A DNA stretch of 64,000 nt from NCBI RefSeq assembly GCF_004010195.1, contig NC_057719.1, positions 5,752,062 to 5,816,061 of the forward strand, given 5' to 3'. The DNA is from Chiloscyllium plagiosum (lineage: Eukaryota). Numbering within the stretch: the stretch's first letter is position 1; each line of letters starts with the position of its first letter. Positions 1 through 64,000 of this stretch are shown in pieces. Under the pieces are notes generated by a model that was given only the letters and a program-made list of their open reading frames with translations, made no database searches and was not told the origin of the DNA. The position numbers and the translations under genes were made by a program.

Positions 1-37
1 ACCTGCTGCGCTTTTCTAGCAACACATGTTTAAGCTC

Positions 38-402
38 AAATACAGATAAAGAAGGACACCACTTCGACTGGGCCAACACATCCATTCAAGGACAAGCCAA
101 ACAAAGACGCACATGAGAATTCCTAAAAGCATGGATTTCCAACTGGAACTCTATCAACAAACACATCGAGTTAGACCCCATCTACCACCCCCTGAGAAAA
201 GGAACAGGAAGTGACTTCACCACAGGAAATAACATTACCACAGGAAATGACATCACCAACCCGAAGAAACCCCCAAACATATAAATAGAAAGCAGGAATT
301 TTCAGCATTGCTTTGCATGAGGCCCACTGAAGATGTTACCTAGTAAGGTAACAAAATGTATGGAAATGAACCTCCAAGCTCAGCGAGCAAACCTACATCC
401 AA
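38..402 (+). mobile_element. Penelope/Poseidon-type PLE 3' fragment (end of GIY-YIG domain plus terminus with decayed hammerhead)
   Basis: Reads TDKEGHHFDWANTSIQGQAKQRRT*EFLKAW and is homologous to 43970-44455. CTGAAGA-T-GTTACC...GGTAAC-AAAA at 327-356 has GAAA mutated to AAAA. Confidence 0.75.
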
Positions 403-409
403 AATTTGT

Positions 410-1030
410 GTCACTGATAGACAGGGTGGTTAAGACGACAGTTAGTATGCTTGCCTTCATCACTCAAATCTTTGAGTATAGGATTCGGGATGTCATGGTG
501 AGGTTTTGTAGCATGTAGGTGAGTCCTGTTCTATAGTACTGTGTGTAGCTCTGGTCACCTTGCTGCAGGAAAGGTATTAAACTTGAGAGGCTCAGAAGAG
601 CTTTACCAGGATGCCGCCAGGAATGGACAGTTTGAGGTATAAAAATAGGCTGGATCGGCTGGAATTTGTTTCACTGACATGTAAGAGGGGGTGACCTTAT
701 AGCACTTTATAAAATCATGAGGTTCTTTTCCCTAAGGTGACAGAGTTCAAAGCCTCACATATTTTTAAGGTGAGAGTAGAGAGATTTAAAAAGGACATGT
801 GGGGCAGCCTTTTTACGCAAAGGGTGGTTTGTGTGTGGAATGAACTGCTAGAGGAAGTGGTGGAAGCAGGTACAGTTGCAGTATTCAAAACACATTTGGA
901 TATGTGCATGAGCAGGAATGGTTTGGAGGGATGTTGCCCAAACACAAAAAAAAAGTGGGGCTCGTTTAGTTTGGGAACATGGTTGGCATGGACTTGTTGG
1001 ACTGAAGGGTCTGTTTCTGTGCAGCATGAT
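410..1030 (+). mobile_element. CR1 LINE 3' fragment, decayed
   Basis: Typical CR1 ORF2 C-terminus (FTQRVV.VWNEL.EEVVEAGT...FK.HLD) and 3' tail ggacttgttggactgaagggtctgtttc. Confidence 0.85.
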
Positions 1031-1377
1031 TCCACGGTTGAATATAGGGTCTTGACACTTTGACGGATGAAGTTGTTCCAAATTACAATCACTACTTGCT
1101 GTTATGAAGAGTGGGTCCTTGTTGGCATTTAATAGATCTGTTCTGGTTTGGTAGTGAATATGTAGGCAATCTGGTGTTGGTAATTGTCTTTATCTTTTCC
1201 ATAACACTCGTTTACAACTCCTAACCTGGCATAAATCTCCCTAATTTCCCGGAAACACATCTCGTTATATTAAAAGTTTGCAGTGCAACCCATCATATGG
1301 CAAACCGAAAAAAGAACTTTACAATTTATTTGAATTTCTCAGTAACAACTGAAAGAAAAACATTGAATTCCTCTTCA

Positions 1378-2095
1378 AAGAACAAAAAACAATACACCAC
1401 AGGAACAGGCCGCTTCAGTCAACCACGACTGTGCCAACATCTGATGCTTTTCTAATCAAGAAACCTTTTGCCTCTTGCAGTCCATATCCCTCTACTGGCA
1501 AGATGCCTGTTGACCATTGCTATTGTATTCATCTCCACCACCACCTCTGGCAGTGCATTCCAGACACTTATCACCCTCTATGTAAAAGACACCTGCTCCT
1601 TACATCTCTTTTAAACTCATCTCCTTTTACCTTAAACCTGTGTTCCTTAGTAATTGATATTTCTAAAACAAAACAGAAATTGCTGGAAAAGCACAGCAGA
1701 TCTGGCAGCATCTGTGGAGAGAACTCAGTTAACGTTCAGGTCTGAGGAGGGGTCGCTGGGCCTGAAACCTTAGCATCTGTGGAGAGAAATCAAAGTTGCC
1801 AGACTTGCTGAGCTTTTCCAGCAATTTTTATTTTTGTTTCTGATTTCCAGCATCCACAGTTTGTTAGTTTTTGTTTTAATTAACATTTCTACCCTGGGAA
1901 AAAGACTTTGACTAGCCATGCCTCTCATAATTTTGTACACTTCTATCAGATCCTCACCCTATGCCTTTCAAGTGAAAACAAACTACGTTCAATCACTCCT
2001 CATAACTAATACCTGTACCCTCTCCAAACCCTCCACATCCTTCTGGTATTGTGACCAGAACTGTACACAATATTCACAATGTGGCATAATCATGA
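1378..2095 (-). mobile_element. CR1 LINE 3' fragment interrupted by a PLE-derived fold-back
   Basis: Reverse-strand CR1 C-terminal sequence, with its tail at about 1380-1430. Confidence 0.75.
1666..1878. mobile_element. Short PLE-terminus fold-back, family B
   Basis: Inverted arms aaaacagaaattgctggaaaagc / gcttttccagcaattttt. Hammerhead-like CTGAGGA-GGGGTC...GGCCT-GAAA near 1742-1768. Imperfect TSD aattgatatttcta / aattaacatttcta. Confidence 0.75.
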
Positions 2096-3606
2096 TTGGC
2101 TCAGGCATCCCTCTTCTAATAAGCTTTTAGAAGAGTGTTTTATCGTTCACTTTTTACTTTATCTCCCAGTATATCACTTAAAAATCCCCAACTGTCTGAC
2201 AGCAATGGTCCTAGAGGTCCTCTCATTTTCCCTAGTTTCAACCATATACCTGTCAAGAAGCTGGATCTCAATAAATGTTTCTCACGCTTATATCTATAGT
2301 CAGCATAAAATATGGTCGGAAAATCTGGACAAAGCAGATAATCTCTCAACTTCTCCTTTATCTTATTTGTAATTCACTCCATCCTTTTCTGATGCCTCAC
2401 CTCTGCGCAGTTCAGCATATATCTTCCTTTGCAAGATTGCCACTGTGCGTCTCTATCAACATGTTGCTTCTATTACTAACCTTTCTGTAGTATCCGGGAT
2501 AGGTTCTTTAAGGTTTTACTGTTATCTTTGCATGTTGTATCTGGCCAGCGTCATCCGCAATCATGTTCTTGATACATCCTGATGACATGTAAGACAATGT
2601 AACTTCAACTCAAACTTGCTTGCCACTTTCATTACCTCAACTCACGGTGGTTAAAACCCTTGTGCTGTTTCTATATTTCCTATTGCTTGGTTGAGATATT
2701 AATACAAAGCTCCCTGTACCCTCTCAGGTGGATGCAAAAGATCCCATAGGATTATTTTGAGGAAGAGAGTTTTACCTTGAGCACCTAGACGGGAATTATC
2801 ATTTAATCTGTCTTTTCAATGACAGTTGTTATCTGAATATGACCACATTACTGTTTTTGGGAATTTGCTGTACAGAAGTAGAATGCCACATTTCCTGTTT
2901 TTCCAACAGTGACCATGCTTAGAATATACTTTGTTAACGGTAAAATGCTTTAGGAGTTCCTGACATTGTGAAAGGCACTGTATTTAAATACACCATTTTT
3001 TTGCCATATAGTTTTCTGAGTTGAACTATATGCTACAAGGTGACCTATGTCTTGTGCTAAATCTAATTCAAAATCTCTCCTGTCCTCATCTGTCTCCATT
3101 TCTGACTGATGAAAGTCTTTGTCTTCATTTTGCAAAACTTGCCATATTTTACCCCTAACCTGCAAGCTCATTTAGCTCCTCATTTCAGCTTTCAAGCCTG
3201 CATTATAATTGCCCCCTGCTCCATAGTTGATGGCAGAACTGTTGTCTACCTTGATCCCTCTCTTAGAACGTTCTTTAAAAACCTTGCTGTTTCTCTGTCC
3301 CTCTTAAGGTCTCCATAATCTTTTATTTTAAAAGAGTGTTTTCAACCACTGCTTCAGAATTGTCCCACTACATTTGGCATTTATTTCCTCTCTGTGAAGG
3401 GAACGAATGTTCTCTGCATTAGAGGGGTTTGTATAAGCTGTTGTGAATGATGTTCCAAATTATGCAGTAAGTTGTTAGAATTAGTTCTGCTATTGAAGTC
3501 ACTGCTGGAGGGTTGTAAACATCATTGCAGTTACATTTTATAAGAAACATTTGAGATGCTGCGGCTTTGTTGTTTTTCTCAAGAAAGGTTTGTCTGCTCA
3601 TATCAA

Positions 3607-3620
3607 GTTTCTATGGCAAC
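3607..3620. promoter_or_regulatory. RFX X-box motif
   Basis: GTTTCTATGGCAAC fits the RFX palindrome GTTNCYATRGNAAC and lies in non-repetitive sequence. Confidence 0.5.
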
Positions 3621-3789
3621 AAAAGAAATTGATTAAAACCATCACCATGTATAAGAACAGAAATGGGGCATTTTGAATTTTCTGCAGTGCAAATGGCAAA
3701 TACCTGCTGGCTGAACATTTTCTAGTCAAAATATTTTACTGTGGTGTGCTATTTTAAAAAATGAATAAATTGTGGTAGTTAACAACCCA

Positions 3790-3803
3790 GTTTCTATGGC
3801 AAT
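3790..3803. promoter_or_regulatory. Second RFX X-box-like motif
   Basis: GTTTCTATGGCAAT is 13/14 identical to the site at 3607. Confidence 0.4.
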
Positions 3804-4450
3804 CTGTGAGCGAAGTTGCTGTTGCAAGAGTGCATGGCAACCCCTTTATATTTCAGAGCTGCTGTCACTGCGAGTGGTTTCACCGGCTGGTGGGGCTACT
3901 GTTGTTCTGAATTCAGCTTGTTGACTCAACACGATGAATTCAAAACAACACTGCACATCCTACACTTGTCAAGGACATTTCAAATCCATGCAAGAGTATA
4001 CCATTTTGGATATCTGCCTGACTACAACTGTTCAAATTTTCTCTGCTCACAGCTGGGTTCAGTTCGGTGAAATAAGTTAGCAATTCTGAATGATACAACA
4101 TAAGTAGAGGTATCTTGTTACCTCACTCCCCACAATTTCCTTGTTAGTCCTATCTTTTTTTTCCTTAATATATTGAGCTGATTTCCTTTGGAGTTTTAAT
4201 ATTAGAAACACGTAAGATCAGGAATAGGCCATTCAGCTCCTTGAGGCTTTTCCATCATTCACTGAGCTCATGGCTGCTTTATGGCATAACTTCATGTACC
4301 TGCCTTTGGTCCATTCGCTTAATACCTTTGCTGAACAAAAACAATTATTGAAATAGTGTTTAAAATTAACAACTGAGTTTGAAACTTTCTCCACCACACT
4401 TTTAAAGCAATGCATTCTAGATCGCAACAACTTGCTGTGTTTTTACAAAG

Positions 4451-4660
4451 AAAGTTAAAAATCACACAACACCAGGTTATAGTCCAACAGGTTTATTCGG
4501 AAGTACAAACTTTTGGAGTGCAGCTTCGTCCAAGACGCTACCTGACGTAGGAGCAACACTCTGAAAGCTTGTACTTTCAAATAAACCTGTTGGATTATAG
4601 CCTGGTGTTGTGTGATTCTTAACTTTGTCCACCCCAGTGCAACAGTGGCACCTCCACATC
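4451..4660. mobile_element. Short PLE-terminus fold-back, family C
   Basis: Inverted arms aaagttaaaaatcacacaacaccaggttatagtccaacaggtttatt / aataaacctgttggattatagcctggtgttgtgtgattcttaacttt, with a one-sided tail of about 34 nt. Decayed hammerhead CTGACGT-A-GGAGC...CTCT-GAAAGCTT. A related fragment lies at 39299-39390. Confidence 0.75.
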
Positions 4661-5167
4661 AGCTTTGCAAAGATTTCCTTCTGCTTGTTCTGGATCTTTT
4701 GCTAGAACCTTAAATCTGTGACCTCTAATTACCAATTCTTCTGCCACTGAAAGTATTTTTTTCTTTATTTACACTATCCAAACCATCAGAATTTTAAACA
4801 CTTCAATCAAATCTTCTCTTAATCTCTTCTGTTGTTTTAGGAGAGCAAACTCAGCTTCTCCAGATTATTCAGACATGTGAAACCCTTCAATCTTGGTGCC
4901 AACCCAGGAATTTTCCTGTGCACCCTCTTTAAGCCCTTGATATCTTGTTTAGAGTGGTGATCCAGAATTGAATATTGTACTCTAGTTCAAATTTAACTAG
5001 TATTTGTTAAACATTTAGTCTTACATCTTACATTTTATGTTCTGTTTATTTATAAAATTAAAATATGAAATTATTCCGCCTACTTTTTCTAACGGCCTTC
5101 TCAACCCATCCTGCAACCTTCAAAGATACGCCCCCAGTCTCCCTGTACACCTTATAAAATTGTCATT

Positions 5168-5460
5168 AAGATTAGAAATATTCTGTACAGCATGGGAACT
5201 GGCCATTTGGCCCAACAAGTCCATACTGACCCTCTGAAGAGTAACCCAACCAGACCCATTTCCCTGTGATTAATGGACCTAACACTATGGGCAGTTTAGC
5301 AAGGCCAATTCACCCTAACCTGCACATATTTGGACTGGGAGGAAACCCATGCAGACATGGGGAGAATGTGCAAACTCCAGACGGTCGCCCGAGGCTGGAA
5401 TCAAACCCGGTCCCTGGCGTTGAGGCAACAGTGCTAACCACTGAGTCACTGTGCCTCCCG
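5168..5460 (-). mobile_element. tRNA-derived V-domain SINE (HE1-like), older copy
   Basis: Reverse complement has a tRNA-like head, the V-domain core ggagtttgcacattctcccc and a CR1-like tail. Confidence 0.85.
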
Positions 5461-6147
5461 AATTTAGTTTATAATTAACCTCCATATTTTTCCTACCAAA
5501 CTGTGTCACTGCACACCTCTCTGTTAGTAATTTTTGTTTTATGACATCAGTCTATGAAGTTTGTTACAATCCTTCTTATTCAATGTTACATTTCTGAACT
5601 TTATATTATCTATCAACTTTATAATTTGCTGTTTATCAAGTCCAGGCAATTAATGTCTCAAAGAGCAGTGGTCCTAATACTGATTCCTGGGGAGTGCCAC
5701 TCTAAACTTTATACTTCAAGTTTGAAAAACCACCATTCACCACTATTGACTGACTCCTGCACTTTGAAGATTCTATATCCATGCTGCAACCATCCTTTTA
5801 ATCCTTTTAACAAATCTATTTCTACAGTATCAAACTCTTTTTCAAAGTATGTGCGCATAATATTAACCACACTTCATGTTGATCAAGTCACCCAGCCATG
5901 ATTTGTTTTCTATTACTTCTAAGAATATTGAGTAATTTGTTTAGTAATGCCTAACAAAGTCACCACACCTATTATGGTAGGGAGTAGTTCTCTTCCTATG
6001 AGCCTGTAAGTTGTCTGCTGAATGTATACTCTTGGGAAAGAGTTTGGATGTTGAATCTATACAGATTAAAGACACAGACCTCTTAATTGCTTGGATCAGA
6101 GAAATGTAAATTTTTAACAAAGACACTTGGCAGGATACAGCAACATG

Positions 6148-6281
6148 GCAAAAGTGAGGACTGCAGATGCTGGAAACCAGAGTTTAGATTAAAGGTGTGC
6201 TGGAAAAGCACAGCAGGTCAGGCAGCATCCGAGGAGCAGAAAAATTGACGTTTTGGGCAAAAGCCCTTCATCAGGAAGGTC
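6148..6281 (-). mobile_element. Short Neptune-PLE terminus, family A, single arm
   Basis: Homologous to 7855-7982. Exact 13-bp TSD atacagcaacatg at 6135-6147 and 6282-6294. Hammerhead GAAA is decayed to AAAA. Confidence 0.85.
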
Positions 6282-6876
6282 ATACAGCAACATGTAGGTC
6301 CATTACTAAGGCCTGACCTTGAGCTTGCAGCTAGGAGCTGAAGTGCTGGAGGTTATTTTTGTAACTGGACATTGTCTTCAAAGAAAGATAATTCCAAAAA
6401 CAATGAGATAGTCTACAGAAGGGACAGATTACAAGGTATTTTCTTTTTTCATTTCTGAGAGGTCCAAAATTTGAAATCCTCTCCTTAAGCCCCTATAATT
6501 TTGTCATCTAACTCTCTCCCCACTTTTAAAGCTCCTCTTCAAAGTCACCAAATTTTGATTCTCTCTCCTAATATTTTCTTTCATAATCTCATTGCTTTTT
6601 AAAATTCCTTTTACGTATATCAATAAAGATGTTTAGCATGGTTTTTTCTTGTAGTAGATGCATGCCTTGTACCTTGACTCGGCCTCTGATTCTGAAACTA
6701 TTTGTAGTTTCCTCTAGTTTCTCTTGATTTGGGCAGACTCACTGCAGGTTAACAATTAAATATTTGGCCATGGAGCATACAGCTGAATTTGGCACACTTC
6801 ACTATTGTGCCATTGAGGCATTCAAACCCAGTACAGTTTATAAGCAAGCATGTCTAAGTGTATTTTGTCTCCCTAG

Positions 6877-7010
6877 GTTTGTGTCTGGAGAAACTAGTAA
6901 TGGCAGCATCGCCAAGAAATGATCTGCAGCCTGATACCGAGCAAGAAATAATTACATGTTATGAAAAAGCTGGTGACATAGCTCTGCTTTACTTACAAGA
7001 AACTGAAAAG
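6877..7010 (+). CDS. TTC7B: Internal coding exon of TTC7B (tetratricopeptide repeat protein 7B), probably equivalent to human exon 4
   Basis: Acceptor tattttgtctccctag and donor AAG|gtaaga. The 134 nt read (G)LCLEKLVMAASPRNDLQPDTEQEIITCYEKAGDIALLYLQETEK, matching the TTC7B segment I recall as GLCLEKL...ITCYEKAGDIALLYLQE. The exon ends in phase 0. It is absent from the ORF track. Confidence 0.95.
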
Positions 7011-7131
7011 GTAAGAAGAATGTGATTGGGTTTTACTACTAAAGCTGTTCGGCTCACCTTGCTTTATATCATATATCATGGTGCATTTTGTCTCTTTGTT
7101 TTGTTCTTCATTGAAACTCCTTTATCGTGAT

Positions 7132-7347
7132 TGTAATGAGTTCAACCAAGTAGACATCAGAGAATGAGTCCCCTGATTGGGGCTGTTAATCTGGTGCAAT
7201 CAGGGAGCCCTGGCTGACAAGTAAGCACAGGAATGTCCTGTTCACTCGGAGCTGGCTCTGAGGGAGCTGGATCAGTGTCGCAGTCTCTCTATGTGTAAAT
7301 AACGGGGAACCTGGTGACAGGATACCAGCCTCTGTGGAGTTATTTCA
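7132..7347 (+). mobile_element. Possible solo LTR
   Basis: 216-bp GC-richer block bounded by TG...CA, with an inverted CCAAT-like pair (ccctgattgg...gcaatcaggg) and an AATAA signal near the 3' end. No clean TSD. Confidence 0.4.
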
Positions 7348-7854
7348 CCGTTGAAGTTCTGCTCTTGCTTTTCACTAGTTGCTCAAGTTGCAACATGTTC
7401 AAATTAAACATCACCTTGAAAGGTCTGACGAGTTGGCAGAATATGGTCATTCCACTAGTAGTATTGTTGCTCGTGTTGTGAGAAATGCTGCTCTTCAACA
7501 TCTTGTTAAATCATCTGCTATTGTTTTGCATATTTGACACCCTGTGGAATGAAACAGGAAACTGTCATGCTGCTTCTCACTTATAAATTACTTCATCTCA
7601 GAGTATTCAGTTTCTGCAGTTGATGATGGCTTGCCTCTTTTCTGGGAAAATTCTGTGAAGTTTTTCCTGTTATCATTCAATCCTCCACATGTCATCTGAT
7701 TTTCCAGTTATCTTTTGCTGATGATTCCACTGTACATTCCTTCAGATTGAACAGTCATTGCTTATCACCTTCCCTCTTGCAATGTGATGATTGAATCACT
7801 GTATCTTAATCCCCAATGAACTAGAATCCCTCCGTCAGCTTAAACTAACAAAGA

Positions 7855-9180
7855 GGAGAAAGTGAGGTCTGCAGATGCTGGAGATCAAAGTTGAAACTTT
7901 ATTGCTGGAACAGCACGCAGGTCAGGCAGCATCCAGGGAACAGGAGATTCGACGTTTCGGGCACAGGCCCTTCTTCAGGAATGAGCAGAGAGTGTTCAGC
8001 AGGAGAAGATAAAAGGTAGGGAGGAGGGACTTGGAGGAGGGGCGTGGGAAATGGGATAGGTGGAAAGAGGTCAAGGGGAGGGTGATAGGTCGGAGTAGGA
8101 TGGAGGCGGAGAGGACAAGAAGAAGACTGCAGGACAGGAAGGCGGTGCCGGGCTGGAGGGTTGGTTCGTCCGGGTGGCCCAGAGGTGCTCTCTGAGTCGC
8201 TCCGCGAGTAGGCGGCCTGTCTCCCCAATATAGAGGAGGCCACACCGGCTGCAGCGGATGCAGTAGATGATGTGGGTGGAGGTGCAGGTGAATCTGTGGC
8301 GGATATGGAAGTTTCCCTTGGGGCCTTGGAGAGCAGTGAGGGGGGAGGTGTGGGCGCAAGTGTTGCACCTCCTGCGGTTTCAAGGGAAGGTGCCGGGAGT
8401 GGAGGTTGGGTCGGTGGGGGGTGTGGATCTGACAAGGGAGTCGCGGAGGGAGTGGTCTCTACGGAAAGCTGATAGGGGAGGGGAGGGGAATATATCCTTG
8501 GTGCTGGGGTCTGTTTGGAGGTGGCGGAAGTGACGGCGGGTGATGCGCTGTACATGGAGATTGGTGGGGTGGTAGGTGAGGACCAGTGGGGTTCTGTCCT
8601 GGTGGTGGTTGGAGGGGCGGGGCTCAAGGGCGGGGGAGCGGGAAGTGGAGGAGATGCGGTGGAGGGCACCGTCGACCGCGTCGGGGGGGAAATTGCGGTC
8701 CTTGAAGAAGGAGGCCGTCTGTGTTGTGCGTATTTTGAACTGGTCCTCCTGGGAGCAGATGCGGCGGAGTCGAAGGAATTGGGAGAATGGGATGGCGTTT
8801 TTACAGGGGGCAGGATGGGAGGAGGTGTAGTCCAGGTAGCTGTGGGAGTCGGTTGGTTTGTAGTAGATGTCCGTGTTGATTCGGTCGCCTGAGATAGAAA
8901 CAGAAAGGTCTAGGAAGGGGAGGGAGGAGTCCGAGACTGTCCAGGTGAATTTGAGGTCGGGGTGCAAGGTGTTAGTGTAGTGGATGAACTGTTCAACCTC
9001 CTCGTGGGAGCATGAGGTAGCGCCGATACAGTCATCAATGTAGCGAAGGATAAGATGAGGGGTGGGGCCAGTGTAGTTGCGGAAGATGGATTGTTCCACA
9101 TACCCTACGAAGAGGCAGGCATAGCTGGGGCCCATGCGGGTGCCCATGGCTACTCCTTTTGTTTGGAGAAAGTGGGAGGA
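7855..9180 (-). mobile_element. 5'-truncated Neptune-type Penelope-like retroelement (RT C-terminal half, Cys linker, GIY-YIG start, terminus)
   Basis: ORF 9147-8380 has MGTRMGPSYACLFVG, RYIDDC and LPFLD...IYYKPTD. After one TGA the same frame continues NRRRCNTC...HIIYCIRCSRCGLLYIGETGR. Exact 15-bp TSD ttaaactaacaaaga at 7840-7854 and 9181-9195. Confidence 0.93.
7947..7982 (-). ncRNA. Minimal type-I hammerhead ribozyme motif (family A), intact
   Basis: Minus strand reads AUUC-CUGAAGA-A-GGGC-cugu-GCCC-GAAA-C-GUC-GAAU: helix I AUUC/GAAU, helix II GGGC/GCCC, palindromic ACGU helix III. Confidence 0.85.
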
Positions 9181-9459
9181 TTAAACTAACAAAGAAACAG
9201 ACCAAGTGCCATTCATCTCACTGTAGAATCTGGTAACTGTTTGCTGATGCAATAAAGGGAAAAAAAATCTAGTTCTAAAACACATTAGTACCACCAAAAT
9301 ATGGGATAAACTAGTCAATGAATACTTTTGCTATTTCTTTCTCGCTCTCACCCTCACACCTCCTTTATTCTCTTTCCTCTATGCCCACACCTTACCTTAC
9401 TTTAAATGAGAGGCTATGTATTAAAAGAGATTAGGGTATCCTTTTTCATAATTCACAGA

Positions 9460-10020
9460 AAACAAGTGTGTAGGTACAGCAAGTAATTAGAAAGCCAACT
9501 AGAGTGTTGTCCTTCACTTCAAGAGAATTTGAATACAAGAACAAAGAGGGCTTGCTGCAGTTAGGTCTTTGATGAGACCACACTTGGAGTACTATGCATG
9601 TTTGAATCTGTACTTGAAGAAGGAAATAATTGTCTAAGATGGTGCAGTGAGAGTTCAAATATGGGAGGGTTTTTTTGTAGACAATGTTTGAGTTGAATTG
9701 AGTCAAGATTGCTTGGATTTTGAAGAATGCTCATATTAATATGTATAAGCTGAGAGGCATAAGCAGGATAGATGCTGGGTATATTAGATTGTGAGGTTAC
9801 ATTCTAAGTATGAGGATGTCTGTTTAGTACTGAGATGAAGAGAAATCTTTTTACTAAGTGTTGTGAACCTTTACTGCTTAACCAATTATGAAAGTTTTGG
9901 AGTCTAAGGAAGCTGAAAAAAAATGAAGTTGATGTATTAGTTGAACCATGATCTAACTGGATGATGGTGCAGATTTAAGGAGCTATGTGGCCTGATCCTC
10001 CTCGTATTTCATTTGTCCTT
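9460..10020 (+). mobile_element. Decayed CR1 3' fragment
   Basis: Remnants of the RPHLEY motif (gagaccacacttggagtact) and a CR1 tail. Confidence 0.6.
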
Positions 10021-10859
10021 GCTGCTTGCCCTCCAATTAGACAGTTCTTCAGAGGTAGGTTAAAGTTTGCACTATCTGAAGTGTAAAGAGTGCCCTCATG
10101 TAATGGTTAACATGCTATCCTTCAGACCCCCAAAGATTACCTCACTTCTGTTTGTGGAACCTATAATGTGCAATACCTGCACTTTCATGATTTGATATAA
10201 CTGTCACTTCACACTGATTCAAGTGAAGCCCTTTGTGATGCTTGTGAGAGAGCTGTGCCATGAAACTTAAATGTATGTCTTTCATTTCTAGCCAGTTTAA
10301 TTGCTGGTTCAGCAGGATAATTCATGGCTTCAGCAGTACAACAAAAATGGAATAATAAAGGTTTTAGCTCAAGTTAATTTTCAGCTGGACCTTTGGTAAA
10401 ACTATAAATCACCAAATAAAAAATTAGACCAGCTAATTAAATATGCAATGTAAATCACCCTGGGAAATTTTCTGATTCAGCAGATCCAATTAACTGAAAC
10501 ACTGTCAGGCTAGTCAAGCTAATAGAAAAGCTGAGAAACTTGATAAATGTACTTTTTTCAAAATCATTCTGATAAACATCCAAAGGAGCTGAATGCAATA
10601 TTATATTTAAAGAATGTTATTCTATCATTTTGGTTAAATCTAAAACATCTGAACTTGCTTTGAACAAGCAGGAAATTCAAATTGTTCTGCTATTCAAGCA
10701 GATCGTGCCTGATCTGTAACCTGTTACACATAACATTTTGCACTAGAATAGCACCGCATCCAAACTTCCTCTGTGTGTTTTCCTCTGGCTGCCTGAAGAT
10801 GATTCAGCAATGTCGAATGTGACGTAGCTCTGTAAGCAACTTCTCTAAATTTGGCAGAG

Positions 10860-11400
10860 AAGCATTCTTGGCTCGTGTGGACCATTTCATCTCCTTCGTC
10901 TGCAAGGAGGAGACCATAATTGTGATCATCTTCAAGAAAGGAGACAAGACTGATTGCAATAGCTGCAGAAGGGTTTCCTTGTTGTGTGCCACAGAGAAAG
11001 TCATTGCAAAAATCCTCACTAGCCTTTTCTCAAGAGTTGAAGAGTTCCTACCAGAGTCACACTGCAGATTCAATCCATCAAGAGACACAATGGTAGTGAT
11101 CTTCACAGTAAGACAAATTCAAGAAAAGTGTAGAGAGCAGCAGCAATCTCTCTGCATTGCTTCTTTTGGTCTCTCAATGATCTTTGATCCTGTCAACCAG
11201 AGGGATTATTGAGAGTCCTACTCAAGTTCAATTGCCCACAGAAATTCATCACTATAATCCATTTACTGCACCATGCAATGTCAGTCATAATCCTCACCAA
11301 CAGATCCATGACTGACCCAATATGTGCAAACAGAGGTTAAGCAAGGCTGTGTCATCACACCAGTATTCTTTTCCATCTTCATTTCCACACCGCTCCTCCC
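10860..11400 (+). mobile_element. RTE-clade LINE reverse transcriptase fragment, decayed
   Basis: IFKKGDKTDCNS.RRVSLL...LPESHC.F...RDT...IFTVRQIQEKCREQ, followed by a VKQGCV..P motif. Confidence 0.85.
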
Positions 11401-11552
11401 AACAGTTTTAAAATAAGGGGTTTCCAATTTAAAAAGGAAATGAAGAAAATTGTTTTCACTGTCTATCATAAGTCTGGGGAATACTCCTGAAAGTGGAGGA
11501 ATCAGAGGCATTCAATATTTTTCAGCCAGAGGTAGATTGATTCTTGATTAAG

Positions 11553-11879
11553 ATTAGATTGAGATTAGATTAGATTACATTACAGTGTGAAAACAGGCCC
11601 TTTGGCCCAACAAGTCCACACCGACCTGCCGAAGCGCAACCCACCCATACCCCTACATTTACCCCTTACCTAACACTACGGGCAATTTAGCATGCCAATT
11701 CACCTGACCTGCACATCTTTGGACTGTGGGAGGAAACCGGAGCACCCGGAGGAAACCCACGCAGACCCGGGGAGAACGTGCAAACTCCACACAGTCAGTC
11801 GCCTGAGGCGGGAATTGAACCCGGGTCTCCGGCGTTGTGAGGCAGCAGTGCTAAGCACTGTGCCACCGTGCTGCCCACG
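11553..11879 (-). mobile_element. V-domain tRNA SINE (HE1-like), young full-length copy
   Basis: Near-identical to 47308-47619 and 57857-58169. It has A/B-box-like motifs, a V core and a (TCTAA)n tail. Confidence 0.92.
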
Positions 11880-13175
11880 GGAGGCAATGGTTATCAGGGA
11901 AGGCTACAGTCAATCAGCCATGCTCTTGTTGAATGGTAGATTGGCGAAAGGATCCTACTGTTGCACTGGACTGCACTGCACTGTCCATCTTTCTAAGGGG
12001 CTGTGCTTCTTTGTCCTGCATTGTGCTAATCTCCACGGGTGTTATTAGAACTGCATTCATCCAGGGAAGTGGGGAGCATCACTTCTGTCTTGGAGATGAT
12101 AGGCAGGTTTCAGGCAATTACAGAATAATACTCTGACTTTGTCAGTAGCCACCATATTTCTTTGGCTGGTGCAATTAAGTTCCTGTTTAATGGTGAGTCA
12201 CAGATTATTGATAGAAAGTGATTCAGTGATGATCATGCTGTTAAATATCATCATTGGAAGGTGATTAAGTGGAAGTGTCATTGCCTGGTGCTTGTGGTAC
12301 ATGAAAGCTACTAACCATATTTCAGCCATGGCCTTAGCTGGGCAATGACAGCTCCAGTGAAGTTCCATACTTGCAATATATTTCAGTTTGGTTGATAAGA
12401 TATGCTTACATGGAAAAGTAGTGCAGTGAGGTAAAAAGAAAAATCAAAATTAATCATGGAATAAAAATGAAATGCTTAGACTATAGAATGGTGACAGAAG
12501 GAGGCCAGTTGGCCCATTGTGTCATTTGGCTTTTCACAGGAGCAATTTGGCAAGTCCCACACTCCTGCCTTTTCCCCATATCCCTCCAATTTTTAAATGC
12601 TAGTTGTATTGAAAGAGTAAGAAAGATTTACCAGAGGATCATTGATAGTGTATTGCAGGGGGAGACATCCCACCCCATTGATAGTGTATTGTGGGAGATT
12701 CGTCCAAAATCTAACTAGTTTCTGTGGCTTTGCATAAAATGCATTTTATCTTTTATTTGTATCCTCAGTCTCCCTAGCGTGTTGCTTCAAAGCATTAAAA
12801 TTTGCAATGTTTATATCTTATTTGCATTGATTGACTTTGCATAAAACTTGCAAACTAGGGTCTGGCACATAGGGAACATTCTGGAAAACACACGTTAAGA
12901 AGACAGAGTGACAAAGTAATTTCCCACTGTTACTCTTGCTTGCCATCCCAAAGGGAGAGTGGGAGGAGCCTCCAATCTGCAAGCAGATTTCACTAAGTTA
13001 ACTGCAGGTAACACACACATTTAATTTGAGATACATTTATAGCAGTCAATCAAGCATATTATACTTGACGTGTGAACCCTAAATTTATAGCAGGGTTACC
13101 AACTCTAGCTGCACGTAATATTAGAGATTTTATCCACGACACTTCTTGCTATGATCTCAGCTGCTGGTCATATTA

Positions 13176-13382
13176 GGAGAAAGTGAGGAGTGCAGATGCT
13201 GGAGATCAGGGCTTAAAAATGTGTTGCTGGAAAAGTGCAGCAGGTCAGGCAGCATCAAAGGAGCAGGAGAATCGACATTTCGGGTTTAAGCCCTGAAGAA
13301 GGGCTCATGCCCGAAACATCGATTCTCCTGCTCCTTTGATGCTGCCTGACCTGCTGCACTTTTCCAGCAACACATTTTTAAG
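13176..13382. mobile_element. Family A PLE fold-back with hammerhead core
   Basis: Long inverted arms and a one-sided tail of about 36 nt. TSD tgctggtcatatta at 13162-13175 and 13383-13396. + strand CTGAAGA-A-GGGC-tcat-GCCC-GAAA-C-ATC at 13293-13320. Confidence 0.9.
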
Positions 13383-13849
13383 TGCTGGTCATATTAGCCA
13401 AACCAGATGTCAGAGTGAACTTGCTCTTGATGGACCATAAATGTTAGTTTTGCAATTTGTTTGCCATGGGGATCAGTCACTGACTGTGACTGTGTCGCAC
13501 AAGGCAGTGCACTTTTAGCCCAAGAAAATAAAGCCTTGCTGCACACACAAAAAGATCTTAACTATTACACTGCAGGAACTGGTTGAAAAGTCTTATTACA
13601 AATATTAGAAATACTGTCATACTGTTTCTGTAGATTTTCTCTTACTGATATCAAGCTACTTAGAATTTCTTTTCTTTTGCCCTTACTGTTTTTTTTTTGT
13701 GCTGCGAAGCTGCACTGCTGCTGTTACTGACCTCCTCTCTGTGCATGACGTGCTTATTTCTCTGAAAGCCTACACATTGTTTGAATATCTGGATGGTTCC
13801 ACCTTTCTGAAAGAGCTTGTCTATGTTGCAGTCTCCCTGAGTCATAGAA

Positions 13850-14545
13850 TAGGGGGAGGCGATGGCTTGGTGGCATTATCGCTGGAAACAACAAATGCTA
13901 GAGATCACAGCGGTCAGACAGCATCCATGGAGAGAGAGCAAGATACAGTTTTGAGTCAAGATGACTCTTCAAAAGTGAAGTGTGAAGCAAGTGAACGGGG
14001 CAGCATTTATGTTAAAGTTGGGTGTGGGTGTCGGGGTGGTGGGTGTAGATTGCTGGTGGAGGGAAAAAATGTTGGTAGTGATCAGAATGTGAGAATGTTT
14101 CAGATTAAGTGATAGGAATATGAGAATGTTCACTGGACTGTTAATGCAGAGACAAAACTAAAATTGCTGGAATATCTCAGCAGGTTTTTGTTTCAGATTT
14201 CCAGTATCCACAGTTCTTTCAGTTTTTTGTTAATCCAGAGATCCAGATAATGTTCTATCACTGCAGAGTAGAATTTGAATTCAATAAAAATTTGGAATTA
14301 AGAGTGTAATGATAACCATAAATCCATTGTCAGTTGTTGGAAAAATACATCTCATTCATGAATGTCCTTTAGGGAAGAAAACTAACATCCTTACCTAGTC
14401 TGGCCAACATGTGACTTCATGGTCATGCTGTTGGATATCATCATGGGATATCCAACAACAGCAATGTGGTTGGCTCTTAACAGCTCTCTGGTCAATAAAT
14501 GCCCTAACCAGTGATGATCTCACCCCATGAATGAATAAAAAAAAC
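13850..14545 (+). mobile_element. Second SINE family (tRNA-like head, tail shared with a CR1-group LINE), interrupted by two PLE-terminus insertions
   Basis: Head gggaggcgatggc..ggtggcattatcgctgga, core atgtcctttagggaag...gcaatgtggttggctcttaac, tail catgaatgaataaaa. Inserts at about 13885-14130 and 14150-14230. Confidence 0.7.
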
Positions 14546-16204
14546 GTGTTGCTGGTAATAGCCATTTTGTTTTCTCTTCTAACCTTATTTCTAAGGCACT
14601 AATGTATTCACATCAATTAAAATGTCTCCACTTCTTGACACACAACATGGAAATACAAATAAAGCTATCCATGATTCTTTCCAGTTTATTGCAAGTAATA
14701 GCAACATCATAGACCTCCTTCACACCCTCAAATTAGCCCTGCATGTCCATTCTGAAAGTGGGTGGACGTTACCTACTTTTATTGTGTGATTGGATGAAAT
14801 AGTCAAATGGCTTTTTATCTTCCATTCCCACTGACTTGATTTTTCTTTCTTCCTGTTCGCTCCCCGCCGTGACACAGAAATCAATTTTCAATTTGTCAAA
14901 ACTCAAGGCTAACAGCAGAGGGTTTGCAACTCTGAATAGAGCAGGGAGAGTATTACAGAGTTCAAATAATTTGTGTGGATTCGGGGAAGGTATGGAGCAA
15001 AAAGGAAAGGGGAAACAGAAATAATCAAGAAAAGCATTCTGCATTTGTTGTGCAAGTCTGACATTTTGATTGTGTAAATAGTTACTGTTAATAAACAAGA
15101 CTTCTGTTGCACCAAAAACAAGCCCCTGTTCTTTATTTTATACAGAGTAATCTATAGAAAACCAGAAATTGCATCCTGTTGGCATTAAGTGCGCACTAAA
15201 ATGTAGTCTTGACAGATACTTAGTGATAGGAAGGGGATGCTAAAGGCTGAATATGTGAGAGCAATGTGACAGTTATAAAGGTATTTTTCTTAATAGTCAT
15301 CCATCAGTCTGCCCAAGTTCAGAGCTGAAATTACAACTCCAACAAAAACTGAAGGGCAACAGCCAATACTAAATGCTTGTACTGAAACACAAGCATTCTC
15401 CTTCCACGGTTCAGTGTTAAGTTATCTTCAAAGGAGAGGAAGTCATCAGCAGCTTGGGAAATAATGGCAGAGTGGCTAATAACGTGGATAGAATTCAAGG
15501 GAGAATAGCTGAAGCTGCTCAGCCTCCTTAAGATAACATAATTCCAAGATACAAAAAAGAGGTGCGATTATTGTCAGCAGATTTGCTAATGATATATGGA
15601 TTTGAACGGAGAAAGCAATGGGCTGCACGTTCAGAAGGAAAATGGGCAAGTGAGTGAAGTGGAAAAAGTTGAGATAGCTGATGGTATGCTGACAGCTCTT
15701 GAGGAAAGATTGTCAGTATTTACAGCAATTAAACTTCATCTTGGAATAATTCATTGTGTATTACAAACTCTAAAGCTGCTGTTTTGCTACTATAGCAAAT
15801 CCTCTGATTATCTCTCACAGGAGATCAGCTGGTTTGTATTAATAATTGTACACTTATGTACTATTCTTGAGTCTTCCCATTTCCAGGATGATGGAGTAAA
15901 GTTTGTTTAATTGATGGTGACAATGTACTTTCCTTCCTCTGTCTGTGTGAAACAGCTATTTTTCAGACACTAATGTTTCTCACTGCTAATTGCCCCATAG
16001 CCATGGCTGATGTCAGAGGCTGGCCTCATTTAAAGAGCTGCTGTCAGTAGAAAGCAGACAAAGAGCAGATTCCTTGATAAAACCTAGTGTAGGCTGACTG
16101 ATCTGCAGCCCACCAATCATCTGTAGCCTTTTAAAATCAAGGCTTGCACTTCTCTTTGTACTTTTGTTTATTTATTCACTCATTAATGTAATCTGTTTGA
16201 ATGT

Positions 16205-16488
16205 TGGATGCATTCACAGGATGTGAGTATCCACGTATGCAGGCTAGACCAGCATTTATTGCCCACCCCTAATTGCCCAGAGGACAGTTAAGAGTCAATT
16301 GTATAGCTTTAAGCTTGATGTCACATGCAGATCAGGCGAGCATGGCAGTTTACTTTCCTAAAAGGCATCTGTGAACCAGATGGGTTTTCTCCCCACCAAT
16401 CATCAATAATTTCATGGTCATAATTCGACTCCTAATTCAAGCTTCACCAACTACTATAGCGATAATGCCAGTAGGCCATCGCCTCCAC
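16205..16488 (-). mobile_element. Second SINE family copy
   Basis: Reverse complement of the head, core and tail seen at 13850-14545. Confidence 0.7.
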
Positions 16489-16889
16489 TTATTAGTGCAT
16501 GGATGAATCCAAATTCACAGCATCAAAATCTGTTAGCTGTCAGCAACTTGAAATGATTGTGAGTAAAATCTGAGTCCATTCGATCTTTATTTGTTTCTCA
16601 TGGCGAAGTAATTTGCTAACTGTATTCACTGGAACAATACTGGATCTGGAAAGATCAGCCATGTAATTCAGAGTCAGCAGGGTGTGTCAGTGAGAGTGTA
16701 ACATGCAGTTTGTGGTGTTCCAACCATTTGCTGTCCTTGATTTTTCTAGGTGATGGAGTCAATGAATTGCAGGGCTGCTATTAAAGGAGTGAGTTAGTAC
16801 TCGCTTTAGCCATGCTGCTGGAGGGAGTTGGATGGGATATCAATCAAATTGATTGTCTTGTCTTGGATAGTCCTAGATGCTCAGAGGTC

Positions 16890-17535
16890 AGAGGAAAGAA
16901 AAAGGTCCTTTGGCCCATTGAGTCTGCACCAAACAAAAATAAGCACCTAACTATTCTTATATGCCTTGCATTGCAAACACTTAATTATTGTGAGGATTCC
17001 TGTGAAAAATATTTTCCTTGCATCCCCTGTAAACCTCCTGCCCTTGAGCTGAAATCTGTGTCCCTGGTCATTGATCTGTCCACAAAGGGGAAAGATTCCT
17101 TCCCTGGCTGTGCTCCTCAATTTTATACATCTCAATCATGTGTCTCCTCAGTCTCCTCCAATCCAAGGAGAACAACCCTATCCTATCTAATCTCTCTTCA
17201 TAAATAAAACACTCCATCCAGGGCAACATCCTGGTGCTGCATCTCTGCACCCTGTCCTGTGCAGTTTCATCCCTCCTACAATGTGGATTGCAGAACTGCA
17301 CGCCATAATCTAGCTGTAGCCTTACCACGACTTTGTATAGTTCCCGCATAACTGTCCTTTTAAACTTCTTACCTCGGCTAATAAAGGCAAGTATTCCATA
17401 TACTTCCTTAACCAAAGCATCTTCTTGTCTTGCCTCCTTGCACACCAAGTTCCCCCAATCCTCAGTGGTTCCCTAATATTCGTCATATCGTGCCTTGCTT
17501 GCTTGACTGCCCAAGTGCATCATGTCGCACTTACC
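16890..17535 (-). mobile_element. CR1 3' fragment
   Basis: ORF 17068-17448 reads LYK..VR.QLDY.VQF...YEERLDRIGLFSL..RRLR. Confidence 0.85.
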
Positions 17536-17544
17536 TGAATAATT

Positions 17545-17893
17545 TGCAGGTTTGGAGATTTGTAGCTCAGGTTGTGGATCAGGTTGTAAGTTTTCTCGCT
17601 GAGCTGGTAGATTTGTTCTCAGATGGTTCGTCACCATGCTAGGTAACATGATCAGTGAGCCTCTGGTGAAGTGCTGGTGTTCTGTCCCACTTGCTAGTTA
17701 ATAGACCCCATTTGCCAATCTCTCAGAAAAAGAACCGGAAATGATATCACCAACCACAACAGACCAAGACACACAAATAGCAAGTGGGACAGAACGCCAG
17801 TGCTGCATCAGAGGCTCACTGATGATGTTACTTAGCATGGTGACGAAATGTCTGAGAACAAATCTACCAACTCAGTGAGCAAACCTACAACCT
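17545..17893. mobile_element. Poseidon-type PLE terminus fold-back (family D)
   Basis: Arms about 17581-17696 and 17778-17893 are reverse complements. The right part is homologous to 44270-44455. Confidence 0.85.
17815..17856 (+). ncRNA. Minimal type-I hammerhead ribozyme motif (family D), sense to TTC7B
   Basis: CUCA-CUGAUGA-U-GUUAC-uuagcaug-GUGAC-GAAA-U-GUC-UGAG, with helix I CUCA/UGAG and helix II GUUAC/GUGAC. Confidence 0.8.
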
Positions 17894-19078
17894 TACCTTA
17901 AATAGCATTTTCTTGAGTATTCTTGGAACTGCGCCATACCCATAAGTCTTGGGCAAGTTAGCACAAATATCACATCATCCCAGGCATTGCAAACATTTTA
18001 AGGTTGACAAGGGTGGGTTGACAGGTGAGAAGTTCGAATCCCCTCACTACAAGGCATTTTTCTAGATCTATAAAGTAAGGATTGTAGAGAAGGCATGCTT
18101 TATTAACAGAGTAAACATGAGCTGTGTAGTTTAGATATACAGACATATATAAAACTGAATATCTGATGCTGCAGATTTACTTGTATTCAGAACAGTAATT
18201 GTTTATCCTCAATCTGGTTGATATCTAGTTTTTAAAAAATTGTTTTTGTCAAAGTGCCGATGTCAGGAAGCCAAGCTTCATTAACTGGTGCATTGGAATT
18301 GAACTGATGCCTAATCGTGCTCACTAGGATTAGAGAGCAGTGCCAGTTTGCTAAAGAGAGGAGACGTGAATAATAGGATAGCTCGCTAGTTTGTCCATCC
18401 AGTTTTATTATTTCACAGAAAATTATTCTTGGATCTGAGAATAATGTCGCCATATGGTAACTGTAATATTCCAATCAGAACCATGTCTCCCTGGTGTTTA
18501 AGCTGTCCTGGCAGACTTGCACAATGGAAAGTTCCACACTTTTCACGTCTACTTTTTAGTGATCTGTTTTAGAACTGATTTGTCCTGAGTCATTTATTGC
18601 CTTTATATCACTTCTTAATTAACTTTATAAATTACCTGTCACTAAAGCTGGAGAACTTATTTTCTTCTTCCTCTTTTCCTTTTTCTCCCACTTCTCTCAG
18701 TCTGAAAACATACAAATCACTCAATCACCATGCAGGCTAATGAGACCATTTAGAAAAGCCAATGCAGTAACTGGGTTCATTTTAAGAGGGACAGATTTGG
18801 AAAGTAATTATAGTAATATTTGGTAGATCACATTTGCATGCTGTGAACAATTCTAATTTTCATGTTATGAAAGGATATAAAGACACTTGAAAAAGTTTAG
18901 CTTTTAGGTTGCAAAAGTGAAGCCAGATGTCCTCACTATGAGAGATGTTACCTCCAATTTGATTCACTGCATATGATATCAAGCAATGACATTGGTGGCG
19001 CAAAGACACATGCTTGACAATCTGTGGTCATTAATGCTCAATTTGGGTTTTGCCAGGATCCCTCAGTATGAGCACTCC

Positions 19079-19098
19079 TCTCTCTCTCTCTCTCTCTC
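19079..19098. repeat. (CT)n microsatellite
   Basis: Direct reading. Confidence 0.9.
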
Positions 19099-19239
19099 TT
19101 AATGCCAGGTGACAGGCGAGTGACTTGCCTTGACATCAAGGCAGTATCTGACCAAGTGTGAAATCACCAACAACTTTTATTGTGTCTATAACATTACAAA
19201 ACAACTAAACCGTTCAACATGACATTAAGGATCGTCCTT

Positions 19240-19490
19240 AATGTTCTGTCCCATCTGTCAATCTTCCTTCCCACTTATCCGCTCCACCCTCCTCTCCGAC
19301 CTATCACCTTCACCCCCACTTCCATCCACCTATTACACTCTCAGCTACCTTCATCCCAGCCCCACCCCATTCCCATTTATCTCTCCACCCATGACGCTCC
19401 CAGCCTCATTGCTGATGAAGGGCTTTTGCCCAAAACATCAATTTTCCCGCTCCTCCGATGCTGCCCGACCTGCTGTGCTTCTCCAGGACC
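19240..19490 (+). mobile_element. Family A Neptune 3' terminus with decayed hammerhead
   Basis: C-rich 3' region followed by CTGATGA-A-GGGC-tttt-GCCC-AAAA-CATC. Confidence 0.75.
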
Positions 19491-20045
19491 ATGCTAATCA
19501 TGACAGTAAGGACTGGCAACTAAAGCTTGGTGAAAAAGGCAAGTTTTAAGGAGTATCTTAAAGGAGTAAAGCAAGACACAGAGTTTCAGAGAAGGAATTT
19601 TAGAGATTAAAGCATAGACACCTATGGAAATGACCACGCAATCATGTTGTATTCATTCCCCTTTCACAACCATAAAAGGAGGGTAATTGAAGACAGAGTG
19701 GGGACCATTGTAACAATTGTGCAGCTGCCCTGTTATGTAAGCATGACTGTCAGGAGCAGACCTGTGTCTATTCTGTGTTCTGTGACTAATCGCGTTTTAT
19801 AAAAATATTTAAAGCAAAGCTATCTTGTGTTATTTCTACACTCTTTAACACACCTAATCTATTTCAATCCTATACTGATGATATGACATAAATAGGAAGG
19901 ACTACCAAATGGTTGTTTTTGTTTGGTACATTTGTGTAATAATGTTATATATTTCAGATCAGAGTGGTTTATTGGCAGGGCCAAAAACTTTAGCTAAACT
20001 TGCTTTGAAGTCAATGCCCCTAATGTGATAGGGGTCCAAGTTATA

Positions 20046-20755
20046 AAGAACAAAGAACAAATAAAATTGCAGCACAGGAACAGGCCCTTTAGCCCTCCAA
20101 GTCTGCGCCAATCCAGATCCACTATCTAAACCTGCCGCCTATTTTCTAAGGATCTGTATCCCTTTGCTCCCTACCCATTCATGTATCTATCTAGATACAT
20201 CTTAAATTATGCTATCGTTCCTGCCCCTACCACCACCGCTGGCAACGTGTTCCAGGCCCCCACCACCCTCTGCATAAAGAACTTTCCACGCATATGTCCT
20301 TTAAACTTTCCCCTCTCACTTTGAACCTGTGATCTCTAGTACTCTGGGGAAAAGCTTTTTTGCTATCCACCCTGTCTATACCTCTCATGATTTTGTAGAC
20401 CTCAATCAGGTCCCCCCTCATCCTCCATCTTTCTAATGAAAATAATCCTAATCTGTTCAATCTCTCTTAATAGTTAGCACCCTTCATACCAGGCAACATC
20501 TTGATGAACCTCCTCTGCTCCCTCTCCATAGCATCCACATCCTTTTGGTAATGTGGCGACCAGAATTGTACGCTGTATTCCAAATGCGGCTGAACTAATG
20601 TCCTGTGCAATTGTAACATGACCTGCCAACTCTTGTACTCAATACCCCGTCCAATGAAGGAAAGCATGCCGTATGCCGCCTTGACCACTCCTACGTTGCC
20701 ACCTTCAGGGAACAATGGACCTGAACACCCAGATCTCTCTGTACATCAATTTTCT
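20046..20755 (-). mobile_element. CR1 3' fragment
   Basis: ORFs 20227-20715 carry LVQPHLEYSVQFWSPHY and RLGLFSLER; an (AAGAACA)-type tail lies at about 20046. Confidence 0.9.
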
Positions 20756-21135
20756 GTTAAATTATGTTTGAAGTTAATTAGGTCTGGTTGTTCCTGAGCC
20801 ATTGTAAATTAACCAAGTTGATCTAAATGATATGATAATTGTAAAATGCAAAGTATAATGGATAACCTCTGGAATTATTTGGGAGACAAAGTAGATATTC
20901 TGATGGAAGAAAGTGATGGGTTTTATGGTTGGATGAGCTTGAGTATGGCTTTCCACATGCATTTATTTTGGATAATATTAGTTTTGGGTCTTGACGTAGT
21001 ATTTGCCAAGTTGCTTTGATTTCTTCTAAACTTTGATCTTTTGTGTTCTTTAAAACTTCTTGAAGAACTTTATATTTTTTGTCCCCTCCATGAAAAAAAT
21101 CTAACTCAAGAAGATAGTTTTGTGTGTAAAAGGTT

Positions 21136-21342
21136 AGAGCTGAAAAATGTGTTGCTGGAAAAGCGCAGCAGGTCAGGCAGCATCAAAGGAGGGGGAGAAT
21201 CGACGTTTCGGGCATAAGCCCTTCTTCAGGAATCGCATAAGTCCTTATTCAGGAATTCAGAAAAAAAAATGACCTGCTGAGCTTTTCCAGCAACACATTT
21301 TTCAGCTCTGATCTCCAGCATTTACAGTCCTCACTTTCTCCC
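21136..21342. mobile_element. Family A PLE fold-back; minus-strand hammerhead core intact (21198-21233)
   Basis: Inverted arms and an exact 13-bp TSD tgtgtaaaaggtt at 21123-21135 and 21343-21355. Confidence 0.9.
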
Positions 21343-21364
21343 TGTGTAAAAGGTTGACCTGACT

Positions 21365-24300
21365 AAGTACTTGCCGTTTGTATCCCCCTTAAATTTTCCA
21401 CCTCTCACCTTGAAAGCGTGACCTCTCATTATGGAATCCTTCACTCTGGGGGAAAAAGCTTGTCTCTATCCACCCTGTCTATACCCTTCATGATTTTGTA
21501 AACCTCAATCAGGTCCCCCCCAATCTCCTTTTTTCTAATGAAAATAAACCTAACCTATTCAACCTTTGTTCATAGCAAGCACCTTCCATACCAGGCAACA
21601 TCCTCGTAAACTTTCTCTGCTCCGTCTCCAAAGCGTCCACATCCTTTTGGTAATGTGGTGACCAGCACTGTACACAGTGTTCCAAATGCGGCCGAACTAA
21701 CGTCCTGTACAATTTTAACATGACTTGCCAGCTCTTATACTCAATACCTCGTCCAATGAAGGCAGGTATATGCCTTCTTGACCACTTTATCCACCTGTGC
21801 AACAACCTTCAGGGTACAATGGACCTGCACTCCCAGACCTCTCTGCTCATCAACTTTTCCCAAGGCTCTTCCATTCATTGTATAATGCGCTCTAAAATTA
21901 GACTTGACTAAATGCATCACCTCACATTTATCTGGATTGAAAGCCATCTGCCACTTTTCTGCCCAACTCTCCAGTCTATCTATATCCTCCTATATTCACT
22001 GACAGTCCCTTATGCTTTCTGCTACTCACCAATCTTCATGTCATCTGCAAACTTGCTGATCATACCAACAGTGCCCTCTTCCAGATCATTTATGTATATT
22101 AAAAACAACCGTGGCCCCACCACTTATCCCTGTGGAACACCACTGGTCACCTTTCTCCATTTCGAGAAACTCCCCTCAACTCCTATTCTCTGTCTCCTGT
22201 TGCTCAACCAGTTCTTTATCCACCTGCTAGAACACCCTGCACAGCATGTGACTTCACTTTCTCCATTAGTCTACCATGGGGAACCTTATCAAACACCTTA
22301 CTAAAGTCCATGTATATGACATCAACAGCCCTTCCTTTATCTATCAACTCGGTCACTTCCTCTAAGTTGGTAAGGCATGATCTCCCCCCGCACAAAACCA
22401 TGTTGCCTATCACTGATAAGCCCATTCTTTTGTAAATCTAAATAGATCCTATCCCTCAGTACCTTCTCCAGTGACTTTCACACCACTGACATCAGGCTCA
22501 CTGGTCTGTAGTTACCCAGAATAGTCCTATTAACTCTTCTTGTACAGGAGGACAACATGAGCAACCTTCCAGTCCTCTGGCACCTCACCTGTATTTAAGG
22601 ATGCCACAAAGATATCTCTCAAAGCCCCTGCTATTTCCTCTCTCGCCTCCCTCAGCAACCGAGGATAGATCCCTTCCAGTCCTGGGGATTTGTCCACCTT
22701 AATAACCTCTAGCCTACCCAACACAGCTTCCCGACTTATGTCAATGTGATCCAGACTAATCGAATGTCTATCTCTAATCTCAAGATTCATCATGTTCCTC
22801 TTCTCAGAGAACACTGATGCAAAGTAATCATTCAGAATCTCACCCATTCTCTCAGGTTTGACACATAGCCTTCCTTCATTATCCTTTAGTGGACCAATCC
22901 TTTCTCTAGTTACCTGCTTGCTTCCTATATAAGAATAAAATGCTTTGGGATTCTCCTTAATTCTGCTTGCTAAAGCTATTTCATGATCCCTTTTAGCCCG
23001 CTTGATTCCTCGTTTAAAACTTGTCCTACCCTTCCAATATTCCTCCAGGAGTCGTTCTGTTCTTAGCTGCCAGGATGCTGGAGATCAGAGCTGAAAATGT
23101 GTTGCTGGAGAAGCGCAGCAGGTCAGGCAGCATCCAGGGAACAGGAGAATCGACGTTTCGGGCATAAGCCCTTCTTCAGGGCTTATGCCCGATTCTCCTG
23201 TTCCCTGGATGCTGCCTGACCTGCTGCGCTTCTCCAGCAACACATTTTCAGCTCTTAGCTGCCAGGACCTTATGTTCGCTTCCCTTTTCCTCTAGTCGTG
23301 CAATTTCTCCTGTCATCCACGATTCATGTATCTTACCCTTCCTATCCTTTGCCTTCAACGGGGCATGCCTATCCTGCACAATCTTTAACCTATCTTTGAA
23401 AGCCTCCCACATCTCAAACGTGGACTTCCCTTCAAATAGTTGTGACCAATCCACATTTCCCTACTCCTGCCTAATTTTGATATAATTGGCCTTGGCCCAG
23501 TTTAGTACTCTTCCCTTAGGACCACTCTCTTCTTTATCTGCGAGTATTCTAAAACTTACAGAATTGTGGTCACTGTTCCCAAAGAAATCCCCCACCGCAA
23601 CTTCTACCACTTGTCCTGGCTCGTTCCCCAATACCAAGTCCAAAATAGCCCCTTCCCTCGTCAAACTATTGACAAACTGCTCTAGAAAACTCTCCTGGAA
23701 ATTTCTTACAAATTCTACCCTATCCAGACCTCTGACACTAAGTGTATCCCAGTCAATGTTGGGAAAATTAAAATCTCCCATCACCACTACCCTGTTGCCT
23801 CTACATCTTTCCATAATCTGTTTACCTATTTGTTCTTCTACCTCACGCTCACTGTTGGGAGGCCTATAATAGAGCACCAACAGTGTAACTGCACCCTTCT
23901 TATTTCTCAGCTCCACCCATAATGCCTCACTACCCAAGACCACCATAGTGTCCTCCTTTAGCACAGCCGTGATATCGTCCCTGACCAGCAATGCAACTCC
24001 AACCACCCCCCTCCCCTTTTACTTCCCTCCCTGTCTTGTCTGAAGCATCTGGAACATTTAGTTGCCAATCATCATGCCCTTCCTTCAACCAAGTCTCTGT
24101 GATGGCAATAACATCATACTCCCAGGCATCAATCCAAGCCCTAAGTTCATCTGCCTTACACACTATACTCCTTGCATTAAAGTAGATGTATTTCAGGCCA
24201 CCAGTTCTTTTGCGCTCACCTGCTCTCTGCCTATTCTGCCCTTTATTAATGCTATCTTCATAATTCTTACAGTCCCCAGTCTCCACCTCACTGCCTACTT

Positions 24301-24410
24301 GTTTTCTCTTCTGGTTCCCAGTCCCCTGCCACATTAGTTTAAAACCTCCCCAACAGCAGTAACAAAAACTCCCCCAAGGACATTGACTCCGGTCTGGTTC
24401 AAATATTGAC
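21365..24410 (-). mobile_element. Long CR1 LINE (ORF2 APE endonuclease plus RT), frameshifted
   Basis: YFNARSIV.KADEL...VIAITETWL, YYRPPNS, VVMGDFNFPNIDW, SDHNSV, KSPG..GIYPRLL, DFSKVFDKVPH and C-terminal CR1 motifs occur across ORFs 21509-24433. Confidence 0.95.
23076..23252. mobile_element. Family A PLE fold-back nested in the CR1
   Basis: Perfectly complementary arms of about 64 bp and an exact 15-bp TSD tcttagctgccagga at 23061-23075 and 23253-23267. Confidence 0.92.
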
Positions 24411-25304
24411 CCGTGCTTTACACAGTTTGACAATTGATTTTGAGTATTGGATTTGGATTTTGGGCAATCTCAATGAACTTGCATAGAACTCTGCAGGACA
24501 GGAACGGGCCGAACATGATGCCAAATTAAACTAATCCTTTCTGCCTGACCTTGGTCTCTATCGCTCCATTCCTTGCATATTCATGTCCTTATCTTAAAGT
24601 CCCTTAACCAGCTACTCTCTGTGTAAAAAAAAACGACTTGCCTCTCATATCTCCTTTGAAGTTTCCCCCCTCACCTTAAATGCATGCCCCTTGAACTTGA
24701 CAGTAATAAGTTTATACATTTCGCACACGAACAAATGCCTACTTTTAACAGTACCAAGGGGTACCTGACCTCCCAAAGGGCACCTGTCCAAAGATGACCT
24801 GGTACCAGATTTAAAGGAGTACCTTATTTCTTCCCTGAAGTGGTACTTTAGCTATCTAAATAATCCCACAATGGTCAGAGCTACTCGTACCAAGTCAAAT
24901 CTGCATGCTTCAGCTTTCACACTTCAAGGCTCTCAAAATCCCATTCAGTAAAGAGAACTGATGATGTAAGTGGCCAGCTCCTTTTATAAAAATTTCTGTT
25001 TCAACTCTCTTTCTCATAGGAATAGGAAGTACTGCATTTGAGAGCTGGACTTCGAATTTCCAGGCTCATTTGTTAATTTCACCATGTGGGAGAGGTTGAA
25101 ATCCGAGAAGGTGGAACATTTCAAAGTGGACAGACTATGTTGTGATATACAATCTGGAGCGCAGTGGGACTAGATTGGGTTGGGATATCTGGTCGGCATG
25201 GACGGGTTGGACCGAAGGGTCTGTTTCCATGCTGTACATCTCTATGACTCTAAAAAGACAGAGATAATGCTACTCTGGGTGCCACGTCTACATGCAGACA
25301 ATGG

Positions 25305-26555
25305 GGAGACAATTTTGGGGACCCATGTTCAAATTGCGCCGCGGCAATGCTGGAATTTCAATCCAGTAAAAATCTGAATTAAGAATCTAACGATGACAAT
25401 GAATCCATTGTCAATTGTCAGAAAAACTCATATGGTTCTCTAATGCCCTTATGGGAAGGAAAGTGCTATTCTTCCCTGATCTCGCCTACATGTGACTCCA
25501 GACCCACAGTAATATGGCTTTATACAAATGATTTGGATGTGAACATATGAGGTATGGTTAGTAAGTTTATAGATGACAGCAAATTTGGAGGTGTAATGGA
25601 CAGTGAAGAAGGTGACCTTGGAGTACAATGGGATCTTGATCGAATGGACCAATGGGCTGAGGAGTGGCAGATGGAGCTTAATTTAGATAAATATGAGGTG
25701 CTACATTTTGGAAAAGGCAAATCAGGGCAGGACTTGTACACTGTGTTAAGGTCCTGGGGAGTGTTGCTGAACAGAGAGACCTTGGAGTGAAGGTTCATAG
25801 TTCCTTGCAAGTGGAGTTCCAGGTAGGTAGGATAGTGAAGAAAGTAATATGTTTGTCTTTGTTGGTCAGAGCATTGAGCATAGGAGTTGGGATGTCATGT
25901 TGCAGCTGTATAGGACATTAGTCAGGCCACTTTTGGAATACTGCATGCAAGTCTGGTCTCCCTGCTATAGGAAGGATATTGTGAAATTTGAATGGGTTCA
26001 GGAAAGATTTACAAGGATATTACTAAGGTTGGTGTGTTTGAACAATCGGGAGAGGCTGAAAAGATGGGGCTAATTCCCCTCGAGTATTGGAGGCTGAGGG
26101 GTGACCTTATAGAGGTCTGTAAGATCATGAGGGGCATCGATAGGGTGAATAGCTAAAGTCTTTTCCCCAGTATGGGGAGTTCAAAACTAGAGGGCATAGG
26201 TTTAAGGTGAGAAGGAAAAGATTTAAAAGGGACCTAAGGGGCAACTTTTTCACACAGATGGTGGTGCGTGAATGGGTTGGGGAAGTGGTGGAGGCTGGTA
26301 AAATTACAACATTTAAAAGATGTCTGAATGGGTATATGAATAAGAAGTGTTTAGAGGGATATGGGCCAAGTGCTGGCAAATGAGACTAGATTAATTTAGG
26401 ATATCTGGTCAGCATGGATGAATTGCGGCAGGAGGATCTGTTTCCATGCTGTATATCTCTATGATTGTATGATTCTTAACTGCCCTCTTGGCAATTGGCG
26501 GTGGGCAATAAATGCTGGCCTAGCCAGAGAAGCCACATCCTATGAATGAATGTAA
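25305..26555 (+). mobile_element. Second-family SINE split by a CR1 3' fragment of about 950 bp (25520-26475)
   Basis: SINE core ends gacccacagtaatatgg and resumes at ttcttaactgccctc. The insert encodes SKFIDDSKFGG and LVRPLLEYCMQVWSP. Confidence 0.8.
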
Positions 26556-27293
26556 AAAAGAAAAACAACTATAACAGTTGTCTGTTGTGCAACAAAAGAC
26601 ATTGTAGCAACTAAGTGCAAGGGAACTTTGAACTGCTGCCTGGAATATTATTGTAGCTCAGTGTATGCGACTAATTACGGCAATGTGTGGTTGAGATTGT
26701 CTGGAGCTCCTTATTACATAACCTTTGCTCACTAATGATGCCTTTGAAAACCAAGGAGGTTATCAATTTCTTTTTAGTGTGTCAAAAAAAACATATTTCA
26801 GAGTTGAAGTTATGAAATGGTGTAATTTGTTATTTTTGTCTAATGTATACCTGTTTATCAGTTTTTACTCCAAGGGGACAGTGTTTGGACCGATTTAGTT
26901 CAAATTGAGAAAAGATGGATGCCCCTAAACTCTCAGCGCAGTTTGATTTGTTTGGACTAGTATTGCAAAGTCCTAATTTGACCATGACGTTTATTTTAGA
27001 TTCTACATCATAATTTACACTTCATCAAAAATGCAAAGTTCTGATCTTTATGGAGAGACTTCCATTTAGTCACTAATAGAAATTCTTTCCTGCTTCGAGC
27101 AATTAAAAGTGAACATTTTTAATATCATTCACTCACAGAAGTCTGATACCAGAAAGTGAGATAAGTAACATTTAAGCACACATACTGGAAGAAAATCTGA
27201 TGAGGTGGGAGGAATCTTGCATGGATCATAAGCACTGGCATAGACCTGGACCAAATTGCCTATTTCTCTGTAGTAAATGTCAGGTTTTAAAAA

Positions 27294-27660
27294 ATTCATT
27301 CAGAGGATGAGTGTGTCAATGGCTGGTTCAGCATTTATTGCCCTTCCTGGTTGCCCTTGAGAAGGTTTTGGTGATTTGCCACTTTAAACCGCTGCAGTCC
27401 GTTTAGTGTAGCTAGACCCACAATGGTGTTAGAAGGAATTTTGACCGAACAACTCTAGAGGAATGCTAATATGTTTCAAAGTCAGGATGGTGAATGATTT
27501 GGAGGGGAACTTGCAGATGATTGTATGCCCATGTATTTGCTGTCCTTGTCCTTCTAGGTTTGGAAGCTGCTGTATGAGGAACCTTGGTAACTTTCTGCAG
27601 TTCGTCTTGTGATGGTGCACACTGCTGATACTGAGCGTCAGTGGTGCTGTAACGTTCCAA
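27294..27660 (-). mobile_element. CR1-group (L2/Crack-like) LINE 3' fragment
   Basis: Reverse complement is homologous to 54640-55175. Confidence 0.7.
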
Positions 27661-27777
27661 TTTTGTTCTTTAATTCTTTCACCCTTATAGTTGGCAACGC
27701 TCTGGAGTGAGTGAATTATAAAGGAGTTATGGGGAAATGTCTTCATCCAGAGATTGGTTGGAATGTGGAGCTTCATG

Positions 27778-28365
27778 CCTTGCCTTCATCGACCGGGGCA
27801 TTGAACATACAATTTGGCAAGTTATGTTACAGCTGTACAAAACTTTAGTTTGGCCACATTTGGACTATTGTATGCAGAGCAGGTTGCCGAACTAGCAGAA
27901 TGACATGGATGCTTTGGAGAATGTGTAGAGAAGGTTTACCAGGATGTTGCCTGGTCTGGATGATTTTAGTTATGAGGTTGGATAAACTCAGATTGTTTTC
28001 ACTGGAAAGATGGAGGCGGAGGGTGATCTGATTGAGGTCGACAAAATTTTGTAAGCCGTAGAAAGGGTGGAAAAGTCAATTACAACTTGGCATAGATTCA
28101 AGGTGAGAACGAGAAAGCTTAGGGGAGAAGTGCAGGGGAAACTTTTCACACTGCGGATGATGGTTGCCTGGAAGGCAGTGAAGGTGGTGGAAGCAGGCAC
28201 ATTAGGACTATTTTTAGCATACCTTGATAGATGCATGAACGTGAAGCGAACAGAGGAATAGATATCACGTGTGGGCAGTTTAGTAGTAGTCTAAGTATGA
28301 GCTAGGAGTCAGCACAGGTTTGGTGGGTCAAAGGGCCTGTTTCTGCACTGCATAGTATTATGTTT
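27778..28365 (+). mobile_element. CR1 3' fragment
   Basis: CR1 C-terminal motifs and tail tgggtcaaagggcctgtttc. Confidence 0.8.
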
Positions 28366-29284
28366 TCTCCTGTCTCCTGATGCATTCTTTGACATGCCAA
28401 TCATGTTTTGTAATCTTGCCCCATTTTCAGTAGCGTTTGTACATCAATCTACCAATTTTTAAAAATATATCTTTATTGACGAGCAATATGTGTGTCTATT
28501 TGAAGTATGTGCTGTCAGCCCCTAGTGATTGATACTATCCCATATGTCCCAACTGATAAATCTAATTATTTTCCACCACCTGTCAAATGTCATGTGGCTG
28601 AAATAACTATTTCTAATTTCACAATACTGACCATACCTAAACAAGTTGAAGCTCAAATCAATTTGACAAATTAATATACATCAACCTGTTATATTTGGCC
28701 CAGGTCAAATGTAATTCTTTCTTGCCAAAGGTATTTTACAATTAACCATAATTAAACAATATATATTTAATTCCTCACTTAATCAACTCAAAATGATAAA
28801 ACCTAATTATTAATCATGCAGGTTTGGCAAGTGATTAGGAAGAATGGTGAAGTATTATTTATTGCATGTAGAATGCGATATAAAAGGAGGGATGTTTTTC
28901 TACAGTTTTTCAGCATTAATGAGGTCGCATCTGGAGCTTGTACAATCTCCTTATTCAAGTATGAAGAGTGTTAGAAGCACTTCAGAGGAGTTTCACTCAG
29001 CTGAAATCTTGGATTGTGTCCCCTTGTCCTCACCTGAAACGTTAACTCTGATTTCTCTCCAATGATTCTGCCAGACCTGCTGAACTTTTCCAGCAATTTC
29101 TGTTTTGGAACCTGGGTATTTGTGTTGAGGGTGATGTCTTATGAGGAAAGATTAGACAGGCTGGGCTGTATCAATTAGAGTTTACAAGATAAGAGGTAAT
29201 CTTATTGAGGTAATTCATCCTGAGGGAAGTTGACAGGATGGATGGTGAAGGTTATATGAGAGTACAACAGGACCTTTAAAAAAA

Positions 29285-30620
29285 AAACAAAAGGAATGCG
29301 GATGCTGGAAATTAGAATCAAGAACAGAAATTGCTGGGAAAAGTCAGCATGTCTGGCAGTATCTGTGGAGCGAAAGCATAGTTAACATTTCGGGTCTAGT
29401 GACCCTTCTTCAGAACTGAGGTAGCTGGGAAATGTCGGTTTTTATGCAGAAGATAGGGTGGGGGGAGGGACTAATGAGTAAATAAATAGGCAGGAGTAGA
29501 GCACAAAAAAGAGAAGAACATTTGGTCAGACAAAGAAGTGAATAACTATCAGTCCAGGAGAATGAATACCTGCTTATGGGGATTATTAGTGGCTAATAGT
29601 GAGTTGTGTGTAATAGCAGACCATATGATCGCAAGACCTGGTGTGTGGGAGTTGCACTAAGGGCATGGGAGAAGGTACCTCAAACTCTAAAATTGTTGAA
29701 CTCAGTATTGAGTCCAAAAGGCTGTATCGTTCCACAGTGGAATATGCTGAGCTTTGCAGGAGCACTGCAACAAGCCTGAGACGAGATGTTGGCCAGGGAA
29801 CAAAGCGAGATGTTGAAGTGGCAAGTGACTGGAAGCTAAAGATCATTTTTGTGGACAGAATGTAGATGTTCTGAAAGGCAGTCACCCAACGTAGGGGAGA
29901 CCACATTGTGAGCAGTGAATGCAGTAGACTAGATTGAGTGAAGTGCAGGTGATCTGCTTCACCTGGAAACTGCATTTGGGCCCTTCGATACTGATGCGCG
30001 AGAACGTTAGTGGGCAGGTCATAGATCACTTACAGTTGTAAGGAAAGGTGATGTGAGGCGAGTGAAGGAGGAATGGAGCAGAGGGATTGGTCCTTGCAGA
30101 AGGCTGACATGGGAGGGGAAGTGAATCTGTGTCTGGAGGTGGCAGAAATGGCAGCTAATGATCCATTAGATATGGAGGCTAGTGGGATGGTAGGTAAGGG
30201 GATGGGGGGAATGTGTGGGAGGAGCTGAGGGCTGAAGACCAGGAGATGGGTTGGACCTAGCTGAGGACCCTGTCAGTTATGGTGCTGGGGAATCCTCAGT
30301 TGAGGAAGAAGATGGACATTTCGGAGGCCCCCTTGTCGAAGTTGGAATTGTCAGAACAGATGTGATGGAGATGGAGGAACTGGGAGAATGGAAGAGAGTC
30401 TTTACAGAAAACAGTGTGTGAGGATCTGTACTCCTGCCAACTGTGGGAGTCACTGGGCTTGCAGTGGATATTGGTGGCCAGCCTAACCTCAGGAATGGAA
30501 ATGGAAATGTCAAGAAAAGAAAGGGAGGAGTCAGAGATGGACCAGGTGAAAAGGAGAGCAGTGTGGAGGTGGGAAGCAAAATTGATAAACTTTTCCAATT
30601 CTGGACCAGAGACAAAATCA
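29285..30620 (-). mobile_element. Older Neptune-type PLE fragment; the long form of family B
   Basis: ORF 30296-30769 reads LEKFINFA...FTWSIS.SSLSFLDISI...IHCKPSDSH...CKDSLPFSQFL, homologous to 8380-9147. Family B terminus at 29285-29420. Confidence 0.85.
29380..29417 (-). ncRNA. Minimal type-I hammerhead ribozyme motif (family B)
   Basis: Minus strand reads AGUU-CUGAAGA-A-GGGUC-acua-GACCC-GAAA-U-GUU-AACU, with helix I AGUU/AACU and helix II GGGUC/GACCC. Confidence 0.8.
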
Positions 30621-31511
30621 GCACTGATGATAATCATTGTCGTCTGGGCAAAAGAGTTATGGGTGGGGGCTGGAATAGGACTGGTCACGGTGGTGTTGCA
30701 GTGGAATATAGTTCCTTGAAAGTGGCAGCACAGGGAGACAGCGGTGAAGGAAGGTATTTTTGTATCCATTCATGTGATGAGGGCATAGCATTTATTGCCG
30801 ATTCCCAGTTGCCCAGACGACAGTTAAGAGTCAGTGTCACTGTTGAGAATCTGGCGATTCATAAAGGCCAGATCATGATTTTATCATGACTTCTGTCATT
30901 AATATAGGCACCATCGTAGGGTGACTTAGAACACTTTTCATTGTGTTTTTCTTGTAAAATTGCATACGACTATAAATTATAAAGAAGTTAGGATGGCACT
31001 TTCCTTCCGTAATGGACATTTGTGAATCAGGTGGGTTTTTTCTGACAATTGACAATGGGTTCATAATCATCATTGGACTCTTAATTCCAGATATTTATTG
31101 AATTCATATTCCACCATCTGTCATGTCTCAAGTCCAGTCCCCAGAACATTACCTGGTCTCTAGAAATATTTAAAGAAATAACTAGCAGCTGACCTCAGGG
31201 GATGCAATGTTATACAAAGCACTTTTGTCACAGGTACCATATGTCAGAATTCTTTTGACGTTTCTTTTTTCTCAGAATTAATTTCAAAGTCACTTTCTGT
31301 GGTTAAACTTGCATTTCTGCTCTTCTCCTGTTAACCAGTGAGGCAGATGGGGCCTCACTGATCATTGTTATGATTCTTTACAGCCCCTTATCTAAATTGG
31401 TATTTTTTAAAAATAGCACCCAAACTGACTCAAATACCTGATACGGCACTGTATCCTCATATCTTGTGGACCTTGACTCCATCACAACTCTTCTGTTGTT
31501 TTTAATTTTTT

Positions 31512-31734
31512 GCTTAAAAATGTGTTGCTGGAAAAGCGCAGCAGGTCAGGCAGCATCAAAGGAGCAGGAGAATCGACGTTTCGGGCATAAGCCCTTCTTC
31601 AGGAATTCCTGAAAAAGGGCTTATGCCCGAAACGTCGATTCTCCTGATCCTTTGATGCTGCCTGACCTGCTGCGCTTTTCCAGCAAGACATTTTTAAGCT
31701 CTGATCTCCAGCATCTGCAGTCCTCACTTTCTCC
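31512..31734. mobile_element. Family A spacerless palindrome (94-bp arms) with back-to-back hammerheads and a 35-nt tail
   Basis: 31512-31605 is the reverse complement of 31606-31699, with 3 mismatches by eye, centred on GGAATTCC. Confidence 0.92.
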
Positions 31735-33278
31735 TTGTTTTTTTATTGATGACACTGTGATCATTGTGGCATTTCTATTTTGTTTCTCTTTTAAGATCCA
31801 CATGTTCTGGTTAATAAGATATGACTTCTCAATCTATTTGTATAGGTGGTAAGTGGAATGCCTTATAATCCACCAAGCATTCTGTAGTCTCCCCCAGCCC
31901 TAGAATTCTCAATCTTTGATTTACCCAGCCTACAATCTCGCAAAATCTCTGCACCCATTCCAAAGCCCATTAAGCCACTGAGATATCTGTGACCTCCTTC
32001 AGCTTTGCAGTCTACAGGTCCCCCAATTCTGGTTCTCCTATTGGTGGCCATGCTTTTAGCTGCCTCGCCCCATAGCTTTGGAATCCTTCCCCAGATCTGT
32101 ATCTCTACTTTCCTTCCTTTAAGACCTTAAGAACGTAACACTTTGTTACAATTCCTAATACAGTATCTCCTTATGCAGTTCAGTGTAAAAGTTTGTTTTA
32201 TAGCATATGTGAAGCACTTTGGGATAATTTTGTATGTTACAAGTGAATATAGAAGGATGATCTGACCAAAATATTCCTCATTAAGCAAAAGATAGAACAA
32301 AGTTAAACTTAAACTATTTCTAATGGTTGGGGATTCTAGAACTAGCAGGTATAATTTAAAAGTTAGGTCCAATCCATTCAGGAGAAATGTTGAGAAGCAC
32401 TTGTATACACAAAGGATGATATTTGGAATTATTTTCCACAAATGGTAGTTGATGCCACATCAATAGTTAATTTTTAATCTGAGTTAATAATTTTTCTGTT
32501 AAACAAAAGTATTAAAGAATATGGGCTAAAGGCATGTGTATGGAGTTAGGCCAAAGATCATCCGTAATCTCATTAAATGGCAAAAGAGCCTGAAGGGGCT
32601 GAATGGCCTGCACTTGTTTCTGTATTCCTGTAAATGACAATTCTTTGGCCTTAATGACCTAGTGTACTGCAAAATATCTGAAATGGACAAAGCTGTCCCA
32701 AGTCCTGTCAGTCAAAATGCCAAATGCAGTTGCATGCTGGAGCACATCATTGAAAAGGCTTATGTGCATTTAAAAGGCATTTACAAGTTTTAGATCTTGA
32801 CTAGCACTGGGCTGATTTTGCTTTATGCTACAAATGAAGTTTGAGAAGCTGATTGTCGGTCAAATTGGTGACTGTCTCGACAATCTGTCTCCTGTTCTTG
32901 ATGCTGAAAATATTGTGCTAAATATTAAAATGTACATTTAAATTCCTGTTATGTCTATTTATTTGTTTGTTTCAAAGGCAGAATCTCTTTTAAGTTAGGT
33001 TAGTTGACTTCTATTTTAAATCAGTCCTGTGGAAATAAAAACAGCCTCCAAGTGAGGAATCGCAAGTTTGGTTCCTATATAGGCAGTTATAGTGCTCTCC
33101 TCCCATAGTTTAAGTTGCACATTTTCTGTTGATGAGAGAAACTGGTTTGTACTAAGTAAAAATATCTGTAAACATTAGATAATTAAATATTACACTGCCC
33201 CAGTTCAAAGTCTGTACATTGTTTTCAGTGTTCAATATACGCAGGCTTAATTATTTTGTCCTAATACATAAAAAGTGT

Positions 33279-33402
33279 AACAAAAACAGACATTGCTGGA
33301 AAAGCTCAACAGGTCTGACAGAGTTAACATTTTGGGTCCAGTGACCCATCTTAAGGTCTGAGGAAGCAAGACCTGCTGAACTTTCCAGCAATTTCTATTT
33401 TT
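33279..33402. mobile_element. Collapsed family B fold-back just upstream of the TTC7B acceptor
   Basis: aaaaacagacattgctggaaaagctcaacaggtct ... agacctgctgaactttccagcaatttctattttt. Confidence 0.7.
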
Positions 33403-33496
33403 GTATCTGCTTTATATAAAAGGTGTATATCATTTTCTTAATGAGATTAACAGATTGGCAAAAGAAATAACAAACTATTCTTATTTTTGGAGCCAG

Positions 33497-33618
33497 GTAT
33501 TGAACACAAATATCCAGAACAGGAGTCCAAAACCCGGTTCAGCATTCCAAGAACAGGAATTGGGGTTCTTCCTTGAAACAGGACTTCAAAGAGCTCACGT
33601 CATTTATTTCAAAAATGG
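33497..33618 (+). CDS. TTC7B: Next internal coding exon of TTC7B (probably exon 5)
   Basis: Acceptor ttcttatttttggagccag and donor GG|gtgaga. The 122 nt read VLNTNIQNRSPKPGSAFQEQELGFFLETGLQRAHVIYFKN(G), matching TTC7B NIQNRSPKPG...QELGFFLETGLQRAHVLYFKNG. It starts in phase 0, compatible with the previous exon. Confidence 0.95.
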
Positions 33619-34459
33619 GTGAGATTTCAGATGTTTGCATCTTTGTATGTGTGTATGCAAACAGGTGTGTGTGTGTGTGTGTGAGAGAAAGAGAGAAGCA
33701 GCATAGATGGGAGCTAGGGTAACATATTTGGAACCACTGTGTACGTGCATGCATCATACATCTCTGTCTGCTCAGGTGGATGCAAGTTTCTGTATAATTT
33801 CAAATGTATTAAATTCAGAGAAAAGTATTGAAAGATTTTGGAGAGAAAGTCTAGTAGAAAGGAAAACTAAGTAAAAGAATTTATTAGAAACAAATTCAAG
33901 ACGATGGAAATAACTTATCAATCTGGATTTACTACCTGTTTCTTTCCAAATCCGAGTAAGCAATTCAATCCAGTGATGGAGCATTGTTCTTAGGTTTACA
34001 AATAGAATAGAATAGCAAATTATTGTCATGTGCATTCCTAAAACAAAGTGAAAAGTTTTATAAGCCACCTCCCAACCCTGCTGGGTCAAAATGCCCTCTC
34101 AAAGGGAATTGTGGGTCAACCTACACCAAAAGGACTGCAGTGTTTCAAGAAGGCAGCTCACCACCACCTTCTCAAGGGCAACTAAGGATGGGCAATAAAT
34201 GCTGGTCAGCCAGCGACGCCCACATCTCATGAATGAATGAGTTAAAAACCTACTTCTGGTCCTTCACCCTGCTTCCTGTGTGAGCTTGGATGGGTATGAA
34301 AATCCAATGAAGTCAGTTTTTTTGTTTTGTGCACAATAAAGAGGAATCTAAGCACTGCCTCACTATGTAAACTCTCCTAAGTCTTCAGCCAGTGTTCCTG
34401 ATAAAGAACTATGACAGTAAAATAAGGCTGGGATTTTTGGACATTGACAGTGATCAAGT

Positions 34460-34749
34460 TTTAGATTAGATTAGATTCTCTACAGTGGGGAAACAGCCCT
34501 TCAGCCCAACCAGTCCACACCGACCCTCCGAAGAGTAACCCACCCAGACCCATTTCCCTCTGACGAATGCACCTAACACTATGGGCAATTTAGCATGGCC
34601 AATTCACCTAATCTGCACATCTTTGGACTGTGGGAGGACCCGGAGGAAACCCATGCAGAACGGGGAGAACGTGCAAACTTCACACAGACGGTCGCCTGAG
34701 GCTGGAATCGAACTTGGGACCCTGGTGCTGTGAGGCATCAGTGCCGCCC
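34460..34749 (-). mobile_element. V-domain tRNA SINE
   Basis: Homologous to 11553-11879. Confidence 0.88.
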
Positions 34750-35049
34750 CTGAAGAAGGTATTGCCCTAATTTCTTCTTCAGTCTATATAGTCGTTCGAT
34801 AACTACCCTAGTCCATTTTTGGCAAAGGGTTACAGAAGGTTCTGTTTTAAGTTCTGTGTTGTAATATATGTGAAAACTTCTGTCTTCATCTTGCAAAAAT
34901 GCTTTCAAGATGTATTCCATTCTTCATGAAGAATGGAACTTTATGCATCACCCCCCACGCAAGTAATTTGATGTCTGTTTCTAATTAAATTGTGTGTATT
35001 TTTACGAGTAAATATTCACCCTTCTGAAAGGAGCAAGACCCAAAAAGGG

Positions 35050-36146
35050 CAGTTAACTTAGTGTCTATTATTGGGAAAATGTTGGAGTCTATTATATAAG
35101 ATGTAATAGCAGAGCATTTAGAAATACATAATACAAAAAAGCAGTGTCAGCATTGCTTCATGAAAGGGAAATCATGTCTAACAAATTAACTAGAATACAT
35201 TGAGGTGGTAAGGAGGAGGATAGGTAAAGGGGATGCAGTGGATTTTAAACATTGAGATTTTCAGAAGATGTTTGATAAAGTAGGTTATTGATAAGATAAA
35301 TGTCTATGGTGTTGGAGGCAGTATATTATTATAGATTGAGGATTACCTAAGTAATACAAGACAAAGCTGAAGAAAGTGGGTGCATTTTAGACTGGCAACC
35401 TGTAGCTAGTGGTGTGTCCCACAGATCGCTGAAGGAAGTGAATGTACTTCAGTTAAGTTTGCAAATGAGACAAAAGTAGGTGGGAGGGTAAGTGATGGGG
35501 ATGACACACAGAATCCGCAGAGGAATATAGACAGGATAAGCGAGCGAGCAAAAACTTGACACGTGGGGAAATGTGAAGTTATGCACTTGGACAAGAAGAG
35601 TAGAGGAGTTGAATATTATTTAAACGGAAAAGGAGTGGAGAAATCTATAGAACAGGGCCATTTAGGAGCCCTTGTGCATGAATTGCAAAAAGAGTTCACG
35701 GGTAATAGGGAAGGCAAATGAAATGTTGGCTTTTAATTCAAATGGTATGAAGTATACAAATAGAGAGGTTTTTGTCAAACTAAACAAGGCACTACAGATA
35801 GAATATTGTGAACAAGTTTGGGTGTGTTATCTTATGAAAGGTATACTGGCATTAGAGGTAGTCCAGGGAAGATTTAGTAAACTGCTTTTAGATATGGTCT
35901 TCTGTGGTATAGGTTGGGCCTGTACTCTTCGGAATCTACAGAATGAGGCATGGAGTTCTTGAAGCATATAAAATTCTTAGAGGACTTGACTGGGCAGAAA
36001 AGTAAGGTTCTTTTCCCTTGTGGAAGAGTCTAGGAACAGAGAGCATAATCTCAGAATAAGCAATTTCATCTCTGAGGATAGTCAACCTGTGGAATTCCTT
36101 ACCACAGAAAGCTGTAGAGGCTGCATTTTTAAATATATTCAAGGCT
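35050..36146 (+). mobile_element. Decayed CR1 RT fragment
   Basis: Remnants of QH.FMKGKSCLTN, DFQK.FDK and KFA..TK.GG. Confidence 0.8.
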
Positions 36147-38798
36147 GGAGATCCAAGATGGCGGCGGTCTGAGTGGTCTGCTATGCTGGACTCTGTGCCA
36201 TACCCCCTGGCAAGGGAGACCTTTACTCCCCTCATCAACCACACCAGGAGAAAAAAATTGCTAATATAAAATTACTGAACATTTGGAGCAGTCAGAATGA
36301 TGGTTTAACAGCTTTAAGACCAGGATGAAAGCAAATAAAGGAAAGGGGCCTAAAGAAGTGCAGGAGGCAGGGCACTCCCCTACTGCATCAGGGGTGTCTG
36401 CAACTATTGCTCAAATTCCTGAGGCAGCCCCTTTGGATTTAATGGAGTAGCAGCCTTTACTATTGGAGTTTGCCCAACTACGAGAAAAGACTGAAGAAGC
36501 GGTGGAACTACTATCTGCCATGCTGAAAAAGCATCAGCAGGAAATTCAAATGTTGGACCGAAGAGTGGAGGAGAGGACTGGGACATCGGAGACTGTGGCT
36601 AAGGTCTCCGGAGGAAGGATCTGAACGCTGGAAGACAAGGTTCGGGTCCTTCAGGAGCAAGTGGACAACCTGGAAAATAATAATAGAAGGAAAAACCTAA
36701 GGCTCGTGGGTCTTCTGGAAGGTGAGGAAGGTGAAGACCTCGTCGGCATCCCGGAGAAGTGGCTCCAGAAGTTCCTGGAGCTGGAGCTGGAGTTGGAGTC
36801 GGGCTTGTTGAGTGTGGAGGGGGCCCACCGATCGCAATGCGCAGGTCCGGGTTGGACCCATGCCCCTGTGCGATCCTAGTGCAACTCCTGCATTATAAAC
36901 AAAAACAGTTAGTGATTGAAACTGCAAGACGACTGGGAAGAGATTCATGGGCTTTAATGTACAAAAGCTCAAGAATAATGTTTCTTCAGGACTTCTCAGG
37001 AACCCTAATTAAGAAGAGAAGGGTGTTTGATGAAGTTAAGAGAAAAATTAAGGGATCTGAATATTCAATATTCCTTGAGGTACCCGGCTGTTCTGCGTTT
37101 TGCTCTTGGAGGTTCAGTATGTAATTTTGATTCTGCAGAAAAGGTGAAGGACTTTGTGAATTCTCTGAATTAAAGGACTCTGGTCGTGGTTGGAGGGGTG
37201 AGCGGGGAGGGGACATTGTTATGGACAATGGTATGAGGTTTTAAAAATTTTTTAATTGCCCCTTTTCTCCTTTCTCCCCTTTTTTTGTGGTTATCGGCTT
37301 TATATGTACTGCTTTGCTGTGAAACCGGAATTATTTCATATATCGGTCAGTTTGGTTTATCTGGGGCTTTTTTTTTACTGCTTTCCTTTTGTTTTTGGAT
37401 TGAGGGTGGCTGTTCTTGTGGTTGAAATGTGTGTGTGTGGTGAGGGCGGGGGCACGGGGGTGGTGGGGGGGGAGATGGGCATCCATTACATCTCAGAATG
37501 TAATAACAGGTTTTCTTCATTTGTGAATTGCCTGGGGCTAGGCATGGCCTCAGCTAGAGGGAGTTGGGATGGTAGTAAGGGTTGGGAGGAGTGCCCCCAA
37601 TGGCCGGGGGGGAGCTCTCTAGTGAATTGGGAGTTATTTGGCTGTTTGCTTAAGTTAAATCTAGTGATTAGTTTTTTTTATTTGTTGTAGTTTTTGTAGA
37701 AGTAGTTTTTGGACTTTGTACAGTTTAATGTCTTTGTTGCTCGCTGCACCTCAGATAAACTTCCTCCTCTTGGGAAACCACAGGCTGCCCTGAATGACCA
37801 TGGCCAGTGATTTGTTCAGGTGGTGTACCTGGAATGTGAAAGGGAGCCATTCCCCTATGAAAAGTAAGAAGGTGCTGTCAAGCCTTTGGAAGGAAAGGGT
37901 GGACATCGCCCTGCTGTAGGAGATGCATTTAACTGATAAGGAACATCTGAAACTGCATAATTGAGCAAATCAAGGATGAATACAGACTGTTATTAATTCT
38001 TAAACCTCTAATACATGGAGAAGAGTATGGCGTCCTGAATATATACTGTCCCCTGGCACACCCTCTTAAATTTCTAATTGATTCAGTCCCCAAATTAATG
38101 AGTCTTGGGGTACGTTGCACAATCATTAGAGGGGATTTTAATCCCTAGTAGATCCTGAGGTTGACAGGGTGCCAAGGGGCCCGGCAGGTATGCCCGCGAA
38201 ATCTAAGCAGTTGGTAGACTTGTGTGAGGAGTTGGGATTAGTGGATGTGTGGAGGCACCTCCACCCTAATGGAAGAGACTTTACTTTCTATTCCAACCCA
38301 CACAAGTGCCATATGTGAACTGACATGTTTTTTATGTCATCGGATTGTTTGGACAGAACATTGGCGTGCAAAATTGGGAATATAGCTGTCTCAGACCATG
38401 CACCAGTGTATTTAGATATTGAAATCAAGGGTGGTGGAATGGATACATGACACTGGCGCATGGACCCTTTCCTGTTAAGGGATAGCAAATTCATTGAGTA
38501 CATCACAAGAGAGTTCAGGGCCTTCTGGGATATCAATTTGGGTACGGCCTGTAATCCCAGCAATACTATGGGAGGCCACTAATGCATATTTACGAGGCCT
38601 GATTATTTCGTATTCAACGACTAGAAGGAGGCAGAGGGAGCAGCAACTGTATAATACGCTTCCTCAGCTACAGATAGCTGAGGAAGCATATTATAATAGG
38701 CCCTCTTTGGTCAAGCTGCAGTGGGTCACAGCCCTCTGGGCGATTCTCGGTTCATTGCACACACAGGTGGCAAAATAAAGAGGTCTCCTTCGCTAAAC
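36147..38798 (+). mobile_element. L1-clade LINE 5' part (5'UTR, ORF1, spacer, ORF2 endonuclease), decayed and running into a gap
   Basis: Starts ggagatccaagatggcggc. ORF1 has DNLENNNRRKNLRLVGL.EG.EG and IMFLQDFS. ORF2 begins about 37800 with WCTWNVKG...KKVLS.L.KERVDIALL, then GDFN and SDHAPV. Confidence 0.88.
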
Positions 38799-39298
38799 NN
38801 NNNNNNNNNNNNNNNNNNNNNNNNNNNNNNNNNNNNNNNNNNNNNNNNNNNNNNNNNNNNNNNNNNNNNNNNNNNNNNNNNNNNNNNNNNNNNNNNNNNN
38901 NNNNNNNNNNNNNNNNNNNNNNNNNNNNNNNNNNNNNNNNNNNNNNNNNNNNNNNNNNNNNNNNNNNNNNNNNNNNNNNNNNNNNNNNNNNNNNNNNNNN
39001 NNNNNNNNNNNNNNNNNNNNNNNNNNNNNNNNNNNNNNNNNNNNNNNNNNNNNNNNNNNNNNNNNNNNNNNNNNNNNNNNNNNNNNNNNNNNNNNNNNNN
39101 NNNNNNNNNNNNNNNNNNNNNNNNNNNNNNNNNNNNNNNNNNNNNNNNNNNNNNNNNNNNNNNNNNNNNNNNNNNNNNNNNNNNNNNNNNNNNNNNNNNN
39201 NNNNNNNNNNNNNNNNNNNNNNNNNNNNNNNNNNNNNNNNNNNNNNNNNNNNNNNNNNNNNNNNNNNNNNNNNNNNNNNNNNNNNNNNNNNNNNNNNN
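38799..39298. other. Assembly gap (500 N)
   Basis: N run. Confidence 1.
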
Positions 39299-40034
39299 CC
39301 ACAACCACGTGATGAAGGAGCAGCGTTCGTAAGCTAGTGCTTTCAGATAAACTTGATAGTCTATAACCTGGTATTGTGATTTTAACAATGATATGAACAG
39401 AGTATCTGGTAATTATTACTGATGATAGCTGAGGAATAAATATTGGTCATAAGCATAGCTTTTATTAGTTGATTCTACATACAGTGGTGGAATAATGTGG
39501 GCATTGTGTGATGCATTACAGTGCTGCATGTTTTGCGAGAAGGTTTTGCCTTCAGCCAATGATATTTGCAAATTAGCTATCGTATTTCCCTACATTATGA
39601 CTGAGAGCACTTCAAAAAGTCCTGAATTACTAAGGTACATAAATTCAAGTTTGTTTACTTTGCTTCTAATAGTTGTGAGAAACGGTGCATTATTCGCAGC
39701 AATTTCATTAGTAATTTGAATTAGATTTTATTGTCACGTGTACTCGTGTATAGGAATACATGAGTCTGTAAAAAGTGTACAGAGTCGCCATTCTCTGGCC
39801 CCATCTTGGTTACAAAAGTAGACTATTTAAAAACAAAACAGCGTATAACCATATACAATTAAGATATCCATAGGACGGAACAAGCCCAGTTGTAAACTTC
39901 TTATTGTGTAATAGTGTAAAGATGTTAGTGCTGATCAATGCATTAAGCACTACCCTATATGATGTCATGTGATCTCAGACAGGAGAACAGCTTTGGACCA
40001 TGAAAGAGCTGAACCTGGAACATAGAATTCATTA

Positions 40035-40838
40035 TGGAATTCAATGTGAGCAAATGTGAGGTCTTGCACTTTGGAAAAAAGAATACAAGCATGGACTACT
40101 TTCTAAACGGTGAGAAAATTCGTAAAGCCAAAGTACAGAGGGATCTGGGAGTGCTAGTTGAGGATTCTCTAAAGGTAAACATGCAGGTTGAGTCCGTGAT
40201 TAAGAAAGTGAATGCAATGTTGTCAATTATCTCAAGAGGGTTGGAATATAAAAGCACCGTTTGTGCTACTGAGACTTTATAAAGCTCTGGTTAGGCCCCA
40301 TTTGGAGTACTGTGTTCAGTTTTGGTCCCAACACCACAGGAAGGACATACTGGCACTGGAGCGTGTCCAGCGGAGATTCACACGGATTATCCCTGGAATG
40401 GTAGGTCTAACATATGGCTGAGGATCCTGGGATTGTATTCATTGGAGTTTAGAAGATTAAGGGGAGATCTAATAGAAACTTACAAGATAATACATGGCTT
40501 GGAGAGGGTGGACGCTAGGAAATTGTTTCCGTTAGGCAAGGAGACTAGGACCCGTGGACCCAGCCTTAGAATTAGAGGGGGTAAATTCAGAACAGAAATG
40601 CGGAGACATTTCTTCAGCCAGAGAGTGGTGGGCCTGTGGAATTCATTGGCGCAGAGTGCAGTGGAGGCTGGGACGCTAAATGTCTTCAAGGCAGAAATTG
40701 ATAAATTCTTGATGTCACAAGGAATTAAGGGCTATGGGGAGAATGCGGGTAAGTGGAGTTGAAATGCCCATCAGCCATGATTGAATGGCGGAGTGGACTC
40801 GATAGGCCGAATGGCCTGACTTCCGCTCCTATGTCTTA
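40035..40838 (+). mobile_element. CR1 3' fragment, relatively young
   Basis: MEFNVSKCEVLHFG, LVRPHLEYCVQFWS and FFSQRVVGLWNSL, plus a 3' tail. Confidence 0.92.
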
Positions 40839-41296
40839 GCAGGATAACTTGTAATTATTTGCAGTAAACATCTTATTTAAGACAAAAGCATCTTCCCCCA
40901 TTAAACTAAGTGGCTTTCTTCTACAGTACTAGACCAGTCAGGCTCTTTTAAATGAGGGTGATGATTGCAAATTTACCTGATCTCACTTTCACCAAGGTGA
41001 CTTTGGTGAAGGTCCATCATGCAACAACTACTTTTATTGAATAACATTTGTAGATCATTTGGCATTTTGCAACAAGCCAGCAGCCATCATGGTCATTTGT
41101 TACTTGATGATAAATTACCAAGTTTAATAAATCCAGTTCCACAGTTTGAGAGAAACTATAAGTTTTAGTTCTGTGTTGCAGATTCAGCTGCATAACCATA
41201 GCAATATTACCCACAGATTTATTATCCTGCTGAGCTGAAGAGAATGCGTATTGCAGTGAGGCTGCAGGAAGTGTCCAGTTGTAACAAATCGCACTT

Positions 41297-41880
41297 CATA
41301 AGACAGGAGCGGAAGCAGACTATTCAGCCCATCAAGTATGCTCCACCATTCAATGGTGGCTGATCTGATAATCTGAACTCCATAGTTCTCTCCTTTTCCC
41401 AAAACTCTTGATTCCTTTAGTGATTAAAAACCTAACTCAGCTTCGGATATATTTAGCGACCCAGCCTCAACAGCCCTCTGCAGTAAACAGTTCCACAGAT
41501 TCACTATTCGAGAGAAGAAATTCTACCTTATTTATCTTTGTCTTATTCTGAGGTTTTGCCCTTTGATCTTTTATTCCCCCTTTACTGAACCTTCTGCATC
41601 TACCCTGTTAAGTCCCCTAAGAATCTTGTATGTTTTAATAAGATCTGGCCTATTCCACTAAATTGCAATGAATATATCTACTCAACCTACCCAATCTATC
41701 ATCTTAAGACAGTCCCTCCATACTTGGTATCAGCTTAGTGAACCTTCTCTGGACTGCCTCCAGTGCTGTTGTATCTTTCCTTAGAAAAGGGCCTCAGAAC
41801 TGTTCACAGTATTCCAGCTGTGGTCTGACTAATGCCTAGTATAGTTTCAGCAAGTTTTATAGTCTTAACAAGATTTCCCT
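41297..41880 (-). mobile_element. CR1 3' fragment
   Basis: Reverse-strand CR1 tail and C-terminal remnants. Confidence 0.75.
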
Positions 41881-42776
41881 ATTTTAATACTGAGCCTGCT
41901 ATGTGTGTGTTTGTATATACATATACCAAACACATTTATTTATAGCAGTTTATATTAGTTCTTTACTTCAATCTAAGAATGTGAATATATCTCACAATTA
42001 CAGACTTCTTTTGTATTGCATACGTTCTTTTAACATAGCATTTCAAGTAGAATGTGCAAATTAAACGATATTTGCATTAATATAATGAGCAACACTTAGT
42101 TGTAGTTTCTTTGTGTCAGTAAAGACTATAGTTTCATCGCTGGAGCTGCATGTAAGTAAGGACAGCATTGTCATATCCAAGATCATCAGTAATTGTAATT
42201 CCATTTAAGATTTTCTTTTGAAATAGCAGAAGAGATAAAAAACAATCAAATTAACTCAAGCAAGAAAAGAAAAGTTTTTTGTTAATCTGTTCAGCAAATT
42301 ACAAACATAAACATGCTGCTAACCGACCAAAGGTAATTTGTTTAATTATTTAACTATTTCTCCAATGTAAAGGTCAAACATCTATTCTGAAATCTGTTCT
42401 CCCTGCTCCTGTCTACTACTTAAGATAAATTAATGTGAACCAGCTGCTTCTGTGTTCCTCACCCAGTCATTGTAAACATTGACAATGAATGTGAACATTC
42501 CATTTCACTGGACCCATGTCTGTCCTCACACATATGAATCTTTTAGCCAGTTCGTGAGACACTGAAATCTCTCAGGATAATGAGGCAACCAGATTGCTAG
42601 TCACATTGACAGCTTACAGGTAAATTGGAAAGCAAAATATCTCAGTCACACTTCTACATTTGAAGGAAGAGCATTGCAAATATCAGTAAACACATATCCA
42701 AACTGCTGAATAACAATATCAGCTATCAAAACACAAAGAGAATAGCTTTTCATACTGAATTACCTGAAATGTCCTG

Positions 42777-42888
42777 GCGAAAGTTCAATGCCTCATTCCT
42801 GATGAAAGCTTTTTCCTGAAATGTCGATTTTCCTGCTCCTCGGATTCTGCCTGACCTGCTGTGCTTTTCCAGCACCACTCTGATCTCG
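42777..42888 (+). mobile_element. Family A terminus with decayed hammerhead
   Basis: CTGATGA...GAAATGTC core. TSD acctgaaat(g/a)tcctg at 42762-42776 and 42889-42903. Confidence 0.8.
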
Positions 42889-43419
42889 ACCTGAAATATC
42901 CTGCCTAGTGCAAAAGTACAATTAATTGTGTTTGTTGAAGGCTATTCATTTCTTGGTGCAGGAGTTCCTCAGTGTCGTATCCTGAGGTCAGTAATCTTTA
43001 GCTCCTTCACCTAATGTTATAAGTGGGACTGTTCACCGATTGCATTATTCAGCTTCATTTTCAACTCCTCAGATAAAGAAGCAGTCTGCATGTGGCAAGA
43101 TTGGGACAAAATTAAGTCATTTGCTGAGAAATGGGAAGCATATTATTGTCAAGTATCAGCCATGCTGTTTTCCAACAGGAAGAAATCTAATTTCTTCTTG
43201 ACATTCAGCAGCATTACCATTCCTCTACCGCCAGTATCTTGGGTATTGCCATTGACTAGAAACTGAATTAAAACAACTAGATAAATACAAGAACAAGGTT
43301 GGGGCAGTGAATTCTGCAGTGAATAACTCTCTTCCTGACTCCCAAAGCCAGTTCGCCAACTCCAGGGCACAAGTCAGACATGTGCAAGAAGACTATAAAC
43401 TGAAAATGAGAAAAGTGGA

Positions 43420-44456
43420 CTTTGCTTTAACAAGGGGAGAATATGGATGTAAAGTTTGCTTACTGAGCTGGTTGAGTATCAAATACTCAACTACAGGGGC
43501 AATCATTGCCACACCCACAAACGTAACTGCATCAGGACATTATTTAAATCAGCTACAACACACTGCCGCACCCAGGAACTATGAGGCAGCAGAAGAAAAA
43601 TACCTATACAGCGTATTCAAGAAGAACAGGTACCCGATAAACACGGTCCACTGATTCTTAAACAACAAGCCCAAACGAGAGACACAACTTGCCACACTAC
43701 CATCCATCAAAGGCATCTCTGAGATGTCTACCAGACTACTCTGACCTCTTGGCATCGTGGTAGCCCATAAACCTACTAACACACTGAAACAGCTACTGAT
43801 GAACCTAAAGGATCCTGCACCAACAACTAGCAAATCAAATGTCATATGCAAAATACCCTGCAAGGACTGCAATAAACAAAATGTTGGACAGCCAGCCAGA
43901 AAACTAGCCACCAGGATACACAAGCACCAACTAGCCACCAAAAGACATGACAAGCTATCACTAGTATCCTTACACACAAACAAAGAAGGAAACCTCTTCG
44001 ACTAGGACAGGCTAAACAGAGACATGCACGGGAATTCCCAGAGACCTGGCATTCAAGCCGGAACGTGTAGAAAGTGAGTACTGCAAATGCTGGAGAACAG
44101 AGTCAAGAGTGTGGTGCTGGAAGAGCACAGCAGGTCTGGCAGCATCCAAGGAGCTGGAGAATCCACATTTCAGGCATAAGCCCTTCATCAGGAATGACTG
44201 ATTTGCTGTGCTTTTCCAGCACTATACTCTCGATTCAAGCCAGGACTCCATCAATAAACACATCGATTTGGACCCCATTTACCAAACTTCGAGAAAAAAA
44301 ACTGGAAATGATATCATGCACCTTAACAGACCAAGACACACAAATGGAAAGCTGGATAGAACACCAGTGCTTCAACGGAGGTTAACTGATGATGTTACCT
44401 AGCATGGTGGTGAAACATCTGAGAACAAATCTACCAGCTCAGTGAGCTACAAATCT
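43420..44456 (+). mobile_element. Poseidon-type PLE 3' part (RT thumb to GIY-YIG to terminus), with a nested family A insert at about 44069-44232
   Basis: VFKKNRYPINTV and VAHKPTNTLKQLL..LKDP...KSNVICKIPCKDC.KQ.VGQ..RKLATRI..H. Hammerhead-like CTGATGA-T-GTTACC...GAAAC-ATC-TGAG near 44386-44423. Confidence 0.88.
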
Positions 44457-45242
44457 CAAAAATTGTAGATAAGGAGTTGTCTGATAAGTAGACTTTCATT
44501 ACCATTACTAAAGGAACCTTGTGTGGTTTTTGTTTATCCTGAATAGCAATCAGCTAGAGGCCAATGGGGTCTTTGCTAATTTTGTTAACTTTTATCATTT
44601 ATGGTGACTGTGGAAATAATGAGGCTTGATTTCCAGTGCACTACCCCAGTGAGTTGTGGCAAGTGTATTGGAATACTTTCTACTTGTCTGGATGACTGCA
44701 GCTCCAATAACACTTGAAGCTCATCACCATCCAGGATAAAGCATCAAGCTTGAATGAAACTTCATGCACTATTTTAAACATTCAATCCAATCACCACTGA
44801 TTCATCAGGTGTGTGCACCATCCAAGAAATATAGTGCAGCAACTCACCGAGGCTCCTTTGATAATACCTTCCAAACCCTGTCACTTAACAGGACAGGTTA
44901 ATGGGAACATCAATCACTATAGTTTTCCATCCAAGCTGCACACTTTGCTTGAAAATAGATTGCTGTTCCTTCACTGCCTAGGACAACAATCTGAAACTTT
45001 CTCTCTGACAACTATAAGTGTATCTGCTGCATGAGGAAAGGTGCCTATCATTGACTTCTACATCAAACCACTGGAATTTGTAATAATCAAACATTTCAGC
45101 ATATCCAGAAATTAGAACTTCTTAGACTTTCTAAAGTCCTCTCACTGAACTCCAGGAATACAAATTTAAAAAACTTTGTGCACCACACAATAGAACAATC
45201 CTCCCAGAATCCAATATGGTTAATGTCTTTTTATTTTAAAAG

Positions 45243-46961
45243 GGTCGTGTGAGGGAGCCGTGGTTTAATAAGGAATTGGAATCCCTTGTTAAATGGAAGA
45301 GGGCGGCCTATGTAAAGATGAGGCGTGAAGGTTCAATTGGGGCGATTGAGAGTTATAAGGTAGCCAGGAAGGACCTGAAGAGAGAGCTAAGAGCAGCAAG
45401 GAGGGGACATGAAAGGTCCTTAGTTGGTAGGATTAGGGAAAACCCTAAGGCTTTCTATAGGTATGTCAGGAATAAAAGAATGACTAGGGTAGGAATAGGT
45501 CCAGTCAAGGATAGTAGTGGGAAGTTGCGTGTAGAGGCTGAAGAGATTGGGGAGACACTGAATGAATACCTTCCGTCAGTAATCACTCAGGAACAGGACA
45601 TTGTTGCCGATGTAAGCTATAGGGAGAGGCTGAACAGGCTGGGACTGTTTTCCCTGGAGCGTCGGAGGCTGAGGGGTGACCTTATAGAGGTTTACAAAAT
45701 CATGAAGGGCATGGATAGGGTAAATAGGCAAAGTCTTTTCCCTGGGGTCAGGGAGTCCAGAATGAAAGGGCATGGGTTTAGGGTGAGAGGGGAAAGATAT
45801 AAAAGAGACCTAAGGGGCAACTTTTTCACACAGAGGGTGGTACATGTATGNNNNNNNNNNNNNNNNNNNNNNNNNNNNNNNNNNNNNNNNNNNNNNNNNN
45901 NNNNNNNNNNNNNNNNNNNNNNNNNNNNNNNNNNNNNNNNNNNNNNNNNNNNNNNNNNNNNNNNNNNNNNNNNNNNNNNNNNNNNNNNNNNNNNNNNNNN
46001 NNNNNNNNNNNNNNNNNNNNNNNNNNNNNNNNNNNNNNNNNNNNNNNNNNNNNNNNNNNNNNNNNNNNNNNNNNNNNNNNNNNNNNNNNNNNNNNNNNNN
46101 NNNNNNNNNNNNNNNNNNNNNNNNNNNNNNNNNNNNNNNNNNNNNNNNNNNNNNNNNNNNNNNNNNNNNNNNNNNNNNNNNNNNNNNNNNNNNNNNNNNN
46201 NNNNNNNNNNNNNNNNNNNNNNNNNNNNNNNNNNNNNNNNNNNNNNNNNNNNNNNNNNNNNNNNNNNNNNNNNNNNNNNNNNNNNNNNNNNNNNNNNNNN
46301 NNNNNNNNNNNNNNNNNNNNNNNNNNNNNNNNNNNNNNNNNNNNNNNNNNNNNNNNNNNNNNNNNNNNNNNNNNNNNNNNNNNNNNNNNNNNNNNNNNNN
46401 NNNNNNNNNNNNNNNNNNNNNNNNNNNNNNNNNNNNNNNNNNNNNNNNNNNNNNNNNNNNNNNNNNNNNNNNNNNNNNNNNNNNNNNNNNNNNNNNNNNN
46501 NNNNNNNNNNNNNNNNNNNNNNNNNNNNNNNNNNNNNNNNNAAGATCGTATGAGGAGAGGCTGAGGCACTTGGGGTTGTTTTCATTGGAGAAAAGAAGGT
46601 GTAGGGGTTACTTGATAGAGGTGTACAAGATGATTAGGGGTTTAGATAGGGTCGACAGTGAGAATCTTTTGCTACGTATGGAGTCAGCTATTACAAGGGG
46701 GCATAGCTTTATAAATTAAGGGGGGGTAGGTATAGGACAGATGTTAGGGGTAGGTTCTTTACTCAGCGAGTCGTGAGTTCATGGAATGCCCTGCCAGTAG
46801 CAGTGGTGGACTCTCCCTCATTATGGGCATTTAAGCGGGCATTGGATAGGCATATGGAGGATAGTGGGCTAGTGTAGGTTAGGTGGGCTTGGATCGGCGC
46901 AACATCGAGGGCCGAAGGGCCTGTACTGCGCTGTATTCTTCTATGTTCTATGTTCTATGTT
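45243..46961 (+). mobile_element. CR1 fragments spanning an assembly gap
   Basis: PWFN...ENPKAFYRYV linker, RLGLFSLERRRLRGDLIEVYKI on both sides of the gap, and a (TATGTTC)n tail at about 46940-46961. Confidence 0.88.
45851..46541. other. Assembly gap (691 N)
   Basis: N run. Confidence 1.
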
Positions 46962-47307
46962 TCAGTTGTTGATGACACAGGATTTAATATATTCAAAAAG
47001 GATTTGATTTTTTTTAGATATTAAAGGCATCAAAGGGTTTGGGAAGAAATTGGAACTAAGGTATTGAGATAGAGTATCAGCCATGATCATACTGAATTGC
47101 AGAGCAAGCTGAAAGGGCTGAATGGCCTATTGCTTTTAGTTTTCTAGCCTTTGTGACATAGCAGTACAAAATCAAAATACATCTTGCTGGAATTCTGAAA
47201 TGAAAGCAGAAATTGGTTTCAAGTAACCAAGTTTATGAAACTGTGAACAATTAAAATCTTCATCTAATCAATATGTGCAGGAATAGCTCACTCCAGTGTT
47301 GAGAAAT

Positions 47308-47619
47308 AGATTTAGATTTAGATTAGATTACAGTGTGGAAACAGGCCCTTCGGCCCAACAAGTCCACACCGACCCGCCGAAGCGCAACCCACCCCTACAT
47401 TTACCCCTTACCTAACACTACGGGCAATTTAGCATGGCCAATTCACCTAACCTGCACATCTTTGGACTGTGGGAGGAAACCGGAACACCTGGAGGAAACC
47501 CACGCAGACACGGGGAGAACGTGCAAACTCCACACAGTCAGTCGCCTGAGGCGGGAATTGAACCCGGGTCTCTGGCGCTGTGAGGCAGCAGTGCTAACCA
47601 CTGTGCCACCGTGCCGCCC
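47308..47619 (-). mobile_element. V-domain tRNA SINE, young full-length copy
   Basis: Near-identical to 11553-11879. Confidence 0.92.
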
Positions 47620-48747
47620 AATAGGTTCTTATGTTTTGGTGGAAACAAACACTATTAACATTTTGTTGGAACTAAGCATCACCATAGACTGTTTAGTTCA
47701 TACTGACCAAATATTCCTTTACTAAGTGTCAGTTTCTTTGGAACAATGATCTAATACTGTCCATCAATGATTACTTACAAACTTTCTTCTTTATAGGTTA
47801 GTGTTATTAGTGTACATATACATTAACGCATGTGTGCTGCTCCTCTGCTTTGGTGTTCTTCAATTATTAAAACTCAGTCGTAAACCTAAAATTTTATCAT
47901 TTACATTAATCTGTCTGTGGAGAATTGTACATTCTGATTCAAAATAATAAAAATCAGAGATGCCTGGATCATGGCTGACAAATATTGGAAAGCTTTTCTT
48001 GCTGAATCAAGCCTCAAATCTAACGTTGTTATTAAAAATGCTTGATTTATTTTTGTATGATATAACCCAGCTGCAGAGACAATTGAAGCACATGCCTCGG
48101 ATACTGATTGAATGAGTGATAAAAGGTAGATGACAAGCAAAATAGATTGAATCTTGGAGCAATGTAGTTCAGTGTGAATGAATATATTCAATTTCTGCAG
48201 CCACCCCTAATCTGAGTTCCTGATCTAAGTGACAGGAATTAAAAATGCATGAGACAGAGGCAGCAGTTCTTTTCAGTCTGGGCAGCTGTGCCCAGATGGT
48301 GCCATAATCCTCCATTGTTTGACCAACAGATCATCGAAAAGCCTTAGAGCAGACGGTTAATGTTAGTGGCACAGGTGAAATGAGATTGTTTACATTGGAG
48401 AGGACAACTTGTAAACACTATATGACTGATGAATCGAAGGATGGTATACCCATAATTCACCAAACATCCAACATTACAGCTGTTTCCATTCCCAAACTTT
48501 GGCAACAGATGTTAGCTTCAAACCATCACACTGCATTGAAAACTCAAGACAATTAATTATTCTGTGTCTACAGTATTTCATGTCACACTCAAGGTTGAAA
48601 AAGATATTCATGTTCAAACAGTGCAAAATAAAATTCAAATATAACTACTTTGTATCTTTTGAAATTCACAGACCTGCAAAATAAGTTAGTGCATTGAACA
48701 CTTAAATTCCATTTTCTTCAGTAATAGAATTGACTTATCAGGATGTG

Positions 48748-49250
48748 AGGAGAACGTGAGGACTGCAGATGCTGGGGATCAGAGTTGAAAAGTATGACAC
48801 TGGAAAAGCACAGCAGGTCAGGCAGCATCCAAGGAACAGGAGAGTCAGCATCATGATTCTTGGTGAAGGACTAATGCTCAGTGGTTAGCACTGCTGCCTC
48901 GCAGCACCAGGGATCCGCGTTTGATTCCAGCCTCGGGTGACTGTTTATGTGGAGTTTGCACACTCTCCCCGTGTCTGCGTGGGTTCTCTCTGGTGCTCCA
49001 GTTTCGTTCCATAGTCTGGAGATGTGCAGGTTAGGTGAATTGGCTATGCTAAATTTCCCCTAGTATTCAGGGATGTGTAGCTTAGGTGCATTAGTCAGGG
49101 GTAAATGTAGAGTAATAGGTAGAATTGGTCTGGATGTGTACTAGTTGGAGGGTTGATGTGGGCTTGTTGGGCCAAATGGACTGTTTCCACACTAGAGATT
49201 CTGTGAATCCTTGGCTGCTGCCTGACCTGTTGCGCTTTTCTAGCCCAAAC
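48748..49250. mobile_element. Family A fold-back interrupted by a + strand V-SINE (about 48879-49205)
   Basis: Left arm 48748-48850 and right arm remnant gctgcctgacctgttgcgcttttctagc at about 49216-49244. Confidence 0.8.
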
Positions 49251-50087
49251 TTGTAAGGAGATAAGGTTAACTTGAATCATAGTAATTGTAATAAACGTTG
49301 AACTGAATAATAATATAGTTCACTGGAGGATTGAATAAAAACGCCAGCCAGATTTTCAGGCACACTTTCAGCAGTAGAGGTAATGAAAGCACTAATTAAC
49401 AAGTTGGTATCTGTTTCTATCTCCCATATTCACTGCCTTATCCAATTGCCAGTAATCTCAGAACTCATCTTCAGTGATCCACAAGCTGCCCAGTTAGCTA
49501 CTGAAAATCCTTCTTACTGAAAATAAGTCTTTCCCTATTGCAAGGTGCCTAGCATATCTTGGAACTATCTGTTCCATAAATGTTACCTATAATAGATTGT
49601 TGGCTTGCTCAGGACAAAATTGGATACAAATAGACAATTCTATCACAAACAGAAATTGGCTATCTCTGGTCATGGAGGCTGGCTGAGCAGAGTGTTCCAG
49701 TATTTTCTATTATAAATTCAGATTTCTTGCATCTGGAACATTTTGCTTTAGTTTTAAATTTACTTTTGAAGTGTAGCTAGTGCTATAAATGAGGGAAACA
49801 TAGTAGCCACTTTGCATACAAGAAGTGGCTAGTTTAAGTGTTTTTAGAATTGTTTGAGAGACAAAGATTTAGGTGATTCAAGAGGGAGGGGGCAGGTAAT
49901 TAATGACTTAGGTTTAAACTTGTGCATTAAAACAATGTTAAGACTGAAAGCTGAGGAATTCCACCAAAATGAAAGAATGAGCTAAATATTGGACAGCACG
50001 ATGAGCCTTGATTTCAAAACTGTCATTGCACTGAGATTTAACGAGATATTAACTAGCAATACTGGCAGTCATGGTTCATAACCGGTG

Positions 50088-50208
50088 AAAGTGGGTACTG
50101 CAGATGCTGAAGATTAGAGGTTCCTGATGAAGGGCTTTTGCACGAAACATCAATCTTCCTGCTCCCGGATGCTGCCTGAACCGTTGTGCTTTTCCGACAC
50201 TAATCTTG
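50088..50208. mobile_element. Collapsed family A fold-back with + strand hammerhead remnant
   Basis: CTGATGA-A-GGGC-tttt-GCAC-GAAA-C-ATC, flanked by tggtt(c/t)ataac. Confidence 0.75.
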
Positions 50209-52859
50209 GTTTATAACAAATAGAACAAATAATATTGCTTTTCTTTGCTTTCTGTAGGATCTTTAGCTACAGATGGATTGACATTTTATTGATGCAGAAA
50301 TCTGCATTTCAGCAGCTTGTCTTATTTATCTGATTAACCTACAGACTGTATCCCTTCTGTATGAAAACAATTTGTATCTAAAATGTATAATCTATTATGA
50401 ATAATCTAACCCCTTGGATTCACCATTTTCTAGATTTCAAATCTTAGAAGCCATACCTAATTTAACTAGTTGATTTTCCACTGAAAGTTTTGATGCACGT
50501 GCCCCTCTGCACATTTCTGATGTGTGGCTTTTGATGTTGATGGAAAAACTATTTTCAGATGACATTAATTTTCTTTGTCTTCAAAAGACTTGGAAAGAGA
50601 TGGTAAACCAATTACTAAGATAGACTGCATGTGATTGTTTGCTCCAAAATCACATGTTCATGTATCATGATTGATATTGAGGTTAACTTATAATGGAGGG
50701 TGCTGAGAACAAAAACTCTGCTTCACAGAAGGTAAGCAGGGACAACTTAGAGAAGTCAAGAAAAATGACTGAGCAGATTCTACCTCCACTACCACAGAAG
50801 ATCATTTACATTACAACCACAGAAACAATATGAATCAATCTTTCTCCATTGTACTGGAGTTACGTTACAAGTGCAGCTTGAAACCAGACACAGGTCAACA
50901 TGACACTGGAATAAGGTGGAATGTATCACTGAAAGGAAAAGGTCATCTTCACAAGCTGCTGATGGAACCACTTGGTAATCTCTTTACTACTGTAACTCAA
51001 CATGTACTATTTTTTGCCTCTGTTCTAACAGAAGCAGCATTAAACTCTCTTGTGAATAAGACTCATTGGGGAGGCAATATTATTAACAATGATTTTAAGG
51101 TCCAGTGCACTGGATTCTAATTTCTCCTTTGGGAAACATCAAGGTTCTGAAGGAAGTGTACACTTTTACTCCAGACAATCAGAACATCTATTATCACCAA
51201 TACTCAAATAAATCTAGTGGAGCACCTGTGGGAAAATATATCAGTGACAAATTAGATTGCTGAGGAGCATCCTGACACAATATCTCTGATGATTGCTTTG
51301 TCATATATATGTGAAAAATGAAATCTTTGATTAGTCCTTGTTGGGGATGAGAAAAATACTGGAAAAACAGCAGTATAGCTCCAGTGGTATTAGAAACGTA
51401 GAAATTAGGTGCAGGAGTAGGCCATTTGGCCCATTGAGTCTGAAACACCATTCATTACACTCATGACTGATCATGCAATCTCAGTATCCCATTCCGTCTG
51501 TGCTTCCTCCAAGTATTGTTCAACATGGAGGAACACTAATTTATCAGCTGAGGAAGGGTGGTATATGGTTATTAGTAGGAGGTTTCCTTACTCATGTTTG
51601 ACCTGAAGTAATGAACTTCCTGGGGTCCAGTTGAGAGCTCCCTGGGCAACTCTCCCGACTGTATACCATTGTGGCACCAACTCTGCCGGGTCTGTTTTGC
51701 TGATGGGACAGGATATATCCAGGGAAGTGATGGTGGGGCTTGGGGCATTGTAAGGTATAATTCCATGATTGAGTACATTAGACTTGCTTAACTAGAGATA
51801 GCTCTTCCAATTTTGACACCTGCCCCAGATATTCATAAGGAGGACTTTGCAGGTTCAATAGTGCTGTTTCTGCAATTGTTTTCAGTTGAGGTCAGGTGGT
51901 CCAACTAGTATCAAGTATTGTAAATAAATGGTGTTGGGATTTTATATTGTCCTGCGTTTTGAAATCCTTCAAACTATGGAAAAAGCTATACTTATTGTAT
52001 TTTATCTTTATTTCCTTTGTGTGATAAACTTCTGTTTTATTGTTAATCCAAACCTGCAGCATTGCCTACTCGTGTTTCAGTGAAAGACCACCATGTTAAA
52101 TATATATTTAAAAAATGATCTAGTAAGCCAGATTTCAGTCTGGGATCTGACTTGTCCAGTTAGAACATCAGCTGGAATCAATATATGGTGCGAGTATTCT
52201 GGCAACTTTCTATATGTTCACCAAATACAATGCTCTCTAATGTCCCTCTCCAAATACTGCCAACTTCACTGAAGTTTCCTTATAGAATTTTATTTAAAAA
52301 GTCCTGACCACTTAAACTGATAAAACAAAGTTACAACTAATTTTGAGCTCTGAAAGCCTGGCCAACTACAAACTGAACTGCTGCTCTATTCATATGATAC
52401 TTTGCTTCATAACTGAACCTACCCCAGCAATGTAGTCTGTGTAGGTCTTAAAAATCTTTAACTTTATAAACACTTCATTGATTAACTGCCCAGGTAGCTG
52501 ATTGAGACATTTAACATACTTTCTTGGAAAAAAGTTTCCTTTCGCTTTCCGAACTCTCTTTCATGTTCACAGTACTAAAACTAAAATACATTTTTCTGTA
52601 CTTTAAAATACAAATTCCCAAATGATAAATAAATATACACTGTTATTACAGCTTGAATTGCCTTTCTTGCTAACTGATTTCAAATGTTACTTAATGTTCA
52701 AACTGACACGCTGTTAATGATGAAGCAGATATATGGCTTAAAATCTGATGTTGAATTGTATATCTCCAGTTTAAATTTAGAATCCAAATACCATAAATTT
52801 TACATTTTCAAATTCAATAAAATTGAAAACTTTTTGGTTCACAAGTTTTTTGAAAAGAA

Positions 52860-53150
52860 TTCATTCATGGGATGTGGGTATTGCAGAGTCGACCAGCATC
52901 TAGGCAGTTAAGAGTAAACCACATTGCTGTGGGTCTGGAGTCGCTGTAAGCCAGATCTGGTAGGGATAGCTGTTTTCTTCCAAGAAGTGAATTGGCAATC
53001 AATAATGGATCCATGGTCTTCATTAGACGCTTAAATGCAGATTTTTTTTTTATTGATTCAAATTCCACCATCTGTCATGGTGTTTTGAACCTGGGTCCCC
53101 AGAACATTAATAATCCAGCATTAATACCGTTAGGGCATTGACCCCCCCCC
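52860..53150 (-). mobile_element. Second SINE family copy
   Basis: Reverse complement of the core and tail seen at 13850-14545. Confidence 0.7.
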
Positions 53151-53390
53151 CCAAGTTTTCATGCTCACTTTCTGTTTGTTTCTTTCAATTGTCTTTCCTA
53201 AAGACATTTTCTCGTTTATTGTCTCCTCTTCTTTACCATCCTCCCTCTCCTCTCCAGGAAGACGCTCATTATCATTTGTATTTTAACTCGTTTCAGCCTT
53301 CATTAATTTTTTGCTAGTCTTCCCTGTAATTGATGCTCTTTCTCCCCACAAACAGGTGCTGTTCTCCAATTTTTAAGCTCTAAGAATATC

Positions 53391-53545
53391 CAAAAACAGA
53401 AATTACTCAGATCTGGCAGCATCTGCATAGATTCCAAAGAAGAGTCCCTGGACCTGAAATGTTAACTCTGACTTCTCTCCACAGATGTTGCCAGACTCCT
53501 GAGTTTTCCCAGCAATTTATGTTTTTATTTCTGATTTCCAGTATC
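53391..53545. mobile_element. Family B fold-back, decayed
   Basis: aaaaacagaaatt...tctggcagcatctg / cagatgttgccaga...cagcaatttatgttttt; GGACCT-GAAATGTTAAC remnant. Confidence 0.7.
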
Positions 53546-54639
53546 CACATTTCATTGCTTTTTAAAATCCCCAACAATATCCACATCTTCAGCCCTGGCC
53601 TAATCCTTATTAAATTGTTTGGCTGAGTTTTGAATTCATGAGACTTGGGCTGCTATCATTTTTCTAATTGTTCCATATATCATCTCAGCATTGGTCATTT
53701 AGTCTGTTTGCAGTTACTGGTGTACATGGTTCAATGTATCGAAATTAAATTGCTAGTGCCAACGTTTGTGCAGTAAACAATTGTAGTTATTGTACAGCTT
53801 GCTACAGAACTGGTCTTCATGCCTTTCACAGTAATAAGATCACACTGAATATGCATCAGCTTGTTAGCATTATGTTTTTCAGTCAATACTAATGTCAGTT
53901 GCCTAGCTAACAAGCTGTAGATATAGTATATTTTAGGGATTGTTTTCTTACTGAGAAACATCAGCAATATAACATAGAGCTGCATTTCAGCAGTCTGTGA
54001 CATATGTCTACTGAGAGCCAGCCAGCAGGTTCAACATAGCAATTCATTTTTATATGGAATTGCTTTGAATTTACAGTATTGAAATAGGCCATTTGATGTA
54101 ACGAGACTCTGTTGATGTTTGTCTGCTACACAAGTCTCCTCCTACCTTACTTCACCTCACCCTCTAATCTATCTTCTATTCCCTCTTCTGCATATCCTTA
54201 TCTACTTTATCTTCAAATGCATCTATTCATCTCAAACATCACTTGGGGTTGCACATTCCAAACTAACCACTTTCTGGCTAAAGATGTTTCTCCTGAATTC
54301 CTGATTGAATTTATTGGAGACGATCTGACAGTTATGTTTTGAAGCTTTAGACTAGCATCTTTTCTGTGTTTGACCCAATACATAATTTCATATGTTTAAA
54401 GACATCTTGTGCAATCTATTGGCTTCCTGTTTCTTGAAGCTTGTTCAATATATTCCTGAAGGTTGACCAGAACTGAGAGGTTATAACTGTTTATCATTCA
54501 GAACTATCAGCTGACTAATAAAGTTAGTTAAATAGCAGTCTTCAGGAAGATACCTATCTTAAGATAGTAGAGGGGACAGACAAGGTGACTCTCTTAGTCC
54601 CCCTTCGCAAAAAGAAAGAACAATTGGCTTCAATTCCAC

Positions 54640-55175
54640 CAATATCCCACAATTTAAAGGCATAAGTCAGGAGTATATTGGAATACTCTCTCCTTTCATT
54701 GAAGGATACAGCTCCAACAACACTCAAGAAGTTTGACAGGGTAAAGCAGCTCGCTTGATTGGCACCACATCTACAAGCATCCACTCCCTCCACCACTGAC
54801 GCTCAGTAGCAGCAGTGTGTACTATCTTCAAGCTGCACTGCAGAAATTCATAAAAGATCCTTCCAAACTTACGAACACTTCCATCTCGAAGGACGAGGGT
54901 ACATGAAAACACGATATATGAGAGCACCATCACCTGCAAGTTCCTCTCCAAGGCACTCATCATCCTGACTTGGAAATATAATACCTTTCCTTCACTCTGG
55001 CTGGGTCAAAATTCTGGAGTTCTCTCCATAAGGGAATTGTGGGTCAACCTACAGCTTGTGGACTGCAGGAGTTCAAAAAGGCTGCTTACCCAACCTTCTC
55101 AATGGCAACTATGGGCAGGCAATAAAACACTGGCTAGCCAGCGATGTCCACGTCCCGCAAGTGAATAACAAAAAC
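54640..55175 (+). mobile_element. CR1-group (L2/Crack-like) LINE 3' end
   Basis: Decayed ORF K..VRSILEYS...APTTLKKFD...KAARLIG...IHSLHH.RSVAAVCTIFKLHC, and tail gcaataaa..ctggctagccagcgatgtccac. Confidence 0.75.
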
Positions 55176-56009
55176 TATTTTTGCAGCCAAATAGTGACTC
55201 TGTCTCTGTTCTGGGAAACAAGAAATGAAACGTATTGCAATTCTCCCATCTTAATTGCATAAATTGTAGAGCATATTTTTATCATTTACACCATTTTCAT
55301 TAAAACAATGAGGCTCCCATTGAAACTCATTAGAAGAGAAAAGGCCTTTTCATTGTGATGTTGAGTTTCTCAACAAGAAAATAGCATTGTAATTTTCTTT
55401 GTGCTATGAGCCACATTTAGATTCTCAATTTGGTCATAGTATTGATATCCATCTGTCTAAGTGGTACTCCTTTATTAACTCTTTGGTGAATTTCCATATT
55501 ACTGAAATGTAAATGTTTTTACTAAGCGACAATAACTAATTTATATTATAGTGCTAATATTTTTGTTCTAACTGTGAATGGACTGTGCTCTCAACCTGCA
55601 CATTTAGATCAGTGAACTGATTTTAACATTATCATCTTGACATGAGGGATGGTCTATGCATAGACTTGTAAGAACAAATATGACATTGTGCAAACTGCTC
55701 ATACACAGCTGTCCTGGTGTGCTGCCAGAACAATATAAATTGGCGAATTTACAAACAGGAACATGGATGGAAAGAACCGGTTGATTCATTTCAGTGTAGA
55801 GATACCTTAATAAACATCTCTGATCCCATACCATTACACCAGATACAGTTTAGTTCTGTTTATAATGCTGGCACTTCTCCTTGGCAGGGAAAGAAATGTA
55901 AAAGAAATCCCATAGTGTTAAGGGAACTATAGGAATGATACAACACAGAAGGGGGCCATTCTGGTCACCTTGTTTATGCTGACTCACAGACACCCAGGCG
56001 CACTTTTTA

Positions 56010-57258
56010 AGAAAGGTGGGCGAGAGAAAGCAGGAAATTATAGTTAGTCTGACCTCAGTGGTGGGAAAGATGCTGGAGTCTATTATAAAGGACGAAATTA
56101 CTGCACATCTGGATAGTAGTAACAGGATAGGACAGAGTCAGCATGGATTTATGAAGGGGAAATCATGCTTGACTAATCTTTTTGAATTTTTTGAGGATGT
56201 AACAATGAAGTTGGACGAGGGAAATCCAGTAGAGGTAGTGTACCTGGACTTTCAGAAAGCTTTTGAAAAAGTCCCACACAGGAGGTTAGTGAGTAAAATT
56301 AGGGCGCATGGTATTGGGGGCAAAGTACTAGATTGGATTGAAAATTGGTTGGCTAATAGGAAACAAAGGGTAGTGATAAACGGCTCCATTTCAGAATGGC
56401 AGACAGTGACCGGTGGGGTACCGCAGGGATCCGTGCTGGGACCACAGCTATTTACAATATATTGTAATGATATAGAAGATGGTATCAGCAATAACATTAG
56501 CAAATTTGCTGATGACACAAAGCTGGGTGGCAGGGTGAAATGTGAGGAGGATGTTAGGAGATTACAGGGTGACCTAGACAGGTTAGGTGAGTGGGCAGAT
56601 GCATGGCAAATGCAGTTTAANNNNNNNNNNNNNNNNNNNNNNNNNNNNNNNNNNNNNNNNNNNNNNNNNNNNNNNNNNNNNNNNNNNNNNNNNNNNNNNN
56701 NNNNNNNNNNNNNNNNNNNNNNNNNNNNNNNNNNNNNNNNNNNNNNNNNNNNNNNNNNNNNNNNNNNNNNNNNNNNNNNNNNNNNNNNNNNNNNNNNNNN
56801 NNNNNNNNNNNNNNNNNNNNNNNNNNNNNNNNNNNNNNNNNNNNNNNNNNNNNNNNNNNNNNNNNNNNNNNNNNNNNNNNNNNNNNNNNNNNNNNNNNNN
56901 NNNNNNNNNNNNNNNNNNNNNNNNNNNNNNNNNNNNNNNNNNNNNNNNNNNNNNNNNNNNNNNNNNNNNNNNNNNNNNNNNNNNNNNNNNNNNNNNNNNN
57001 NNNNNNNNNNNNNNNNNNNNNNNNNNNNNNNNNNNNNNNNNNNNNNNNNNNNNNNNNNNNNNNNNNNNNNNNNNNNNNNNNNNTCTCTGGATTCATTTAA
57101 GGAAGGATTGGATAGAGCTCTCAAAGATAGTGGAATCAAGAGTTATGGAGATAAGGCAGGAACAGGATACTGATTAGGAATGATCAGCCGTTATTATATT
57201 GAATGGCGGTGCAGGCTCGAAGGCCTGAATAGCCTACTCCTGCACCTATTGTCTATTG
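56010..57258 (+). mobile_element. Young CR1 RT core and 3' end, spanning a gap
   Basis: Open frame SLTSVVGKMLE...QHGFMKGKSCLTNL...GVPQGSVLGP...SKFADDTKL. Confidence 0.95.
56621..57083. other. Assembly gap (463 N)
   Basis: N run. Confidence 1.
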
Positions 57259-57856
57259 TCAAACAGCTCCAGCCTCCCAAATTGTCCTCGTAGCTACAGT
57301 TCTCCATCCCTGGCAACATCTCTGAACACTCTGCAGAGCAATTATGTTCTTACATATTAGCAGCTGATTCCCAAGCCAAATTGGTGGAATAGGACTTCTC
57401 AAGCAATGGTGTGCAAAATGATAGAGAAGTTCAGGTAATCCATTAGTGGAAATCTTCACATGCAGGTGTTTAATCTTCTGTGCGATCAATTTCACAGAGC
57501 ACCAGAGGTTTTTAAAACATGTTGAAAGCAATGATGATGAAGATGTCAGCTGGCTGTTTGGTTTTGTATATAATCCCAATTTCAGAATTAAGCAGCCTTG
57601 AGTGAGATTAGAAGAGTTGGTTATGTTACCAAATAGTGAATGCAGATACCTGAATTCTGGCAAAAGCTGTCTAGCTTATTCAAAAAGGAAAAAAGTGAGC
57701 AATGAGTTAGGATTGACATTTCAGGGGGGCATTGGACAACTATGGAACATTGGCAATAATTGCAGGTGAATTTCTTATTGCTCAAGTCCTTACCTGGTCT
57801 GACCTACCTGTAACTCCAGACCCACAGCAATGTGGTTGACTCTTAACTGGCCTCTA

Positions 57857-58169
57857 GGTGGCACAGTGGTTAGCACTGCTGCCTCGCAGCGCCAGAGATC
57901 CGGGTTCAATTCCCGCCTCAGGCGACTGACTGTGTGGAGTTTGCACGTTCTCCCCGTGTCTGCGTGGGTTTCCTCCGGGTGCTCCGGTTTCCTCCCACAG
58001 TCCAAAGATGTGCAGGTCAGGTGAATTGGCCATGCTAAATTGCCCGTAGTGTTGGGTAAGGGGTAAATGTAGGGGTATGGGTGGGTTACGCTTCGGCGGG
58101 TCGGTGTGGACTTGTTGGGCCGAAGGGCCTGTTTCCACACTGTAAAGTAATCTAATCTAATCTAATCTA
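57857..58169 (+). mobile_element. V-domain tRNA SINE, young, inserted into a second-family SINE (57788-58240)
   Basis: ggtggcacagtggttagc A-box, gggttcaattccc B-box and a (TCTAA)n tail; the host element resumes at ggcaattaaggatgggc. Confidence 0.92.
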
Positions 58170-60646
58170 GGCAATTAAGGATGGGCAATGAATACCGACC
58201 TAGCCAGAAATGGCCTTATCCCGTAAATGAAGTTTTAAAAAGTACAGATAAAAGTGATGTGTTGTGTAAATCTGATGGTAAAGTTCTGAAATTATTTCAA
58301 AGTTGCTTGTTAGTGTATGTAGTTCACAGTTTCTTTTCTCCTCTGCTATGATGATCATTCTTCTTTCCTGTGTCCCTTACTTTATTCAGTCTGTATTCCA
58401 TTACTTTTTTTCTTCAAACCTGGCCATGCGGTACAGGTCCATTGAATAGAATGAGCCCTTTTGTTTGGAAGATTTATTTTTGCTGAGTGGTATAGCTTTC
58501 ATTGTTTTTGGAATAACAAAAATAGCGTGAATTTCATCTAGTGGCTACATTTTTAGGTTATAGGTTGATGTAGAAGTGTTATTGCTTAAAATGTACATCT
58601 TACAAACCCTTAGGCCCAGAACTGTGTTCTATAGGATCACACTTAGTGCCTTCCAACCTTTGCTTGTCTGTAAACTACAAGCATTCAATGTAACAACACA
58701 AATATTATGTAAATATCAAAGCTGTCTCATACTTGTCTTATAGACGTAATCAAGATTATACCATTCATTTTGGTCATTGTGTTTAAAATGTTCAAGAACA
58801 GTTTTGGAGTATGCAGATAGCTAAATTCAGGACTTAAATTTATCTATCTAATTTCCCTTTCTACTATACTGATCTGTATTGGAATATATTTTCATGGACA
58901 TTGGATGCTATCCATCGCCCTGTTGAACTGGTTATGCTTCATGTCTGAGCCCTTGGCAGTAAGTGTCAACAATCTGTCTGATTGAGGAATCACAGCTGAC
59001 CCTTGATACTCAATCTCACAGTCGCTTGCAAGACATCTTTCTTATCACTGTTGTACAGCAGTGTGGAATAGAGTTGATTAGAAGCCAGCAACATCGAAAA
59101 GAGAACAAATCAAAGTGCGCTATCCATGAACAGTTCTTAGTCACAAGTTAGAGCAGCTGTAACAGAGATCTGGATACAGGCCAAAAATATTAACTTCAGT
59201 GAGAGACAAAAGAAAAGTTGAAACAATACCATTAGTATAATTTATGCTGTGTAAAGCATATGAAGTTTGAGCTGTAACTTTTTAAACAAAAGTTTTTAAA
59301 TTCAGCTAACTCTGAAAGTGAAGAAGGTCAACAAGGCATGGTGCAGGAGGTATGGAGGGTGTGCGGATAAGTTCTATAAGCAGACCGTTAGTGGTTTTGT
59401 AGCTCAGAAACTGATTATTTTCTGGAAAAAAAGGCACACTTAGGCAAAGTTCTTTTTTAATCTTGAGCTCATCAGGCCAATTCACACAAATACGAAATTC
59501 GAGGGGAGAATTCAGTATAGGAAGGGAAGAATTGCTGCATTTTCGCCTCTAATGTTTGGAGCGGTTGATATAGTTTGAGGTAAAATTTTAACTTATAGAG
59601 AAAGAAAAAAGACGAAAAAAATGTAAATAAAATAGACTAAACAGATTGTGTATTTGGAGTGCAGTATGGGACTCTGTGGACCAGGAACCTGTCTTGATGG
59701 AACACATTTGCAGTAGAGGATTTAACTGGGGAAAAAAACAGCATTATTTACAAGCAGGTTTTTGGGCCCATAAGTACATAGCCAGTCTGATGCCGGGATA
59801 AGAGATATCTCAAACCAGTTTGAAATGATATACGGGGGTTAAAATCTCTGAATTATTCGCCAATGCATGTGAAAATTAACGCAGGTAAGGAATGTAATGC
59901 ACATGGTTGAAGAAGTGATGTAAATTTGGCATCAATATTGAGACAGGATAGCTGTGATATTAGGATGGACATCAGAGTTTTGGGTGAAAATGTTAATGGT
60001 TGTGATTCGGGTGTCAGAGAAGAATGCTCGGATAGAAAAAAAAATAGTTGTTTTATTTATAGATTAAATGCAAAAGAAATAAGACCAGAGTGGTCAGAAG
60101 TTATGGTTTACACATAGATTGGTAAACCAGGAAGAGGAGATAAACATGTGAAGACCGCATTGGACCTGAAGGGCAAATTCGACTATGTGATCCACAAAAG
60201 CTATCGTTTATGCAAGCACACATTGTAAAAGTAACAAATTGAATGAATTACAGATCTAAATTCATCTTGGAAGGAATGATGCGGTGGCTATTACTAAGTA
60301 TGAGTCTAAATGACCATAAGACATAGGAACAGAAATTAGGCCATTCAGCCCATCATGTCTGTTCTGCCATTCAATCGTGGCTGATAATTTTCTCAACCCC
60401 CATTCTCCTGCTTTCTCCCCATAAACCTTGATCCTCTTGATACTCAAGAACCTATCTATCTCAGTCTTAAATATACTCAATGACCTGGCCTCCGTTGTCT
60501 TCTGTGGCAATGCATTCCATCAATTCACCACTTTCTGGCTGAAGAAGTTTCTCCTTACCTCCGTCTTAAAAGGTCCAGCCTTTACTCTAAGGCTCTGCCC
60601 TCGGGTCTCTACCACTGGAAGCATCTTCCCAGGATCTACTCAGTCC

Positions 60647-60953
60647 TCTGGGACTCTGGGACACCCGGACCAACCAACCCAACCACCCTGTGGCTCAACA
60701 CTTCAACTCCCCCTCTCACTCCACCAAGGATATGCAGGTCATTGGACTCCTCCATCGCCAGACCACAACAACACGACGGTTGGAATTGCATTTCCGACAC
60801 CCCTCCCCCAAGTCCCTCCTCCCTACCTTTTATCTTAGCCTGCTGGACAAACGTTCCTCATTCCTGAAGAAGGGCTTATGCCCGAAACGTCGATTCTCCT
60901 GTTCCCTGGATGCTGCCTGACCTGCTGCGCTTTTCCAGCAACACATTTTCAGC
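60647..60953 (+). mobile_element. Family A Neptune 3' fragment (GIY-YIG remnant plus terminus)
   Basis: VAQHFNSPSHS..DMQVIGL followed by the family A terminus. TSD tctact(c/a)agtcc at 60635-60646 and 60954-60965. Confidence 0.88.
60860..60895 (+). ncRNA. Minimal type-I hammerhead ribozyme motif (family A), intact core, sense to TTC7B
   Basis: AUUC-CUGAAGA-A-GGGC-uuau-GCCC-GAAA-C-GUC-GAUU; helix I has one U-U mismatch. Confidence 0.8.
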
Positions 60954-62209
60954 TCTACTAAGTCCAGGCCATTCAGTATTCTGTATGTTTCAATTCGATC
61001 CCCGCTTGTCTTTCTAAACTCCATTGAGTACAATTCCAGAGTCCTGAAACGTTCCTCATATGTTAAGCTTTTAATTCCTTAGACCATTCTTATGAATATC
61101 CTATGAACACGCTCCAGTACATCCTTCTTGAGATATGGGGCCCAAACCTGTGCACAATACTCCAAATGTGGTCTGGCCAGAACCTTCTAGAGCCTCAGAA
61201 ATACATCCCTGCTTTTATATTCAAATCATCTTAAAATAAATGCCAACATTGCATTTGTCTTCCTAACTACTGACTCCCCTGCATGTTTACCTTTAGATAG
61301 TCCTTGACTAGAATTCCCAAGTCTCTCTGCAATTCAGTCTTCTGAATTTTCTCCCCATTTAGAAAATCGTCCATGTCTCTCTTCGTCCTACCAAAGTGCA
61401 TGATTTCACAATTTCCCAAGTTGTATTCCATCTGCCGCTTGTTTGCCCAGTCTCCTAATCCTTCTGCAGCCTCCCTGTCTCCTCAGTGTTACCTGTCCCT
61501 CTACCTATCTTTGTATCATCTGCAAACTTAGCCAGAATGCCCTCCATTCCTTCATCCAAATAATTAATGTATAAATGAAAACTTGTGGGCCCAGCACTGA
61601 GCCTTGCAGAACACCATTTGTCACTGGCTGCCATCCCAAGAAGGACCCTTTTATCCAGACTTCGTTTTCTGCAAGACAAGCTTCTATCCATGCTAGCACT
61701 TGCCTCTGACACCATGAACCCTTATTTTATTTAGTAGCCTCTTGTGCGGAACTTTGTCAAAAATATTCTTGAAGTCCAGTATCCATTGGCTCTCCTTGGT
61801 CTCGAACCTGCTCGTTACTTCCTCAAAGAATTCTAGCAGATTTGTCAGTCATGACCTTCCCTTGATGAAACCATGCTGATTTTGCCTTATTTCACCATTC
61901 ACTTCCAAATATTCAGAAATCGAATCGTTCACAATGGATTCCAGTATCTTTCCCACGACCGAGGTTCGGCTAATCAGTCTGTAATTTTCCATCTTATGCC
62001 TCACTTCTTTTTTAAACAGGGTGTCATGTTAGCGATTTTCCAGTCCGCTGGGACCCTCCCTGATTCTAGTGATTCCTGAAAGATCATCACCAACACCTCC
62101 ACTATCTCTTCAGCTATCTTCCTTAGAACTCTGGGGTGTAGTCCATCTAGTCCAGGTGATTTATCCACCTTCAGGCCATTCAATTTTTCTAGCATCTTCT
62201 CCTTGGTAA

Positions 62210-63874
62210 TACAAAGAACAAAGAAAATTTACAGCCCAGGAACAGGCCCTTCTGCCCTCCAAGCCTGAGCCGATCCAAATGTACTGTCTAAACCTGTCGG
62301 TCAATTCCTAAGCATCTGTATCCCTCTGCTCCCCACCTACTCATGCATCTATCCAGACGCATCTGAATTGAATCTACCATGCCTGCCTCTACCATCTCTG
62401 CAACGCGTTCCAAACGCCCACCACCGTCTGTGTGAAGTACTTGCCGCGTGTATCCCCCTTAAACTTTCCACCTCTCACCTTGAAAGCATGACCTCTCGTT
62501 ATTGAATCCTTCACCCTGGGAAAAAGCTTGTCTCTACCCACCCTGTCTATACCCTTTATGATTTTGTAAGCCTCAATCAGGTGCCCCCTCAATCTCCTTT
62601 TTTCTAGTGAAAATAAACCTAAACCTACTCAACCTCTCTTCATAGCTAGCACCTTCCATACCAGGCAACATCCTCATAAACCTTCTCTGCGCTCTCTCCA
62701 AAGTGTCCACATCCTTTTGGTAATGTGGCGCCCAGAACTGTACACAGTATTCTAAATGCGGCCAAACCAAAGTCTTGTACAATTTTAACATGACCTGCCA
62801 GCTCTTACACTCAATACCCCATTCAATGAAGGCAAGCATACTATATGCCTACTTGACCACTCTATCCACCTGTGCAGCAACCTTCAGGGTACAATGGACC
62901 TGCACTTCCAAATCTCTCTGCCCATCAACTTTCCCAAGTCTCTTCCATTCATTGTGTAATTCGATCTAGAATTAGACTTGCTGAAATGCATCACCTCACA
63001 TTTATCTGGATTGAAAGCCATCGGCCACTTTTCTGCCCAACTCTCCAGTCTATCTATATCCTCCTGTATTCTCTGACAGTCCCTTATGCTTTCTGCTACT
63101 CACCAATCTTTATGTCATCTGCAAACTTGCTGATCATACCAACAGTGCCCTCTTCCAGATCATTTATGTATATTAAAAACAACCGTGGCCCCACCACTTA
63201 TCCCTGTGGAACACCACTGGTCACCTTTCATCATTTTGAGAAACTCCCTTCAACTACTACTCTCTGTCTCCTGTTGCTCAACCAGTTCTTTATCCACCGA
63301 GCTAGAACACCCTGCACACCATGTGACTTCACTTTCTCTATTAGTCTACAATGGGGAACCTTATCAAACGCCTTACTACAGTCCATGTATATGACATCAA
63401 CAGCCCTTCCTTCATCTAACAACTCAAAGAAGTCTATTAAGTTGGTAAGGCCTGATTTCCCCTGTACAAAGCCATGTTGCCCATCACTGATAAACTCATT
63501 CTTTTCCAAATATAAATAGATCCTATCTCTCAGTACCCTCTCCAGCAACTTCCCCACCACCGACGTCAGGCTCACTGGTCTGTATTTACCCGGAATATCC
63601 CTACTACCCTTCTTGTACAGGGGGACAACATGGGCAACCTTCCAGTCCTCCGGCACCTCACCTGTATTTAAGGATGCCACAAAGATATCTGTCAGGGTCC
63701 CAGATATTTCATCTCTCACCTCCCTTAGCAACCTGGGATAGATCCCAACCAGTCCTGGGGATTTGTCCACCTTAATAACCTCTAGCATACCCAACACATC
63801 TTCCCGACTTATGTCAATGTGATCCAGACTAATCGAATGTCTATCTCTAATCTCAAGATTCATCATGTTCCTCT
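62210..63874 (-). mobile_element. CR1 RT plus 3' end, same subfamily as 21365-24410
   Basis: Shares the distinctive MMNLEIRDRHSISLDHIDISRE and long near-identical stretches. Confidence 0.93.
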
Positions 63875-63889
63875 NNNNNNNNNNNNNNN
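63875..63889. other. Assembly gap (15 N)
   Basis: N run. Confidence 1.
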
Positions 63890-63990
63890 ACGTGCAAACT
63901 CCACACAGTCAGTCGCCTGAGGCGGGAATTGAACCCGGGTCTCAGGCGCTGTGAGGCAGCAGTGCTAACCACTGTGCCACCGTGCCGCCC
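63890..63990 (-). mobile_element. V-SINE 5' head (partial, after gap)
   Basis: Matches 47519-47619. Confidence 0.85.
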
Positions 63991-64000
63991 GTTTCCTTAA

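Follow-up and report, generated by a model that had tools for sequence, protein, structure and literature searches.

The short repeats scattered through this window, the 64,000-nt stretch of Chiloscyllium plagiosum DNA analyzed here, are best read as minimal type I hammerhead motifs carried at the ends of Penelope-like elements (PLEs), most of them decayed remnants that are probably inert toward the host; taken jointly with the insertion mechanism proposed below, we give this reading a probability of about 0.9. The motifs are new examples of the PLE minimal hammerhead class described in 2014. We found no description of the four families, A to D, in the literature on shark Penelope elements, ribozymes, and repeats, although Repbase, Dfam, subscription journals, and supplements may hold them.

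Hammerhead motifs in the window

The copies previously reported for families A (7947-7982, minus strand), B (29380-29417, minus), and D (17815-17856, plus) were recovered exactly, including coordinates, helices I and II, and the ACGU or AUGU segment. Both sites of family C (4542 and 39309) are likewise present, with a GGAG/CUCY-like helix II and AGCU. A strict hammerhead descriptor gave three matches in the window against a mean of 0.005 in 200 shuffles, none of which reached three, and a core-only search, in which pairing was not required, gave 12 matches against a mean of 0.59 and a maximum of three in 100 shuffles. These shuffle and pairing-blind controls, together with the fixed position of the motif downstream of PLE open reading frames (ORFs), refute chance or descriptor bias as the source of the matches, a reading that could appeal to the shortness of the motif and the lack of an Rfam match and that we consider practically negligible. 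The proposed check against Rfam covariance models did fail, with no hammerhead family among the 17 matches at E<=10, the best of which are hairpin artefacts from inverted pairs. Predicted monomer folds were no more stable than those of shuffles (z -0.1 to -1.8).

The earlier figure of about 20 PLE termini is too low: a census with family HMMs built from window copies, with one arm added by eye, counts 41 arms in approximately 27 insertions. The core is not generally kept, as had been supposed, being intact in 12 of the 23 sites that span the motif (A 8, B 2, D 2, C 0) and broken in the other 11. An intact core with a perfect ACGU palindrome occurs at five of the 23, all in family A. All 17 covariance-model matches at E<=0.01 are sites of families A to D, and no fifth family was found in the window at that threshold. 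The preliminary description of at least four families thus stands as a count of families, but these represent at most three independent lineages. The features are as follows, with pairs listed without a strand.

Family A
6148..6281, minus: solo mini-insertion with a broken core (G12 to A) and a 13-bp duplication, exact
7855..9180, minus: 5'-truncated PLE with C-terminal half of the reverse transcriptase (RT), internally deleted GIY-YIG, 3' UTR, hammerhead, and long tail; exact 15-bp target duplication
7947..7982, minus: hammerhead, intact core, ACGU, copy-specific 4-bp helix I
13175..13382: head-to-head pair, plus arm with intact core but decayed palindrome; 15-bp duplication, exact
19232..19498, plus: copy with 3' UTR, core broken
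21136..21342: head-to-head pair, minus arm intact and keeping ACGU; 13-bp duplication, exact
23074..23253: head-to-head pair; minus arm core intact with ACGU, 5' strand of helix I cut; 14-bp duplication
31512..31735: head-to-head pair; minus arm intact and keeping ACGU, G8 changed to A in the plus arm
42777..42888, plus: core letters kept but helix II damaged; micro-arm of 10 nt in inverted orientation (by eye)
44067..44258: pair nested in the D element; position 17 is G
48747..49254: pair split by another repeat; minus arm begins at the predicted cut site
50083..50207: pair; plus arm core intact, palindrome decayed
60647..60953, plus: copy with endonuclease remnant; sole sense-strand intact core with ACGU (60860-60895)

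Family B
1659..1869: head-to-head pair, decayed
14126..14220: tail-only inverted pair
29031..29111, plus: short arm beginning in helix II, ACGU kept
29286..30700, minus: decayed PLE with RT thumb, GIY-YIG remnant, 3' UTR, hammerhead, and long tail
29380..29417, minus: hammerhead, intact core, AUGU
33275..33413: head-to-head pair, core broken
53391..53560: head-to-head pair, core broken

Family C
4451..4662: head-to-head pair; plus-arm motif 4539-4573 with A9 to U
39299..39386, plus: copy adjoining an assembly gap, core broken

Family D
171..403, plus: divergent copy, G12 to A; helices I and II unlike other D copies
17545..17895: head-to-head pair; plus-arm hammerhead 17815-17856, core intact, AUGU
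43442..44470, plus: 5'-truncated PLE with short inverted arm, RT thumb, and GIY-YIG remnant; hammerhead 44386, core intact, palindrome decayed

The host gene

Two consecutive coding exons place the window in TTC7B:

6877..7010, plus: TTC7B coding exon (PDB TTC7B, E 1e-11; Hemiscyllium TTC7B, 95% identity)
33497..33618, plus: next TTC7B coding exon (PDB TTC7B, E 1e-15; tblastn, 98%)

Because no other TTC7B exon was found in the window, the DNA flanking both is taken to be intron, in agreement with the earlier placement of the motifs inside TTC7B introns. Intact cores lie on the TTC7B sense strand in seven cases and on the antisense strand in five (n = 12), with no evident bias. Those seven sense cores, one of which (60864) also keeps ACGU, could be taken to mean that a subset of copies is active as intronic ribozymes of relevance to the host, cutting TTC7B pre-mRNA. 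We regard this as very improbable: 11 of the 23 sites are broken, the changes are of the CpG type, the four remaining intact copies with a palindrome are antisense, the sense copies are kilobases apart, and published cleavage in the minimal hammerhead class is low or requires the assistance of protein (PMC4209133, PMC11167929). No effect of the hammerhead copies on TTC7B is indicated.

Helices, core, and palindrome

The helix I first described for family A, AUUC/GAAU, is present in copy 7947-7982 but is specific to that copy and not a family rule. Position 1.3 is U in 11 of the 12 A copies having a 3' strand; the usual A helix I therefore consists of 2 bp, a U·U mismatch, and 1 bp, with a predicted duplex energy of +1.3 to +1.4 kcal/mol. 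Because this helix is predicted to be weak, the activity of the commonest motif is uncertain. Against the 4-5 bp typical of the class, helix I reaches 4 bp at B 29413 and at D 17819, and measures 3 bp in C. Helix II measures 4-6 bp, every strict match has an extra base between A9 and helix II, and the G10.1-C11.1 pair is G-C in 21 of 21 aligned rows, one of them off by one column. Family C is decayed, as first described, with the core intact at neither site (A9 to U at one, both C3 to G and A13 to U at the other). D site 17655 is broken by G8 to C.

ACGU is kept in seven A sites and in two B arms, and AGCU in both C sites. The interpretation of AUGU as a CpG-decayed ACGU is borne out by the occurrence of both TpG and CpA forms, found in 11 of the 21 non-C sites, and by the survival of ACGU in the two B arms. 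From the same TpG/CpA decay, we infer that the palindrome of D was also ACGU.

Association with Penelope-like elements

In families A, B, and D, RT/GIY-YIG remnants stand immediately upstream of the motif on the same strand, which supports the view that these are PLE-borne minimal type I hammerheads. The GIY-YIG domain of the family A element at 7855..9180 scores 24.5 bits (cut-off 22.6). The decayed fragments of B and D went undetected by Pfam, with no match for five of seven pieces. The closest proteins are from carpet sharks (Chiloscyllium 80%, Rhincodon 76%; Stegostoma 77% for D). No ORF for family C was found in the window, and C is likely PLE-linked like the other three families. The window holds truncated copies only, with no full-length or tandem element; a full-length ORF between direct pLTRs is present in an outside relative (L003), and its absence here is expected for remnants. 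Searches with the PLE protein profile yielded no confirmed relative among 49 viral stretches, and the exact family A pattern had no matches in viral contigs and none in metagenome contigs.

The Neptune clade is marked by a Cys-rich zinc-finger linker that joins RT to the endonuclease (PMC8557442). Such a linker is present in the shark relatives P0002 and P0004 and decayed in the window copies of A and B; it is absent from D and from P0242 and P0244, a Penelope/Poseidon trait. Families A and B look Neptune-type, and D may belong to the Penelope/Poseidon clade; these clade labels rest on the linker motif and not on a tree. The two are homologous as judged from their sequences, with a downstream segment common to both at approximately 70% identity, and for this pair the description of the repeats as otherwise dissimilar does not hold.

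Covariation between lineages

The reported covariation of the helices is found between lineages, but among window copies it amounts to only two helix I swaps (D 327 versus 17819, and C 4542 versus 39309). The 21-row helix alignment was partly chosen for pairing; the rows from a second set, 80 metagenome loci encoding relatives of the family A protein, were not so chosen. A pairing-blind core search of these 80 loci gave 29 sense and five antisense matches, against 0.9 per strand in shuffles. In a permutation test, with non-ribozyme matches left in, 119 of 147 helix cells were paired against a permutation mean of 81, and none of 5000 permutations reached 119, which confirms the covariation between lineages. 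Inserted copies in the window decay at CpGs, and covariation among them is nearly absent.

Insertion anatomy and a proposed mechanism

Many of the insertions consist of two arms placed head to head, with duplications of 13-15 bp and ends of unequal length, one long and the other short. Among 20 insertions, counted without a shuffle control, five have exact target duplications of 13-15 bp, seven have duplications of 12-15 bp with one or two mismatches, and eight are unconvincing. Ends are unequal in all eight A pairs, some of them set by eye, and such unequal-ended pairs match the tail pattern of published PLEs (PMC8557442, PMC3846280, PMC11167929).

We propose that the element protein would make cuts staggered by 13-15 nt in the target DNA and that reverse transcription would begin 60-100 nt downstream of the hammerhead, at two sites separated by approximately 35-40 nt. 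Were both ends of the DNA used for copying, the result would be head-to-head pairs with arms of different length, one long and the other short, joined via 2-3 nt microhomologies. With priming at this distance, any copy longer than approximately 100 nt would include the motif. In the source elements the motif probably has weak cleavage activity, directed after NUH and exerted as a dimer formed via the 4-nt palindrome or with the help of protein, and inserted copies would subsequently decay neutrally, chiefly at core and palindrome CpGs. These insertion steps derive from in vitro work on a lizard element and not from the shark families (PMC11167929).

Where the arms begin

Of 20 A arms, 12 have their start within -9 to +7 of C3, with a mode at -4/-3 (seven short-ended, five long-ended). 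These 12 arms begin immediately 5' of the core, at an initiator-like sequence and not at the cut site, a less-described trait. The short A, B, and C insertions could be run-off copies of the element's RNA leader, transcribed from an initiator 4 nt before the core and reverse-transcribed from an internal start approximately 90-130 nt downstream to the 5' end of the RNA, a tentative explanation that we place somewhat below even odds; it refines the best explanation and is compatible with it. Clustering of this kind arose in at most 4 of 20,000 simulations with exponential lengths, and only one of the 20 A arms begins at the cut site. Where upstream sequence is retained, four of five A copies and the single B copy have the initiator-like TCA(G/T)T(C/T), with A at -4, and internal initiation has been shown for an anole element (PMC11167929). 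However, arms that belong to the same insertion are not independent (12 insertions), and the initiator match was spotted post hoc, overlaps helix I, and occurs in neither C nor D nor any of the 19 listed outside motifs. D arms lack the start clustering, in the outside relatives only one of four inverted arms begins at the motif, giving no support, and the Drosophila Penelope start is upstream of this position by approximately 120 nt (PMC2377424 with PMC4209133). The ends could also cluster through microhomology joining in a palindrome-rich stretch or through polymerase stalling.

Alternatively, the mini-insertions, which are uniform in size and share 5' ends, could belong to a separate non-autonomous, SINE- or retrozyme-like family derived from a few master loci beginning at the hammerhead. 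The pairs at 13k and 23k have an identical junction, and retrozymes are reported to come from PLE ends (bioRxiv 10.64898/2026.07.22.740005). We think such a family unlikely. No tandem head-to-tail motif-bearing units occur among the repeat families listed, and the long ORF-bearing copies have the same ends and the same duplication size. Moreover, because the longer end is on opposite arms in the 13k and 23k pairs, these formed separately.

Comparison with known systems

The shark motifs share with the minimal hammerheads of metazoan PLE pLTRs (PMC4209133, Cervera and De la Pena 2014) the type I core, the extra base after A9, the G10.1-C11.1 pair, the palindromic 15-16 segment without loop 3, and a short helix I, as well as the occurrence of several families per genome, mostly as dispersed truncated copies with some close opposite-strand pairs. 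The helix II of 4-6 bp and the U·U mismatch in helix I of family A are differences on the shark side, and sharks are not named in the available text of that study.

PLE insertion units described previously (Craig 2021, PMC8557442; Arkhipova 2013, PMC3846280) consist of an inverted 5'-truncated copy with a one-sided 30-40 bp tail, and have in common with the shark copies the head-to-head arms, one-sided tail, target duplication, and microhomology junctions. Duplications are 13-15 bp in the shark as opposed to 8-10 bp in the rotifer, and, unlike the published units, most shark units span only 110-220 bp. In the shark copies, 5' ends cluster at the 5' edge of the motif, which the available text of these papers does not state for their units. 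Poseidon of Anolis, PAc (Frangieh 2024, PMC11167929), shares two 3' end positions downstream of the hammerhead, and its unprocessed RNA template fits shark copies that keep the whole motif. In contrast to PAc, A and B resemble the Neptune type, and the ORF start in stem II was not found in them. Non-LTR retrozymes carry PLE-related type I hammerheads, as do the shark copies, and occur in the one chondrichthyan sampled, but form tandem head-to-tail arrays (bioRxiv 10.64898/2026.07.22.740005). Motif copies in the window are dispersed or inverted, with target duplications, and the retrozyme-type arrangement is absent.

Genome load

Three strict matches in 62 kb correspond to approximately 48 per Mb (calculated by hand). 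This density looks higher than the counts of 4,000 hammerheads per genome in coelacanth and 9,000 in Xenopus, which were obtained with a different descriptor (PMC4209133). The large genome-wide ribozyme load suggested earlier is plausible but rests on one selected window. It is possible, though doubtful, that carpet sharks have the densest vertebrate hammerhead load yet (of the order of 100,000 intact-core motifs if the window is typical), arising from retro-insertion of the Neptune-type PLE leader; the load would be so dense because these PLEs would start transcription 4 nt before the core and then insert a 90-130 nt leader from both ends. If true, the accumulated 5' ends would record, as fossils, where the RNA starts, and would be direct genomic evidence for an uncut RNA template. 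The copies also constitute a natural dataset of many short, datable PLE insertions, the ends, junctions, and target duplications of which can be used to test for hammerhead cutting in the process (PMC8557442, PMC11167929) as well as the course of PLE integration.

Hammerhead families and their linkage to Penelope-like elements

The shark hammerhead families A, B, C and D are real, and are newly found examples within a published class; the motif class, its link to Penelope-like elements (PLEs) and the insertion unit are already published. Upon inspection of the sequence, the A, B and D motifs of the preliminary description lie exactly where it placed them, and they are the three matches to a strict descriptor in the window (shuffle mean 0.005; 0 of 200 shuffles reach three).

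7947-7982, minus strand: family A hammerhead
29380-29417, minus strand: family B hammerhead
17815-17856, plus strand: family D hammerhead
9180-8074, minus strand: RT C-terminal half and GIY-YIG domain, upstream of a family A hammerhead
about 30700-29680: decayed related ORF, upstream of a family B hammerhead
about 43480-44060: RT thumb and GIY-YIG remnant, upstream of a family D hammerhead
6877-7010 and 33497-33618, plus strand: consecutive exons of the host gene, TTC7B

A core-only search with pairing not required gave 12 matches in the window (shuffle mean 0.59), an Rfam scan of the window matched no hammerhead family at E<=10, and a covariance model run on it yielded, at E<=0.01, sites of the four known families alone. 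Every core base is kept in 12 of 23 motif-spanning sites; five, all of family A, combine an intact core with the helix III palindrome ACGU, and family C has no intact site. HMMs trained on window copies identify 41 arms (single terminal copies) in about 27 insertions, well above the roughly 20 PLE termini first counted: 20 in A plus a micro-arm seen by eye, 13 in B, 3 in C and 5 in D. Nor are A and B otherwise dissimilar, as had been thought, their downstream segments being about 70% identical.

The proposal that the hammerheads are PLE-borne holds for A, B and D through their RT/GIY-YIG linkage, and is likely for C, which has PLE-like anatomy (an inverted pair with one long end) but no ORF in the window. 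The A element carrying the RT/GIY-YIG remnant is flanked by an exact 15-bp duplication, and the D remnant is 77% identical to a Stegostoma (zebra shark) protein; the top protein matches, those of TTC7B included, come from carpet sharks. A zinc-finger linker is present in relatives of A and absent from relatives of D; by this linker, A may be placed with Neptune and Nematis, for which PMC8557442 gives the linker, and D with Penelope/Poseidon, which lack it. The predicted C-terminus of the Stegostoma protein P0005 extends across the 3' UTR and ends in a peptide resembling the one encoded by the family A motif, a hint that this motif also lies downstream of the ORF in zebra shark. An outside full-length PLE relative (L003, 910-4176) has two 201-bp direct repeats with one hammerhead in each, and its open frame continues through the upstream motif.

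Covariation of the helices

Helix I and helix II pairs swap between window families, which represent at most three independent lineages; at 2.1-1.1, families A and C have C-G, B has U-A and D has A-U. An outside test took the best 80 of 467 metagenome loci whose products are related to the A protein; in these, a pairing-blind core search found 29 sense and 5 antisense matches, against 0.9 per strand in shuffles. The 21 distinct sense rows have 119 of 147 helix cells paired (permutation mean 81; 0 of 5000 permutations reach 119), in a test that retains non-ribozyme matches and ignores row kinship. A mixed alignment is 87.5% paired, with double changes in seven of eight pairs, its rows being partly picked for pairing and one misaligned. 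The claim of covarying helices thus stands between lineages, but among window copies compensatory swaps number just two, each of them in helix I (D 327 versus 17819; C 4542 versus 39309). Likewise, AUUC/GAAU is true of the cited A copy but is not the family rule: position 1.3 is U in 11 of 12 A copies, so that the usual helix I contains a U·U mismatch.

Insertion anatomy and decay

Head-to-head pairs, two inverted arms in one insertion, account for many of the copies and measure 110-350 bp; they match the PLE unit described in PMC8557442 and PMC3846280. Each of the eight family A pairs combines a short end (about +85 to +100 from C3) with a longer one (+107 to +127), some ends having been set by eye, and these two positions fit the demonstration in PMC11167929 that the anole element is primed internally at two sites. 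Among 20 insertions tested for target duplications, the duplication is exact over 13-15 bp in 5, spans 12-15 bp with 1-2 mismatches in 7 and is unconvincing in 8; pair junctions overlap by 2-3 nt. While motif, PLE linkage of A, B and D, anatomy and decay are read directly, the route is modeled on known PLEs: target DNA would be cut with a stagger, reverse transcription would be primed at two positions beyond the motif's downstream side and proceed from both ends, and microhomology would join the copies.

Individual insertions show further features. An A inverted pair (44067-44258) lies within a D element (43442-44470) and is therefore younger. The A-pair junction at 21234-21269 includes an A run and part of the motif region in duplicate, which suggests that the template slipped more than once as the arms were joined. 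In a B plus arm (1742-1800, plus strand), an internal segment of about 25 nt directly downstream of the motif is inverted, and several positions are changed from A to G relative to the intact B copy; hairpin RNA editing is one possible cause.

Substitutions among window copies fall mostly at CpGs, which supports the earlier suggestion that decayed palindromes were once ACGU and neutral decay from that ancestral form. The palindrome carries TpG or CpA in 11 of 21 non-C sites, and the C11.1-G12 CpG is altered in about 10 of 23 sites (counted by eye). Predicted self-duplexes of helix III are -1.7 kcal/mol for ACGU and -2.5 kcal/mol for AGCU and positive for decayed forms, and the usual A helix I is predicted to be unstable by itself. 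PMC4209133 reports no activity for a hammerhead monomer and low activity for dimers; PMC11167929 reports cleavage of the anole element only with protein, and insertion in vitro that did not need cleavage. Given these predictions and published activities, most window copies are likely inert.

Clustered starts of family A arms

One less-described trait is the clustering of A-arm starts: 12 of 20 lie within -9 to +7 of C3, whichever end, short or long, the arm has. At most 4 of 20,000 simulations match this, arms within one insertion not being independent, and just one A arm begins at the cut site. A sequence resembling an initiator, with A at -4 and noticed after the fact, occurs in A and B and is absent from C, D and the outside relatives compared. 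Template RNA might begin at this site, a reading we hold at somewhat under even odds; polymerase stalling, microhomology or short master copies would be rival sources of the cluster.

Density and neighboring repeats

By hand calculation over the window's 62.3 kb of called bases, the 12 intact cores correspond to about 190 per Mb and the three strict matches to about 48 per Mb. For a carpet-shark genome that we take to be 3-4 Gb, we estimate a load on the order of 100,000 or more, extrapolated from small counts in one selected window. This compares with the 4,000 hammerheads in coelacanth and 9,000 in Xenopus reported in PMC4209133, which used a different descriptor. Among the papers that our literature searches reached, none describes these shark families; one chondrichthyan was sampled for retrozymes in the 2026 preprint bioRxiv 10.64898/2026.07.22.740005.

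One A arm is interrupted at 48876-49196 by an abundant element, about 300 bp long and probably a SINE, with related copies near 5165-5460, 11560-11870, 34460-34745, 47320-47620, 57845-58165 and 63880-63990. Assembly gaps lie at 38799-39298, 45851-46541, 56621-57083 and 63875-63889, and one of them truncates the second C copy on its 5' side. LINE-like fragments of RT and endonuclease, presumably CR1/L2-like by resemblance, are numerous at 20350-24020, 45240-46700, 55980-57170 and 62500-63900, two of them being 93-96% alike across 270-300 bp.
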